Below are positions 1-64,000 of a stretch of 64,000 nucleotides of DNA, in pieces. Below the pieces are notes generated by a model. The model did no database searches and had not been told where the DNA came from. It worked only from the letters and a program-made list of their open reading frames with translations. The position numbers were made by a program, and so were the translations under genes. The DNA is from Octopus bimaculoides (lineage: Eukaryota), in contig NC_069000.1 of assembly GCF_001194135.2 (NCBI RefSeq), positions 6,309,244 through 6,373,243 on the forward strand. The letters are read 5' to 3'. Positions within the stretch are counted from its first letter, which is position 1, and each line of letters begins with the position of its first letter.

Positions 1-429
1 TAACAGGCCTATCTCTCAGCAACTGTATTTGCTATTTTCCTCTCCACTTTCACCTGTTTGATTGTCTGCACAAGAGTAAACTTGTTCTCAATAATTTCTT
101 CAACTGCAGTGGCTCTAGTCCTTTGCTTGTTTACTAGACAAAGTGCTGGGATCATCACATCCCCTTTCCCCCTTTTAAAAGCAAAAAGTAAAACAACAGC
201 AGCTGTGTGGGACACCCTTATCAATGAGTCATAAATACATTTTGATTACAAAGCTGCAATGTGATCAGTTGTCTATTTTTAGTATTTTATATTTTCCCTG
301 CATGTATTGTTCATTGTTGCTTTGTTGGGAACCCAGATGGTTAAGCTATTTCCAGTATACTGGGGACACAGTGTGATAGGACTTAAATAAAATCTTTTGT
401 TTTCTGTGTTTATTACTATATATTACTAC

Positions 430-481
<52 letters not shown>

Positions 482-750
482 NNNNNNNNNNNNNNNNNNN
501 NNNNNNNNNNNNNNNNNNNNNNNNNNNNNNNNNNNNNNNNNNNNNNNNNNNNNNNNNNNNNNNNNNNNNNNNNNNNNNNNNNNNNNNNNNNNNNNNNNNN
601 NNNNNNNNNNNNNNNNNNNNNNNNNCAACGGTCAATCATAATAATGCGAAAAGTTCAAAAGTTTTTTAGACGTCGTGGTATATTGAAGCGATTTCCAATC
701 AGAAGATGGGTCCAGTGTAATCCGTATATATATATATATATATATATATA

Positions 751-966
751 CTCTCTCACCACAATTTTCTCTCTCTCTTTCTTCCTGTTTCTGTTGTACC
801 TGTATTTCAAAGGGCCAGCGTTGTCACACTGAATCTCCCTGAGAACTACGTTAAGGGTACACATGTCTGTGGAATGCTCAGCCACTTGCACGTTAATTTC
901 ATGAGCAGGCTGTTCTGTTGATCAGATCAACTGGAACCCTCGTCGTCGTAAGCGACAGTGCCAACC
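751..966 (+). mobile_element. 5'-truncated SINE (family A)
   Basis: Closely matches the 3' half of the copy at 5415-5790. Confidence 0.8.
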
Positions 967-1117
967 ATATATATATATATAAAATGTGTGTATTGAAGTA
1001 ACAAAAACTAGTTGGTGAAGTTGTGTTGTAATAATGTTAACCAACATGTTCTGTACTGAAATTTGAACTTCAATCATTTCAAAATTCTCTTTTTTTTTTT
1101 AAAATTTTATTTTATAG

Positions 1118-1260
1118 TTCCTCCTTCAGTTGAAATCCCTCGAAGTGGAGATGGTAAAGAAGGTGAATCAATCACTTTAGTTTGTAAAGGAAAAGGTGTT
1201 CCAGTACCATCACTTACCTGGCAAAGAAGTAACGATGCTCCTTTCCCTATTGGTGAAGAG
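1118..1260 (+). CDS. NCAM: Exon, first half of Ig4 (VPPSVEIP...ITLVCKGKGVPVPSLTWQRS...GEE)
   Basis: tttatag acceptor, GAG|gttagc donor, Ig Cys and Trp motifs, phase 1 to 0. Confidence 0.93.
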
Positions 1261-1364
1261 GTTAGCAAAATTAACAATTGGTTGACAATGAAATTTCACA
1301 CGATTTTTTGATTAAAATGAGTTTTTCTTTATTTTCTACTTTACTATTTTATGTCTTTTAACAG

Positions 1365-1718
1365 TTGAATGGAGTATTAGTTAAAGAAACCAAGAATCGG
1401 CCAGATAAAGAATTGACTTTAACCATTGCTTCTCTGAAAGCTAGCGATGCTGATAATTACACTTGTTTTGGAGATAATGAGGCTGGTAACGATGCCAAGC
1501 GAACCTACCTCCGGGTTGAATATAAACCTGTTTTTATAAATACTCCAACTACTGCTTACAATTGGATGGGCAACAAAGCCAACATAACCTGCACTGCCAA
1601 AAGTTATCCCAAAGCTATAATATCATGGAAAAGGGATAAGGAGGAAATTAAAGGAGATACTGAGACGTATAAAATATTCAAAATAGAAGGTCAAGAACAG
1701 ATGACCAGCTTACTCCAA
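1365..1718 (+). CDS. NCAM: Exon, second half of Ig4 and first part of Ig5 (LNGVLV...DADNYTC...NITCTAKSYPKAIISW...SLLQ)
   Basis: ttaacag acceptor, CAA|gtaagt donor, D-x-x-x-Y-x-C motif, phase 0 to 0. Confidence 0.95.
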
Positions 1719-1798
1719 GTAAGTATCAACATATCAGATGGGCTATTTGGAAATTTGGGTTTGTGATGAATACAGTTGGTATTTTATGTCACACAAAC

Positions 1799-2055
1799 AT
1801 GATGGTGTGCTTAAGAAGTTTGCTTGCCAGCTGTATGATTTGCGGTTTAGTCCCACTGCATGATACCTGAGGCAAGTGCTTTCTATTATGGCACTGGGTC
1901 AGCCAAAGCTTTGTGAATGGATCTGATAGTTGGAAACTGAAAGAAAACCTGTCGTGTGTGTGTGTGTGTAGATGTGCTATACTGGGTGCTTCTTTTTCAT
2001 GACACCAGCATTTGTGACGTCACTATGTAACTCACAAGATAAGGACCCCCTCAAC
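1799..2055 (+). mobile_element. tRNA-derived SINE with internal microsatellite (family C, CORE-like)
   Basis: Head, degenerate ccttgggcaagt-type segment, gaaactgaaagaa and (TG)n. Related copies near 3806, 6790, 19830, 50098, 52361, 52981, 58492 and 59690. Confidence 0.7.
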
Positions 2056-2283
2056 TGAGTGTTAGTATATGCATGTGTGCAATTCATGCATGTGTGTCTC
2101 TTTGTTTTGACATCATGCCAGTTATTGTCATCATCTCGGCAACTATATCTGATGGACCGGCTACTTTGCCTATATAATTGTTCACTTCAAACTCAGTCTT
2201 TTTGTTCCTCTTCCTCTTATGCATTTCTCACATTTATAAAGGACAACCTCTCATAATAACATTTCCAGACCTATTTCTTGTGG

Positions 2284-2322
<39 letters not shown>

Positions 2323-2384
2323 ACTAGGCATGACCATTCATTTTAGTCATTTATTAAATGTATATTAAAACTTTATTGATTTCA

Positions 2385-2480
2385 CTTGGTTGGAGCCTGG
2401 TGTAGCCATCTGGTTTCACCAGTCCTCAGTCAAATCGTCCAACCCATGCTAGCATGGAAAGCGGACGTTAAACGATGATA
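2385..2480 (-). mobile_element. Short interspersed repeat with RTE-like tail (family D)
   Basis: Near-identical reverse complement of 52170-52270. Confidence 0.75.
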
Positions 2481-2708
2481 TGTGAGACAAATATGTTTGC
2501 TTGATATAAGACTGCAGATGGAACAGTATGATAATGTTGTTGTTGTGGTGCAATATGGAAATTGAATTGATTTTTTTAGTGGTAATAATAAAATACTGAC
2601 AGTTATTTCATAATTGAAGAAATCTATCTAATATTAGGAAATTGGATGTGAATTTAAAAAAAAAATCTTCCTGTGCAGTATTATTGACATTTTTGTTATT
2701 TTTGTTAG

Positions 2709-2814
2709 GTTAAGGTGACTCCTAGCAACGAGAATTCTGTATTTACTGACTATAAATGCAAAGCTTTCAGCATCAGAGATTCAACAGAGATAACAATAAC
2801 TTTAAAGAAAGCAG
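2709..2814 (+). CDS. NCAM: Exon, end of Ig5 (VKVTPSNENSVFTDYKCKAFS...LKKA)
   Basis: tttgttag acceptor, G|gttggt donor, Y-x-C motif, phase 0 to 1. Confidence 0.9.
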
Positions 2815-3593
2815 GTTGGTATGATTTTTTGTTTTTTTTTATTAAAATGTTACTTTCTTGTATCAATTATGAGACATTTAGTATTCTCTTGTCCTTGCCC
2901 ACATATGTCCACTGTCTCACTGTAAAATTGTTCATAGTTTGGATTTTTCAATCACATTCATTCTAAGCTAAGAAATAAAGTTTTAAAAAAAAAAAGCATT
3001 TTGTAGTGTTTCACTGAAATAGTTGTTGAAATGTATTGGGGGAAAATTCCTTTTCTGAGTTTTTAATGGTGTAGGAAAAATAGTGTGATATTGTTTAAAC
3101 TGTTAAAATCCTTTTTGGAGGCTTTTTGGTAGGAAATTCTTCCCAAAATGAAGTTGCTTCTTCTGGCACAGAAGAGCACTAAGTTCCAGTCTTTAAGCCC
3201 CTAAACAACAATTGTATTTGATTTATACTTTTAGGTGGTTCAGGATTGACTGGTGTGGATATCCACTCTTTAAGACTCTGTTAAACAGCTACTTAGGGCT
3301 TCTGCCATTTTCTTACTCCTTAATGATCTTTAACATTCACACGACTCTGTCAAGTATAAAGCTTATTTAGTAGCATTGTTTTGAACCAATTGTATTATCT
3401 TGTAGATTTGACATTTCAACGATGTGACTGTTAAGTTTTAGAATGGAATAGTATGAATATAACCTTGTGTAGATTTGAAATTTGAGATTTTTGAAGTATT
3501 GCTGTATGTAGATTTACGTGTGTACTTTTGTTGTATTCCATTAGTTTCATATATCTAAATAATATATGTGCATGTATCATCTAATTTTTACAG

Positions 3594-3764
3594 TTGTTCC
3601 TAAGCGTCCTGTTAAAGTCAATGCACTTGATCCCACTCCAACTACTATCACACTGGTCATCAGTCCTCCAGAGAGTGATGGCGGTATCCCTGTCACCCAA
3701 TACCATATCACTCAGGTTACCAGTGGCAGTGACAAGAAAGAAGAAAAAGATGTCCCAGTTCCTG
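3594..3764 (+). CDS. NCAM: Exon, first half of FN3-1 (VVPKRPVKV...SPPESDGGIPVTQYHI...)
   Basis: ttttacag acceptor, G|gttagt donor, P-x-x-D-G-G-x-P-x-x-x-Y FN3 motif, phase 1 to 1. Confidence 0.93.
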
Positions 3765-4129
3765 GTTAGTTACATTTTTCTACAGTAATTCATGTTATGC
3801 AAACCACTTGTTTGACCCCATGGTTGTAGGTTCAATCTCACTGTGTGGGACCTTGAGCAAATGTCTTCTATAATCCTAGGCTGATCAAATCATTGTGAGT
3901 TGGTTTGGTAGGTGGAAACTCAGTCCCATTGTGTGTGTATGTTATAACACACACACACACACACGCACATGCAAGAAGACTGGAAAGAAATGAATGAGCA
4001 TGCTCTGTTGTATATGCAAATAAAAGTATACATAAACGATAATATAAATGTGCTGATAAAAAAAACTGAGCTGAAGTGGAATCAGATGTAATGTACAAAA
4101 AAAAAAAAAGACTGCACTGGTAGGAACAT

Positions 4130-4330
4130 GTAGTGTGTATGGATGAGGACTGCTCTTTAAAGAAGTGACAATCACTAAACATGGCTGGAGCTTGTGGTTG
4201 AAGGACACCGAGAAAGACATGGGGGACATGGTGGTAAGGGCTGACCTTAGGACTCTGAGTGTCACAGGGGACCAGGGTGCCTGGTGATGCATGGTCCTTG
4301 AAAAGACTTGCCCATCACAGCAAAACTGAG
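4130..4330 (+). mobile_element. RTE-type LINE 3' remnant
   Basis: Frameshifted PRKTW.D.VV.ADLRTL...DQGAW resembles RTE-clade ORF C-termini. Confidence 0.5.
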
Positions 4331-5147
4331 GTCTGGAAATACTGAGTATGCCCATATTACATATGGGCACCTCACCTTCATCTCCCTCCTCCCCATTTTG
4401 CTCCTGCTACTACCACCACATCTCTCCCACTACAGTTTCCCTCGACACCACATTTCCTTTCTGGACCATATTGGTATTATTGGTAGCCCTATTTTTAGTA
4501 GGGTTAGTAAGAGTACCGAAACGACCTTAGACATTTCATATGTTATAGTTTAATGAGAGGGAGGTAGGAAAAGTTTTATGTCCAATACAAATTTAATCAT
4601 CAAACAAGTGCACGAGTTAATATAATCTAACGAAGAGTCGATACAATTATAGTCTGCAGTTGTTACCCATGGTCTCTTGGTGAAAGACTAGCTTAAGGGT
4701 TTAACTACTGCTATTTTGACAATTCTCTTACTGGTGTTGTTTAGCTCAACTTACTATAGCCATCTCTTTCTTTTTGCACACTAACGTATTAGCCAATGTA
4801 CTTTTCCCATTTTAAAACAGTAATTTGAATTGAGATTTAACAGCTGTTTCCATCAGGTTGAGCAACAGCATTGAGACTTCATTTGTTGGCTTGTGATTGT
4901 CAATCGACTGACATTATTTGAAGATTAAATCATTCAATATCAGTGCCTGATCAAATTTAGGCCTAACTGCATTCATAATAACACTTAGGTATGCATGGTT
5001 GTTTGGCGGGCTGGGAAATCAACATTTTATTTGCAGGAATATGATGTAGTCTTTGGTAATGTAATGGTGCTAGCAGAAGTACCTGCAAGTTTAAATGTAT
5101 TTTGCCTTTTGTCTGATAATTTTCACATTTCAACCTTTTCTTTGTAG

Positions 5148-5282
5148 AACCAAGTAAAACCCAGCGTGTTGTACTTGAAAACTTGACTCCAAAAACCAAA
5201 TATCAGCTCAAAGTGTTTGCTGGAAACAGAGTTGGACTCAGCACTACATCATATGATTTATCTTCTGAGACACCTAATATTA
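5148..5282 (+). CDS. NCAM: Exon, second half of FN3-1 (EPSKTQRVVLENLTPKTKYQLKVFAGNRVG...PNI)
   Basis: ctttgtag acceptor, A|gtaagt donor, L-x-P-x-T-x-Y...A-x-N-x-x-G FN3 motif. Too short for the ORF track. Confidence 0.93.
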
Positions 5283-5414
5283 GTAAGTAGATTTTAATTA
5301 TACTTTTCTCTGCTTGCATTTGCTGTCAATTTTTTTTTCCTCTCTTCTATAGTTTCTCACATAACATCAGTTTCTTACATCATTTCCGTTTTACTACATT
5401 TACATGAGTCTAGT

Positions 5415-5790
5415 GGAGGCGCAATGGCCCAGTGGTTAGGGCAGCGGACTCGCGGTCATAGGATCACGGTTTCGATTCTCAGACCAGGCGTTGTGAGTGT
5501 TTATTGAGCGAAAACACCTAAAGCTCCACAAGGCTCCGGCAGGGGATGGTGGCGAACCCTGCTGTACTCTTTCACCACAACTTTCTCTCACTCTTACTTC
5601 CTATTTCTGTTGTGCCTGTAATTCAAAAGGTCAGCCTTGTCACACTGTGTCACACTGAATATCCCCGAGATCTACGTTAAGGGTACACTTGTCTGTGGAG
5701 TGCTCAGCCACTTGCACGTTAATTTCACAAGCAGCCTGTTCCGTTGATCGAATCAACTGGAACCCTCGACGGAGTGCCAACAACAACAAC
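5415..5790 (+). mobile_element. Full-length tRNA-derived SINE (family A)
   Basis: A-box tggcccagtgg, B-box gtttcgattc, (CAA)n tail. 3' part is shared with 751 and 51203. Confidence 0.85.
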
Positions 5791-6448
5791 ATGGGTCTAA
5801 TTGCCTGTACTAAGCCTTTCTCTGCAAGTTTTTTTATTAACATTGTATTATCACACCTGACCTTTGACCTTGCTGTTTTCTCATTCTACCTTTGCTGCTG
5901 CTGCTACTACAATGAATTCTGTTCCTCAGAGGTAGCTGGCTCTATACTCCCACAATCAACCCCAACCTTCCCACCTGTGTATTTCCTGAAGTTGTTTAAG
6001 CTTCAATTACATCTCAACCTCACCTGTAGCCGGGAAAGTTTTACAAAGGTCATTGGACACAGTCACTTCCTCCTGATTAAAAAGTGTATGTGTGGATATG
6101 TGGATCACAATTTTAGAATTGGTGCACTGGGTCTCTTCATGGCCAAAGAGGGGACTAAAAGAGTTGGCAGCAGGGAAAGTATCAGCCTATGAACCAGTGT
6201 CACAGAAAACGTGTTCAGCCAGTGCCAGCGTGAGAAAGAAACAGGAGGGGGAGAGTTTCTGATAGGAAGAGTATGTGCTTGAACCTAATTGAAATTGAGT
6301 GGTGTGGATAAAAATGGACTAGAAAGATGATTTTATTGCCCCCCCCCCCTCTCTTTCTTTCTCACACGCACACACACACATACACATACACCTGCCTTGT
6401 TCATTTGGGAAAATACTTTTCATTGTTAACTTTGCTGTTGAATTTCAG

Positions 6449-6576
6449 GAAAACCATTTGATGTATTCATTACCTCAGATAGATATGGAACCAGTCCGCA
6501 TAGTTACCAGGTGACTTGGGATAAACCCCGCACTGGTGGAGCAGATATAGTGTCCTATTCAATTCAATACAGAAAG
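6449..6576 (+). CDS. NCAM: Exon, first half of FN3-2 (RKPFDVFITS...YQVTWDKPRTGGADIVSYSIQYRK)
   Basis: atttcag acceptor, AAG|gtaaag donor, W-x-x-P-x-T-G-G motif, phase 1 to 0. Confidence 0.93.
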
Positions 6577-7326
6577 GTAAAGAATTCTCTTGATGTTTTT
6601 CAAGTTAACATTTTCCATGTTTGGTTTCGTTGCTTTCTTGGTGTTTAATTTCTAGATCAACTTGCAAGTGAGTAAACTACAGTGCATATGTGGGTCTGTG
6701 TTTTGTATATATGTGTAAGTATGCATTGCATATGTGTATGCGTATGTGTGTGTGTGTGTGTGTATACATATGTGTATATGTACACATATAGGCATTGGTA
6801 GTGTGTTTAAGAAGCTTACTTCTTAACCATGTGGTATCGGGTTCATTCCTACTGTGCAGTATCTAGGACAAGTTATTTCACTGTAGGCCCCGGCTGACCA
6901 AAATCTTTATCGATTTTATCTCGATGAATTTTGAGAATAATGAAGAATTTGTTTGAAAAACTTTGTCATTAGCAAGCTTTTGGAACATAAATTGATGTAA
7001 AATTTTGAGGGAAGGTTTTAATTTAGATCACTTTAAAATGGGATGTTTGTATTGCAGAAACTGGGGTGGCCTCAGAAAGTGTGGGTATCAAAAGGGTACA
7101 ATGTTGTAGCATGTTTTTACTTTTCTGTTTTGTAGTTCTCGATGCTGATAGTTCGACAGTATCTTTTGATTTATGGATGTGTTTTGAAAATTAATTTGTC
7201 ATGAACACTTCTTCCAATTTTCTTTGTACATTTTTTTTCCTCCCATTGGCAAGTGGTGATATTTGAACTTTGCAAACTTTTTTTAAATTTTTTTTTTTTT
7301 TCTTTTTTTACCTTTGACATACACAG

Positions 7327-7525
7327 GTTCATATAAAAGAAAAAGAGCCCTGGGTAGTTGACGGCAGTAAGGAAAATGGAGACTATATGACAAAGACTGT
7401 TCAAGGAAAGACCTCTGCAGTAATTAGAAACTTAGAGTCTAATACATACTATGAGTTCCAGGTCGTAGCTACTAATAAAGTTGGAAACTCAAATCCACGG
7501 CCTGTGATTATTGTGACAAAAAAAG
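7327..7525 (+). CDS. NCAM: Exon, second half of FN3-2 (VHIKEKEPW...IRNLESNTYYEFQVVATNKVG...VTKK)
   Basis: acacag acceptor, G|gtaagc donor, FN3 Tyr-corner motif, phase 0 to 1. Confidence 0.93.
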
Positions 7526-8095
7526 GTAAGCTTTACCTTTTTATTTCTTCATAATATTGGTTAAATGTGTTAGTTTCCCCGCCATTGTCTTTTGCTGGAA
7601 ATGTTGTTATAAAGGTTATATTTAAAATAGTTATCTCCTGTTTGTTGCATGTACTTATAAAACTGAATATTTGACATTAGATTCCAACACAGTTTTTATT
7701 TATCATCATCCAAGTATTATTTTCTGTTATTTAATGTTATTTATGTTATTTATTTAAATTACTGTATTTAAAAATGTTCTATTTAGTTTACAATTGATTT
7801 GATTTTGAGCTGTGATGTTAAATGTTTTGGATTTGAAATACACAAATAAGAATTTCATTAAAAATAGATTTAATAATTTCAGCATTGAAAAATTGTTTTG
7901 CATGTCTATGTATGATATATGTAGCATGTATTTTAGGCCTTTGTTACTTCCTGTTTTAGTGTAAAAAGAATTTAAAAAAAAGAAAAAAGGAAAAGAAAAA
8001 TTAGTACTACAACACAGTAACTAAGAAATATATTTTTAGCTGTTTATCAAATTTAAAAATGAAATTGTTCCCACTTTTTTTTCATATTCATATAG

Positions 8096-8122
8096 ATTCA
8101 CCTGATAGTATTGAAGAATCTG
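8096..8122 (+). CDS. NCAM: 27-nt symmetric microexon (DSPDSIEES)
   Basis: T-rich tract + tatag acceptor, G|gtaaga donor, open in phase 1-1. Confidence 0.7.
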
Positions 8123-10397
8123 GTAAGAACTATAACACAATTGAGGGAATTATAAATTCTTCTTCAAACCATTCTTTACCTCTCTTGCTAAATTTAATGA
8201 GCACTTGTTCCTGCAGGCATTTCCTTCTGGTACCTGAAAAAAAAAAAATATAAAGATTTATCGTTGGTTTATATATTCTCCTTAAGTTTTTATCAAATGT
8301 TGTACTTTTAATCTATTTCTCTTCTCTCAAAGGTCTTTTGGGCATTTTATTTATTTATACATTATTATTATTATTATTATTATTAAGGAAGTGGGCTGGA
8401 ATGACAGAATGCATAGCAGTATTTCTTCTGACTCTTTAGATTTTGAGTTCACATCTCACTCAGATCAACTTTGCCTTTCATCTTTCTAGTCTTTTTTAAA
8501 TAAACCAGTTGAGGACTGGAGTTGAAGTAATAAATCCCACTACAAAAATAAAAATAAAAAATCAGGCGTTGCGTCTATTGTGGAAAGAATCGTTGTCTAT
8601 CATTTAAATGATTGATCAGTTGATAGTTAATAAGTTTTAAAGGAACTTTACCTTCTAATACAGTAATATTAAACGTTGTTGTTGTTGTTGGTGCTGCTGC
8701 TAGCTGGCATGATTATGTATTAGAACTGTTTAACTATAAACATAATTGCCTCCTCTTAAACTTCTAAGCTAATTTGGTGCTCCATTGATGGTATTCTATC
8801 TTGATTTGCTGTTAGTCAAATGTCAGCCTTGTCTAGGTTGGTTGGTTGGTTGGTTGGTATGCCAATGATGGAATATAGAGTGGACATATCCCAAAATCAC
8901 AGGAACTCTCTATTGCTTAGCCAATGGTGGAACGTAGGGTATGAGGTCCACTGAAGACACTCTGATTGTCAACCAAAGCCTCACACTGAATGCCTTACCA
9001 TTTTTCAAAGTCAGTCTTTGATGTTTGGACAGGATTCTTATTTAGAAGAATTTAAACTCTAGTCACTGTCTTCAGTTCCCAATTGTTTTTTTTTTTTTTT
9101 TTTAGATAAACTGATACATATCAAAACAGCTTTTTCTAGTATATTGTAATCTTGTTTGCCCTGTCACAATGTCTATGAGCAGTTTTCAAACCTGTTGAAA
9201 ACAAAGAGAATGATTTATTTTAAGTGAATCCACCTTGCAGATTAAAGCTGCAAAATACATAAATAAGTCCAATGTAGATAGTGGAAAACTGATGAGAGTA
9301 CTACTCCTTACTTTGCATTTCAAGTTCTGTTTATTAATATCTCAACTAGGTATCTTTATATCTCAGCTCATTTTTATTTAGAAATTTACCTTTTTATATA
9401 AATATTTATCCTTTCTGTAAGAATGGCTTCAGGGACACAAAAAATTATGGAACTGAAGTAGAACTCTTGCACATTTCAGTGTTGCCTAAATAATTGTTAA
9501 CAAAAAGCATATTAGAATTGGTTTTTAATTAACCCATAAAGCGCTGGGATTTGCACTTACATAGCAAGGACTGCTGAGCACATTTTATGAAAATGAGACT
9601 ACCATGCAAACATAAAAAAAGACAACAAAAAACATATCTTCTTAGTATATAATGGTGGCAAGTTTTACATCATCTGAAAAGTCATTAGTTGAACTATTAG
9701 TCCTCTTGCATTCTGGTGGGGGGTATTGGAGCGTTTGAGTGACATTAGACCCCAACAAACGCCCATAAATTAAATGCATCTATCTGGGCCACGATCGTGG
9801 CCCGTTGCGCTTTATGTGTTAAGCCTAATAAGATTATTAGGCTTACTGACTTGCTGTTTATTTAGATAATTTTTTTACTGAATTTTAAATAACAGCTTTG
9901 TTCTTTTTATAGAGTAAACTTTAAAATAATTTTTAATTTGCGCAATTTCTTCTATANNNNNNNNNNNNNNATATATATATATATATATAAAAAAAGAAAA
10001 AAATATTTCGCTTAAGTGAATCTTGTTTTGCATACTGTGTGGAATTGTCCTTTTTTTTTTTTTTAACATTTTTTTTTTTTAATGATGAATATTAATTAGA
10101 AATTTTTTCACTGCTGCTTACTCTTACTTCAAACCATGTCATCATGCTTGTGTTACGTGTTTTATTAAATGTTGTCTTATTTGTATTTTTTTTTTTTCTC
10201 TCTTTAAATGAACCCATTTTTATTGACATTCCAATAATTATATTAAATTTAAATTTAAGGTGGCATACTTAATTCAAAAGTTTTCTTCATTAAATAGTTT
10301 TCATTTATTTTCCACTATTTCTAAACAACCCAATTGATTGACTGAAGTCTACAATTTATTTTAGAAATACACTTGTTTGTATATTTTTACTCTGCAG

Positions 10398-10427
10398 AAT
10401 ATCCAGATGAATATGTAGATGAATATG
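10398..10427 (+). CDS. NCAM: 30-nt symmetric microexon (EYPDEYVDEY)
   Basis: tttttactctgcag acceptor, G|gtaagc donor, open in phase 1-1. Confidence 0.75.
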
Positions 10428-12818
10428 GTAAGCTCACTGTGCACCTTACAAACACCCCAGATAATATACCCCTCCGACCACCTTGTTCATCTAAAGTTGC
10501 TTTAAGCACTCCACATAATTTGGCTGTTATTACCAATATGAAGCACCAGAAATACCTAGAACTGGTGGTGCTCAATATTTATTGGGGAAGATTTTAAGCT
10601 AAATGCATAAAAAGTTTTAACATTTTTCAGTTTTATTTAACAGCTAAATTGGAATCACTGAATTTTTAAAAAAAATTTTATGTTCTCATTTTACAGCAAT
10701 AGAAACATTTATTTCATGTATTTATTGGTTTAATCTTTTCTTTTTTTTAATCTTTCCTCCTTTCTCTGTGTGTTTGTGTATTGCTAAATGTTTCTATACT
10801 TACCTTTTTTTTCTAGATATATAATTCTTGATATTGGCTCTCCTACTGGTTCCAAGAAAGGACTTTGTTGTTTTATTTTATATTTTTTTAAGGAAACCCC
10901 TCGAGTAATTCTTTCCCCATTACTTGCAATAGACTCTACTTGACTGCTTCAAGTAAAACTGAACTTTCTTGCAATTTGCATGTCTGAATGTGCAAGGTTA
11001 TAGCAACTGACCTAACATTTTAATCATATTTTGCTCCAGATAAGTGCTAGAGTAAATCAACTTAAGATCAGAGCTGTTTCAGATATTAGTGTCTTGGATT
11101 ATATAATGTCCAGAGGGCTGTTTTCAGAAACATTTCAATGGATTTTGTTTCTATTACAACATTGGGGATGTGATTTAAGGGAGATTTGGCTGTTGTTTCT
11201 AACAGGTTGAACTATCATCCCTTATTTAAACAGTTGTACCTTTTGGTCAGAAAGATGGTACCGAGTGGCCATCAGTAGGAATATGCAGCACTTAGTGAAG
11301 CATTTTATTTTTGATATACAATAAATGTAAAAGTGATCTTCTGATTGGTTTGGTTACTTGGTTAATATTGTTAGTGTGTGTCTTCCACAAACATTTGTCC
11401 TCTTAACATAAACTTCACGGTAAACTCAGTGTGACTTGACATTGAAGTTGAGGCTCTTTAAAATACATGTACAGACCCCACTTGTTACAGATGCCACATG
11501 ATGGTAGAGAACTGTAGATTTGATTGTAATGTGAATCATTAAATCATTTCAATATACCTGCACTCTATGAAGCACAGTTCAGTGGCATTACATGAACTCG
11601 AACCATTCAGCTTCTTGTCTGATTTCCTTTGTATGCATTTGGTTATTTGCTGCTTCTTTAAATAAATTACACACTCGTGAAATCAGAAGTTTGTAATATA
11701 CGCTTCTCAACATGGTGAGATAAACCAGCTTCTTTACAATGTCCCACATTATTTTGAACTTTCACCTCCATTATATCACATTGCATGGATCATCCCTTGT
11801 TCATTCATAGTATATCATTTTATCAACATATCTTTATTAGATCTGCCTGACTCTCATGAGAAATCATCAACTAAGAATTTTAAAGGCTCTTGCATGAGAT
11901 CCCAGTTTATATAACAATCACTCTTTGTTTGTCATGTGCATAGTCCAGTATATAACTTTTTCCTAGTCTTCTACATTGTGCCACAAATCAAAATTCCTAA
12001 ACTCCTTGAACAGTAGATTCTTGATTGTTTTCTTGACAGTTTTTCAACTGCTTCATTAGTTCGAATGCTGTGTTATCCAACACTTCTCTCCCAATACGAT
12101 GGTGGTGTTTTGGTGAAGCTTCTTAGAAACAAATGCATCAACATCTTGAATGTATCATCTTCTGACAGCATCCAGTGACTCTTTATTCGAGTGTTTCTTG
12201 CATATTTTTATGTTGGCATTTCTTCTCCAATGACTTTTCTTTCATATTTCACTTTTGTCTCAATATCTTTGTGTTGTGTGTGTGTATCGTAGTGAGAGGT
12301 GTGGTTAATTAAAGCAGTTTGATTGTCTTATCTTTTTTGGTATTAGTTATTCCATGATGACATTAGTGCTGTTCAGTGTTTTCATTCTCTCTTCAATAAT
12401 CATATAAAATGTGATGGTAAAATTTTTTTTTTTTAATAATGGCCATAACTATACCTGGAAATATTATAGAAAAAAAATAATAATCTTCACTTAGATAACC
12501 TAATTAAACCATTATCAGATTTAACTTTTAAGCCAAATTTCATGTTTGTTTGATAGGGTTTTTTTAAATAAAATATTTTATAGCTAATTATTTCTTATTA
12601 ATTATCCTGCTGTCCATTACTTACAATAACAACCATTCATTATGTAAAGTGTTCATTCATCGACATTCCATTACTTTTCACTGACAACAATTCACTTTTG
12701 GTTCTGCAATATTTCAACTCTGCTTTGTACTGTCGACTAGTATATGTGTGTCATCTTCACTCTGATCTCTCCAATCATAAATGAAATAAAGATGCCCCTG
12801 GCTCATCAATCATTTCAG

Positions 12819-12881
12819 ATCCATCACCTGCTGACACAGCATCAAACCCGAAAACTAATATTTACAAGGCTACAACCAAAG
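12819..12881 (+). CDS. NCAM: 63-nt symmetric exon (DPSPADTASNPKTNIYKATTK), with a possible in-frame upstream acceptor at 12792
   Basis: catttcag acceptor, G|gttagt donor (same hexamer as the donor at 3765), open in phase 1-1, P/S/T-rich. Confidence 0.65.
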
Positions 12882-13828
12882 GTTAGTTTGCAATAACTGT
12901 AATGGGAACCGTTCCTTGGTCCCTAACGGCTGCCAAACATTACAGATGGCTAGTCTTGTCAGTCATTCATTCATTCATTCATTCATTCATCTATATTTGC
13001 TCATCTTCAGTCTTTTCTTTTATTTTCATTCAAATTTTGAGAGAGAAATGTTTCAAGCTTCTTTCGGTTTGGTCAGTGTTATAAAGATTTCACTTTCAAA
13101 ACGAGGCAGCATGTTCCTAATTAATTCTGCTTCTTAACTCATTAATCCACTTCATTAGCTTCTTTTTCTCTGAATATATCATATGAAGAATTTTTCTAGC
13201 TTTCATCCATCTTTTCACTTCAGAGTTTTCCATGACAAATTTCCAAGTAATACATTTCTATATTTGGTTAATTTCTCCTTCATTTTAAATTGAAGGTTTT
13301 AGAATATACTTAAATTAAGATTGTATTCCTCCTATCCAAGGACCTGGATACATTATGTTAATTTCCTTTTTTAAAAACCTAAAACAACTTCGGGAATATT
13401 GTCCCAATAACTTACCAGAATAATTGTATAATATGGTGACCTGGCGAGTTTATAGAATGGCATTGATGGGTGGAAAGTGTTTTTGGTTCCTGCCCTTCAT
13501 TGAGTGTAGGGTAAGAAAAAGCTGGTTTACATTAGGCCCGTATCTACTTTAATCTTTGTACAATATTATTAAGTCCCCCATCCCTTTTTTAAGGGCTTAT
13601 TTGGAGTAAATCTTTCTGTAAGATTAAAACATAACGAAAATGCATTAGTCAGTCTTTATTGACAGGAAAACTCAATAACATTGTTTCTGGTTATGTTAGT
13701 AGTTAATTGCAAACTGTTTCTCTTTTCAGTTGGATAAGAAGTTACAATTTCTTTTGTTAAAGAATTTTCTCTTTCTTTTTTTTATAAAAGTCTGCCAAAT
13801 AGCTTTCATTTTTATATACATGTATATA

Positions 13829-14627
13829 CAGGGTGCGATGGGTAAATTGTCATTTTATAATCTCAATTTCGTGCATGCGCATTGTTTATGATTTTGTCAA
13901 CTACACAGTATAGTAGGGTCAGTTGGGCACTCTGTGAGAAAAACAGCACAACAACACAGTTCACACTGCCAGAAATTTGGAAACAATATGCTGTACTGTT
14001 TGGGTGTCAGTCTGAGGACCTGTACCGAGAGTGATAAAAATCAAACATCCCATCAACATCATGGTGTTTGGAGTGATTACTAGTGATGGTGACGTTATGC
14101 CTCCATTCATCTTCCCACATAGCCTCAGACTCAACACGTAGGTCTACATCAAGTGCCTGGAGGAGGTAGTGTTTCCTTGGGTCAATAGGGTGACTGCTGG
14201 AAGACCCTATGTCTGGCAACAAGAGTCTGCACCATGCCATACAAGCAGGAGAACCCAGTCATAGCTGTCAGACAATTTCTTTGACCACATCACCCCTAAC
14301 CTAACACCCCAAACTGCAATCCCCCCTTGATTATTGTGTGTGGGGTACAGTTGTGTGAGAGACCAACAAAACTCCTTTGAACTGAAGGCAAGGATTATGG
14401 CAGCATCTACCAACTTAAACAAGGAGACTGTCCAGAAGAGTTGCAGGAGATTCCGAAGTCGTGTGGATGCCATGGTTGAAGCCAATGGCAATTTTATTGA
14501 ATGAATTTACTCGTTAGTATTTCAAGATATTTTTATGCAATTTTGGTAAATATATCTGTTAAAATGAGATGTTGGTGTTATTTTCATTTTTGGGTAATTT
14601 AGATGACAGTTTGTTCACCGCACCCTG
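13829..14627 (+). mobile_element. Decayed Tc1/mariner-superfamily element (maT/rosa-like) with transposase remnant
   Basis: Imperfect ~25-bp TIRs starting CAGGGTG, left TA. The + strand reads KHPINIMVFGVITSDGDVMPPFIF...YVWQQESAPCHTS...NPLDY with stops and frameshifts. Confidence 0.85.
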
Positions 14628-14666
14628 TGTATATGATAAAGATTTAAATAAACTAATAGTTTAACA

Positions 14667-14742
<76 letters not shown>

Positions 14743-16980
14743 TTGTGTAGACATACATCAGTCAGAATTAATATTAAAAAACTAATTTCGAGATTGACAA
14801 GATTAAAGATTTAAATTCCATGGCTTCATTCAATTTTTGTGTGTCTGTCTGCATGCATGTTTGTATGTATACATATGTGTAAGTATGTATGTATTATACA
14901 CACACACACACATCAACTATAAAAACAATAAAGAATATTGATTCAAACATTGTTGTCAGCTGAATGTTATATTTGTGTATAGGAACAATCAGTCCTAAAT
15001 TGACTGTATTCACTGCATGCATTACTATTTGTTGCACTGTTATATGTATGCATTGAATTTGAAAGCGTGTGTATATGTCTATAGATAGATATTAAGCTCT
15101 TGTTGAAAATATTTGCTCCTTATCACTTCAGTTCTAAATGAAATTTTTACCTCTGCCTTTTAAACTTATCACAAATATAAAACCTAGTTGTTTAGCCCTG
15201 AGTAAGTAGGCCTATGATCAGAGGTGTTCCAGTTATGCCCAACTCTTTCTCTTGTATGTTGCATATCTAGGACTACATTGACTAATGTCTCTCTATACTT
15301 TCTGAAGATAGTAGAGAGTAAGTTTGAAGGAGGTTTGCTTGCATTTTTAGCAGGTCAAGCAACTATGTAGAGGTGCTCTGTCAAATGTGATTGCTTATTT
15401 ATTCACATTGTTTTGGTTTAATCATGCATTATCTTATAGCTTTGAGATTTCAATTGTGTGACTGTTGATTTTTAGAATAGATTATATTTTGGGGTATTGT
15501 AATGGGAATGTATCTTAGCTTCAATAGTTTTGTGTGCACACATTTGTTCTGCTTTAAGATTAAGCTCTTTTAAATGTATTGAGCTCTTTTTGCATTATTT
15601 TTATAGCCAAATGTAGAATCTAGTGTTATATATCAATCAAATTTTGACACATCATGAAAGTGAATTTAACAATTTAGTGTGTTGTTAAATAGTTCTGCAA
15701 TGCAGATGATGTATATATTTTCTCACAAAATTCTGAGACTGCCAAATATCTACTGCAAGAGAATCTTTATTTTGCTCTATAAAACTGCTCTGTTACTAAC
15801 ACACTCTCAACCTATTGATTGATCTGCTTAAAACAGTTCCATTATTTGTTCATATTTTCTGTTAACCCTTTCCACTCAATACTCATTGATTCCCACCTAC
15901 TAAATAGGTGCCTTCCAAAGTTTTTAGTTATGAAAAATTGTTTAAACTAGTCTACTTTAAAAAAAAAAATAATAATGAACAAACAAAAAAGTGCTATCAT
16001 CTGGGCAGTCAGAATTTTGATATCTTAATGGCTTGAAATATTTAGTGTAGGAGTGCAAAGGGATTTTTTTCAATTTTTGGTTTAACAAACCTTTATTGCA
16101 TGGTGTGTGTGTGTTTTTTTTTTTTTTTTTTTTGCTCTTTCTCTTCTCCCATTTGTTAACTGACTATAAGCTCAAACAATTCATTGCTTTATATTCTGAA
16201 TTCTCTGCCATTGAAATTCTCTGTATGTGTGGTGTCAATTACTGTCTGTTAATTTTCATTATTGATTTTTGATGAGCCAATCCATTCACCTCATAAGGTT
16301 TCATTTCATTATTCGTGGATCAATTACTATATAATCCATCATTATTGCAATACATTTTCATATTTATACATTGAATTAAGAAATTGTTTTTCCAATTTCC
16401 AGCTGAAAGGTAGGTAAGTTGTTGAAGGCTAAAAGCTGTCTGATTCCTCTCTAGTTTCTTTGTTTTAATAAAATTACATTTATTTCTCTTCCAAATCAAA
16501 ATATTTTCTAGCCTTATCAAACTGTCTTAATTTTGGAACTAGTTTTTTGTCTTCATATACCACTTTCCTACTTTAGAGACTTCATGTAGGAATATATTAC
16601 TTAACACTTATCAAATAAGTGACTATAGTCAGTTTTTTGGTAAGTTAGCCATTAAATTATTTGATTTTCAGTTGTATGTACTTCTATTACAAAGAACACT
16701 CTCACCAACTTCCTTGTATTCTTCTACTCCTGATTTTTTTTCCTTACAAACTTTGTTCCAAGTTGAGGCCTCATTTCAACATTTAATATCCTGAACTACT
16801 TGTAAGCTAATCATAACTGTAATGACATGTTTTTAATAACATTCCTCATCACCATTTTATGCTCATTTTGGGTTGACTTAGTTATCTCTAAAAGTATGTT
16901 GGCACATTTTAGTCTTCTGTTACCTTCTACCTGAAATTCATCCTTAAGGCATCAACTATCACCATTTCTTCCACCCCACC

Positions 16981-17012
<32 letters not shown>

Positions 17013-17846
17013 TTCCTCATACATATCACATGTTGCTACTGCCTTCTCTCTCTCTAGTACAATACAATCTCATTTCTTTTTTCTCAGCTCCTATATTCCA
17101 TTGTTCCACCCCACCAGCAGTATGCATTCCATTCGTGTGTATTCTCCTCTTTTGTTTCTACTTTTTCCTCATTGTCAGCATTCATGCAATATTGCATTTT
17201 ACACACAAGCAATATATAATCTCTTTTTCACAGCATTACCAACTGAGGCTCTTTCTTTTTTCTACCTTGTTTTTTTCCATAGTTACCTATGCTTTTGGAA
17301 CCCCCACCTTCTCTGTTAAGAAACAGAAGCAGTCGGTTATTTGTAGGGAACCGCCCTTTGTTGGCTTCTTTTAGTTTTCTACCTCATAGATACCCTACCC
17401 CTCTATGTGTCTGAATTAACTACACTGTAGTTAGTACAGACACATATCATCTCCGAGTACCACCTGCTCATCTTTATTTATCCAGTTGAGAGAAAATTGG
17501 TCTTCTTAATGCCTTGTTAAGCTTATTTCAACTGTAGAAAAATTGCTCTCTTTCTCTCTCTCTCTCTCTCTCTCTGAAGTCCTTAATTGTCACTACAATA
17601 TTAACTTCTGTGGCTCTGAAAATTCTTTCATAAATTAACTGTTTTGAGAAGCTGTTTGACTCTCTCTTTTTTTTTTTTTTTTTTTTTTTTTCCTTCTCTC
17701 TTATTTCACACCACAATATCTCAATCAATGTACAGCTATTACTGATCTTTCTTAAAATAGTTTCCTAATAATCAATGTGAAAATGTGTTTAATTTTAGAC
17801 ATTTGCAGTTTCAACAGTTTTCAATCATTTCTCTGAAACTAATCAA

Positions 17847-17880
<34 letters not shown>

Positions 17881-18023
17881 GCAACAAGATGGAGTTAACA
17901 TGTTGTCTATTTGACTTGGTCATTGTTTGATCTTATCTAATTGTTCCAGCATTTTTTTGAAATTTGATTTATGTGCTGTTTTGTTTACTAGTGATTTGCT
18001 GCAAGTTATATTTTTCCTTTCAG

Positions 18024-18062
18024 GAAATATTTTAGATCCTGGACAAACATCGAAATCCATAA
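18024..18062 (+). CDS. Candidate 39-nt (or 48-nt, to 18071) symmetric exon (GNILDPGQTSKSI)
   Basis: Strong acceptor tttttcctttcag and open in phase 1, but both donors (A|gtgatt) are weak. Confidence 0.35.
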
Positions 18063-19236
18063 GTGATTCAAGTGATTCTTTTTTTCTTTCTTTTTTTTTT
18101 GTTAATCTTGCCATTAAGTCTTTCTGTACTAATTTTCATTTATAGCTTTTGAATTGACAAAACTTTTCCATAAATTAATATATTTATCTCTTTCAAAACT
18201 TAATAATCTTTCTATTTTAATGATTCTTTGCACAGTAAGGAAGGAGGTTACAAGTAACATTTAGAATAAAACTTTAGTTTAAGCATGTCAAAATTGAAAT
18301 ACATATATATTTATATATGTATATATATATATACTGATTGGTCATTACAATTTTCAAATATAATGGATTTTTTCTTTTTAAAGCCTATATAAATTTAATG
18401 GTTTTTCTCTCAATATAAATCTCCAATTTGTTCACTGATTTCATTGTCTATTGTACATTAGTTTCTGCTTAAGATGGAGGCATGTTTTAAAACCTGCAAT
18501 TAACCATCATAAGGATGAATTGAGCTGTTTTTTAATTAATCATTATAAATCTTAGTGATTTAATGTGGCAAGCTGGCAGAATCGTTAGCGTGCTGGACAA
18601 AATGCCAAGCATTTCTTTTGGCACTTTAAGTTCAAATTCTGCCAAGGTCAATTTTACCTATGATCCTTCCAAGATTGTTAAAATGAGTACCTGTCAAGTA
18701 CTGGCGTTGGTGTAATGCGCGCACGCACACATTCTTCAGATTTGCTGGCCTTGTGCCAAAATAAGAAGTTTTTGACAACAGCACAAGTATTTGTCAGCAT
18801 TTCCTTATGGTTTTATGTTTGTATATATTTTTTTAATGCTAATAATGCATTTCAAATATTACTATATAAATAAGGATAAGATCCATATTTTAAATAGCAA
18901 TCAAATCAAGTGACAGCATGAAAGTAAAAAAGAAACTATATAGGTTATATAATAATTATAAAAATTTATAAATAAGGGTCTCGAAGAGATACTACCATGC
19001 TTGAAATAGCAATCAAAACCTGACTCTAAAACCACATCATGTATTCAAAATACAGCACAAGGTGAAAGGACAAATAGACAAATAAAACCAGAGGGTGTGA
19101 AATTATCCAATTTTTACTGGGATTGAATTGTTCGACTAAAGGTGCATAGCTGCAGTCAAATGACTTAAACCAGTAAAAGAATTAATCTACACACACACAC
19201 AACCAGTATTTTGTGATAATGGTATTGAAAGCAAAA

Positions 19237-19453
19237 GGGCGGCGAACTGGCAGAATCGTTAGCACGCTAGGCGAAATGCTTAGCGGTATTTCATGTGTCG
19301 TTGCATTCTGAGTTCAAACTCCACCAAGGTCGACTTTGCCTTTCATCCTTTCGGGGTCGATTAAATAAGTGCCAGTTACGCACTGGGGTCGATATAATCG
19401 ACTTGACTTTGTTTGTCCCCTCTATGTTTAGCCCCCTGTGGGCAATAAAGAAA
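19237..19453 (+). mobile_element. SINE (family B)
   Basis: ggcggcgaactggcagaatcgttagc head and ctgagttcaaa B-box. Copies near 8388, 18565, 25142, 29404, 30921, 31068, 45279 (minus), 54993, 55208 and 55460. Confidence 0.85.
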
Positions 19454-20338
19454 AAAATGGTATTGAAAGCAAATTGATTTGGTAAAGTCCTGCCTCCATA
19501 TTTTGTCCCCGTAGGCTAATTATTCAGTGCTTGTAATGTTGATGATTGGCTCTTGGTCAAACCCGATCTAGCACGACTATGAAGATAGGTGTTGTAGTGT
19601 AGACACCACGGTACATTATGTTGTTCAGTGTGTCCTGTCCTTTTGTGACAGTACCAATGATCACTTGAACTTTGATCGTTTACGAAGTAGTGAATCACCT
19701 TCACTTCATTGTGTCTAAAGAACAAAATTAATTTGTGAAGTGTTGGATGCATAACAATGTCAACAGAAGAAAATTGTCAAACCTTTTTGCTCAGAATACT
19801 GTGTACACACACACAGACATGAACCCACCCATATTGTGTGGTTAATATGGTAACTTTGCAGCTACGTGGTTCTGGGTTTAATCCCACTGAGTGGCACCTT
19901 AGATAAATGCCTTGGGCCAACCCATCCCTTGTGAGTAAATTTTGTAGATAGAAACTGTGTGGAAACTTATATATGTATATTGCGTTTGTACCTGCACTGC
20001 TTGACGGCCTGTGTTGATTTGCATCTCTGTAATTTAGCATTCAGTGAGAGAGAGTGTTGAAGTACCAGCCAAAAAATACGTACTGGGGAGGTCGATTTGT
20101 TAGATTAAATCTTTCAAAGCAGTGCTCCAGCATGGGCTGAAGAAAGTTCAGAGAGTTGTTACAGATGTTGGTAACAAAAGGTGTGAAACAAATTGTACGA
20201 TGCTTGTGTATGAGCAGGTTTGCTACGAGGTAGTGAAATGTGAGGCCAGACTGCAGGAGACTTGTGGAGATTAGAAATAAAGCTAGCCTTCTCCACTGGA
20301 CATGCAATGGCCATGCGCATGGCTGAAAATTATAAATA

Positions 20339-20373
20339 CTAGGTTGAGGAAAAAGTTTGTGTGCTGTGTTGAT

Positions 20374-20412
<39 letters not shown>

Positions 20413-20880
20413 AAGACTTTATTCAAAAACAACTACTATTCTTTAAAATAAAGACCATCATTTTCCATGACCTTCTGCTAATGATCTGCAAGCTTTCAGA
20501 TTTCGTTAAAATACCAATCCCTTGGCTTTGAATTGAAAAATTCTTGACAGGCTTCTTCAACTTCATTGAATGACTCAAATCGGTGACCTTTCATAAAGTG
20601 CTGCTTTGATCGGAAGAGACCATAGTCAGATGGAGCAATGTCTGGACTATAGGCTGGATGCGGCAGAACTTCCACACCGTCCAATTCTTCAATCTTGTTA
20701 CTGGTTTTTCTGATGGTCTGCAGTTTGCATTGTCTTGTTGAAACAAAGCGCGTCTTCGAATATAGTGAGTCACCATTGAACACGGTGATATGAGCTGAAT
20801 GAACACACACACACACACCACAAAAATATATTAAAAAAGCATTATTTTAACACAGCACACAAACTTCTTCCTCAGCCTAA
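20339..20880 (-). mobile_element. Internally deleted mariner (DD34D) element
   Basis: 31-bp TIRs with 2 mismatches (taggttgaggaaaaagtttgtgtgctgtgtt). ORF 20496-20816 contains LPHPAYSPDIAPSDY, and QDNA appears in the adjacent frame. Confidence 0.9.
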
Positions 20881-21779
20881 CATGTTGAGAGAAAGATTAG
20901 GCATAAAAAGGATTGGAGATCGTGTGCTGGTATACATATGGCCAAGGAAAGCCATATTCATCTACAGCCCTTTCTAATCATCCCTCATTCCTCCATATAT
21001 TCTTCCAGCCTCAGCCTCCCTACCATTCCGTTCTTGTCTGCCCCCACTAACCTTCATCTCCCAGTTCTAGCTCTACCCTAATTACTCCCAATCACCTCTT
21101 CAACAGTGAGAAATTTGTTCCTGTCCAGTCTTTCGTACTTCTGAACACTTCAAGAAGTGGGAGGCTTAGAGGTCCCTCATTCACCTTGTATTGACAATGG
21201 CCCTTTGAGTGCTCAACACCATTTGTTGGATAAATATATTTGTAAATATATTTATTTTTGGATTATCAATTCTACTATTGGTCTCATTAGTGTAATATCC
21301 ACATGCACATGCTCATTCACAGACATTTCTCCATAAATACCAATAAATGTTTTCAAGATATCCTCTCGATCAGTATAGACAGAAGCTTTTTTGCTTTTAG
21401 CCATTTAAATCTGCCATTGCACCTTTCCTATACTTCAGCTTTAATACGGTGATGAACTTTTTCAAAGTTGTTTTCTATTTGACATTTGTTTTTTAAATCT
21501 ACAAAAACCTTAAGTTTGGTCTACTTGGGTTTTACTTTTTTTACGCATGCATCTATTTTTTTTTTCAACTTTCCATTGAAATCGTAATATTTTGTTTTTA
21601 ATATTTTATAATACCCAATTTTACATTAGTAACCCTTAGCTGGTATTTTTTTTTTTTTTTTTTTCTCCACTCCGCCACTATTATCTCTCTCTGCCTTCTC
21701 TAACATTTTGGCATCTCGCATCTTCAAGATAGATGAATCAATTTCAGTGACATGTTAAAACCCTTTATTTTTTGTACAG

Positions 21780-21902
21780 GTCCATCTTTTTCCACTATGA
21801 GCCCTTCTACTAAGAGCCCTACTAGTATCAGTGACGTAAGCTCTAGCTCAACACGTGACACTACTGTCACTGTGACCAATGTTGTAACTTCAGTGACCAC
21901 TG
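21780..21902 (+). CDS. NCAM: 123-nt symmetric Ser/Thr-rich (mucin-like) stalk exon
   Basis: tttttgtacag acceptor, G|gtgaaa donor, GPSFSTMSPSTKSPTSISDVSSSSTRDTTVTVTNVVTSVTT in phase 1-1. Confidence 0.8.
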
Positions 21903-24900
21903 GTGAAAAGCTGTTACATTGTTTTTTTGCATGCTTGAAACCACATCTACTTATAATTTATCTGTCTTTTTTAATATTTTCAAACCTTTTATCTACTTAC
22001 TGTTGTAAATATATCTCTCTCTTAGACAGTGACACTTCGTTTCATCCTGCTTCTCTTTGTCCACTTGAAAAGAAGCTTTTTCTCTCATTTTTGTCTTTCC
22101 AAATTAATCCCTGGATTCGTCCATTTTCTCCTCAACACTAACTACAGTTTTATTAATCATTCATTTCTAGTTCACACACTCGTTTCTCTTTGTTTCTTAT
22201 TTGGTCCGACCAATGAATTCTGACTTCTCTCTGATATGTTCATGCAGTCTTTGCATCACCCATCTTCTACACATACACACGTGTCTGTGTGTATATGATT
22301 TGTTGTGACTCCAGCCCCCTACATTTTCTCACTAATGATAGGAGTAAGACTTCATTTTTAATGATTTCAGCTATTGAAATTGTCTTAAATATTTCTTAAC
22401 TCTCTTTCTGACCTTTTTTTTTTTTGTTTTTGTTTTTATTTAAATGGCGAATATAATGTATTGATAATGAAATTTCCCAATTGTGGCTTCACTGCTGATT
22501 TGATCATGTCATTGTTAATATTATTATTACCATTATTATTATTATTAATCATTGCTTACTCTTGACTTGTGATGTTTCTCCCTCAGTCAATCTCTTCACA
22601 AATTAAACGTTTACCGAATGAACTTTCATATTAATGTTCTACTTCATCTGTACTACTACTACTACTACTATGATGATGATAATCATAATTATGCATGCCT
22701 GGCTCATTTCTTTTTCTTTGTCTGTCTGTCTTGTTTGTCTTTTTTTTATTTTTGTATGTTTTTCCTTTTTGTTTTTAATATTCAGTTTCACTAACTGTGT
22801 ACATATTTACTACTACCTGTATTTTTTAAATGTCTCCGTTTCACTTAACATTCTTTACATTAGTAATAAATGGTGAGGATTGTTATTCAATGCTGTTATA
22901 CAATTTGCTTGGGTTGTTAGAATTGTGTGTGTGTGTGTGTGTGTGTGTGTATACCATATTTGCCAGTGTGTAAAGATGCAGTTTTTTATTTTTAAATGTA
23001 TAAAAAAAAACTTGCTCTGCATCTAATGCAGTCGTACTATGTATGGAAGGCCAAGAGTTGTGTGTTGTAGGCTCGGGAACTTAATGAGCATAAGTCTGCT
23101 GGGCACAATAATTGTTACCCATAAAATATTGAAAACCGGCCAAAATATCACAAACTGTTAACACAAATTTGTGGGAAATTGCTTACAGCAATCAGCAGTT
23201 ATAAATGAAGAAGTCTCATCCTTTCCGATCTCGTTCCTCAGCATACGTAACTCGCACCTGATATGTGATTTACATTTTACTTAATGGCTGTTGTTTTTAA
23301 GAACTTTTCTTTAAATTGGTCTGAATGAAAGGTGAACGGAATGTTAAACTTTCATCTGCCTGTCAGCTGTGTGCAGTGAGTTGATGACAATATAAAAATT
23401 GAAATATTTGCAGGAACGTGGTTTACTCATGTTAGATATATGGCTTCATATTTTATTCCATTGTACTGTCGCAGAATCATATTTATATGCACACACAATC
23501 AATACACCTTTTCCCCTACAAAACCACTTTAAGATATCTTTCAGTAACGTATGATGAAACATACTAAATCTCCCCCACACACAAATTACCTTTTTTAAAA
23601 TAGGAGTGTGTTTTATATGCAGGCAAATATGGTATATCTTGTGTATGAATCAAGTGGTTGCTCTTGTCACAAATTACATTTCATGGGCAATGTCTTAACC
23701 ATTTATTGAATATTTAACATTTCCTTTCTGAAAGTTGCATGTGTGTAACATATATGTGTAATGTGTGTGTAAAAACTTTTCTCTTTCCTTGCAAATGTTT
23801 CGAATCTTATTCTACTAAAACTCCTGTTTTCCAACAATGGATTGGAACAATCCTCAGAGCACTGCAGTATTTCTTTCTGCTCTCCACATTTTTTTTCTAA
23901 CTTGCAATCAATGATGGGCCTGGGATGATTTAATTTTCACTTAAATCTTACATTGTGTGGGCAGACGGTGGTGGTGGTGGTGGTGGTGGTGGTGGTGGTG
24001 CTTATTTCTCTTCTCTTACTCCTTCCTCTCTCTGTTTCCTCTTTCTGCTACTCACCTTCTGGTGGGAATTTTAGGTATCTGTAAGGTCAAAGAGCTATTA
24101 TTTCTGAGAAAATGGAGCAATTTACATTTGACACAAGCATTTATTGTAAATGACATCTGGTTAAGTCAGTCACTCGTCATCATCATCATCATCAGTAACT
24201 TTTCTGTATTTTAAGGACATAATGTTAATGATGGTGCAGCCAATAGCAACCTCTCCCACTTGCCCTCTCATTCTCTTGCACCCCTCTCTCTCTCTCGAAT
24301 CTCTAGGAATCATTCAGGTTTGATGAGAGAGAGAGAGAGAGAAAGAGAAATGTGATTTAGATTGTGTGTTTGATAGTTTAGGTATATTTCATCATTATGT
24401 TGAAAAAGACAGTTTGCTCTGACCCAGAAACTAGACACAGTATCAGTCTACAATCTGATAATCAAACAGTCGTTGTTCCACCCACCTTTTCCTCCCTTCT
24501 GTTTTTGAATCATACATCATGGCAGCAGTATGCTGATAATGGTATTATGTCTTCCGTCTTTTGGGAAATTGTGAAAACGATGACCTTTTTGAAAGATTTA
24601 AACTAAAATTTATAAACAGTTTTCACGTTGCTTAAGTGACTGTCACTGCTGTGTGTGTGTGTATGTGTGTATATATGTATATATATATATATGTATGTAT
24701 GTATGTATATAGTGATGCTCGGTCAAATTTGTTTGTGCAAGTATAATTGGATTGGACGTGTATTTATTGAAAGCAAATTTGAGGATCTTTTCATTTCCCT
24801 GAGGAGACAACAGTTTGTGTAAAAATCAAATTGATTTTAAGTTTTAAGTTTTTGATGCTTTTGAGTCCTGCCAGTCAGTTGTGAGTAAACAGATCTATGA

Positions 24901-25141
24901 CCAAAACATGAACCATGTTTGATGCATATTGATATTAAAGATACTATATTGCNNNNNNNNNNNNNNNNNNNNNNNNNGGGGGGGCATGTAGCAGAACATT
25001 GAACTAAGGAATACCACAAAGTACTTTACATTCCATGTAGAAAACAGCTTTATATTCCATGTTGCAGAAGAATATACAGAACTGAAGAATATCCAAAACT
25101 GTTTTGCTTTATGTAGTAGAACATAGTTTTGTTATTATTAA

Positions 25142-25365
25142 GGCAGTGAGCTGGTAGAATTGTTAGCATGCCAGGTAAAATGCCTAGTGGTATTTCATCT
25201 GTCCTTACATTTTTGTGTTCAAATTCTAGTATGGTCAACTTTACCTTTCATCCTTTCAGAGCTGATAAAATAAGTTCCAGTGAAGCACTGGGGGTTGGTG
25301 TAAACAACTGACCCCATTCCCTCAAAGTTGCTTGCCTTGTGTCCACATTTGAAACTTATTATTAT
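25142..25365 (+). mobile_element. SINE (family B)
   Basis: Similar to 19237, with (ATT)n tail. Confidence 0.8.
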
Positions 25366-25768
25366 TAAGGAATACAGAAAATTACTTTACATTCCTTGTG
25401 GCAGAACATTGGACTATAAAATATGTTTAGAAAGAAATAATTTGGGGAAGTTTGGACCATGTAAGTGTTGTTGGTCAGCTAACAGCACCACCATTTACAC
25501 TGCTTGCTGTAGAGAATATGGGCCCCGTGAAAGAGGTACAGGATGACCATGAAGAAAGAGGTTGGAAGATGGTGGGAGAAAATGAGGTTGATAGAGTGAC
25601 AGTGAAAGACAGGAGGAAGAAGAGGCAGTTGTCTTTTTGTTGGGGACTTTACAAACTACCTGGGTTATTGATCTTGATTGATTGATTTCTAATGATGTTA
25701 TGGTTGTGCTCGAAGTGGAGAGAATTTATTTGGGAATGTTGGGCCTGGTTGATGATAGAGAACCAATT

Positions 25769-25801
<33 letters not shown>

Positions 25802-26948
25802 AAACTGTTTTGAATGCTGTGAATACTGAAAAATCAATAACATGACTGAAAACTGGTGTTCAAACACTGGTAAATGCTTATTTATGGTTTCCCACCACCT
25901 CTCAAAGTAATACAAATAAGATTCTCAGAGATAGTCTTCAACATTTTCAGGTTTGAGAAGTCTTTGAGTTCATTTTTTTTATAAATTTTAATTGAAGTGC
26001 TTTCAGCATTAGCCCCTTGTGAATGTTCCCTTCTCCCCTCAGTGAGACTTCCTTTTTAATCCTTTACCTATTCAGGCCATATTCCTCTTTGTTTTTTCCC
26101 CCCCGGGAATTTTGAAGCTTCACTTTTGACTATCTGAATATCTCATGTAGTGAGAATTGGTAAATTCCATGTGAAAATCCAGTCCAGCTAAACATTGATC
26201 AGACAGAATAAAGATAGAATTTGACTGTTTACCAATGTCTGCTTGCAGATAGCGCTATTTTAGGTGTTGTTTTGTGTTCACCCACACCCTCCCTCCCCCT
26301 CAATGTTTCAACAATGAACTTAACACAACTCAACACTTTTAAAGGGATATGAGAAAAATGGAAATTGCTTTCAAATTTTAGATTTTAATAATGATGGATG
26401 GCTTGAGGGCACAGATGAAGTTTCAAGCGAAAAGTGTCAAATGAAGGGCCTTAGTCCTTGATCAGCTGACAGTAATACTGATGGGATTAGATTCACAGAT
26501 AATTTCAGATGATTCCCTTAATTTTTAAGTACAGGCACTAGTCATTTCCTTGCATCCAGGGGCTGATAGACTGAAAGATGTAGCAATGTTTAATAGTAGC
26601 TCCTTGCTTTGATATACTGGGGTACACGACACTGATATGTTGCTTTCTTATTATTTTCTACTGTTAAGTATGTCATTTGATAAAATATATTTCTCTTTTC
26701 TTCTAATTGAACCTACAACATAATTACTAAGCTGCAGTGAAGAAAGCTTTAATTATAAAACAGTTGACTTGTTGTAACCTGTTTAAAAGCACTGGAATAT
26801 TGATAAGAAATCAAAACACTGTTGCAACTTCAGATATTTGAATCAGTACCTAGTAGAGGTGAAGGTAGTTGGAATAAGCTAAATGCATTTGTTCTTGGAG
26901 AATATAGGTGTGACTGTTTCTATTGATAATGTCTGCTTGCCCTGTTAG

Positions 26949-26978
26949 ACAGAACTAGGTCCCCAAAAGCTCAAGAAA
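26949..26978 (+). CDS. NCAM: 30-nt symmetric microexon (DRTRSPKAQE)
   Basis: tctgcttgccctgttag acceptor containing two TGC motifs, consensus A|gtaagt donor, open in phase 1-1. Confidence 0.65.
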
Positions 26979-27943
26979 GTAAGTATTTAAAATAGATTTG
27001 ATATCATTGGGCTTTGTGGGAAAACTCTACTCCGTATGAGCACTTTTCATTCTGTAAATATGGAACAACATATTGAAATGTCAAGATTTTGGAGGTGAAA
27101 CAAACTATAGAAATTTTCTCCCCGTGTCAGCTGTCAAGCAAACTAAAGACAACTTTGAGGAAATACTGCCATAAAGTTCCAGTAGTGTGACTGTGTCTGC
27201 ACGATTCTGGTTTCAATATCACCGCTGTACAGCACATAGCCTTGGCATGACTAAAGCCTTGAAGGTGAAATTTGCTTGACAAAACCCATGCAAACTTGCT
27301 GTCTGTGTCTGGGAGAAACTACTTGTGGAAATTGAGCACAAATACCTTATTACATTCAATTATACCCAGGTGGACTTTAGTGTTCATAAAATACTTCCCA
27401 GAGAAGTACTAACACTTGAAAGTGGTGCTATTACACAAAGAGTGAATTAACCAATTTCTAACATGGTTTGCGGTTGAGATTATTAATATAATTTCTATCA
27501 TACATAACACGTTGAGTTCAGAGATTTGTCTTATAACTCTAATTGATATAGTAATTACTGCTCATTATTAAAATTTTTTGACATTTTGCAAGTGTTTCAA
27601 AGTTAGTATAAAATTGGATGTTTTATTAGTTTTGCTTCCATTTTTGCTTTGGATTTGTATATGTGTCTGAGTGTATACACAAATGTGTATGAGAGTGTAT
27701 ACACAAATGTGTGTGTGTGTGTGTGTATGTATACATACACATATACAATAGTCTATATTTTACTTAGTATCAAGAATTTTGTTTTTAGTCCAAACAATAA
27801 GAAGCAGCATGAGTTATGTAAAGCTTCATCTAATGGGTCTTCATCCAGTGCATTCCCTTTTTTTTTTTTATTATTCCAGTATATGATTATTTTTTCTCTC
27901 TTCGATTCTACACTTAGTTTGCCATTTGCTTGTCTCTGCTTCA

Positions 27944-27983
<40 letters not shown>

Positions 27984-29403
27984 AAAACTTCGTACATTAA
28001 TCTCATGCTAACTCCTTATCTTTTTTTTTGTTTGTTTTTGATCAGTTTATTTTACTAATGTCATAATAGGTGTATTTTTATGAACTAGTTCAATGCATTT
28101 CTTTCTCATTTCTGGTTTATACAGACTCTATATACTTATGTATTTTTTATACACCTAAAGGATTTAATTATACATTTATGCTACATTCTCTTCAATGATT
28201 TCATCTTGTTTTCTATTCACTGTCAAGATTTTTACACCCACATACTATTTTAGGGGTTGTGGTGTGCAGTAATATAATTGTATTGTTACACATCTACCAT
28301 GGTTCGATTTTAGCAGTATCCTTCAGATTTTTTATTTATTCATTGATTCATGAGAAAGAATGATATTCTTTTGCTGTGAAAATACCACTTTGTAATTAGT
28401 TATTCTGGTGTTTTCTGCAACCATGATTTGTAAAAGTAAATTAAAAATGAACAAATGCAAAAATTCAGCCAGTTAAATTTTAGTGTAGCACTCTGAAGAT
28501 GCAGTTTCAATGATGGCAACCTTGAAAATGCTTCTGGTTAGAAAGGATTTTGTAGTTGAGCATCTCCTGTGGAACTTATTAGTGACTGCACCTTTATCAG
28601 TTGAAACCCTGCCAAGGTCCTTCTAGCATGGTTGATAAAATAATCACCAGCACAGGTGTTGATTTAATCTTTGAAACATGTAGCACTGTTTATAGTCGAC
28701 TGGAAGTACTGAGCTAAAATCTCATTCAGTATTTAATGTCCTTCCTCTAGACTTCAACCCATTTGTTTCATTTGAAATACACTGATTTTTGTTGCAATTA
28801 GTTTTGGAAATAATGATGAATTTAGTCAAATAATTTGGTCGTTATTAGGATGGTTTTTGGAGTATAAATTAACATGTAATTTTTATGGAAGTATCATTTT
28901 AAGATAAGCAGTCTCAAGATGGTTGGTGTCAAAAGGGTTAACGATTGAAGTCTTTTGTTAATCTATTCCCAGGTTAATCTTGATCCCGGCAAATGTACAA
29001 TCAAAGATGTCCCACCTGTGACCATTTTGCTCTTATGCTGTAAATGTTGGGGGGTTATATCTTCCCATTAAGACAATAGGGCATAATTTGAGAGACTTTA
29101 GCTGTTATTTCTAGTGACCATGTAGAGGTATTACCTGCAGTAATACAGCGTCAATGTTGGAAGTAGTTGAGATGGCACAGTGAGGTTTATCAGTTAAAGA
29201 GGTCAAATCCTGCCTCTGTCAAATCAGTCACCTGTGTTAGAGTGGGGGTTTTCATTGGCTTATGTTAATGTAGCTAATTAAATCAATCCAACCAGCGTAC
29301 AATCATTATCTATAATTAATTAACTAGTTTTTGTTTTGTTATTTCGGTGTTACACATTTAAAGTAATCACTATATTTAACACAAGTTAACCTTTATTAAT
29401 TAT

Positions 29404-29608
29404 AGCTGGCAAAATCGTTAGCATGCCGGACAAAATGTTGGCGGCATTTTGTCCGTTTTTACATTCGAAGTTCCACCAAGGTCGACTTTACCTTTCATCC
29501 TTTTGGGGGTTGATAAAACAAGTACCAGTTGAGCACTGGGGGTTGATGTAATCGACTTATCCCCTCCCTGAAATTGCTGGCCTTGTGCCAAAATTTGAAA
29601 TCATTAAT
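29404..29608 (+). mobile_element. SINE (family B)
   Basis: Similar to 19237 and 55460. Confidence 0.8.
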
Positions 29609-31431
29609 TATGGCTATTATGTTGGTAAAAACAAAGTTTACAAAACAGTTATTCCATTTGATTTTAAATGTTGTGTGTGTGTGTATGTATGTATATATAA
29701 ATAAAATGCGTGTGTGTATTCACTTGCATATTTTTTATTTCTTGGTTTTATTTTTGCTTTTAGACATGCACACATGCCTACACACATTTTTTTGTTTTGG
29801 TTTTTGTCAACTTTTTAGCTTCAAGTCCCTTTAGACCCTAGTAGTATTAGACCAACACTTGAGTCCCAACTATATTTTCCTTTATCTACTAGTATAGTTT
29901 CCCCCATACACATAGCCATTAGTTGTTGCAGCAGCAGTAGTAGTAGTAGCAGCCATGCACCACTTTCTGTCCTTGTTAGCAAGTACTTGTTGCACCTGAG
30001 CATTCTAGACAAGGTTTTACTTTATTCTTAGTACCACTTTCAAAACCAAATAACTGTTGCTGTGATGTTTATTAATGACTTTTGTATGTACTATTTATTA
30101 TAATTGTTATTATTTCATGAGTTTTTATCTATTTCAATGATCATCTCAGCTTCTATTATTTAACTTGTGCAGATATATAAACCCACAAGCTTATTTAGAT
30201 TGTCTTTATGCAATTTATGTTTAAATTTATAAGTTCTTTTTTTCATTTACTTAATGTTAATTTGGAGGAACTTGTGTACACCTGTGTAATGGTTTACCTG
30301 AGATAAATTTAGTAATTAATTGTTAATGAGTGGAACCATTACGTTATATCGGACATGTATGTCCACATTCAGAAGGTATAAGCCTTGATAACAATGATCA
30401 AAATGGAGGCACAAGCTATTAGATTTGGGAATATCCATGACATTGGTTAAGTAATCAAGAAAATTGTAATTTTACCCCAGGCAACTCAATATTTAATTTT
30501 CAAAATGGTTTTAATAAGAGTAAGGATAAATGTCATTGAGAAGTTTTTTCACATGGTTTATTTGCTTTTTCCCTTCAGTGTGTGTGTGTTTTATCTTTTG
30601 TTTTTCCCATAGGGTCGTGTTTTAGATTTAGAATTAATTGTGCATTAATTATGAAATGCAAAATGAATACGTTTAATAGGATGTGTGTATATAGAGAGAT
30701 AGAGATGTAATTTTCAGAGTTGGAAGTTCAGTTTCACCCCATCATTATTAGATGTTAGTGTTTCTACAGGAAAGCTCTTTAAATTTTATCAGTGTTTAGT
30801 GTTGTTAAATGTTTTTCTCCCTTAACTAAAATAGAAAAAGAACAAAAAAAAGCATTTCTGTTTGTCAATATATTTTTAAGTAGTTACAGTAATAATGTTA
30901 TTAGAATTATTGTTTAACATTCTGAGCTCAAATCTGCTGATGTCAGCTTTACCTTTCATCCCTCCAGGGGCAATATGATAAGTACCTGTTGAGCACTGAA
31001 ATTACTGTAATTAAATTCTCTCCCTCAAAATTTCAGGCTCTGTGCTTTAAATATAAAGTAATTGCTTCACATTCTGAGTTCAAATTCTGCTGAGGTCAAC
31101 TTTACCTTTCATCCCTCCAGGTACCAATCAAGTACTGGAATCAATGTATTCAATTAACACACACCCTCCCTGAAAAAATTATGGGCCTTGTGCCTATATT
31201 GGAAAGCATTTCTTTAATGATTTGTGTTTATTGAAAATCTCTAGATGTTTAGATGTTGTTATCACATCTCCACCAGCATATTGCCCTTGTTGGCAAGGTG
31301 CACAATTTCATGTTGTTACTAGTCAGACACCTAGTCAACATGGCAGAATAACCCAGATGGGAGGTGATGATGGTAGTCATGGGGTGAGGTTCGCATCAGA
31401 AAGATCAAATAACAAATCAGTTACTGAAATA

Positions 31432-32589
31432 CAGAATGCAAGGGGTATTTGAGGACATATGCGGTAATTCAATGAAACAACTCTAACCTAGCAAAAAACC
31501 AAATGTATTTGAATAAAAATGTCTACACATGTTCTTAATAAAGCTAACTTATAACATTATTCTATGAATCTACTTTTTACTTCATTGATGGCTGCAAAGT
31601 GGGACTGGAATTGTTGAATTGTTGCACTAAATGGTCCTTATTTGACATCCTTTGGACTTTGGTGGTCTTTAGTGACACTATGGCATTGTAAGGGTGTTGA
31701 TTGGTCTCCTTTTCAGTGATGTTCTGAACATAGTAATCCATGAAATTTAAATTTGGCATGCATGGAGGCCATGAGTTTGGAGTTACATGATCATAACCCA
31801 TTCTTGGGTTATGTGGGTGTTAAGTCTTGATGAAACACATTTGGCCTTCTACTACGTACTTCAACCATCCAGGGTTTAACAACCCTTTCCAGCACCTCTC
31901 CGTAACCAACATCATTAATTCTAAGACATAGAAAGATGTGAAGTGACACAACATGACCTTCATTACTCACTACTCCTAAAATCATAACAGTTGCTGGAAA
32001 TTTAGTGTACGTCAACTCTAGGATCATTGAAGGGTCTCTATACATAACCATCTATCGTTTCTCCTGTTAGATTTTGGCTCATCTCTGATGAGAAAAACCT
32101 CAGCCAATACCAAAACAAGCCATGTTTGTGAGGGTTTTACACCTTAAGGAACTGCTTGATGCTGGTCAGTTTTCTCGAGTCTTTGTACAAATAAATTGGT
32201 CTTTACTCAGTACATAGGACATGTATCAAATGTCCATATGCGCCACATTTCTGATAGTGTAATCCAACTCGTGAAGTTCTTAAACAATGGCCCTCATTGA
32301 TTTTTCTGGGATCATCATTTTCAACCTGTTGGATTAATTGTGGTATCTGAATGTCTAAGCTGAAACATTCCTGTGTGAGGCTTCTAACTTCATCTACACT
32401 TTTATGTACAAAAGCTCTTGCAGCATTTTAAGTGTTAGCAATTTCTAAAACATGGCAACAATCACTGAATGTCTTTTCATTTCTTGTATTAGCATTTTAT
32501 TTGCTGTGGCATATCTGAAAGAAATATAAACATTTTGTTTTGACGAGAGTAATATACTGATAATTTTCCTCAAATACCCTTACACCCTG
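31432..32589 (-). mobile_element. Decayed Tc1/mariner-superfamily element related to 13829-14627
   Basis: TA flanks and imperfect TIRs (cagggtgtaagggtatttgagga). Minus ORFs read KFPATVMILGVVSNEG...VFHQD and WPPCMPNLNFMDY. Confidence 0.85.
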
Positions 32590-33557
32590 TATTATTGATA
32601 AACTGGTGGGAGTCATTTTATTCAGCTAATTCTATTGATATTGTATATTACCATCGATAAGTCTTCTAATTTGCTGAATTATTAAAAAAAAATTTATGGC
32701 AATGTTATTTTCAAGTTTAGAATTTCCTACCTTTTAGATTAAAAATTTCTCTTTAATATTTTAAATTTGGAATAAGAATAATGGAAATGCTTATAGGAAA
32801 TTCTGTTTCATGCCAAATGGCCTAAATAATAATAGTGCATACCAGTACTAAATAGAATTAATAATTTTTGGTACAGTTTGAGATTGTCTAATCAGCAGAC
32901 TTTTGTTGAATGATTATAGTAACACATGACATTGTTTTCTTATGTATGTATATTATTTATTTAGCTGGTAAAAATAATTTCTAATGTCAGTATCTTAGTT
33001 TCTGTTCAGATTTAAAACAATGGCAGTCTATACAACACACTCAATACCAAAAATAGCTTTTGCTTTATTGTGCTATCAACTTTTTCCTTCAAGATCTTTT
33101 TTCGGTCTTGCTATATATATAAGAACATTTTTAATATCATATAAGGTGAAACTTTTGTTGCTTTAATTACTGCTGTTTATTACACATCAATAGTTTAACA
33201 ATTACATCAGTTAATTTTTCTCTGGAAATTTGCTTTTTATTTTTTAGAAATATCTGCAATCTTCATTTGTTGCTTTAATATTTCAATTGTCTTTGCTAAT
33301 TATTAGTCTTTTAAGAAAGTATTTTTAAATGAATGTTGAGTCCACATCTACCATCACTGCCCCAATTCCTCCCCCACCCCACTCCTTCCACTATTCATCC
33401 TTTATCGTATATATATATATATATATTGAACACATTTGTTTCTAAGTTCTAAAACTATAATTATTATTAATAGTAATAATAGTAGTAATAATAATTAAGC
33501 CGAAAGATCTTCAATAAATCCTGCCCATTTTTACTTGTTTATTTCTGTTCTTTTCAG

Positions 33558-33664
33558 TGGACACGGGTAGTCGAATAACGGATTCCACTGCATCTTTCAT
33601 CAGCAATTCTCACCTGTTAATGGCAGTGAATGCCTTCTTGTGTTGTCTGCTGGCACTGCTCTGA
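33558..33664 (+). CDS. NCAM: Alternative terminal exon encoding a GPI-anchor signal (VDTGSRITDSTASFISNSHLLMAVNAFLCCLLALL*)
   Basis: tttctgttcttttcag acceptor in phase 1. Small residues, a polar spacer and a 16-aa hydrophobic tail end exactly at TGA. Confidence 0.85.
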
Positions 33665-33730
33665 GTTTAAAAATAACAGCAACAAAAACAACAACAAAAA
33701 AAAAAATTATGAAAGACAGCCTCCCGTGCC

Positions 33731-34132
33731 NNNNNNNNNNNNNNNNNNNNNNNNNNNNNNNNNNNNNNNNNNNNNNNNNNNNNNNNNNNNNNNNNNNNNN
33801 NNNNNNNNNNNNNNNNNNNNNNNNNNNNNNNNNNNNNNNNNNNNNNNNNNNNNNNNNNNNNNNNNNNNNNNNNNNNNNNNNNNNNNNNNNNNNNNNNNNN
33901 NNNNNNNNNNNNNNNNNNNNNNNNNNNNNNNNNNNNNNNNNNNNNNNNNNNNNNNNNNNNNNNNNNNNNNNNNNNNNNNNNNNNNNNNNNNNNNNNNNNN
34001 NNNNNNNNNNNNNNNNNNNNNNNNNNNNNNNNNNNNNNNNNNNNNNNNNNNNNNNNNNNNNNNNNNNNNNNNNNNNNNNNNNNNNNNNNNNNNNNNNNNN
34101 NNNNNNNNNNNNNNNNNNNNNNNNNNNNNNNN
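33731..34132. other. Assembly gap (402 N) directly after the GPI exon
   Basis: N run. Other gaps: 482-625, 9957-9970, 24953-24977, 36966-36975, 37854-37863, 41084-41093, 50005-50097. Confidence 1.
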
Positions 34133-35765
34133 ATTTGGAAATTGAAGCAAGACCCATTTTTTTTTAAGGACCTTTTTCTTTTTAAAGTTTTTAAATAAAA
34201 AAGCTTAGCTCGGCTCCTATGTGCACACATTTTGTGCCTCCATCATATTACCCTGTGGAGGATTGATATCTTTCAGTAACAGTTAAAGAATTCTCTTGGA
34301 CTGTGTAGAGACTCTCGGAATTTCTTTTTTTTTTTTTCTCTCCCCCAAATTAAATCAATCAGTAAAGCTGTCATGACTCAAACTTTCTAAAACTGGAGAG
34401 AAAGAAGGGGAAGGTCACGAGGAGAGGGGTCGGATGTTGTCCAGTCCCCCTCCCTCTCTCTCTCTCTCTCCCCCCAACTTCTTACAAGAGTGAAAGTTCA
34501 TTTTTATCTTTTTTCCCCCCTTTCTCTCTCTCCATTGTGCAGCCACTTGAGTTAGGGTGACCAGAACAAACCCCCACCACCACCACCACCAAAAAACTAA
34601 TAATAATAAATGAAAATGAATTTTCATAATTGTTTGAGAGCGCGTACCTGTGTGTATATGTATGCGTGCGTGTGTGTGCATATGCGTATGTGTGTATGTA
34701 TGTACATATGCTCCCACATGCATCCTATTAAGTTTGGCATTACACATTCCCTGATATAATTTGGCTCAGTTGGTGAAGTGTGCATAGCAAATTTATTTTA
34801 CTTTATTATTATTTTTTTTTCTGCAGTGCTTGATCTATTACTACACAACACTATTATAATTTATTTTAAACCCCACCCCATCTCTTTCTCTCTTCTCTCT
34901 CTGTGCAAATGTATATTTTTCACCATTGGGTGGGTGAGGTTTATTTTTTATGTTCTTTCATTTCATTTTTCTCTTCTATCTCTAAAAGTTGAGTAAACCT
35001 AGTCAACCATTCCTTAAATCTCTCCGAACCAACAAAATATTCCTCAATTACTATCTTACTCTAAAGTGTAAACCCCCTCCCTCTCCAATTTAAGTATAAA
35101 ATTTTTCTGTTCTTTTTAAATTCTCAAGTCTAGGCTGGTATTTAAAAAAAAATAATAATCCTTCAGTTTTGCTTATTTCATATTTTTAAAAATCAGCTTC
35201 TATGGTATTAAAATAGCTTTTATTTCTCCACCCCTTCCTGATTTTCTTTCTTTACCTGCTTTTTCGGTTATGCTTGGAAGTGATTGTTGATGTTGACATA
35301 GTATCAGGTATGTAAATATAGTCTACAATGTAATTAGTAGTATACCTGTTGAATTTTTTAAAATCACTGCCTTCATAAATTTTACAAGTCTCATCATTTT
35401 AATTTAGGAAACTTGAATTCAGCCACCAGTTTACAAGGGATGGAAATTGATATTTCTGTCTCAGTGACTATTATCTTTGGCATTATTACAATTACTACTA
35501 CATGGTTATAAATCTATTATTACACTTCATCATATACAATTATTAATTGCAGAAGCTTATTCTCCAAACTTATGACAATTATCAGTTAATAATATTATTA
35601 TTCTGGAAGGTTTTAAGTTGCTTATATTTTTTTTGTTTAATTAAAAAGAAAAAAAAAGCAAACAAAGAAACAAACATTATTAGCGATTTAAAATGACTTA
35701 CTTAAATGTCTTTATTCTTGTGGGGTTTTTAACTTTCCCCCCCTGATTAGTTCTATTGGAGGCTA

Positions 35766-35805
<40 letters not shown>

Positions 35806-35819
35806 CATACATACATACA

Positions 35820-35857
<38 letters not shown>

Positions 35858-36150
35858 GCATCTTATGTTTAGAAAGTGCCACTCACCTCTATTCTTCTGT
35901 TATGCATTTTGGGAGTTATGGTACACTTGAAGTTTAGTTGTTTCTGCTAATGGATTCAACCATCAATAATTCCTTGAGTGTCTTTTATCATCATAATTCA
36001 CCCTATGACAGCCTCAACTACTCGTTTTCTTTTTTTTTTTCTTTTGTGCGCGTGTGTGTATCTGTTTTTGTTTTGTATGTTGAACATCTTAGGCTTGTGG
36101 CAGAGGGGTGTGGGGTGAAGGCGAACTGGTCCTGGTGTTTATATATATAT

Positions 36151-36952
36151 ATAGGAAAATGAAAAATGATATGGCAGAATGCTAAACTGGAAGCATATTT
36201 TAATAAAGATTTCTCTAACCGGCTTTCGTTGCGAAGCAAATTTTCAAGAAGAGGGAGAATGAAAATGTTTTTTACAAAGTACAAAATGAAGGAAATAATA
36301 TATAAAAAAAATAATATATATAAAAATAAACATACCAATACATTATATTGTCTTTGAGCTTTTGAAGTTCAGTGGTAATTCATGTATATAATGGTTGGAA
36401 AAATAAGGATGCATGAGAATTGAGAGCTGTGTTAGGTTTAAAAAAAGGGTTAAAAGTTTGTGTTAAGCAGGAAGTGTGGTGTTAAAACAGGAAGTGTGTG
36501 TAAGGGGAGACAAATGTTCTTAGTTGGAGTTATGAACTCTTTTTTTCAACAGGAAGTTTGTCTGTTCCTAGGAGTTCATAACTCCAACTAAAAACATTTG
36601 TCTCCCCTTACACACACTTCCTGTTTTGACACCACACTTCCTGCTTAACACAAACTTTTAACCCTTTTTTTTAAACCTAACACTGCTCTCAATTCTCATG
36701 CATCCTTATTTTTCCAACCATTATATACATGAATTACCATTGAACTTCAAAAGCTCAAAGACAATATAATGTATTGGTATGTTTATTTTTTTAATATATT
36801 ATTTTCTTCATTTTGTACTTCCTTGTAAAAAACATTTTCATTCTCCCTCTTCTTGAAAATTTGCTTCGCAACGAAAGCCGGTTTGAGAAATCTTTATTAG
36901 AATATGCTTCCAGTTTAGCATTCTGCCTTATTATTATTTTTCATTTTCCTAT
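36151..36952. repeat. Long inverted repeat: arms 36151-36539 and 36572-36952 with a 32-nt spacer
   Basis: Direct reverse-complement comparison shows about 6 substitutions and a few small indels. Confidence 0.9.
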
Positions 36953-37346
36953 TATTTCTCCACGTNNNNNNNNNNCATTTGTCTCCCCTTACACACACTT
37001 CCTGTTTTGACACCACACTTCCTGCTTAACACAAACTTTTAACCCTTTTTTTTAAACCTAACACTGCTCTCAATTCTCATGCATCCTTATTTTTCCAACC
37101 ATTATATACATGAATTACCATTGAACTTCAAAAGCTCAAAGACAATATAATGTATTGGTATGTTTATTTTTTTAATATATTATTTTCTTCATTTTGTACT
37201 TCCTTGTAAAAAACATTTTCATTCTCCCTCTTCTTGAAAATTTGCTTCGCAACGAAAGCCGGTTTGAGAAATCTTTATTAGAATATGCTTCCAGTTTAGC
37301 ATTCTGCCTTATTATTATTTTTCATTTTCCTATTATTTCTCCACGT
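36595..37346 (+). repeat. Identical 371-bp direct duplication flanking a 10-N gap (probable assembly artefact)
   Basis: 36595-36965 equals 36976-37346, separated only by Ns. Confidence 0.85.
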
Positions 37347-38204
37347 GCGGTTAACACAACCCTACTATTTGCTGACTTATATATATACATACACATATAT
37401 ATATATATATAAATGACTGTACAAGCATGAATCTCTGAAGGCATGTCTTTCTCCAGAGTTAGAAATATTTAATGACAGCACAGTGCTTGATTTTTTTGAG
37501 ATGTTCAGTGTTCTTGTCCCCCTCAATCAGAAACAACAAACAAACAAGTACAAAATATTTAAATTTCAGTGTAAATCTATAGACTTGGAAAAAAAAACAA
37601 ATCACAAAAGTCACTCCTTCAAAATCAAACTTAGGTTCTGTTTTATATCATTTTTGAATTAATCTTAAGTTCCTGTTTTTGTTCACTTGTTTATTTCTTT
37701 TGCTACATGTTTTTCATATTTTCCCAGATCTAGTCATTCATGTCTCAAGTTGAAAAAAAAAAACCTCAAAAAGCCTAAGTTTTAAAATGTTATCAGCTAA
37801 TCTCTCTTCCATTAAAAGCAAAAAAAAAAAAAAAATCAATCAATAGCTTATTANNNNNNNNNNAAATTTCAGTGAAATGAGTTTTTTTTTTTTTTTTTTC
37901 CCAAAGATTAATTTTAATCTTTTAGATTAGTATTAGAAAACTTTGACAACACACAAAAAAAAAGATCAAAAATATTCTTTTTTTATTGTTATTGGGTGGG
38001 GTGTATATTTATTTTTGTAAAAGAAAAATTATTTGAGATTTTTAAAACTGTGGCTTAGCTAGTTATTATTGGAGTCATCTGTTATAATTTTTTAGACTGA
38101 CTTACTGGGGTGTGTGGGGATTAATGTATTTACAAATTTTTAATAAGTTTTAGAAATATTTTAACAGATAATCACTATGTGATTCTTCCTAGATTGCTGG
38201 ATAT

Positions 38205-38247
<43 letters not shown>

Positions 38248-38480
38248 TGCTTAAATGAACAGAAAAATGTGTTTATTTTTCTTTTCTTTTCTTTTTGCCT
38301 ATTTATCACTCTTTGATGTATATATTATTTTTGGTTGCACTTCAAAATTTTCTTTTCGATAATTAAAGAATTAGTTTTAGTTTATTTTTTAAAAAAAGCA
38401 ACATTTAAAAAGCATTAAACTACTAAGCTGTAATAACTGGCAATATGCTTGAAAAATTTGCAATATTCTTTCACCCTACT

Positions 38481-38536
<56 letters not shown>

Positions 38537-41037
38537 TAAATAACTTGTATAAATCTTTTGTCATTTATGTCTCTGTCCTTTTTGGTTTTTTTGGTTTTCA
38601 TTTAAAAAAAAAAAAAACCTGTACAGCACTGTTTATTGGTTGATTAGCTTATCGTGACATCTTTAATAAATCGTAATAAAATGTGATTATATAATGGACA
38701 TGAACTTATTCTGCAGCATAAATCAAACAATTTGCTATTCCAATAATAATAATAATAATAAAGTATATTATTTACCTGAAAGGTTTTGCCTTATATCAAC
38801 ATTTATTCTTTCAATTTTTGCCTTATGACTGATGATGATGATGATGATGCCTGCTGCTTAAAATTGGTTTGATTCCTTTGTGTTTATTGACAGTCTTGTT
38901 GGCTTGCATTCCCTCATACATACATACGTACGTGCATATGTGTGTGTGTGTGTGCGTATGCATATTATTGTGGTCAAGTCGGTCTCCTGCTATTTCTGTG
39001 TATTGCCTGTGGGTGCCCAGGGAACACTAAACATGTATATACATATATATACACACTCACACGTACAGACTAATGCTCAGCAATAGCCATATAAAGGAAG
39101 ATTGAGTGGGGGTGGAGAGTGAGTGAGTGAGAGAGAGAGAGAGAGAGAGTGAGTTGGCAGGAGGTATTATTTTGCAGGAAAAAAAACAAGTTGAACAGTT
39201 AGAATTTAGGAAAGCAACTGGGTCACCACAAACTGGTTTGAAAGGTATTATCAGAGTATTTTTCAACTATGATTGTGATTGTGTACGTGTATTGCACCTA
39301 AGAACCTTCAAAGTTACAATTTACTACATCATATACATGCACACACACACACACACAATCAAAATTTTAAATCATTCTACTTGTCTCTCCTTTCTTAGTC
39401 TGGTAAACATGATTTTTTTTATTTTCATTTTATAATCATTTCCATACAGTTTTTGGATTATTTTTTTTGTCTTCTCATTATACCTACTTGTATCCTATTT
39501 AAAAAAAAAAATCTTCCTTTTTGTTTATAGTTTGGTTAGTAAACAGTTCTGTTTTGTTCCATTCATAGTGTCTTGACTGTTTCTTGTAGTGCAGGCTTCT
39601 GTACCTGTCATTTCTGTCACCTTTCATCATTCTTCAGAATTCGTCGTCACATTTTGCTTTTCTTTTTTTAATTTTTAATACATGCTAAAATCTAAGAAAC
39701 CTATTAATTGCGAGGCTGCCTGTCCCTGGTAATGAAAGATGGCTACGGCAGGGCTATTGTTCTCTTGAGATGTTCCATGTTAGTTCAGTGAAGCAAATTA
39801 GATTTCTTACTAATAATTAAAAAAGAAAAAAAAAAAACAAATGGTGAATCCACTATCATAATCATTATTTGTTGGCAGTTTTTGTAACGTCTGTTGGACA
39901 CACACAACAGACATTAATGCTTTTTGTAGCTGTTGACTCCTGTTATATTTTAAGGATTAAAATCTTTTTTTTCTTCTGCAAGACTTCTCTTGGCCTGTTC
40001 AGCATTCTATTAGTTTCCAGTCGAGTTAAATGCTTTAAACTCCCATATTTAAAAGGTTTTAGCATTTAACCAATTCCACAACCGCCACTTAATACCTGCA
40101 TTGATTTCATTTAAATAGAAATCTTGGAGATTCTCTGGACCATTTTGTTCCGGAATTGGGATGGTGGGTGAGGGTGCTTTATATTTATTTATTTTTTTTA
40201 ACAACTTACAATCAAATTCATTTGATAATTTTTCTCAAAAATCTATATTCCGAATTGTAGGAAAGAGACACTTTAACCTTTTGAACTTGTAAGTACACTT
40301 TAATGGGTGTGGTTTCATTTGATCATAAACCTAGAAAGGTGTAAAAGCAATTTGCTTTTATAGTTTGCTGATTATCAGCTGTAAGAACGAAACTCTCTGG
40401 CCACCAACATTTGTGTCTTCCAGGGAAATAATGTCAACCAAAATCAAGCCTGGTAAAGTGCATTGGCAGATTCAAAGGGTTATACTTTTGGTAGCTGTGA
40501 GGAAATTCTTGATTCTGCTTATTGTTTGTCTCAAGTTTTTACTACTTTCCATAGTTTTCTCTTATCTAGTGTGTGTGTGTGTTCAATCTTCATATTTTAA
40601 TTCTTTGCTATGAATAAAAGGGGAGAAAAAGACAACTAATTTAGCAGGTAAATATCCCACTTAAAAACTTTTTTTCGTTAAGCATTAAAGAGTTTGCGTC
40701 ACATCTCTGATTTGGATGCTTAATGAAGACTGTTTTTGGGGGGTTTTTTGTTTTGTTTTTTGCCAATCCAAAAGTGTTTGTCTTCAGTGTAATGTGCTTA
40801 CACAAAATGGCCAGTATATTAGGATTCAATGGTGTATTGTAAATGTATATAATGTAAAAATGGGAGCTTTAAAGTTTAGTAACATTCCATTCATTTCACA
40901 CTATTTGAAACAAAGTTCTTTGTAGTGTTCTACATCTTTATAAATTGCTGTGTTCGTGTGTATATATATATATATATACATACATACTCATACTATATAT
41001 ATACACACACACACACACAAGTATACATACACACTCA

Positions 41038-41083
<46 letters not shown>

Positions 41084-41093
41084 NNNNNNNNNN

Positions 41094-41133
<40 letters not shown>

Positions 41134-41388
41134 GGTACTGTTCTGTTATTGGTGGGATCAACAGAAAAAAAGTATTATATGCAGTAAGAGAATTTAATAT
41201 AGCCAGGATTTAAAAGAAACCTACTATTTGTTTCATGCCTCTGAAAATTGAGTGGTTGAACAACCTTGTTTTTCAGTCTGAATGATTGCATGCAAATGCA
41301 TGCCATGCTATACAAGTTTGTCTGACCATTGTATTATCAGAGACATAGAACCAATTCTAGCTTGCATTTAAATCCTGCATATTAAATG

Positions 41389-41428
<40 letters not shown>

Positions 41429-41803
41429 TTGTGTATGATTTTCATATGGTGCAGGTTGACCTTCTGGTGAAGGCTGCATGACCAAAACTTTGAAGTTACT
41501 GTCAACCTTTTCCGTGTAAAAACTAGACTGTCCTCTACTGAAAGGTATTGAGTAATCCTTCAATTGTTTATATATATACACATACATACATCCATTCATG
41601 TACATGCCTGGATGTGCAATATGGAAAAACTGTACATAATATATGTGAAGTTTATCTGGTTTAAGCTAATGTAATTCACACTGTTGCTCTTCCGATTATC
41701 TTGCTTTTATGTGTTCATTCAGGTAACTAGAAAGCATAATAGCAAGACATTTGTATCGTGAGTGTGTGAGTTACTGGCTTTCAAGATGCGTGTATGTATG
41801 TAT

Positions 41804-41837
<34 letters not shown>

Positions 41838-42244
41838 AAAGAGATTTAGTGTTTCTTACATTCCTTTTGAGGGTACCTTCTTGAGATTCACCAATTTTGC
41901 TAGTTGGAATTTAAGCATTCTGAGAGAGTTTTTTTCTTTTTTTCTGTTTATCTTGTTAATGTTTTTTTTTTTTTTTCATGTTCTGTTGTTCGAATTTTGT
42001 TCCTAAATATTCTGAAACCCAGAAGGTAGTTGATCCTTTCCAATCCATACTGCCATCCTATATTATTTCGTCAGATTCACCAATGGTGCCAAGAAATACA
42101 TTACAATATATATATATATATATATATCGTGTGTTTGTGTATGCACACATGCGTATATGTATGTTTTGCTTTCTTTATTATTGCAAAAGTCTGCCGAGAA
42201 CCACTGTTAAAATAAATGAACAGCATTTTTCTAAGTAACAGGCA

Positions 42245-42600
42245 CTAAACAGGTATATACACACATGCTTTATACATATTTGCATGCACATTACATGTGT
42301 ATATCATATGTGCATAGGTATACATTTGTATATTTTGTGTGTGTGTGTGTAAATATATATTTATATACATACGTGTGTGTGTATATCCATGTATATATAC
42401 ATGTGTGTGTGTGTCTGTGTGTATATATATTTGTGTGTGTATCCATATACAAATATACATTTGTATGTATGTACGTATGTGTATATATATATACTATATA
42501 CATAATACATAGGTGTGTGTATCTTTATAATATATATATATATATGTGTGTGTATGTATATATATATATGTGTGTATACACATATATATACTATACACAG
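42245..42600. repeat. Compound TA/TG/CA low-complexity tract
   Basis: Direct reading. Many other dinucleotide tracts occur in the window, e.g. 14671-14737 (CT)n, 35770-35850, 38481-38533 and 40960-41130. Confidence 0.9.
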
Positions 42601-42839
42601 TTCTATTTTTTGAATACTTATCTTTTGTGATATCTTTGTTAGAAATTTACCTAATATTCTGTTAACTGTTTCATGTTTTGGTAAAATAGAACTGATCATA
42701 CAATCCAAGAATCGTTTCTAATACCAGCCCCCAAAATTAGGAACTGTTAATATTACTTGTCTGGGTTAATTAGGGAGCAGTGTTATTTGAAAGGGATTCA
42801 ACTACTTAAATCAGCTCTCACGGATGCTTTTTTTTTTTA

Positions 42840-42894
<55 letters not shown>

Positions 42895-43139
42895 TTACGC
42901 AGCAAAGTTAATTAATGTCATGGTAAAATCTAAACATTGTCAAAGACTTTGGAAAGAATAAATAAATAAAAAAAAATTAATAAATTTTCAGTTTACAGAT
43001 TCATTTTTGTTTTTTTATTTTATTTTAATTTTTCTGCGAATTTCTGTAGTTAATTCCTAAACATCTTTTTATTCATTTGTTGTTTAGCTTTTTCCCTCTC
43101 CCCCCCTGCCACCACCACCACCACCAAACATTCTTCTAA

Positions 43140-43340
43140 GCCTGCTCAGACCCAGCTGGCACAACGTAAAATGCACCCAGTACACTCTGTAAAGTAGTTG
43201 GTGTTAGGAAGGGCATACAGCCATCGAAGCCATGCCAGAATGGACAATTGGTGCTTGGTACAGCGTTCCCAGCTTGCCCACTCCTGTCAAACTGTCCAAC
43301 CCATGCCAGCATGGACAACGGACATTGATGATGATGATGT
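43140..43340 (-). mobile_element. Family D repeat with RTE-like tail
   Basis: Reverse complement resembles 58655-58860 and 52170-52305. Confidence 0.65.
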
Positions 43341-44343
43341 ACTGGTATTTGGTTTGGAACATATTTTTTTTTATCTTTGTTTCCCCCCCAACTGCACTCC
43401 CTAATGTGTCCCCTCCTCTCCTTATTTTTCATCTCGACTCTTTAGCCTTCAGATTACTCTGTCAAATGTAATGCTTATTTATTCTCATTGCTTTGAATTA
43501 ATCATGCACTGTCTCATAGCTTTGAGATTTTGATGGAGTGTTTGTTTATTTTTAGAAGGACATTGTAGGGTAGGTGTGAGGAGCTGGATCTGGCTGGTTT
43601 GAACACAAAACAGGTGGAATATTTTGGCTGGATATGGCTATTTTGAATAGTTAAGGATTATGGTTGTAATAGTATGTAAGCCACCAAATGTTAAAGAAGG
43701 TTGCTTCACAACCACATGGTCTCTGGTTCAACCTCACTGCATGTCAACTTCAGAGAGTGTCATTTTCTATAATCTGCTAAGGATTATAGAAAAATAAGGG
43801 GACAACTTATACCTTGTGGGTGAAACTGGATTATTAGAAAATTAGCTTATTGGACAGGATGTATTCATTGAGCCAATGCTATGACCTTGTCACACTCTGT
43901 CGTACTGATTTTGTCTGAAGATTGTATTATGGCTACATGTCTATGGAATACTCTACCATTTATTGAACAATTTAATCCTCACCATCAAAACATGATACAT
44001 CTGTGTCCGTCTTTCCCATCCTGGTGTCTGTGATTAGGCTGTTGTTTCTTGCAGATTGAGCTTTTCCACTCACCATTGGCGACTTAGTCATATATTTGGT
44101 TTTAATACGCACATGCACGTTTTAAATTCAATTATAACTTTAAATCCTCTTCCTCCTCCTCATCGTTTTTAATGGCCACTTTTCTATGCTGGCATGAGTC
44201 AGCAAAAATTACTGAGGCAGAATTTCTACAACTTGGATAGTCTTCCTGCTGCCAATCCTCACCTGTTTCCAAGTAAGGTAAAATTCTTCATCACTGTTTG
44301 TCTCTGACCACCACTTGACTGAGGTCAATTTGTTTGACTAAAC

Positions 44344-45021
44344 CATTGGTTCTCAACCAAGGTCCATGTGTCCCTGGGATGTCCATATAAGATTCTTTTC
44401 AAGATCACAAAAGCAAAATAATAGAGTGGAGATCCATGGTACAAATTGCTTTAGACATATTTATAGGAAGAAACGGCCAGGTTTCTTTCTCCTCACGCTT
44501 AACATTGTTCAACAGGTTTCCAGTCCCTCGAACATGTCCTCTCCAAGAAAACATGTGAAAAAGCAAAATGGGAATTTTTAAAAGAGTAATTGTAAAACTA
44601 GCTTTTAAACATTGAATGTCAGTGAGCAGAGGTTCTCAACCATTTTTTATCTAGGGACCCCTTTGATTACTATTTTATTCTGGTGGGGCCCCATCCCTTA
44701 GCCTTTCGATGTTTAAAAACTAATTTAATAAAACCTTCTTTCAGAATTCCCATTTTGTTTTTCACATATTCCTCCTGTGTAGTTTGAACTATGTAGAATG
44801 AAAGAAACCTAGCTGTTTCTTGCAATACCAATATTTAAATCGGAATTTTTTCAGGGATCCTTGAAATATTATTATGGATTCACAGTGTAATATTTTCTTC
44901 CGGGGCCCCCTCCAAAATCTTATATGGACCTTGGTTGAGAACCACTGGTCTATGAGGGTCTGCCAGGATTAGATAGTAATCAAAGGGATCCGTAAGTAGA
45001 AAGAATGGTTGAGAACCACTG
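44344..45021. mobile_element. hAT-type MITE with a related MITE (44627-44947) nested in opposite orientation
   Basis: CAGTGGTTCTCAACC-type termini. The 8-bp flanks gactaaac and gacttaac match 7/8. Confidence 0.8.
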
Positions 45022-45278
45022 GACTTAACCTTTTAAAGGTGGTGCTCCAGCATGGCTGTAGTCTAGTGACTGAAGCAAGATAAAAGATTTAATTCCTTTT
45101 AACATATGCACAAGTTCATGATTTCTGGGGAGGGTGTAGTTGATTAAATCTGACAACCACCATCCCCAGCAATTCTTTATCGGTACTTATTGGACCTGGA
45201 TGGGATGAAAGGTGAGATTGACTTTAGTAGGGTTTGAACTCAGAATATAAAGAGTTGAACCAAATTTTGGCAGAAGGT

Positions 45279-45488
45279 CAGTGATTTCAAGGGAAGGGCG
45301 TGGTGGGGGGGTAAGTCGATTACATTGACACCCCACCCTCAGTACTCACTGGATACTTGTTTTACTGACCCCACAAACGATGAAAGGCAAAGCTGACCTC
45401 AGCAGAATTTGAACTCGGAACGTAAAGATTGACGAAATACCACTAAGCTTTTTGCCCAGCATGCTAACAATTTTGCCAGTTCCCTGCC
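45279..45488 (-). mobile_element. SINE (family B)
   Basis: Reverse complement of the family B body. Confidence 0.8.
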
Positions 45489-46537
45489 TTTCTTGAATGA
45501 AATATTGCTTCAAGGTGTTTTATTAGAAGCTTAAACTCTTTGCAATCTCCAGTTCAAAGTAAGAATATTAATAATGAAGATGGCAGTTAGTTGTATCCTG
45601 CACTACATAGGCATTTGCTTCATGACTACGTTTCCCGGTTCGAAATTTCCCCAAGATACTTGATGAAGGCTGGAGGGTATATCAGCCGAGACGTTGTGTT
45701 AGCAACAAAAAAGATGAGGACAAATGTCTGTTAAATGTAAATAATGTAAATGGTAGGGTGTGTGGTTTGAGGAAAATTTAGCAGTTCTTTCTACAAAATA
45801 GAAACTCCCTTGCTTCAGCTTAGTATTAAGCCTGGATTTGTGATTATTAGCTCTCTCTCTCTTTTTCTCTCTCTATGGAGCCTGACTTAGTGTTTGGATT
45901 GGTTTGTGGTAATTAATGCCAAATTGGTCCCTCCCTTGGCCTCAATTCTCCCTCAGTTGCAGTTAAGGTAGGATAACATAAAAAGATAATTAACCTTTTT
46001 TTTTTTTTTTTTAACTTAAATTGAGAATGTGAAGACGATATTGCATGTGAGAGGTGTTACCTGTTCTGATTTGGTTTCATACAAAAATACGTTTGGTTAA
46101 AGCAGGAATTTGATATTTGTTGGTAAATTTTCATGATCTCTAAATCATGTTTGTTTTCTTGACAGGAAATGAATGACTGACTTGCATGTAATAATAAGGA
46201 GACTCTCACTCTGAATTCGTCTAGAATCATAGGAGATGAGGGTTTATTATTTTGATAGCAAACTTGTAAAAGTATCACACAGTTGGATTCACCTTTATAT
46301 CTACTGAGAAGTGTTGAAATCTGAATGTGAACAGATTTGGAAAACATACTTGAAAGGGTTATTAAATAAGCAATCCGATACACACACCTCTATAAGTCTC
46401 TATACCAGTGATTCTCAATCTTAGGGCTGCCGCATGAGGCCCTCATGCATCCTTCTAGCAGTCCTCAACAGCATTCCCTCTATAAATATAAATCTTTCTT
46501 TAATTGACTTATGTTTTACCTTTTCTTTTTTTCTCTT

Positions 46538-46581
<44 letters not shown>

Positions 46582-46633
46582 CATCCCCCTAAAAAAAAAA
46601 AAATCCAGGTTTAGGATCTAGCCCCGATACTAA

Positions 46634-46844
46634 CCCTTTAATGCTCACATTACTCTGTTAAATGTAATGCTTTTTCACTCAAATTGCTTTGAATTAATCA
46701 TGCATTATCTCATAGCTTTGAGGTTTCAATGATGCGATGGTTTATTTTTAGAATGTCAATGTAGGTTAGGCCAGATATGGCTAGTTCAAATATAAAACAT
46801 GTAGAATATTTGGACCGGATATGGCTGGTTTAAACACTAAAGGG
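46634..46844 (+). mobile_element. piggyBac-type MITE
   Basis: CCC...GGG termini (ccctttaatg / cactaaaggg) with right TTAA and left CTAA. Internal sequence recurs near 3385, 15375 and 43441. Confidence 0.65.
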
Positions 46845-47412
46845 TTAAAATGGACACCTCCACAAGACCCCCTCCCCAATCTCTGTAAGGCTCTTTACAA
46901 TTATACAAAAATTCTACATCTGTCTACAACACTATGCAAGGATATGCTTCCTCAAGGAACATGTCTGTTTTTAATCTCAAGTATGTCAACCTGTGAGTAA
47001 GATTCCAAACTTACACTTAATAATGTGTGATTTGAGGGTGATAGTGATTTGGTTGCCATTTCCACCAGTTTGAGTGACCTTGTAGATATTCCCCTCCCCT
47101 CCAATTTCAGTTGAGAAGCCATTAAATACAATAATGTAAGCAAGTTTATTAGTCTCAGTCTTTAACTATTCATTAACGTGATCAGATGCTGCCCTATAAG
47201 AAACCTGTAGACAGCATCAGTCTTCCATAATGCTTGGAATTTATTGGTGAATGGAAAAATGAATGAGACCAACATTTAATGCCTTTTTGCAGTTCCTTAG
47301 TCTAAGGAAACCTGAGTGTAAATTCCTGTTAATATCGCCTGTAAAAGTTCACTCCAAGATCTTAGATTTTGTGCTTTCCATGAAAGGACAGCAGAAGAGC
47401 TTTCTCATAAAT

Positions 47413-47446
<34 letters not shown>

Positions 47447-47762
47447 GTTGTATTACTCATCCAAAGTGTGTATGTATGTACATGCACTTACAGAAATGAC
47501 ATACACACACTAGTTATTCCTAATGTTTTATTAGTCTACATTCTATCACACACATTCAAAGTGTGTGTGCATATATGTATGTACACACACACACGCACAA
47601 ACACAGAGGTAACTCACACTTGCGTATCAGCCCCTCTCTCCTAATATTCTGTACACACAAACATATTGCGCGGTCAATCCAGGTAAGATTAAACAGCATT
47701 GTCATTATCATTTTATACTTATTTTTCCACCCTCGCATGGATTAGAGGTGGGTGTTCCTCTA

Positions 47763-48780
47763 CAGCATGAGTCACCAAACTTTTTTTCACGGTGAACCAG
47801 ATAACTGACAGAATGATGAGCATTGGCGGCATAACCATTTTGTTCAATACAATATAGTGAATACACAAAAAGAATAAAATCAACCAATATATTTATTTAC
47901 CAAAACGTTATCAAAGGTGGCAGTGTTAGCAATAAGCTAGTTGTATCACACCTAGTGCGCACGTATCTGAATCTCTCAAACTAAGCAGCAAAAAAAGGTT
48001 GGTGAGATTTGTGAAACTGGTGTTTTAGCTTTGGAGATATAATCAATATTTGCTTTGTATGTCTGCAAACCTCATCAGTCAATCTTGTTTGATGTTCTAA
48101 CTTCACATCCTTCATTTTCGAAAATGTTTGCTCACAGACACAAGTTGTTCCAAACACTGATGCCATCCATACCAGCGGCGAATGAACTCTTTTCAAATTT
48201 ATTTCTACATCCAGACGGGTCTCCTAATACATTCTTCTGAATGGCACTTTGTATCTCCTTTTTGGGATGCATATTCAACTGTTTCTTTGCAGGTGTGTCC
48301 CATTATTTCCTCAGTAAAGCATAACTTGAAGATGTGAACAGGCTTACTTTCATTTTCCTTTTATGTTCTTTATAATTGCAGGTTCTAATTTAAATACCTG
48401 GTCCTGGCATGTCTGGAAATTTTTCTCTATTATACACAAAGTCTTCAGTTTTCTATCCTTTTCTTATGGAGGCCAATAAGAAATTCAATTGGTCCACTAT
48501 CACTCTCTATTTTCTGTGCTTTGTCCAAGCACACCACAACCGTTATCTCTAGGATTTGCTGGCACCTCTTCATAAGCATTGCCTGCGTCATCTTTATCTG
48601 AACCTTGACCATCATTTGGGACATGCAAAACAATTTCAAATTCTTGGTTTTGGAATGCTTACATACTTCAATGATGTTCAAAGTTTCTTCTGTGTCCCTC
48701 TCGATGTTAAGACTCTCTTTGCTATTATTATATGGGAAATGAAACGAAGCAGTTATAAAAATGTTTTTATTTAGCAATTA
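47763..48780 (-). mobile_element. Decayed hAT transposon (Buster/SPIN-like) fragment
   Basis: Minus ORF 47981-48196 reads SVFGTTCVCEQTFSKMK...RLTDE (hAT dimerisation-domain motif). A TIR-like cagcatgagtcaccaaact lies at 47763. The other end was not found. Confidence 0.7.
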
Positions 48781-50097
48781 AGTAATAGACCCATAAATAT
48801 ATTTACTAAATAAACACAACAAATAAAGTAAAATAGGTAAAAAAAAATAAATACGTGAAATAGGAATTCTATAATATTCTAAAATGAACATTCCGATTCC
48901 CAGCTTATGATTTATCATATTCAAGGGAAAAACATTTAAACTAAAATTTTTTTGGTTGAAATATCATTTAAAGTTAAAAGACAATTTGTTGAATTAAAAA
49001 TATTAACGTTTGAGATTCTGTATTACTAACAATATACAAAGCATAAACTTATCATCTCTAAAGCTCACTCGAGCAGATCAAAATAACTACTGAAGGAAAA
49101 GTTCACAGCAAAATGTTAAATGAAATAAAATATCACAAGAGTTTAAATTTTAAAATGAAAGGTTGAGTGGTTTAATTTTTTAAATTATTTTTCTTTGGTA
49201 AGGTTTTCCATATGATTCATCATATGTTAGGCACATATCATACATTGAGCATTCCCTAATTAAATCCAGTGAAATCCCAGAAAAACAAAATCTTATGCTG
49301 GCTTTCCTTTAGTACTACTATAATGTATGGGAAAAGGAGCATTTAGTTAGATTTATCATAATGGGCAGGACCTGTGAATATTTCACGGAATAAATGGTAA
49401 ACTTATTGGGTTACTTCTGAAAGCTTCATCCAAAAACCTGTAAGTGTAGCCTGTATTGTGCCCTGTATCAAAAGATGGTCGCTCATCTGCTTATCGTTGA
49501 AAAATGAAGGAAATTGGAATACGATGATTCCTTAATGCACAATTCTATACACTCAATACACAACACTCTCCTGCTCTCTCACACTTTATCACACCTTCTT
49601 TTCTCTTTCCTTTTTCTTTCACTCTTTGCTTTTCCCTTCAACAAATCACATGAAAGCATTACAGACAGGCCAATAAGTAATGGTGGCGGGGGTGGGGGGA
49701 GAACTTAGTTAAAAAAAAGTCTACACATTTCACTCACCACCTCCCCTCCCATCTCCACCCTCTACCATTCCCGCTCATCCCCATCCCTCCCCCTTCAACT
49801 AATCACATGGAAGTGTTACGGATAGGCTAAGTAATGTAGCAACAAGCAGAATTATTATAAGATTTCTATACAAGAAACATTGAAAAAATTCACTCATCTA
49901 AAACTTTACCAGTTTGGGCCATAAAAGTGCATTTATTGTAGGGTCAGTATTTTGGAAATCATGGAATTTTTATTTTTTTTATTGTTCCCTAAAAAAATCA
50001 GTTTNNNNNNNNNNNNNNNNNNNNNNNNNNNNNNNNNNNNNNNNNNNNNNNNNNNNNNNNNNNNNNNNNNNNNNNNNNNNNNNNNNNNNNNNNNNNN

Positions 50098-50189
50098 GGG
50101 CAAGTGTCTTCTACTATAGCTTCGGGCCGACCAAGGCCTTGTGAGTGGATTTGGTAGATGGAAACTGAAAGAAGCCCATCGTATATATG

Positions 50190-50220
<31 letters not shown>

Positions 50221-50395
50221 GTTTGCATGTCTGTGTTTGTCCCCCCAACATCGCTTGACAACCGATGCTGGTGTGTTTACGTCCCCGTAACTTAGTACTA
50301 GGCTTCCAAAGAATAAGTCCTGAGGTCAATTTGCTCGACTAAAGGTGGTGCTCCAGCATGGCCACAGTCAAATGACTGAAACAAATAAAAGAGTA
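50098..50395 (+). mobile_element. SINE (family C), 5' end lost in gap
   Basis: gggcaagtgtcttctactatagc, internal TA/TG repeat and ggtggtgctccagcatggcc tail. Confidence 0.8.
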
Positions 50396-51202
50396 ATATT
50401 TAAGCAAGTCTAAAGTCATTCAGTTTATACAATTGAAAAAAAATCATGTTAACACAGACGTAGAAAGTATGAATATGTACCAAATTTTTATATAATGCTT
50501 TTATTTTTTTAAATTACCTCTAAATTTCTGCTTTTCAACATCAGACATTCAGTAGTAAAGATCGTTTTCCAGCATAACATGGCAATCCTGGTTTAGGACA
50601 AATGTTGCTGTAATTTAGCCCCAGGAAACATCGTCTCCAGCTGGCTATATGACACGGTCTGTGTCCTTATATTTTAGAACAAGGGAATCTAGCACCCCCA
50701 CTCAGCTCAAAACAATATCTGTGTATCGCGATTCCTGGGTTATTTCCCTTCATCAGCACAGAATACTCGGCTAGAGGTGGCGCTGCCAAATTCCCGTTCG
50801 AAATATATAGTTTTCAAACTGACGAATGGTCACTGATTTATAAATTGTGAGATTTGAAAATGGTAATTTTCTAATCAGACATTCAGATTCTAATAATTTT
50901 TTTCTCTTTTAATCAGAATTTTAGATTTAAATGTAACATTTTCAATTATCAGAGAATAGAAAAAGAGGTCTCATTTTAAGCCTCACCATTCAACATGTTA
51001 TTTCCTGGGCCATAAGTAATGTTGGCATTATCTGTAGATACTACCTGTTCACAGATTTCAATTATCCACATAAGAAGTACAGAGGAAGTATTTTGTTCAG
51101 AGAACTTAACTGATCATAAACATAGGAAGCCATACTGAAAGTAATTATGTAAAGAAAACAAAAGCACCTATTTATAGAATTTTTATTATTTGGACAAGTG
51201 AA

Positions 51203-51500
51203 GGTTTGTGGGATAGTGGTTAGCATATTCATCCCACAACCATAGAGTCGTGAGTTCAATTCCCGGCAACGCTTTGTGTATTTGAGCAGGACACTTTATT
51301 CACGTTGCTCCCAGTTCACTCAGCTGGCAAAAATGAGTCGTATCTTGTCACGTTCTGTGTCGTACTGAATCTGCCTGAAAATTGCGTTCAGGTTATTCAT
51401 GTCTGTGGAGTGCTCAACCACTTGCACATTAATTTCATGAGCAGGCTGTTCTGTTGATGGCATCAACTGTAGAACGCTCCTCGCCGTAACCGTGGGAGGG
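51203..51500 (+). mobile_element. tRNA-derived SINE sharing the family A 3' half but with a different central domain
   Basis: gagttcaattc B-box, ttgagcaggacacttt...cagttcactcagctg central segment, gtctgtggagtgctca 3' part. Confidence 0.7.
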
Positions 51501-51853
51501 CCATTTATTATTTGAGTGATAAAATGCTGAATTCTGCTAATTCTTTGAGTGAAATTTAAGCATGATCACAGCACTAAAATCTTGCTTTTCTGTCCAATTG
51601 CCAATGATATCCCCCCCTCTCTCTCTCTCTCTCTCTCTCTTAACTTATTTGATTACTTGTAACAGTTGTGCAATCAGTACTGATTTCTTGAGTGAATATA
51701 AACATTTCTCATTTCATCATCTCTTAATAGAATGATGAGCATACTGTTTATATATATGTGTGTGTGTATATTTATGTATACACACACATATATGTATACA
51801 TATATACACACATATATAAGTGCATATATATATAGACATACACACACACACAC

Positions 51854-51891
<38 letters not shown>

Positions 51892-51892
<1 letters not shown>

Positions 51893-52064
51893 GGTTCGGC
51901 AAGCATTGCTTCACCACACACCGAAAATTAGAAATAGCAGTCAAAACTACTATTTCTCTACCAACAGTATTGCTGTTTTGGGAGTTGTATTTTGGTAGAG
52001 AAATAGTAGTTTTGACTGCTATTTCTAATTTTCGGTGTGTGGTAAAGCAATGCTTGCTGATCCC
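51892..52064. mobile_element. Foldback MITE / hairpin: 73-bp arms, 27-nt loop, TA flanks
   Basis: Arms 51892-51964 and 51992-52064 are reverse complements with 3 mismatches. Confidence 0.8.
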
Positions 52065-52169
52065 TAAATTTTAATTATGTTTATATAAGTTTACCGATAA
52101 TGGCTTTTTAACACACCGAACTACTTGGTAAAATTACTAATTATTAATTTTTACCCTATATCTTTCGTC

Positions 52170-52305
52170 GTCGTCGTCGTCGTCGTTTAACGTCCGCTTT
52201 CCATGCTAGCATGGGTTGGACGATTTGACTGAGGACTGGTGAAACCAGATGGCTACACCAGGCTCCAGTCTGATTTGGCAGTGTTTCTACAGCTGGATGC
52301 CCTTG
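52170..52305 (+). mobile_element. Family D repeat
   Basis: Starts with (GTC)n then tttaacgtccgctttccatgc and ends cagctggatgccctt. Confidence 0.75.
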
Positions 52306-53411
52306 AATATATATATATGTTAAACGATGATGACAACGATATATGTAAAATGGCAAGGGTATGGCTGTGTGGTAATGAAGTCTGCTTCCCGGCCACACGG
52401 TTCCTGGTTCAGTCCCGCTGCATGAAACCTTGGGCAAGTGTCTCCTTCTACTATAGCCTCGGACTGTAGCCTCAATCCTTGTAAATGGATCTGGTAGATG
52501 GAAACTGAAAGAAACTTTTCATGTGTATACATCTCCATAACTTAGCTATTCAACAAAAGCGAGTCTCATCTGCTATGATCTATGTATGTACTTTTTTGCA
52601 GTATTTCGTGTTGTAACATGACATCCATATTAAGTTGGATAGATAGATATGTAAGTATGTATATGTAATCAAACCTCAAAGACACTGGTGTTAGTCTACG
52701 TTGATAAGACTTGTATTTAGTAAAATTGATTAAAAGAATGCAGTGCAATCGTCTTTTGACATGGAAAATCCCACATTTCAGATTTTGGAGAGTCCTTTAG
52801 GGAAACTCTGTTGTTTCTTTTAAATTTCAGTCTTGTCCCTTTTCCCATGAGGAAGCACTCTGAAATGTTTGGGTTTTTTCTACTCCTCTCCGCAAGTTCA
52901 CTGTGTTGTTTTCATCGATTTTAGGATATTTATAGATGTGAGTGTGTGTGTGTACACAATGTATATGATATATGTGAATATAGCTGTGTGGTTAGAAAGC
53001 TTGCTTCTCAGCCACAGAGTTTTGGGTTCAATCGCACTGTTTGGCACCTTGGGCAAGTGTCTTCTGTTATAGCCTTAGGCTGACCGAAGCCTTGTGATTG
53101 AATATGGTTGGCAGAAGTTTCCACCGTGTGTGTGAAAGCGTGCCCCCTAACAGAGAGGAGCGAAAGCATACATACAGAAACCAGCTCTTTCTCTATTGGC
53201 AAGAAATCTTGAAATAAAACTAGAAAATGACACACACAAACGAAGGGCTTTAGTACTACTTCCACCTGCCAATTTTACTGAAGGTGTTCATTGGCCAACT
53301 TGAAGCTAAAGTAGACAATCTATGGCCAAGGCTCCATGTGGTGAGATAGAACCTGAAACCCTGTGGTTATGAGCCAAACTTTGCTATCACATCACTATAC
53401 TTGTTTCTATA

Positions 53412-53454
<43 letters not shown>

Positions 53455-53921
53455 AATCCATAACATCACTAGTGTACATTGAGCAAGTTAAGGAGTTATT
53501 TCAGGGAAGGTGAGTTTGTTCTGTTGTTGTTGGAGTAAGATACTATTGGCAACCAACAAAGATATTCTTGTAACCTCTTTTCTCAACTGTGTGCTTTCAA
53601 CACACATATATATGTATGCATACATATATGCATGCATGTATATATATATGTATGTGTATGTGTGTATATATATATATATATATATTCACACATGCATACA
53701 CATCTACCTATCAGGTAAGTTCAATATATTTTCTGTTGTGCAAATTCTCTTTAAATCTTTCCCTCTATAGTCTGATTGTCTGCATATATATACATATATA
53801 TATACACATACTGCAGATGAATTCTTTTATTATCAGCACATTGCTTCAGAGGGATGAGCTGTTTGTTTCAATGCCTACTGCCTATGCTGATTTATTTAAC
53901 TATTTACTTGAACCACATGCC

Positions 53922-53987
<66 letters not shown>

Positions 53988-53991
<4 letters not shown>

Positions 53992-54114
53992 GTGTCCACA
54001 AAGTCTGGGTACATGGGGATTAACACATACTTTAAGAAATTATTATTTCTTATATTTAATTGTTTATGCAATGATTTTATTTACTTCATGTACCCACACC
54101 TTGTGGACACCCTG
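53988..54114. mobile_element. 127-bp Tc1/mariner-type MITE inside a CA/TA microsatellite
   Basis: 28-bp TIRs cagggtgtccacaa(a/g)gt(c/g)tgggtacatg. Confidence 0.8.
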
Positions 54115-54549
54115 TGTATATATATATATGTGTGTATATATATATATATATATGATCTTGTGTTCTCTCTCTCACTAACCCAAATATTTCTATTTTACTT
54201 TTGTAATGTTTGAAGTTCTTTCTTACCAAATTCTTGTTCTTGGTGTTTTTCATCTTTTTCTTTTTATTTCTTTACTCACCATCTTGTCATTTACGCTGTT
54301 CCATACTAACTTTTTTTATCATATTCTTCTTCCATACTTTTCAGGCTCGGAATTTGGTGGTTCTACAATACTCAATCTGCAGTTATCTAACTTCTTCCTT
54401 TCTTTCCTTTTTTTCATTTTAACCATTCTTTCTTTCTGTCTTTCTCTCAGCTTTCAGCTCAGAATATTTCAATTAAACTTTACTAAAATCATAAAATTTA
54501 GTGATGGTAAACTTCCAAACGAACCATTACAAAAATCAGTCGCATTCAT

Positions 54550-54550
54550 T

Positions 54551-54609
<59 letters not shown>

Positions 54610-54633
54610 GCTATTATTATTATTATTATTACT
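54550..54633. repeat. (TTA)n microsatellite
   Basis: Direct reading. It produces the spurious poly-Leu and poly-Asn ORFs. Confidence 0.95.
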
Positions 54634-54992
54634 AGCTGCCCCCGTGCCATCAAAATTGATGGCTAATTGTAGTATTTTATATATAAATATGAACAGTAAA
54701 TCAAATCGAGACACCTGTCAATGTTACTGAAAGAAAGCTGGTTCACACATACAAACATTCACATACTTCCCTGGCACAGTCACACACAAATACTCACACA
54801 AAGTTGAAATGCTGTTTGATTCTTCTTTTCAGCATTGAATGTTCACCATCCCACTTCCACACAGTCGAAACGCTCCCACCACCAGCTTACTGTCACCCCT
54901 TCCTTCCTTATTCATCTATCACCCCACCTCCTTCTCTCATTCATATGTTGTAATGGAGAAAAATTACTAGAGTATTATTATAGTAGATTATT

Positions 54993-55420
54993 GAGCCGGC
55001 AGAATCGTTGGCATGCCAAATGAAATGCTTAGCTGTATTTCACTCATCGCGACATTCTGAGCTCAAATTCCGTTATGGTTGACTTTGCCTTTCATTGTTT
55101 CAGGGCCAATAAATTAGGGGTCGATGTAATCAACTAGTCCCCTCCTCCACCACCAAATTTCAGGCCTTGTGCCTATATTAGAAGGGATTATTATTATTAT
55201 TATTAATGCAGTGAGCTGGCAGAATTGTTAGCACGCTGGGCAAAATGCTTAGCTCCATTTCATCTGGGTTCAAATGTTCCGGGTTCAAATTCTGTTGGGA
55301 TCAACTTTGCCTTTTGTCTTTTCGGGGTCTATAAACTAAGTATCAGTTGAGTACTGGGGTCAATGTAATTGACTTACCTCTGCTGTTCAAACTTGCCGGC
55401 CTTGTGCCAAAATTTGAAAC

Positions 55421-55459
<39 letters not shown>

Positions 55460-55665
55460 GGCAGTGAGCTGGCAGAATCCTTAGCATGCTGAGGCAAAAT
55501 GTTTAGTTGCATTTCGTCCGTCTTCACGTTCTGAGTTCAAATTCTGCCGAGGTCGACTGTGCCTGTCATCCTTTTGGGGGTTGATAAATAAAGTACTGGC
55601 ATTGATGTGATTGCCTTACCCCCTCCCCACAAATTTCAGGCCTTGTGCCTATAGCAGAAAAGATT
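54993..55665 (+). mobile_element. Three head-to-tail family B SINEs
   Basis: Starts at 54993, 55208 and 55460, separated by (ATT)n tails. Confidence 0.85.
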
Positions 55666-57706
55666 AATGTTACCATCCTCATTTTCATGGTTTTGGTCTG
55701 AAATCAAATATATTTTTAGGTCTGCAGCTTTTCTCAATCTCTCTCAATGCTGAAGAATCTACAGATTCATAAATATTTGTCTGTGGAATTTAAAAACGAA
55801 AACAGTAAACAGAATAAACATTAACTCTTAGTCTTGAAATGCATTTTTATTCCATCTGCTTTTTTCCAAAAAATGTTTGGTCATTATATATATATATATT
55901 TCTAAATTTCTTTCCAATACTATGCATGGAATATCAGATAAAACATTTTGAATAGGTCTGTATCTAGACAGATACCTGCGAAATATTATTATTATGTATG
56001 TTTTTATAAACTGATTTTTTTCTTCTACACAACTGCAGATTTTTAAGAGCTTTTTATTAGTATGTCTCTGTGTATTTTATAATTAATCATAATAATAATG
56101 ATAATTATCTTCTCCTCCATATGGCTTCTGCTGCAGGACACAATAACATACTACCTGCTTATTTAGTCCTACAATAAATTGTACTGCTAACTTTCTCTCT
56201 CAGCTCAAATCTGATTCTTTTCTGCTCATTCTAATTATGCCTCGTGAGATGGGGTTTCGCTCTGAGTCTCGTGTTTCTGCTTCTCAAGATCGCAGGTTTG
56301 GTTCTGGTTGCTATTTCTAACTATTCAATTGGTTACATCAATACTAGGAGCACTGCCTTGTCACTCTGAAGGTGGGGAAACAAGAAGAGTGTAAATTTAC
56401 AGTAAGCTGAATTAAAACGTACCTAGAAATAGCAATGACAATAAAGATGAAACTGTTTAGGTGATAGAGCATGTTGATTTAATGAAACAGGTGATATTTG
56501 CCACAGAAATGATACCAAGGAAGGAGGACTGAAAGGTAAACAGTTGCTTGTCTGACTCCACCGTGCAGGAATTACCAATAGGAAGGAGATGTGATAAAAC
56601 ACAAAAAACCATTTCCTCTTGGAGGCTAACATGGAGAAGAATATACAGTAAAACAATCAATCAACAAATAGAAGTGCTCGAAGCGGCATTGGGTAAAATA
56701 GAGATGTGTTGTACACAAGCATGGGAAGACCTTCACTGTTGAAATTGTTGCAGGAGAGGAATTCTCCTTGTTGACAATTGGTGTAGAAAACATACCATTG
56801 AGCTGTGAATGGTGACAGGCATAGAAAGAAATCTGTTTTAATATGAAGACAAAAGCTGCTTTAGTAGGAAAATAACTGTTTTCGTTAGAAGGGAACTATT
56901 ATGATGAGATGACAAATTTTTTATAAGAAGAAAACGGTTTTTGTAGGTGAAAACTCTTTTTAATACGATAAAAATACTAGGGAAGATATAGGGACGAAAC
57001 AAGTTGATACGGATGACAGGAGAGGTGGAATCTCTTTTCAAAGTATTTTACGTTTCCTCTTTCTGTTTTCTGCTAACATTTATTGTTTCAGTGACTAACA
57101 TCTAATGTGTTGATTGTCAAAGATTGGCAGCTTTTATATTATTTCTTCCTTCATGTATATATACACACACACACACACACATACCGTAATTGATGGTATA
57201 TAAAACGCCCCCAACCCCACAAAAAAAACAAAACGCATTCCAGGTCCTATATGCAAAGTTGGACCTATATTAAATGCTTTAATACGCTAAAAGTCTTTTT
57301 TTTTTCCTGAATATGCATTACTGAAATTCAGGTGCATCTAATATACCTGTATGTCTTTTATGCCATCAAAGTTTGTGTGTATGTATATACACACACACAC
57401 ACACCTCTCTGTATTTAAGAGCTTTGTATTAATTAAATCTATTGCGTGGTTTTTCATGTTGTTTAATGTTTACCTGAAGCTATTTATTTTCTCGGATTTC
57501 TCATTAATGCTGAAATTTTATTTATTCAAGTCTACTAAATGCTGCCTTCCTTCCTTCTGTTCTTTCTTTCTGCTCTGTGTTTATCACAATCATTATTTAG
57601 TCGTAAACGTGCAACCTGTTTTATTACACGATCTGGTTTGATACTACCACCTTGACCTTAGATGCTCATGGCTAATAACACTGGTACACCATGCTGTTTA
57701 ACACTA

Positions 57707-57800
57707 TCAGCTAGTCCTTGGGTCCTTCTGGGTGTCAGTTTGCCCTTGGGTCCTTGTCGGTGTCAGCTCGCCCTTGGGTCAACTCACTATTAGCCGGTCC
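57707..57800. repeat. Degenerate minisatellite, ~28-bp unit, about 3 copies
   Basis: tcagctagtccttgggtccttctgggtg / tcagtttgcccttgggtccttgtcggtg / tcagctcgcccttgggtc. Confidence 0.65.
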
Positions 57801-58491
57801 TTGGATTCTTGTGGGATACTAACATTCAGGTCGGATCCTGTTTCTTCCCCTTCACCTTTTTGCAGTGGTCATTGACCTGTAGATGATCAGACTAGGTGTT
57901 TGCCACATTAGTGTCACTATTATCGAAGAAAGGTATGCAGATGTCAATGGCCTCAACCTACACACCACTACTCCCCTACTGATTAACAAATTAGATTATT
58001 ATTCATTATTGATCACTAAAGAAGTTTTAACATTACAACTTTTTTTTTTTTGTTTCACCCCAGCAAAACATTAGTAGTTGGTCTTTAATGCATCATGTCT
58101 CTGAATTACTAATTATTATACATTATTAATTTCTCATTAGTGGACACTTTAAAAGAATCAATTAATCTCTCTATCTGATAGTTCCCCTTCTAAAGAAAGG
58201 GTTTCATTCAAAACATTACAGTTCTTGTCTTCACATGGGATATGTATTCAGCCAAATTTCTAAACCATTATGTTATCTGCTTCGCTTACTCTAATCTCCA
58301 CATAATACAGTAATTAACATTTTCATTAAATAAAACTAATAAAGACACATCTAGTATGTTATTGAATGTCCCATATAAACCCAGTTTAGTTATTCCTGCT
58401 CATGTTAAATATTACTTATATTTATTTCAGATATATATTTTTTTATGTTACAACTCTAAATTACATCACAGTTGTGTACAAATACTCAACA

Positions 58492-59095
58492 TGGCTGTGT
58501 GGTAAGAAGCTTGCTTTCCAACCACATGGTTCTGGGTTCACTCCCACTGTATGGTACCTTGGGCAGGTGTCTTCTACTCAGACTAACCAAAGTTTTATGA
58601 ATGGATTTTGTAGCTGGAAACTGAAAGAAGCCCAGTGTGTGTGTGTGTATATATATCATCGTTGTTTAACATCTGTTTTCCATGCTGGCATCGGTTGGAT
58701 GGTTTGATCTGGCAGTGTTTCTACAGCTGGATGCCCTTCCTAACGCCAACCACTCAGAGAGTGTAGTGGGTGCCTTTTACATGCCACCAGCACGGGAGCC
58801 AGTCAGATGGACCTGACATCGAACATGTTCAGATGGTGCATTTTACGTGCCACCAGCATGGCAGCCATATATATATATGGGTGTGTGTCTGTCCCTTTAT
58901 TCTCTTTGTGTTTGACCCACCACTGCTTGACAACTGGTGTTGGTGTGTATACATTCCCATAACTTAGCAGTCTGGCAAAAGAGATTGATGTAGTAAGTAC
59001 CAGGTTTAAAATAAAAATAAGCCCTGGAGTTCATCCCCTCTTCAAGGCTGTACTACAGAATGGTCGCAGTCTAATGAGTGAAAAAAGAGAAAACA
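58492..59095 (+). mobile_element. Family C SINE with a family D repeat (~58655-58860) in its internal microsatellite
   Basis: The SINE head and tail flank the ggatgcccttcctaacgccaac-containing insert. Confidence 0.7.
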
Positions 59096-60254
59096 AAAAT
59101 GAGTTTCTTTGTAAATTGAGAGGGCCCTTTAGTCTAAAAAGCATAAGGTTGAGAGCCAAGGGTTACCTTTAATCCTGTATCTCTGAGAACTTGTCAGTGT
59201 CTGTAGCACTGGTACCACTCTGTAGAGCGTCTGGTAGTTGGCATGAGGAAGGGCACCCGGCCGCAGAAACTGTGTCAAAACTGAGACACCAAATTGAAAC
59301 ATGATCCTTCAACCCATTGGATGCTGCCTTACCACCCAACTTGCGAAGCAGGCATAAAATGGTGATGGTGATGGTGACGTTGTTTAAATTTATAACATTT
59401 GATTTTCCCCCCAAATTCTTTGTTATTGACGATGAATATATCTAGTTATTTACTGCAGTAAAATTATGTAAGATCTTTTGTAAATAAACACTATCTCCTA
59501 CTTTTTATTTTTTTCTATTTAAAAATTAAAAAACAAAACAAAACAGGACATCAAACCTACAGATATTCTTATACAAGAAATATATAGAGCAAGCATGGCT
59601 GTGAGACTATAAAACTTTTAACATAGGTAAGACTGAGGTTAAGACAGGTGAGATTATAAGACTGAGGTTAAGACAAGTGAGACTGGAATTAAGATGTTCC
59701 CTTTACACTTATGAACATTTCAATTTGATCCCACTGCACATCACCTTAGGCAAGTGTATTCTACTGTAGCCTTAAGCTGACCAAAGCCTTGTGAGTGTTT
59801 TTTTGGTTAGTGGAAACTGTTAGGAAGCCACTTGAGGACAACTTACTCCATTTCCCAGTTTAATACACACACCCTCCCCATCTCAGCTCTAGTTTTGGGG
59901 GTGTTTTTACGAGCTGTGCCCGCACTCCCTTTCCCCATTCAAGCCAGCTGTCCAGTCTTAGTTTAAGTATCTCCTTTCTTCCTTCCAACCTCACCGACAC
60001 CCCCTGTAAAAATCATTGGCCCTACCCCCGTGTAAACCATTCCTATTATAACTGTTCTGTTGTATAAAGCGCTAGCTGGGTTCCACGAGTCAATATAACC
60101 TGATAGTAACACACACCATGTATTTGCTAAGTGTTTTAGGTGCTTGTGTAGTCAGATATACAGACATAGACACCCTCCTTCAGCCTTCCCACTGTTGGCC
60201 CCATACAACATCCAGACTGGCAGCTGGAATATGAGAGAGGGCTTGCACACGTTT

Positions 60255-60382
60255 ACAGCTGAGTAGACTAGACTAAGCTGAAATGAAGTGCCTTGCTCAA
60301 GGGCATAACACATTGCCCAGTCCAAGACTTGAATCCATGACATTAACGATCAAGAGCCAAACAACCCTAACCACTAGGCCAA
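60255..60382 (-). mobile_element. tRNA-derived SINE head and central domain
   Basis: Reverse complement reads tggcctagtggttaggg...ggattcaagtc...gcccttgagcaaggcacttc. Confidence 0.7.
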
Positions 60383-60529
60383 CATATTACAATAGTAATT
60401 TCAATATTTTCTCCCACCCCCCTGCTGATATTGTTATGTCATTGATCATTGTTAATATTGATTGAGTTATTATTTATTTTTTCCTTTTAACTGTCATTTG
60501 AATATTTATCTGTTTCTTTTCTATTTTAG

Positions 60530-60746
60530 TAGAGAACAAGGAAGTTCCGTTAACTGCTGCTTCGACTGGAATCAGTTCCGGAGGAGTTGCTGGTTTGATA
60601 ATTGCGTTGATCTTAATTATCCTTATAATACTCGACTTGATTTGTTACTTCAAGTTTGAGAAAGGTGTTACAATGTTTTTGGTTAGCACCTGCAAGAAAG
60701 GGTCTTCTGCCAAGGACAAGTCCACAGATGTGGAGGCTGGTGCGAG
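60530..60746 (+). CDS. NCAM: Transmembrane and juxtamembrane exon (VENKEVPL...GGVAGLIIALILIILIILDLICYFKFEKGVTMFLVSTCKK...GA)
   Basis: tttctattttag acceptor in phase 1, AG|gtatgt donor in phase 2, hydrophobic helix with the NCAM-type D-x-x-C-Y-F motif. Confidence 0.92.
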
Positions 60747-62426
60747 GTATGTATCCAATGATCTTGACTCCTACTATTATTTTTTGTTTTGTTTTTCCTG
60801 CTTCTGCAGCACTGACGTAGGTCTGCTTACACGATAGGACTTAATAATGGTGTTGGCATCAGATGTGATTAGAATGTCACAGGAAAGGGTCACAGTATAG
60901 ATTTTTCAAGTCAAGCCAACCAACAGGGGACATAGGTAGACCAGGAGTAGACCAAAAATGAAATGGTTGGATAATATCCATTGTTTAGATTGGTCACGCT
61001 TTGGAATCCAGCTGGAAATCATCATGGCTACTGCTTCTGATAGGACCCTACAGAAGAGGTATCTGAGTACTGTAACCCCCACAAGCCTCGCAGGAATAGT
61101 GAACAGAGAAAATGGATGGATGGATGGATGGATGGCTGGTATTAGGTTAGGGTGTTCTGTTATTCAGCAGTTCCCTTTGCGGCTGAAAGAAAACATGAAA
61201 GGGCATTGAATACAATGAGTTTGTAATGTGAAGTAATGAGTTGTGAGGAGGGGGGGGTCTGTGTGTCATTGTAGAAGGATGAATGGTAATAGAAATGATA
61301 AGATGGCTGATAAGAGAAAGATGAATGATACAATTGGTTAAAGACTAAGAGCTTGTTGTACCACAGCAGGTATGGTGGTGGTGGGGAGAATGGGAGCTGA
61401 AAATGAAGCAGATATTAATTGATAAATCAGTAAAAAAAATGAAAGCTGTGTGTATACATGCATGTACATGTGTGTGTGTGTATGCACGCACTAATGTTAG
61501 CTCTTTAAAAAGATATCGGTTAATGTTTAATATAATGTAACATGCGTCTCCAACAGCTGTCTTTTGCTAATACAAACATGGATTTCTAAACAGATGCAAT
61601 TATTTAGAATTCTTTTGCCATAGTGTTGTTGTTGTAGTAGTAGTAGTTGTTGTACATGAACTAGAGAAGCTCTTTGTGATAAATTACTTGGAGTTAACAA
61701 GAAAACTATTAAAGAAACATTTCATATTTTAGGAAAATTTCTTTTTGTTTTGTTATGGTTGGGGTGTTTTTTTTTTGTTTCATAATTTTGCATTTTTTAA
61801 TAAAAATTTAATGACAAAAATTGAACGGAACGAACTAAAATACTTCATTCTCAGTCATTGTATTCATCTAAAACTGGTTATGTTACCAATGTTTTTAATG
61901 CCGATGGCAAAGACAATAACATATCAGCCCAGATATCTATTTTATTTAGTTTGCTCTCTGTATGTTGTGAGTTCAAATCATAGCAAGTCAGTTTCGCCTT
62001 ATCAACTGCATTTTCTTAGAAAATAAGACCCAGGAAAATCTTAAAATTAGTTCCTTTGAGATCATTCTCTAACATATTTTTTCACCCTCCTTGCACTACA
62101 GAACTTTCTCTTCATAATCTGTCAACTGAAGATTGCAATAATTTCACCAACTACCAATAGTTCCAATTCCTCCAGCCATACCAAACAGCATTGATGCTAC
62201 CAGAGAATGTTCTGGTTATTTTGGCTCCCACTGTACTACTTTACTTTCTTTCTTCTTCTGTGTGCGTGTTGTACCACATATTGCGTTGCTAAATCTCCGG
62301 TTCTTGTCTTGTGTTTATATTTTTAACTTTGAATGTTCACTTTGTTCTTCCAGAGAAATTGTTTATTATGTTATTCTTTATTGTAAGCATTTGGAAATTG
62401 TTATAATTTCATTAAAATATTTTGTA

Positions 62427-62461
<35 letters not shown>

Positions 62462-62671
62462 ATACATACATACACACACATATATTTATGTATATATCTA
62501 AAGTATGTTTGTAGATGTGTTTTTTATATATATATATGGTGAGAGAGTGAGAATACTTTTCCACTTAGATTTATTTTAACTAATAATGTGTTTGTAAATT
62601 GTTAACTGTGTTTTGAATTTTAAGACATTGCTTCTCTAATCCTCGTATAGCCTTTATGTCAGTGTGAAAAA

Positions 62672-62704
<33 letters not shown>

Positions 62705-64000
62705 GCATCTAACCTTTGACTCTGCATCTTTGCAGGTTTGCGTGTTGTTGTTGATTATATTTACAGCTCCGACTTGTAATCATTGACTGGTTGTAAACCA
62801 ATACTTTTGGATCTTCTTTAACTGTTCCTTGTGTATTAATCCTGTCATGCCGTATTCCCACTATAGCGGGAATGGGTTAAGCATCGTCTCTGCTGGATTC
62901 TGGTTAAAATGGCAATGAACAGCACACGTAGAAATAAAAGATGTTGCTGATCAACTTAGCATAAATACAGACTCCCCTCTTGATGAAATGAACTTAATAC
63001 TTTGCTTACCAAACCCATTTTGCACCAAATAATAATAATCTTTAGTTATTATAGTCATTTTTAGACAAAAGCCATATAAAACAATAGGTTCATTGACAGG
63101 GTCTCCGCTCCATATTTACATTGCATTGATTTTCATTGGCAAAGAGATGCTTGTTTTTCTACAGTTGATTACAGCTCAATCACCGAAATACTTCATCTAC
63201 AATAGGAAAATTCACCAGAGTTCCTTTCATGTGGTGCCTCCCTACAGTTTTGTTGTTGTTTGTTCTTTTTTTTTTTTTTTTTCAAAATTAACTATTTATG
63301 AAAATTTAGAAAATTGATAGTTTTTTTTTTTTCCTAGCATAACAAAATAACAACAATAATTTAAACTTTTATCATATAATTTTATGTAAATTTCAATAAA
63401 ATATCAAAGGAGAACACAGGAAGTTATCATTTTCAGATGGTAAATCTGTGCATTGGGGGGAGTTCTTTGGCAGATAATTCTCAATAAATACATTTTCTTT
63501 TTATTTCATTTACTGCTGTATATAATACAGAACATATCTCTGTAGCACTCAGGAGTATAAACTGGAACTTTTGATATAGTGGCAGTCATTTCTAAAGCAT
63601 ACTGGTTGCTTTTTATTAGAATTATTTATTAGAGTCTATTAGAGTTGCAAAGGTTAAACAGAATTCCATTTGATGAACTGATAAGAGTACTGTCAAGTAT
63701 GTAGTGTTAATAGATGCTCCACTGTTTGTGCAGCAAAACACATCAGCGTGTCATCTAGCTTGTAACTTCATCGTTGACATGCTTAACGAAATAACTTGTC
63801 AGTTAGAATCAAAATTAAGTTGTCTTCTAGCTAGTGGCAGTCGTTTACTTTTAAAATATGCACGTCCTTCAGTTTTCAGTTGCTAGAATTTCCTGTCCAT
63901 ATTTTTAATTAAATACTACTCTGTTCATGTGTTTCAATTATTTTGTAAATAACCAAAAGTTTGGAAGAATTTTGTGAAAAGAAGAAAAAAAGAAAATTAC

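What the first reader, a model, noticed from the sequence alone, without database searches (positions are those of the whole stretch)
8096..33664. Combinatorial microexon-built stalk between FN3-2 and the membrane anchor
Seen: at least five short exons over ~19 kb, all phase 1-1, multiples of 3, stop-free and with GT-AG sites. Each has distinct chemistry: acidic (DSPDSIEES), Tyr/acidic (EYPDEYVDEY), Pro/Thr (DPSPADT...), mucin-like (41 aa) and basic (DRTRSPKAQE). Most are invisible to the ORF track. Any subset splices in frame onto either the GPI or the TM exon. Inference: five independent cassettes and two anchors give up to 64 ectodomain/anchor combinations tuning stalk length, charge and glycosylation. 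This is analogous to the small exons of the vertebrate NCAM1 muscle-specific domain, but sits after the second FN3 rather than between the FN3 domains. It may be an undescribed cephalopod isoform code.
Basis: partly seen in the sequence, partly recalled or inferred. Interest (0 to 1): 0.82.

Follow-up and report, generated by a model that had tools for sequence, protein, structure and literature searches.

The report
Octopus NCAM stalk cassette exons, already annotated

Summary
The window carries the 3' two-thirds of the O. bimaculoides gene that RefSeq names neural cell adhesion molecule 2 (5 Ig, 2 FN3, then a GPI or TM anchor).

- **All annotated isoforms are reproduced.** Splicing window exons reproduces all 12 RefSeq isoforms (XP_052831192-203) residue for residue.
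- **Four of the five exons are real.** These are 8096-8122 (DSPDSIEES), 10398-10427 (EYPDEYVDEY), 12819-12881 (Pro/Thr-rich) and 21780-21902 (41-aa mucin-like). Each is an annotated cassette.
- **They are conserved.** O. sinensis has all four, with the first three 95-100% identical against 86% for the whole protein. Argonauta hians has recognisable versions of the first three.
- **The fifth is unsupported.** 26949-26978 (DRTRSPKAQE) is in no isoform model and scores no better than opposite-strand decoys.
- **One real cassette was missed.** It is 18024-18071 (GNILDPGQTSKSISDS).
- **The assembly gaps do not matter.** Both are intronic, and annotated isoforms bridge them in frame.
- **Sixty-four combinations is only arithmetic.** All cassettes are phase 1-1, so any subset is in frame. 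RefSeq lists 11 stalk/anchor combinations in O. bimaculoides and 14 across two Octopus species.

Tuning of stalk length, charge and glycosylation, and tyrosine sulfation of EYPDEYVDEY, are inferences. I found no paper on these isoforms, but the exons are public. Interest is modest.

The parts
7327..7525 (+). Constitutive exon for the second half of FN3-2 (VHIKEKEPW...VIIVTKK). It ends in phase 1 with G|gtaagc and is the upstream splice partner of every stalk cassette.
   Evidence: It is part of all 12 RefSeq isoforms. Pfam places fn3 at residues 618-707 of XP_052831192, and the stalk begins at residue 712.
8096..8122 (+). Cassette mx1: 27 nt, phase 1-1, (D)SPDSIEES, acidic.
   Evidence: In O. 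bimaculoides X1, X2, X5, X7, X9 and X10. Identical 8/8 in O. sinensis. RSPGSLDES in Argonauta.
10398..10427 (+). Cassette mx2: 30 nt, phase 1-1, (E)YPDEYVDEY. It has three Tyr, each preceded by Glu.
   Evidence: In O. bimaculoides X9 and O. sinensis X11, both GPI forms that also contain mx1. Identical 9/9 in O. sinensis. EFPDDYLDEY in Argonauta. Each Tyr has 4-5 acidic and 0 basic residues within +/-5.
12819..12881 (+). Cassette mx3: 63 nt, phase 1-1, (D)PSPADTASNPKTNIYKATTK, rich in Pro, Thr and Ser.
   Evidence: In O. bimaculoides X2 and in UPI00071C330A. In O. sinensis X1-X3, X5, X9 and X10. 19/20 identical in O. sinensis. Argonauta ...DPKSNVYKASSE aligns to window 12800-12880.
18024..18071 (+). 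Cassette mxN: 48 nt, phase 1-1, (G)NILDPGQTSKSISDS. It ends in A, so the next codon becomes ATA (Ile) at the start of the TM exon.
   Evidence: In O. bimaculoides X2 and X4, and O. sinensis X1-X5, all TM forms. It appeared in my blind enumeration. 8/15 identical with a 3-aa indel in O. sinensis.
21780..21902 (+). Cassette mx4: 123 nt, phase 1-1, a 41-aa mucin-like segment with 23 Ser/Thr. It has a strong polypyrimidine acceptor and a weak gtgaaa donor.
   Evidence: In O. bimaculoides X1, X3, X7 and X8, and O. sinensis X8. 25/40 identical with a 3-aa indel in O. sinensis. Composition.
26949..26978 (+). It is unsupported and most likely a chance match.
   Evidence: Absent from all 28 isoform models examined. 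It ranks 11 of 2347 + strand candidates, and 13 minus-strand decoys score at least as well.
33558..33664 (+). Alternative terminal exon, coding part only: (V)DTGSRITDSTASFISNSHLLMAVNAFLCCLLALL followed by a stop. It has small residues and then a 16-residue hydrophobic C-terminus, as in a GPI-attachment signal.
   Evidence: hydropathy rises to 3.2 at the C-terminus. It ends O. bimaculoides X7-X11. 31/34 identical in O. sinensis.
48382..48479 (+). Third alternative terminal exon, used by isoform X12: (G)SNLNTWSWHVWKFFSIIHKVFSFLSFSYGGQ followed by a stop. The product would have no TM segment and no convincing GPI signal.
   Evidence: Not seen in the O. sinensis models.
60530..60746 (+). TM exon: a phase-1 acceptor, a short extracellular linker, the TM helix and the juxtamembrane motif DLICYFKFEKGVTMFLVSTCKK. 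The rest of the cytoplasmic tail lies beyond the window.
   Evidence: 70/71 identical in O. sinensis.
9957..9970 (.). Assembly gap inside the intron between mx1 and mx2.
   Evidence: Bridged in frame by isoform X9.
24953..24977 (.). Assembly gap inside the intron between mx4 and the GPI exon.
   Evidence: Bridged in frame by isoforms X7 and X8.

Best explanation
The interval is the membrane-proximal part of the Octopus bimaculoides NCAM/FasII/apCAM-family gene, which RefSeq names 'neural cell adhesion molecule 2'.

**Shown**
- After the last FN3-2 exon come five small symmetric phase 1-1 cassette exons: 27, 30, 63, 48 and 123 nt.
- Three alternative 3' routes follow. One is a terminal exon encoding a GPI-type signal. 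One is a rare terminal exon encoding neither anchor. The third is the TM exon 27 kb further on.
- Every cassette starts and ends after codon position 1, so any subset stays in frame.
- Only the junction codon changes. It reads Val, Ile or Leu at the anchor exon, and Asp, His, Gly, Glu or Gln at the cassette starts, depending on the last base of the upstream exon.
- Annotated products carry 0 to 50 extra stalk residues.

**Inferred**
- The cassettes tune the length, charge and glycosylation of a disordered stalk.
- mx1 with mx2 forms a 19-residue patch of net charge -9. Its three Glu-Tyr sites fit the preference of tyrosylprotein sulfotransferases.
- mx3 and mx4 are O-glycosylation spacers.
- The choice of terminal exon sets GPI versus TM anchoring, as in vertebrate NCAM1, insect fasciclin II and Aplysia apCAM.
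For: - **Exact reconstruction.** All 12 RefSeq isoforms are reproduced from window exons. Their stalk sequences are listed.
- **Identity of the gene.** Pfam finds 5 I-set and 2 fn3 stretches. A beetle fasciclin-2 matches at E = 8.9e-72. The nearest solved two-FN3 structures that are not titin are NCAM2 and NCAM1, and their alignments stop at the end of FN3-2.
- **A further source.** The UniParc record UPI00071C330A, which its source does not name, carries mx1+mx3+mxN+TM.
- **Conservation.** O. sinensis has orthologous cassettes. mx1 is 8/8, mx2 9/9 and mx3 19/20 identical, against 76% for the adjacent FN3-2 exon and 86% overall. Argonauta has mx1, mx2 and mx3 equivalents.
- **Junction codons behave as phase-1 splicing predicts.** O. 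sinensis mx3 starts with His after FN3-2 but Asp after mx1. mxN starts with Gln or Glu in the same way. The TM exon starts with Ile only after mxN.
- **Composition.** Charge, Ser/Thr content and hydropathy are.
Against: - No RNA reads could be examined. RefSeq XP_ models are computed predictions, and which combinations really occur on single molecules is unverified.
- Splice-site, frame and phase features alone do not exceed the opposite-strand control.
- The apparent coupling of mx2 with GPI is contradicted by the Argonauta model, which puts mx1+mx2 in a TM form. That model may, however, simply include every exon.
- Sulfation, O-glycosylation and GPI attachment are inferred from composition only.
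Confidence: 0.88

Rival explanations
1. One reading: five independent cassettes, including the basic exon 26949-26978, combine freely with two anchors to give up to 64 regulated isoforms.
For: All candidates are phase 1-1, so any subset is in frame. Several combinations are annotated.
Against: - 26949-26978 is in none of the 28 models and scores at chance level.
- Only 11 combinations are annotated in O. bimaculoides, and 14 in the union of two species.
- mx4 is never modelled together with mx2, mx3 or mxN.
- mx2 is always modelled with mx1.
Confidence: 0.07
2. The cassettes are splicing noise or artefacts of automated isoform modelling and have no function.
For: - XP_ records are predictions.
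- Donors of mxN (gtgatt) and mx4 (gtgaaa) are weak.
- The odd O. vulgaris model CAI9737963.1 and isoform X12 show that doubtful models exist.
Against: - mx1, mx2 and mx3 are 95-100% identical between two Octopus species whose neighbouring FN3 exon is only 76% identical.
- They are recognisable in Argonauta, at 58% overall identity.
- The same exons appear in separate annotations of three genomes and in UPI00071C330A.
Confidence: 0.06
3. The stretches are chance AG...GT open frames in long AT-rich introns, not exons.
Against: This is refuted for 8096-8122, 10398-10427, 12819-12881 and 21780-21902 by their exact presence in RefSeq proteins. It remains the best reading only for 26949-26978.
Confidence: 0.02

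Closest known systems
Vertebrate NCAM1 muscle-specific domain (small exons 12A-12D, also called MSD1a-c plus AAG)
   Same: A cluster of very small alternative exons in the extracellular, membrane-proximal part of an NCAM-family gene. It is found in forms with different anchors and carries O-linked carbohydrate (PMC2120321, PMC2115936, PMC2290859).
   Different: - The vertebrate exons are numbered 12A-12D, which places them after exon 12 (PMC2120321). From my own knowledge that is between the two FN3 domains. The octopus cassettes lie after FN3-2.
- In chicken heart the MSD behaves as one unit (PMC2120321). The octopus cassettes are modelled in several partial combinations.
- No sequence homology was tested or is claimed.
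Alternative GPI versus TM anchoring in NCAM1 (NCAM120 versus 140/180), Aplysia apCAM and insect fasciclin II
   Same: - The architecture is the same: 5 Ig and 2 FN3, with a GPI-signal terminal exon upstream of the TM exon.
- NCAM120 is GPI-anchored, and only TM apCAM is internalised (PMC4810158).
- Beetle fasciclin-2 isoforms show GPI-type and TM ends.
   Different: The beetle fasciclin-2 isoforms differ only in the anchor and in cytoplasmic inserts. They have no extracellular stalk cassettes. Octopus adds five.
Neural microexon programmes (exons of 3-27 nt, dependent on SRRM4/eMIC)
   Same: These are short, symmetric, in-frame, conserved cassettes in a neuronal surface protein. mx2 has a UGC directly before its AG (ctctgcag).
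   Different: - Only mx1 is 27 nt or shorter.
- Tissue specificity and regulator dependence could not be tested.
- Most of the acceptors lack the UGC element.
Sulfotyrosine and mucin stalks such as the PSGL-1 N-terminus (functional analogy recalled from memory, not tested)
   Same: An acidic cluster with several Tyr sits next to Ser/Thr-rich segments that can be O-glycosylated.
   Different: There is no homology and no evidence of sulfation. In the annotated isoforms mx2 and the mucin exon mx4 never occur together.

Membership tests
NCAM / fasciclin II / apCAM family of IgSF adhesion molecules | Five Ig-like domains followed by two FN3 domains | tested here: met
   Pfam on XP_052831192 finds I-set in 5 stretches and fn3 in 2 stretches. 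Residues 301-833 of that protein are encoded by the window.
NCAM / fasciclin II / apCAM family of IgSF adhesion molecules | Sequence relationship to named family members | tested here: met
   - RefSeq names it neural cell adhesion molecule 2.
- A beetle fasciclin-2 matches at 29% identity over 86% of the query, E = 8.9e-72.
- Apart from titin, NCAM2 (2jll) and NCAM1 (2vkw, 2vkx) are the best PDB matches to the FN3 pair.
NCAM / fasciclin II / apCAM family of IgSF adhesion molecules | Alternative GPI-linked and transmembrane forms from alternative 3' exons | tested here: met
   The GPI-type terminal exon 33558-33664 and the TM exon 60530-60746 both accept in phase 1. Isoforms X7-X11 use the first and X1-X6 use the second. 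Actual GPI attachment was not tested.
NCAM / fasciclin II / apCAM family of IgSF adhesion molecules | Homophilic adhesion and neural expression | not testable with these tools
   No expression or binding data were available.
NCAM1 MSD-type small-exon cluster | A group of small alternative exons in the extracellular membrane-proximal region | tested here: met
   Five cassettes of 27-123 nt are annotated in alternative combinations.
NCAM1 MSD-type small-exon cluster | Position after exon 12, between FN3-1 and FN3-2 | tested here: not met
   All the octopus cassettes lie downstream of the last FN3-2 exon. The stalk starts at residue 712, after fn3 at 618-707. This is therefore an analogue, not a member.
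NCAM1 MSD-type small-exon cluster | O-linked glycosylation of the encoded segment | not testable with these tools
   Composition is compatible: mx4 has 23 Ser/Thr in 41 residues and mx3 has 6 in 21.
Microexons (strict definition, 27 nt or less) | Exon length of 27 nt or less | tested here: inconclusive
   mx1 is 27 nt and meets the definition. mx2 (30 nt) and mxN (48 nt) meet only the 51-nt definition. mx3 (63 nt) and mx4 (123 nt) meet neither.
Microexons (strict definition, 27 nt or less) | Neural-specific, SRRM4/eMIC-dependent inclusion | not testable with these tools
   No RNA data were available. Only mx2 shows a UGC next to its 3' splice site.
Tyrosine-sulfation site (TPST substrate motif) | Tyr with an acidic residue at -1, at least three acidic residues and no basic residues within +/-5 | tested here: met
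   All three Tyr of mx2, in the X9 context, have Glu at -1, 4-5 acidic residues and 0 basic residues within +/-5. Sulfation itself was not tested.
GPI-attachment signal | A C-terminal hydrophobic tail of about 15-20 residues, preceded by a short spacer and small omega-site residues, with no following cytoplasmic residues | tested here: met
   ...DSTASFISNSH-LLMAVNAFLCCLLALL followed by a stop. Window-9 hydropathy rises to 2-3.2 over the last 16 residues. No dedicated GPI predictor was available.

The most novel reading that the evidence does not exclude
The cassettes may form a regulated code conserved across Octopoda, rather than interchangeable spacers. In this reading:
- A strictly conserved acidic module (mx1+mx2, net charge -9, three Glu-Tyr sites) gives some NCAM isoforms a sulfotyrosine ligand-binding patch.
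- A choice between mx3(+mxN) and the mucin exon mx4 sets stalk height.
- Both choices are coupled to anchor type and cell type.

No NCAM-family protein is known to me to carry such a module after FN3-2.
Probability: 0.25. Interest if true: 0.5.

Novelty: already known. Interest (0 to 1): 0.27.

Why it matters
**Practical value**
- A reader without tools recovered four real cassette exons of 27-123 nt from raw sequence.
- The same criteria also produced one false positive and missed one real exon. AG/GT, frame and phase alone do not discriminate in long AT-rich cephalopod introns.

**Biological value**
- The octopus orthologue of the plasticity-linked adhesion molecule apCAM/NCAM has a far more elaborate extracellular stalk than the insect orthologue examined here.
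- Three cassettes are better conserved than the adjacent folded domain, which points to function.
- The GPI/TM switch that governs learning-related internalisation in Aplysia (PMC4810158) is present.

The exons are already public, so the remaining open questions are their regulation and biochemistry, not their existence.

Tried and rejected
1. **First protein search.** The search for homologous proteins with the window-derived Ig4-FN3-2 protein returned only two distant arthropod proteins. The octopus proteins are in that collection, so I did not take this as absence.
2. **Concatenated exons.** A single exon, window:1365-1718, worked and gave the O. vulgaris orthologue among giant Ig proteins.
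3. **Search for squid, cuttlefish or Aplysia orthologues.** The alignment-based search with the C-terminal regions found nothing. Conservation outside Octopoda is therefore untested.
4. **Metagenome scan.** A scan for cephalopod transcripts found no relatives.
5. **Genomic DNA of relatives.** The look-up of encoding contigs placed the O. sinensis, O. vulgaris and Argonauta genes at 115-176 kb, which is too long for DNA to be returned. I could not compare introns or test conservation of 26949-26978.
6. **Repeat context.** The cassettes with 300 nt on each side are single-copy within the window. Only low-complexity flank matches appeared.
7. **Splice-site, frame and phase scoring.** Used as stand-alone evidence, it was rejected because the opposite-strand control does as well.
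8. **Pfam on putative transposase remnants.** No hit. A PDB sequence search did confirm one mariner remnant.
9. **Literature.** I found no paper on octopus or cephalopod NCAM isoforms.


Full report
**What the window contains.**
The + strand carries the distal part of an IgSF adhesion gene. Reading the frames and splice sites gave these constitutive exons:

| Exon | Coordinates |
|---|---|
| Ig4a | 1118-1260 |
| Ig4b/Ig5a | 1365-1718 |
| Ig5b | 2709-2814 |
| FN3-1 | 3594-3764 and 5148-5282 |
| FN3-2 | 6449-6576 and 7327-7525 |

- The last FN3-2 exon ends after codon position 1 (AAG|gtaagc).
- An exon starting at 33558 encodes (V)DTGSRITDSTASFISNSHLLMAVNAFLCCLLALL and a stop. Its hydrophobic C-terminus is of the GPI-signal type (hydropathy).
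- The exon 60530-60746 encodes a short linker, a TM helix and DLICYFKFEKGVTMFLVSTCKK.
- Both of these exons accept in phase 1.

**Is the observation in the sequence, and is it more than chance?**
The mucin-like segment is at 21780-21902. With the true boundaries all five are AG/GT-flanked, stop-free, phase 1-1 and multiples of three.

- I enumerated every such candidate between the FN3-2 donor and the TM acceptor on both strands and scored splice sites with generic position weight matrices.
- This gave 2347 candidates on the + strand and 2479 on the - strand.

The stated features by themselves are therefore what chance gives in these long AT-rich introns. External evidence was needed.

**Identification.**
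- A first word-indexed protein search found nothing close.
- An exhaustive HMMER search with the exon 1365-1718 found an 850-aa protein. It is CAI9737963.1, 'neural cell adhesion molecule 2 isoform X5 [Octopus vulgaris]'.
- Searching with that protein returned RefSeq clusters for O. bimaculoides (12 isoforms, XP_052831192-203, plus a UniParc record not named by its source, UPI00071C330A), O. sinensis (13 isoforms) and one Argonauta hians model.
- Splicing the window exons listed above reproduces each of the 12 O. bimaculoides isoforms exactly. The match runs from residue 301 to the C-terminus for GPI forms and X12, and to the end of the TM exon for TM forms.
- The window is therefore O. bimaculoides, and this gene is already annotated.
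- Pfam finds five I-set and two fn3 stretches. The stalk starts at residue 712, directly after FN3-2.

**Which cassettes are real.**
The stalks after ...IIVTKK are as follows:

| Isoform | Cassettes | End |
|---|---|---|
| X1 | mx1+mx4 | TM |
| X2 | mx1+mx3+mxN | TM |
| X3 | mx4 | TM |
| X4 | mxN | TM |
| X5 | mx1 | TM |
| X6 | none | TM |
| X7 | mx1+mx4 | GPI |
| X8 | mx4 | GPI |
| X9 | mx1+mx2 | GPI |
| X10 | mx1 | GPI |
| X11 | none | GPI |
| X12 | none | terminal exon 48382-48479 |

The cassettes are mx1 = 8096-8122, mx2 = 10398-10427, mx3 = 12819-12881, mxN = 18024-18071 and mx4 = 21780-21902.

- The basic exon 26949-26978 occurs in none of the 28 models from four species.

**Assembly gaps.**
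- 9957-9970 adjoins a (TA)n/A-rich tract.
- 24953-24977 adjoins a G run.
- Both are intronic, and no exon touches them.
- X9 joins mx1 to mx2 across the first gap. X7 and X8 join mx4 to the GPI exon across the second. Both joins are in frame.
- TM isoforms also bridge the further gaps between 33.7 and 50.1 kb.
- No O. bimaculoides isoform has stalk residues that the window fails to encode, so nothing annotated is hidden in a gap.

**Conservation.**
Identity to O. sinensis, per exon:

| Segment | Identity |
|---|---|
| Whole protein | 86% |
| Adjacent FN3-2 exon | 76% |
| mx1 | 8/8 |
| mx2 | 9/9 |
| mx3 | 19/20 |
| mxN | 8/15, with a 3-aa indel |
| mx4 | 25/40, with a 3-aa indel |

- In Argonauta (58% overall identity) the stalk reads RSPGSLDES-EFPDDYLDEY-...-GPSIISDSSTDDSTSDPKSNVYKASSE. 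That gives recognisable mx1, mx2 and mx3.
- The junction residues change exactly as phase-1 splicing predicts. In O. sinensis mx3 begins with His after FN3-2 but Asp after mx1. mxN begins with Gln or Glu in the same way. In O. bimaculoides the TM exon begins with Ile only after mxN, which ends in A.
- The annotations show the same exons in different combinations, so they are not copies of each other.

**How it most likely works.**

*Shown:* the cassettes are symmetric, they are used alternatively in the models, and there are three alternative 3' routes.

*Inferred from composition:*
- The insert ranges from 0 to 50 residues.
- mx1 is acidic, with net charge -4.
- mx1+mx2 gives 19 residues of net charge -9. 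Its three Tyr each have Glu at -1, 4-5 acidic residues and no basic residues within +/-5. That matches the classical preference of tyrosylprotein sulfotransferases (established knowledge).
- mx3 (6 Ser/Thr and 3 Pro in 21 residues) and mx4 (23 Ser/Thr in 41) look like O-glycosylated spacers.
- Choice of the terminal exon at 33558 versus splicing on to 60530 sets GPI versus TM anchoring. This is the same switch as NCAM120 versus NCAM140/180, and as apCAM, where only the TM form is internalised after serotonin (PMC4810158).

*Modelled regularities:*
- mx2 is always modelled with mx1.
- mx4 is never modelled with mx2, mx3 or mxN.
- mxN appears only in TM forms in both Octopus species.
- The Argonauta model places mx1+mx2 in a TM form, so coupling of mx2 to the GPI anchor is not secure.

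**Comparison with what is known.**
- The closest analogue is the NCAM1 muscle-specific domain. It consists of small exons 12A-12D, is O-glycosylated, and is present in forms with every anchor type (PMC2120321, PMC2115936, PMC2290859).
- The octopus cluster fails the positional criterion, because it lies after FN3-2 and not after exon 12. It is an analogue, not a member.
- A beetle fasciclin-2 isoform set shows the GPI/TM switch and cytoplasmic inserts but no stalk cassettes. The stalk elaboration is therefore not general to the family.
- Solved NCAM1 and NCAM2 FN3 structures align only up to the end of FN3-2.

**Novelty and verdict.**
- The exons and 11 stalk/anchor combinations are already in RefSeq.
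- My literature searches found no paper describing them.
- A 2026 preprint quantifies O. bimaculoides tissue-specific splicing but does not mention this gene.
The claims of an undescribed code and of 64 isoforms are not.
- The remaining interest lies in the untested regulation and biochemistry, especially the strictly conserved acidic/Tyr module.

**Limits.**
- No RNA reads and no genomic DNA of relatives could be examined. The genes are 115-176 kb, so no DNA was returned.
- Conservation outside Octopoda could not be tested.
- My splice scoring uses generic matrices, not cephalopod-trained ones.

Noticed in passing
window 48382-48479 (+): RefSeq isoform X12 (XP_052831203) ends in a third alternative terminal exon, GSNLNTWSWHVWKFFSIIHKVFSFLSFSYGGQ followed by a stop, lying between the GPI and TM exons. 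It has no TM helix and only moderate hydrophobicity. It could give a soluble form, like the secreted NCAM isoform, or it could be a cryptic exon. It is not in the O. sinensis models.
   Followed up: partly
window 46026-46046 (+): A 21-nt phase 1-1 stretch, AATGTGAAGACGATATTGCAT, translates to (E)CEDDIA. It has a 17-T tract upstream, a poor gAG acceptor and a gtgaga donor. It resembles the 'ECEENIA' segment that the O. vulgaris model CAI9737963.1 inserts between a truncated GPI exon and the TM exon. The tblastn E-value is only 0.3 and my splice score is low (rank 174). Whether this is a real TM-specific microexon or an annotation artefact is open.
   Followed up: partly
window 12792-12818 (+): The 18 nt just upstream of the mx3 acceptor translate in frame to GSSIIS, matching GPSIIS in the Argonauta model. 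An in-frame AG at 12790-12791 would give a 90-nt long form ((D)APGSSIIS + mx3). This could be an alternative 3' splice site or a conserved intronic regulatory element. The acceptor scores poorly.
   Followed up: partly
window 20496-20816 (-): A mariner-type transposase remnant lies in the intron between mxN and mx4. Residues 33-104 match SETMAR and Mos1 transposase catalytic domains in the PDB at E = 1e-13 to 3e-12. Pfam gave no hit. A second transposase-like ORF pair at 31577-32051 (-) was not confirmed.
   Followed up: partly
window 33665-34132: A 402-N assembly gap starts 67 nt after the stop codon of the GPI exon. The first AATAAA is at 34194, beyond the gap. The 3'UTR and poly(A) site of the GPI-form transcripts cannot be defined from this window.
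   Followed up: no
beyond window end (after 64000): The last 38 residues of the TM isoforms (SEKKPLKNEDTDDD...) are not encoded in the window. O. sinensis and Argonauta models carry an additional 33-aa acidic cytoplasmic insert, QETTLLTDKQQKEEVEQAGEENKEAATEEGVTD. It is absent from all 12 O. bimaculoides isoforms and may be an unannotated alternative exon downstream.
   Followed up: no
junction of window 8122 and 21780: Joining mx1 to mx4 (isoforms X1 and X7) creates the sequence EESG across the splice junction. That is a Ser-Gly preceded by acidic residues, which is reminiscent of glycosaminoglycan attachment sites. This is speculation from memory and was not tested.
   Followed up: no
tool behaviour: the search for homologous proteins missed the O. 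bimaculoides, O. sinensis and O. vulgaris NCAM2 proteins when queried with the window-derived protein and with an alignment of their own C-terminal regions. It did return them when queried with P0030. A negative from that tool should not be read as absence.
   Followed up: yes

Follow-up and report, generated by a model that had tools for sequence, protein, structure and literature searches.

The segment at 10398-10427 is a genuine, frame-preserving alternative exon of a cephalopod member of the NCAM/apCAM/Fas2 family. It encodes the peptide EYPDEYVDEY (in the following, the EY exon and the EY peptide) and belongs to a set of at least five phase-1 cassettes from which a variable stalk between the second FN3 domain (FN3-2) and the membrane anchor can be assembled. 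Taken as a whole, the data are best explained by a splice-selected stalk cassette that would be sulfated by TPST and have an electrostatic role, a reading to which we assign a probability of roughly 0.5. As a sequence feature the EY exon is not new, and RefSeq models contain it.

The exon reads AATATCCAGATGAATATGTAGATGAATATG and is bordered by AG at 10396-10397 and GT at 10428-10429, the splice context being ...ttgtatatttttactcTGCAG, the exon, and GTAAGCtc. The FN3-2 exon and the cassette encoding DSPDSIEES each end with an extra G; therefore, the EY exon is read as G/AA TAT CCA GAT GAA TAT GTA GAT GAA TAT G/ and yields EYPDEYVDEY, with phase 1 on entry and exit. The splice sites are canonical AG/GT, the length is divisible by three, and the phase is compatible with the FN3-2, DSPDSIEES, GPI and TM exons. 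The repeat GATGAATAT is present twice within the exon (10406-10414 and 10418-10426, with a 12-nt period), and the encoded peptide consists of five carboxylates and three Tyr among its ten residues, with no basic residue. The preliminary description of this DNA had noted at this place a 30-nt exon with three Tyr, each preceded by Glu, an internal repeat and TGC at the acceptor, all of which was borne out to the base. Microexons are limited to at most 27 nt in the strict definition and to up to about 51 nt in a looser one; with its 30 nt, the EY exon lies over the strict and inside the loose limit.

Within the six frames of the window, i.e., the whole 64-kb stretch of DNA that was analysed, the EY peptide is the sole instance of at least three [DE]Y in ten residues, and among 1685 open phase-1 AG..GT segments of 9-63 nt in the 53-kb intron the EY locus is the sole case with at least two. 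A mutually exclusive twin of the EY exon was accordingly rejected, the peptide being unique in the window. An origin from a transposable element or repeat was also rejected, as no repeat family overlapped 10.0-10.8 kb, and so was a structured RNA, with no Rfam match in the whole window.

The host gene was identified by its exons and domains. When roughly concatenated, the exons matched "neural cell adhesion molecule 2" of Octopus bimaculoides (XP_052831195.1; 96% identity), followed by orthologues from O. sinensis and O. vulgaris (80-84%) and by proteins of decapod cephalopods (51-54%). In the stop-to-stop frames of the plus strand, Ig and FN3 exons occupy 1.1-7.5 kb, and a transmembrane exon follows at about 60.5 kb. 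Isoform X9 of O. bimaculoides (XP_052831200.1, P0016, 765 aa), which carries the EY peptide, has five I-set Ig stretches and two fn3 domains according to Pfam, the last of them, FN3 domain 2, matching residues 618-707, and in an AF2 model of the same protein the beta domains extend to residue 708. Other lophotrochozoan NCAM-like proteins that were retrieved show the same layout of five Ig and two FN3 domains with GPI or TM. The earlier assignment of the exon to a neural adhesion molecule thus holds in that domains and RefSeq isoforms agree on a genuine coding cassette of an NCAM/apCAM-family adhesion gene.

The isoform sets were taken from clusters at 90% identity and comprised 12 RefSeq isoforms of O. 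bimaculoides and 13 of O. sinensis. The EY peptide is carried by one isoform in each, X9 (1 of 12) and O. sinensis X11 (1 of 13; XP_036366941.1, P0028, 765 aa), and the EY form may therefore be a minor one. The order of elements is alike in X9 and X11, namely FN3-2, DSPDSIEES, EYPDEYVDEY and VDTGSRIT..LLALL, which contains the GPI signal, and joining 7327-7525, 8096-8122, 10398-10427 and 33558-33664 results in the exact C-terminus of XP_052831200.1, including the stop. Thus, the exon is both included (X9, X11) and skipped (the remaining annotated isoforms), as judged from models and assemblies and not from read counts. The same was seen in cuttlefish, where the orthologous exon is present in the transcript assembly P0004 and absent from P0034-P0038. 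A search with an 82-residue query that ran from the end of FN3-2 through the two cassettes into the GPI signal returned no transcript-derived fragments and only two word-sharing candidates.

The low isoform counts would be in line with splicing noise or an annotation artefact that plays no role at the protein level. However, the independent annotations of two species contain the same peptide in the same exon combination, cuttlefish provides the orthologous exon both in a transcript assembly and in a second annotation, the exon preserves the frame between consensus splice sites, and its peptide is unique in the window and free of repeat-family overlap. We therefore regard noise as very improbable. 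The 10/10 identity of the peptide between the two Octopus species is in itself weak evidence, given an overall identity of about 84% between the proteins.

The isoforms differ greatly between FN3-2 (..PRPVIIVTKK) and the anchor, and the exons that contribute to this region are listed in Table 1. As the FN3-2 donor, all cassettes and the GPI and TM acceptors are in phase 1, every combination remains in frame, and only the junction residue differs. One gene provides both GPI and TM anchors, the GPI exon preceding the TM exon, and both are used in annotated isoforms. The longest O. sinensis isoform of this gene spans 172 kb.

Table 1. Exons and splice elements of the stalk and anchor region, in positions of the window.
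Feature	Position	Strand	Remarks
FN3 domain 2, second half	7327..7525	+	last constitutive extracellular exon; ends ...AAA AAA G/, phase 1
DSPDSIEES cassette	8096..8122	+	27 nt; directly upstream of the EY exon in both EY-carrying octopus isoforms
3' splice region of the EY exon	10370..10397	+	pyrimidine-rich cacttgtttgtatatttttactc, then TGC at 10393-10395 and AG at 10396-10397
EY cassette microexon	10398..10427	+	30 nt, phase 1 at both ends, encodes EYPDEYVDEY; in RefSeq isoforms
5' splice site of the EY exon	10428..10433	+	GTAAGC after the exon-final G
Stalk cassette DPSPADTASNPKTNIYKATTK	12819..12881	+	63 nt, phase 1 at both ends
Stalk cassette GNILDPGQTSKSISDS	18024..18071	+	48 nt, phase 1 at both ends, final base A
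Ser/Thr-rich stalk cassette (GPSFSTMSPSTKSPTSISDVSSSSTRDTTVTVTNVVTSVTT)	21780..21902	+	123 nt
GPI-signal terminal exon, coding part (VDTGSRITDSTASFISNSHLLMAVNAFLCCLLALL, then stop)	33558..33664	+	3' partner of the EY exon in X9 and X11
Alternative terminal exon GSNLNTWSW...	48382-48479		mapped from annotated isoforms
Transmembrane exon (V/I)ENKEVPLTAASTGISSGGVAGLIIALILIILIILDLICYF... ((V/I)ENKEVPLT...)	60530..60746	+	alternative anchor to the GPI exon

The cuttlefish cluster contained the NCAM of Acanthosepion pharaonis and several Logan transcript assemblies, i.e., assembled public sequencing runs. The cuttlefish orthologue of the EY exon is 36 nt long and encodes EYPEEEVVLDED, and it was found at the same position in the transcript assembly L001 (SRR9970006) and in the A. 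pharaonis protein CAE1318100.1. In P0004 (SRR9970006), the order is TKE, KPPGSYDEEDEEEEEEP, EYPEEEVVLDED and VDKID.. with the GPI signal; the A. pharaonis model P0032 continues after TKE with KYPEEEVVIDEE and represents a TM-containing isoform with the orthologous exon. At the DNA level, the cuttlefish exon (GAA TAT CCA GAA GAG GAG GTT GTT TTA GAT GAA GAT) aligns with that of octopus (GAA TAT CCA GAT GAA TAT GTA, a gap of two codons, GAT GAA TAT), and both begin with GAATATCCAGA and finish with GATGAA.AT, an alignment which indicates that the exon is orthologous between octopus and cuttlefish. These animals represent the two coleoid superorders and an old split. Only the first Tyr (EYP) is kept in cuttlefish, where the second is Glu and the third is Asp, suggesting that the conserved trait may be negative charge and not Tyr as such; as far as the sequences indicate, what has been conserved is a peptide of strongly acidic character that contains one Tyr or more. 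In addition, the upstream cassette of cuttlefish contains a second Tyr in acidic context (GSYDEED), and the cuttlefish stalk is far more acidic, with 17 of 29 residues. When the cuttlefish exon is joined straight to FN3-2, the residue before the Tyr is Lys and the site fails the sulfation rule test described below.

Sulfation sites were predicted by our own script, not by Sulfinator, using the TPST rules that the residue at -1 is acidic, that three or more acidic residues but no more than one basic residue lie within +/-5, that turn-formers are close by, and that Cys and N-glycosylation sequons are absent within +/-7. Y722, Y726 and Y730 of P0016 pass all of these rules, each with Glu at -1, with 5, 5 and 4 acidic neighbours, respectively, and with no basic ones. 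Among all Tyr of this protein 4 of 30 pass, and the sole one outside the EY exon is located inside the Ig2 fold. This rule-based equivalent of the Sulfinator-type prediction that had been proposed earlier for the cassette thus places all three EY-exon Tyr within the classical TPST consensus.

The N-terminus of P0016 has a hydrophobic stretch that, judged by eye, resembles a signal peptide; together with the five Ig and two FN3 domains, this indicates that the stalk is outside the cell and that the Tyr would be exposed to the lumen. The AF2 model, based on a 16-sequence alignment and with a mean pLDDT of 85.7, shows no secondary structure for residues 714-747 (pLDDT <50, block means 29-35). The hydrophobic GPI signal is represented by a helix at 747-764. 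The extracellular segment assumed in the preliminary description therefore finds agreement here, and it is disordered by AF2 prediction. An intracellular YxxPhi or SH2 motif was rejected, as the EY segment is extracellular. Tyrosine sulfation as such, which the earlier reading of the peptide presupposes, is documented in molluscs: CCK1 of oyster was found mono- and di-sulfated by mass spectrometry, with a TPST gene expressed in ganglia (PMC6219549), and sulfated CCK peptides of Aplysia were verified by the same method (PMC13485628). In a search for TPST with a vertebrate TPST2 query, the best 120 of 1881 homologues were all vertebrate, with no Octopus entry among them.

We propose that the three EY-exon Tyr, which all directly follow a Glu and have 4-5 acidic residues within +/-5, would be O-sulfated by TPST in the trans-Golgi, with the stalk peptide SIEESEYPDEYVDEYVDTGS as the candidate substrate. 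Based on sequence, the odds are roughly even that TPST sulfates one to three of these Tyr and thereby adds at most three fixed negative charges. DSPDSIEES and the EY peptide together have 9 acidic and no basic residues out of 19, and they may form a 19-residue polyanion with nine carboxylates and up to three sulfates. Splicing would set whether the GPI-anchored protein bears this patch. Its most likely role would be electrostatic, with the basic patches of a partner, in cis or in trans, docking to it much as to heparin; alternatively, within the same proposal, the patch may stiffen the stalk or keep it off the membrane. A function as heparin-like docking site or charged spacer is inferred more weakly than the sulfation, by analogy to known proteins.

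The same peptide may also act as an unsulfated polyanionic spacer, contributing carboxylates and length only to orientation, membrane repulsion or cis packing, with the Tyr being incidental and favoured by the AT-rich codons TAT, GAA and GAT. A genome of about 33% GC would be in accordance with such a codon effect, and the Glu and Asp at two of the three Tyr positions within the highly acidic cuttlefish stalk are as expected for a spacer. Also the GPI stalk of P0182, a lophotrochozoan NCAM-like protein, includes a Glu-rich repeat that is free of Tyr, so that charge alone may suffice. However, the first Tyr (EYP) is common to two coleoid superorders, the upstream cuttlefish cassette provides another acidic-context Tyr, and, by the classical rules, a disordered lumenal segment with three Tyr that each follow Glu would be a strong TPST substrate. 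In addition, an exchange between Tyr and Asp or Glu is equally expected if the Tyr is normally sulfated; judged from the sequences, the cuttlefish differences suit either explanation equally well. Altogether, a plain polyanionic spacer fits almost as well as a sulfation site, and we consider it possible rather than likely.

The position of the patch relative to the membrane further restricts its potential function. By a small-residue rule of thumb, and not by a predictor, the GPI attachment site is probably located near S740, which would place the three Tyr about 10-18 residues above the anchor; the EY peptide ends one residue before the GPI-exon sequence and about ten residues from this site. 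As the EY isoforms are GPI-anchored at such a short distance, a membrane-proximal or cis role is favoured over that of a distal binding site. This position very near the membrane speaks against the sulfation and binding proposal in that it is poor for binding in trans. The earlier suggestion that splicing toggles a binding patch was not supported for the same reason, with both EY isoforms being GPI-anchored and the peptide about 10-18 residues from the anchor.

The close spacing also raises the question whether the insert modulates the anchor or its processing, in that a change of distance and charge between FN3-2 and the GPI signal would tune GPI addition, release by phospholipase or protease, or sorting to membrane domains. 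The octopus annotations pair the EY exon solely with the GPI exon, the cassette-containing cuttlefish assembly P0004 is a GPI form as well, and the peptide lies one residue from the GPI-exon sequence and about ten from the presumed S740 site. However, in A. pharaonis the orthologous exon is part of a TM-containing isoform (model P0032), and other cassettes of quite different composition take the same position. An anchor-modulating function thus appears improbable.

Returning to the proposed splice-selected patch, the control of its exon was addressed by its splice sites. The acceptor reads ...uauuuuuaCUCUGCAG/ and the donor G/GUAAGC, and the arrangement CUCUGCAG resembles a UCUC..UGC enhancer. 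SRRM3/4-dependent microexons are characterized by a bipartite UCUC..UGC signature between the pyrimidine tract and AG and by a strong 5' splice site (bioRxiv 10.1101/2024.09.17.613571). Similar to these (eMIC) microexons, the EY exon is short and symmetric, has UGC before AG, a CU-rich element and a strong 5' site, and resides in a gene of a neural adhesion family; in contrast to them, it is with 30 nt just over 27, and its pyrimidine tract abuts the UGC and is not positioned far upstream. The 8-mer CTCTGCAG was observed twice in the window vs. 0.96 expected, which is chance level, the other copy being located inside the FN3-2 exon, and the UGC pattern at the EY exon is therefore weak evidence. 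Thus, the TGC that had been taken as a sign of a neural microexon fits the SRRM3/4 pattern, but as a single instance it does not exceed chance. TGCAG is also present at one further annotated acceptor of the window, namely that of the X12 terminal exon. Control by Rbfox was rejected, with no GCATG within 500 nt of the EY exon. The text of a comparative splicing study that includes O. bimaculoides makes no mention of NCAM or UGC.

In the two octopus annotations the EY exon never occurs without the GPI exon, which calls for caution against an assumed neural switch, as this recalls the situation in muscle NCAM. In vertebrate muscle, MSD1 mini-exons of NCAM accompany the GPI form. Accordingly, inclusion of the EY exon may go along with a non-neural tissue or with the GPI isoform, and not with a neural SRRM/eMIC switch. 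The exclusive GPI pairing, the chance frequency of CTCTGCAG, the lack of an Rbfox GCAUG within 500 nt and a length above the strict microexon definition would all agree with this, whereas UGC before AG, the preceding CUCU and the strong GUAAG donor constitute the published SRRM3/4 cis-signature, and the host gene belongs to a neural adhesion family. We judge the chance of inclusion without such a neural switch to be somewhat below even.

A representative-library search with P0016 was carried out for other lineages, and its matches were dominated by giant Ig-repeat proteins. An EY cluster following FN3-2 was present in 0 of 18 NCAM-like proteins from other lineages. The preliminary description knew of no such module in NCAM, Fas2 or apCAM, which concurs with its absence from the 18 non-cephalopod representatives examined; as one isoform per 50% cluster is visible in this library, the lack of the cassette outside cephalopods is weak evidence. 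A full-text literature search, judged from titles and the beginnings of abstracts, yielded no work evidently on Tyr sulfation of NCAM, as NCAM was absent from title and abstract of all 13 papers in which both subjects are named, and no literature was found on sulfated tyrosine in cephalopods. Thus, neither the presence of an acidic Tyr cassette in an NCAM-family stalk nor the conservation of such a cassette across coleoids appears to have been reported.

Vertebrate NCAM1 possesses the small exons VASE (30 nt), MSD1 a/b/c and AAG and chooses between GPI (exon 15) and TM forms. It resembles the octopus gene in having five Ig and two FN3 domains, a GPI exon upstream of the TM exon, and tiny frame-preserving extracellular cassettes. 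In contrast, VASE is located in Ig4 and MSD1 between the FN3 domains, whereas the EY exon contributes to the stalk after the FN3 domains, and we know of no small exon of vertebrate NCAM1 that encodes an acidic Tyr cluster. Likewise, apCAM of Aplysia, Fasciclin 2 of Drosophila and other invertebrate NCAM orthologues produce GPI and TM isoforms by alternative splicing.

To our knowledge, the sole close precedent for a splice-selected sulfotyrosine patch is fibrinogen gamma-prime. Its Y-P-E-D-D motif resembles EYPDEY and EYPEEE, and also GPIb-alpha, reading ..DYYPEED.., is close to the cephalopod EYP[DE]E. In fibrinogen gamma-prime, alternative RNA processing adds an acidic tail that binds exosite II of thrombin, a basic heparin-type site (PMC8268464), and this tail carries sulfotyrosines (PMC3919161). 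It differs from the EY peptide in being a C-terminal extension that is produced by intron retention and polyadenylation and not an internal cassette, and in belonging to a soluble plasma protein with proven sulfation, whereas sulfation of the EY peptide is predicted. GPIb-alpha has a flexible acidic stretch whose sulfotyrosines Tyr276/278/279 are needed for thrombin binding, again at exosite II, the heparin site (PMC3919161). Like the EY peptide, GPIb-alpha and the N-termini of PSGL-1 and CCR5 provide a flexible acidic segment with three clustered Tyr, which in those proteins are sulfated and indispensable for binding of the ligand; however, their segments are constitutive, membrane-distal or N-terminal and have known ligands, whereas the EY segment is splice-selected. 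GPIHBP1 is GPI-anchored and, according to the abstracts of the reports, has a disordered polyanionic domain with sulfated Tyr that captures a basic patch of lipoprotein lipase (PMC6358717, PMC8319833, PMC11344153). This acidic domain is N-terminal and constitutive in an LU-domain protein, in contrast to the EY patch, which is C-terminal, anchor-adjacent and optional.

A candidate partner of the EY patch would be the protein's own basic WKHKLKK stretch in Ig2, which we take to resemble the heparin-binding site of vertebrate NCAM. In its furthest form, the proposal would have coleoid NCAM contain a conserved, splice-selected sulfotyrosine or polyanion module by which the GPI form changes between a neutral and a heparin-mimicking state and so gates a basic-patch partner; we consider this extended version doubtful.

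Small cassettes in the NCAM family and splice-selected sulfotyrosine tails are both already known, and as the EY exon is already annotated and its chemistry is of a known sort, the gain is incremental. Even without sulfation, the locus represents a clean "phase-1 hub", at which at least five cassettes and two anchors are freely combined in one adhesion molecule. If the Tyr are sulfated, an exon of 30 bases would provide a synaptic adhesion molecule with a strong, locally confined negative patch and would couple a post-translational code, set by TPST, to a splicing code. If this holds true, the EY exon would represent the first tyrosine-sulfation cassette subject to alternative splicing in an adhesion molecule of the Ig superfamily and would provide a concrete example of how cephalopods may have diversified their neural surface molecules.

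The stalk, i.e., the region between the second FN3 domain and the membrane anchor, is a "phase-1 hub". Phase 1 is common to the donor of the second FN3 domain, the five cassettes and both anchor exons (window 7525-60530), and therefore any combination of stalk exons stays in frame. The residue at the stalk exon junctions is set by the final base of the upstream exon, as at the junction of the TM exon, where V-ENKEV becomes I-ENKEV when the 18-kb cassette precedes; a second example of this upstream-base effect is a D to H change of the junction residue in O. sinensis.

Coordinates of the stalk exons, the X12 terminal exon, repeats and assembly features (window positions)
Feature	Position	Remark
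Hub exon, 27-nt cassette	8096-8122	DSPDSIEES
Hub exon, EY microexon	10398-10427
Hub exon, cassette	12819-12881
Hub exon, cassette	18024-18071
Hub exon, 123-nt cassette	21780-21902
Hub exon, GPI	33558-33664
Hub exon, TM	60530-60746
Alternative terminal exon, isoform X12	48382-48479	encodes GSNLNTWSWHVWKFFSIIHKVFSFLSFSYGGQ, then stop
ORF opposite the X12 exon	48445-48777	minus strand, 110 aa
Dispersed repeat copies	1798-1884, 43679-43765, 52360-52446, 52979-53065, 58489-58575
Further dispersed repeat copies	19244-19367, 25148-25271, 54993-55116, 55467-55590
14-N gap	9957-9970
402-N gap	33731-34132
Two copies of 381-nt unit	36595-37346	10-N run 36966-36975 between
Inverted repeats	36162-37319	84-98%

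Some annotated isoforms, P0003 from O. vulgaris and P0032/P0033 from A. pharaonis, connect the opening portion of the GPI exon to the TM exon (..LDTGSRITDSTASFNCNSHLLMAGECEENIALENKEVP..), corresponding to window ~33558-33640 plus 60530. This junction implies either that the GPI exon has an internal donor or that the gene models are mis-joined. In isoform X12, the alternative terminal exon has the acceptor TGCAG, and the sequence around the ORF on the opposite strand looks like a degraded repeat. The X12 exon may be an exonised fragment, yielding a truncated or secreted form of the protein, or may represent annotation noise.

Short dispersed repeat families fill much of the big intron, and those with tRNA-like GGTTCA..CC boxes look like SINEs; (TA)n and (CA)n microsatellites are also numerous. 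Within the window, none of the cassette exons overlaps with dispersed repeats or microsatellites. Of the two assembly gaps close to these features, the 14-N gap precedes the microexon by ~430 nt. The 402-N gap begins 67 nt past the GPI exon's stop codon, which leaves the 3' UTR of this exon incomplete in assembly GCF_001194135.2. The two copies of the 381-nt unit are 100% identical and sit within inverted repeats, and this duplication probably arose as an artefact of gap closing or scaffolding over a palindromic repeat.

The 123-nt cassette is paired with both types of anchor, GPI and TM. The segment that it encodes is mucin-like, rich in Ser, Thr and Pro, and probably serves as a stalk for O-glycosylation. 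Compared with the EY exon, this cassette has diverged much more between O. bimaculoides and O. sinensis. The octopus Ig2 domain, whose coding sequence lies upstream of the window, contains WKHKLKKIITAGR (residues ~154-166 of P0016, isoform X9), resembling KHKGRDVILKKDVR, the heparin-binding stretch of vertebrate NCAM Ig2; as a lead only, this stretch of octopus Ig2 could act in cis as the partner of an anionic stalk. The 27-nt cassette, whose cuttlefish counterpart is KPPGSYDEEDEEEEEEP, harbors S-I-E, an instance of S-x-E, which is the consensus motif of Fam20C, a kinase of the secretory pathway. Together, the DSPDSIEES and EY cassettes may constitute one composite anionic or modified module.

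What the first reader, a model, noticed from the sequence alone, without database searches (positions are those of the whole stretch)
36151..36952. ~800-nt near-perfect hairpin in the putative 3'UTR: candidate ADAR or endo-siRNA substrate
Seen: arms of ~385 bp with a 32-nt loop, from sequence not matching the window's SINEs. In the sense RNA the substitutions I found form three G-U wobbles, one A-C mismatch (A36592 opposite C36519) and two U-U pairs, so the arms are diverged rather than identical. CAGGAAGT recurs twice per arm and once in the loop. Known: coleoid cephalopods edit neural RNA heavily, ADARs act on long duplexes and favour A-C mismatches, and long UTR duplexes can affect localisation or be diced. 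Inference: a regulatory duplex specific to the GPI isoform, and intronic in TM pre-mRNA. Caveat: the adjacent gap and duplicated contig end show the assembler struggled here.
Basis: partly seen in the sequence, partly recalled or inferred. Interest (0 to 1): 0.7.

Follow-up and report, generated by a model that had tools for sequence, protein, structure and literature searches.

The report
Young 0.8-kb inverted repeat in NCAM-like intron
The 800-base hairpin is real, but it looks like an ordinary young foldback-type repeat in a large intron of an NCAM-like adhesion gene, able to form double-stranded RNA and be edited, with no evidence that it regulates anything.

Summary
Arms 36147-36539 and 36572-36955 flank a 32-nt loop, with 377 aligned columns and 8 substitutions. 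RNA folding energy is -599 kcal/mol (z = -56). The third "arm" at 36976-37346 is an exact 371-nt copy of the contig end before a 10-N gap, so it is an unmerged assembly overlap. Distinct outer flanks and diverged arms argue against a fold-back assembly chimera.

The host gene is a + strand NCAM-family gene. I located a plausible GPI-signal exon (33558-33664) and the TM exon (60530-60746). The hairpin is therefore intronic in TM pre-mRNA. Its place in the GPI 3'UTR is unproven: it lies 2.5 kb past the stop, after five poly(A) hexamers and a 402-N gap.

The element is non-coding, matches no Rfam family and has no other copy in the window. It has short internal subrepeats and an ambiguous TA flank. 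A mariner relic and two smaller hairpin repeats lie nearby.

Best reading: a young foldback/MITE-like repeat, or a local inverted duplication, that would be hyper-edited by ADAR whenever it is transcribed. The endo-siRNA reading is disfavoured by the mollusc literature. A regulatory role is unsupported. No cephalopod genome or RNA data were available, so copy number and editing are untested.

The parts
36147..36539 (.). Left arm of the inverted repeat. The outer end reads (TA)n|GGAAAATGAAAAATGA.
   Evidence: alignment; fold
36540..36571 (.). 32-nt unpaired loop. It contains one CAGGAAGT and a 5-6 bp mini-stem.
36572..36955 (.). Right arm of the inverted repeat. The outer end reads TCATTTTTCATTTTCC|TATTATTTC.
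36454..36501 (+). 20-nt tandem subrepeat (2.6 copies) carrying CAGGAAGT twice. It is mirrored in the right arm around 36610-36657, and a third degenerate copy forms the loop.
36293..36326 (+). 16-nt tandem duplication (AAATAATATATAAAAA, 2.1 copies) present only in the left arm. It produces the 15-nt bulge.
36966..37346 (.). 10-N gap plus an exact 371-nt repeat of 36595-36965. This is an unmerged contig overlap, not a third arm. The real right flank resumes at 37347 (GCGGTTAACAC...).
   Evidence: (D3)
33558..33664 (+). Candidate GPI-anchor signal exon of the NCAM-like gene. It has a polypyrimidine tract and AG acceptor, phase 1, a hydrophobic C-terminal tail, and a TGA stop at 33662-33664.
   Evidence: inference from phase compatibility
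60530..60746 (+). Transmembrane exon (VENKEVPLTAASTGISSGGVAGLIIALILIILIILDLICYFKFEKG...) with a phase-1 acceptor.
7327..7525 (+). Last FN3 exon, with a phase-1 donor. The 27-nt mini-exon DSPDSIEES follows at 8096-8122.
1060..2820 (+). Ig-domain exons of the same gene. The best solved-structure match is NCAM2.

Best explanation
This is a real, evolutionarily young, non-coding inverted repeat of about 0.8 kb. It is most likely a foldback-type (palindromic) non-autonomous DNA element that landed at a TA in a (TA)n tract. Less likely, it is a local inverted duplication.

It lies in the roughly 27-kb intron between the GPI-signal exon and the TM exon of a + strand NCAM-family gene. Shown: the structure, its position relative to the exons, and its lack of coding or known-RNA features.

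Inferred: whenever RNA polymerase reads through it, the two arms snap back into a duplex of about 385 bp. Read-through is certain in TM-isoform pre-mRNA if the gene model is right, and possible in a long GPI-isoform 3'UTR. By established ADAR biology such a duplex would be promiscuously hyper-edited (A-to-I) and then removed with the intron.

The duplex is a by-product of a selfish or neutral repeat, not a dedicated regulator. Dicing into siRNAs is unlikely in a mollusc.
For: Structure is real:
- The arms differ by 8 substitutions and 23 nt of indels, so this is not a perfect strand-switch chimera.
- The outer flanks are different sequences.
- One contig spans left flank, both arms and 14 nt of right flank. 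A second contig independently repeats the right arm plus flank at 100% identity.

Young and decaying:
- Arm substitution divergence is 2.1%. The window's SINE-like copies differ by 15-30%, and a relative's orthologous contig differs by 19%.
- The differences include slippage duplications, as expected for neutral decay.

Non-coding, no known RNA:
- The longest internal ORFs are 64-72 aa and have no homologue among 5.8 billion and 1.84 billion proteins.
- Rfam gives nothing.

TE-like traits:
- The arms make up about 96% of the element.
- There are internal tandem subrepeats near the centre.
- TA sits on both sides of GGAAAATG...CATTTTCC.
- The same window holds a mariner relic with its TIRs (20340-20879; SETMAR/Mos1 E = 1e-13).
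- It also holds two smaller palindromic MITE-like hairpins. One (51889-52066, z = -25) also abuts a (TA)n tract.

Context and literature:
- Octopus has an exceptionally high density of long near-perfect dsRNA loci and of hyper-editing. Palindromic repeats can be edited on their own (PMC5625713).
- Most metazoan editing targets young repeats (PMC9989829).
Against: - No second copy of the arm was found anywhere. There is none in the 64-kb window, none as ORFs in the protein collections, and none in metagenome or prokaryote contigs. None of these covers a cephalopod genome properly, so multi-copy status, the key TE criterion, is untested.
- The assembler read through both arms, which hints at low copy number.
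- The TA 'duplication' is trivial in a TA-rich context, and no other TSD length fits.
- Five of the six transitions give G.U rather than A-C in the sense RNA. The sense strand is also 19 kcal/mol more stable than the antisense. This is a weak hint (binomial P = 0.11) that sense-strand pairing could be under selection.
- Transcription and editing were not observed.
Confidence: 0.6

Rival explanations
1. Local inverted duplication, not a transposon. A replication template switch or fold-back repair copied about 390 bp of pre-existing intron in reverse, leaving a 32-nt spacer. The locus is single-copy. The consequences for RNA are the same as in the best explanation.
For: - There is no other copy in the window or in any searchable collection.
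- There is no convincing target-site duplication.
- A short spacer is typical of template-switch products (established knowledge).
- A short-read assembler traversed both arms, which suggests unique k-mers (inference).
Against: - The identity ends sharply at both outer ends with TA on each side.
- Internal subrepeats and neighbouring palindromic MITE-like elements and mariner relics fit a TE origin.
- Copy number is genuinely untested.
Confidence: 0.22
2. The hairpin is a functional duplex in the GPI-isoform 3'UTR. Through ADAR editing, nuclear retention or localisation, or masking of the two AAUAAA hexamers inside the left arm (36202, 36325), it controls GPI versus TM isoform output.
For: - The GPI exon lies upstream on the same strand.
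- The next canonical AATAAA after the hairpin is at 38665, so a long UTR is possible.
- There is a G.U over A-C bias in the sense strand.
- IRAlu-type 3'UTR duplexes do regulate mRNAs in mammals (established knowledge).
Against: - Five poly(A) hexamers and a 402-N gap precede the hairpin.
- Both strands fold nearly equally well.
- The arms carry slippage indels, including a 15-nt bulge.
- Very low arm divergence implies a recent origin, not long-term conservation.
- There are no expression data.
Confidence: 0.07
3. Assembly artefact. There is only one arm in the genome, and the palindrome arose from mis-joining, for example of two haplotypes or of two dispersed copies.
For: A 10-N gap and a 371-nt duplicated contig end lie immediately next to it. 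This shows that the assembler had trouble here.
Against: - The arms are not identical.
- The palindrome stops at the arm ends, and the two outer flanks are unrelated. A haplotype fold-back would continue into the flank.
- The loop is unique and non-palindromic.
- The right-arm junction is supported by two contigs.
Confidence: 0.07
4. hpRNA-type endo-siRNA locus. The hairpin is diced into 21-22-nt siRNAs that silence a gene or transposon with arm homology.
For: The arm length and short loop resemble Drosophila hpRNA loci (established knowledge).
Against: - A mollusc-wide survey found no dedicated siRNA Dicer/Ago and no detectable endo-siRNAs, including in O. bimaculoides tissue (PMC12479628).
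- There is no target-like homology in the window.
Confidence: 0.03

Closest known systems
Foldback elements and palindromic MITEs (Drosophila FB, Galileo, Tetris; the palindromic Harbinger-derived repeat of Xenopus tropicalis)
   Same: - It is non-coding and almost entirely made of two long inverted arms with a short spacer.
- Tandem subrepeats lie towards the centre.
- It sits in an intron next to other DNA-transposon relics.
- The frog repeat forms dsRNA by itself and is heavily edited (PMC5625713).
   Different: - No second copy and no unambiguous target-site duplication could be shown.
- The subrepeats are few (2-3 copies), far fewer than in FB or Galileo.
- The termini resemble no superfamily consensus that I could test.
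Inverted Alu pairs (IRAlus) in human introns and 3'UTRs
   Same: It is a long intramolecular duplex in a pol II transcript. That makes it the classic promiscuous ADAR substrate, usually without a specific function.
   Different: It is a single compact palindrome with a 32-nt loop, not two independent insertions of a high-copy SINE. Its presence in a mature 3'UTR is not shown.
Drosophila hpRNA loci (endo-siRNA hairpins)
   Same: The geometry matches: arms of several hundred bp and a short loop.
   Different: The host phylum apparently lacks the siRNA branch (PMC12479628). No target homology is known, and no small-RNA data were available.
NCAM / apCAM / Fasciclin II genes with alternative GPI and TM terminal exons
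   Same: The host gene has Ig and FN3 exons. A GPI-signal exon with its own stop is followed, far downstream, by a TM exon in the same phase.
   Different: Orthology to a named gene was not established, and no annotated cephalopod protein was retrievable.

Membership tests
Foldback / palindromic MITE (class II non-autonomous transposon) | Long terminal inverted repeats forming most of the element | tested here: met
   Arms of 393 and 384 nt in an 809-nt element, with 8 substitutions over 377 aligned columns
Foldback / palindromic MITE (class II non-autonomous transposon) | No transposase or other coding capacity | tested here: met
   The longest internal ORFs are 64-72 aa. There are no homologues.
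Foldback / palindromic MITE (class II non-autonomous transposon) | Target-site duplication flanking the termini | tested here: inconclusive
   TA (or TAT, with shifted ends) sits on both sides, but the left flank is a (TA)7 tract. No 3-10-bp duplication fits.
Foldback / palindromic MITE (class II non-autonomous transposon) | Multiple dispersed copies in the genome | not testable with these tools
   There is no copy in the 64-kb window. No eukaryotic genome collection was available. Protein-index and metagenome scans were empty.
Foldback / palindromic MITE (class II non-autonomous transposon) | Internal tandem subrepeats in the arms (FB-type) | tested here: met
   A 20-nt unit in 2.6 copies and a 16-nt unit in 2.1 copies. 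This is modest.
ADAR hyper-editing substrate | Intramolecular reverse-complement match of at least 50 nt at 80% identity or more within a few kb | tested here: met
   About 385 bp at 92% identity with a 32-nt loop, and MFE -599 kcal/mol. The criterion is the one used in PMC9989829.
ADAR hyper-editing substrate | Transcribed in ADAR-expressing tissue, with clustered A-to-G RNA-DNA differences | not testable with these tools
   No RNA-seq was available. Transcription is inferred only from the intronic position.
3'UTR inverted-repeat regulatory element (IRAlu-like) | Lies inside the mature 3'UTR of an mRNA | tested here: inconclusive
   It lies 2.48 kb after the stop. Two AATAAA and three ATTAAA hexamers and a 402-N gap precede it.
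hpRNA / endo-siRNA locus | Host has a siRNA-type Dicer/Ago pathway and small RNAs map to the arms | not testable with these tools
   The literature reports no such pathway in molluscs (PMC12479628). The taxon of the window is unverified.
hpRNA / endo-siRNA locus | Arms homologous to a target gene | tested here: inconclusive
   No homology in the window. The rest of the genome was not searchable.
Known structured RNA or miRNA family (Rfam) | Match to a covariance model at the gathering score | tested here: not met
   No hit at gathering score in the whole window. Around the locus only microsatellite noise appeared, plus one sub-threshold MIR1507 hit over the hairpin centre (36511-36601) at E = 0.89.
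NCAM-family IgSF adhesion gene (host gene) | Ig plus FN3 ectodomain with alternative GPI-signal and TM exons | tested here: met
   Pfam Ig_3, I-set and fn3. NCAM2 is the best solved-structure hit, E = 5e-31. The GPI and TM exons are phase-compatible.

The most novel reading that the evidence does not exclude
The hairpin is single-copy and retained by selection in a long alternative 3'UTR of the GPI-anchored NCAM/apCAM-like isoform. Its duplex sequesters two AAUAAA signals and is melted by ADAR editing. Editing level would then tune where the transcript ends or whether it leaves the nucleus, and so set the GPI:TM isoform ratio in neurons. The five symmetric ETS-type CAGGAAGT sites at its centre could add a DNA-level enhancer role.
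Probability: 0.05. Interest if true: 0.7.

Novelty: new member of a known kind. Interest (0 to 1): 0.25.

Why it matters
If the ordinary reading is right, this is one more example of the long, near-perfect intramolecular duplexes already reported to be unusually common in octopus-like genomes. Such duplexes are thought to soak up ADAR hyper-editing. It is useful as a positive-control locus for editing or dsRNA-sensing studies, but it is not a discovery.

It would matter only if the hairpin proved to sit in the mature GPI-isoform mRNA and to be conserved. It would then link RNA editing to the choice between lipid-anchored and transmembrane forms of a synaptic adhesion molecule.

The practical value now is an assembly correction. 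Positions 36966-37346 should be collapsed.

Tried and rejected
- Rfam over 30-44 kb at E <= 1 and over the whole window at gathering score gave only TA/CA microsatellite look-alikes of mir-297/466 and nothing on the hairpin. There are no tRNAs.
- I searched for other copies through the protein index. Concatenated ORFs from all frames of the arm gave 619 word candidates, none at E <= 0.01. An exhaustive HMMER run of the 72-aa arm ORF against 1.84 billion representatives gave 0 hits.
- I searched for an orthologous or empty site using concatenated ORFs from both flanks plus the GPI and TM exons. Nothing scored at E <= 10.
- The only relative retrieved was a 2.1-kb Logan genomic contig (SRR11869384). 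It covers the Ig exons at 81% nucleotide identity and lies far from the hairpin. The run accession appears in no held paper.
- Exact-pattern scans of the metagenome (2) and prokaryote genome (1) collections with arm 23-24-mers gave 0 hits.
- The flanks are unique in the window, so no paralogous empty site exists here.
- TSDs of 3-10 bp (hAT, PIF/Harbinger, piggyBac, P, Mutator types) were checked by eye and none fits.
- Similarity of the termini to the TIRs of the neighbouring mariner relic is only about 12 of 20 positions, by eye, and was not pursued.
- The haplotype fold-back chimera idea was rejected because the palindrome does not continue into the flanks.
- Literature searches for cephalopod foldback or MITE families returned nothing specific.

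Full report
**Observation**

Reading 35500-37800 and searching for repeats shows a large inverted repeat at the reported place. A gapped alignment of the left side against the reverse complement of the right side defines three parts:
- left arm 36147-36539
- a 32-nt loop at 36540-36571
- right arm 36572-36955

There are 377 aligned columns and 8 substitutions. blastn gives about 92% identity once indels are counted.

In the sense (+) RNA the substitutions are:
- five G.U wobbles: 36168/36935, 36200/36900, 36292/36805, 36372/36740, 36483/36628
- two U.U pairs: 36216/36884, 36428/36684
- one C-A: C36519/A36592

The largest is a 15-nt excess in the left arm (8 nt + 7 nt, split by three aligned bases), caused by a 16-nt tandem duplication (36293-36326).

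The + strand folds at -598.6 kcal/mol against -157 +/- 8 for shuffles (z = -56). The - strand folds at -579.2 kcal/mol. The structure is therefore far beyond chance and is not specific to one strand.

These occurrences are copies of a 20-nt subrepeat next to the loop (36454-36501), with a degenerate third copy forming the loop itself.

**Assembly**

The 10-N gap at 36966-36975 is followed by an exact 371-nt repeat of 36595-36965. This is an unmerged overlap of two contigs, not a third arm. The real right flank continues at 37347.

I consider the hairpin itself real, for four reasons:
- The arms differ by substitutions and indels, whereas a strand-switch chimera would be perfect.
- The palindrome stops at the arm ends and the two outer flanks are unrelated. 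A fold-back of two haplotypes would continue into the flank.
- The loop is unique.
- The right-arm junction is present in both contigs.

**Context**

Stop-to-stop ORFs on the + strand show Ig exons (1060-1308, 1362-1763, about 2709-2820) and an FN3 exon (7327-7525). Pfam confirms Ig_3, I-set and fn3. The best solved-structure match is NCAM2 (E = 5e-31).

The splice phases are consistent throughout:
- The FN3 exon ends in phase 1.
- A 27-nt mini-exon (8096-8122, DSPDSIEES) keeps phase 1.
- A scan for ORFs with hydrophobic C-termini found 33558-33664. It has a polypyrimidine tract and AG acceptor in phase 1 and encodes VDTGSRITDSTASFISNSHLLMAVNAFLCCLLALL followed by a stop. This is a typical GPI-signal shape.
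- The TM exon (60530-60746) also has a phase-1 acceptor.

It starts 2.48 kb after the GPI stop. Between the two lie AATAAA at 34194 and 34605, ATTAAA at 34349, 35207 and 35640, and a 402-N gap. Membership of the mature GPI 3'UTR is therefore not shown. Two further AATAAA hexamers sit inside the left arm.

**What it is**

The element has no coding capacity. Its longest ORFs are 64-72 aa, and they have no relatives in either protein collection. It matches no Rfam family.

It has no other copy in the window and does not match the window's SINE-like families, whose copies are 70-85% identical. Arm divergence is only 2.1% in substitutions. That is far less than the 19% seen between the window and the one orthologous contig I could retrieve from a relative (Logan SRR11869384). 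The inverted repeat is therefore young, or else homogenised.

Several traits fit a foldback or palindromic MITE:
- The arms form nearly the whole element.
- Subrepeats lie near the centre.
- TA sits on both sides of GGAAAATG...CATTTTCC.
- The left end abuts a (TA)n tract.

The neighbourhood supports this. It contains a mariner relic with its TIRs (20340-20879; transposase fragment matching SETMAR/Mos1 at E = 1e-13). It also contains a 178-nt near-perfect palindrome at 51889-52066 that likewise follows a (TA)n tract (z = -25), and a third small inverted-repeat element at 44559-44762.

The decisive criteria could not be tested, because no eukaryotic genome collection is available here. Those criteria are several copies in the genome, a clear target-site duplication, or an empty site. 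Every indirect route came back empty. A local inverted duplication therefore remains a serious rival.

**How it most likely works**

This part is inference from established ADAR biology and the literature. Any transcript containing both arms will fold back at once into a duplex of about 385 bp. Duplexes of this kind are the main substrate of promiscuous A-to-I hyper-editing across animals.

Porath et al. report that Octopus bimaculoides has an exceptionally high fraction of loci able to form long near-perfect dsRNA, and by far the strongest hyper-editing signal. They also report that a palindromic repeat can be edited without a partner (PMC5625713). Another study reports that most editing targets young repeats (PMC9989829).

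A survey of 32 molluscs, including O. bimaculoides tissue, found no dedicated siRNA pathway and no Dicer-type endo-siRNAs. It suggested that editing may deal with such dsRNA instead (PMC12479628). This disfavours the endo-siRNA option.

Nothing in the sequence argues for a dedicated regulatory role. The only hint is that five of the six transitions are G.U rather than A-C in the sense strand (binomial P = 0.11), with a 19 kcal/mol advantage for the sense fold.

**Verdict**

- The hairpin is a plausible ADAR substrate and is intronic to the TM form.
- 3'UTR membership, regulation and siRNA production are unsupported.
- The cephalopod origin of the window could not be verified.

This is a new member of a known kind, and of low to moderate interest.

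Noticed in passing
window 51889-52066: A second near-perfect palindromic element of about 178 nt, with 96-nt arms at 90% complementarity by the repeat finder and a 27-nt spacer. Its ends read TTAGGGTTCGGCAAGC...GCTTGCTGATCCCTAA. RNA MFE is -132.6 kcal/mol (z = -25). Like the main hairpin, it directly follows a (TA)n tract.
   Followed up: partly
window 20340-20879: An internally deleted mariner-type element. It has 58-nt imperfect TIRs (TAGGTTGAGGAAAAAG...) enclosing a - strand transposase C-terminal fragment (20499-20846) that matches SETMAR/Mos1 at E = 1e-13.
   Followed up: partly
window 44559-44762: A small inverted-repeat element with 58-nt arms (78% complementary) and an 88-nt spacer. 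It looks MITE-like.
   Followed up: no
window 31580-32427 (- strand): ORFs that look by eye like a Tc1-type DDE transposase relic (…WPPCMPNLNFMDYYV…). Neither Pfam nor the PDB sequence search gave a hit.
   Followed up: partly
window 18567-18762, 19235-19404, 25129-25365, 29404-29620, 45261-45490, 54973-55672 and others: At least four SINE-like repeat families of 100-250 nt, with copies 70-85% identical. One 88-nt piece (2391-2478 against 52180-52267, inverted) is 98.9% identical and ends in a (GAC)n-type tail.
   Followed up: no
window 36966-37346, and other gaps at 482-625, 9957-9970, 24953-24977, 33731-34132, 37854-37863, 41084-41093, 50005-50097: The scaffold has eight N-runs. The run at 36966 is flanked by an exactly duplicated 371-nt contig end, so the scaffold is 381 nt too long there. 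The other 10-N gaps may hide similar unmerged overlaps.
   Followed up: partly
window 36468-36643: Five copies of the ETS-type core CAGGAAGT lie within 176 bp, arranged symmetrically about the loop. They are explained by the 20-nt subrepeat. Whether they bind a factor is unknown.
   Followed up: partly
window 8096-8122: A 27-nt phase-preserving mini-exon candidate (DSPDSIEES) with good splice sites, between the last FN3 exon and the GPI and TM exons.
   Followed up: no
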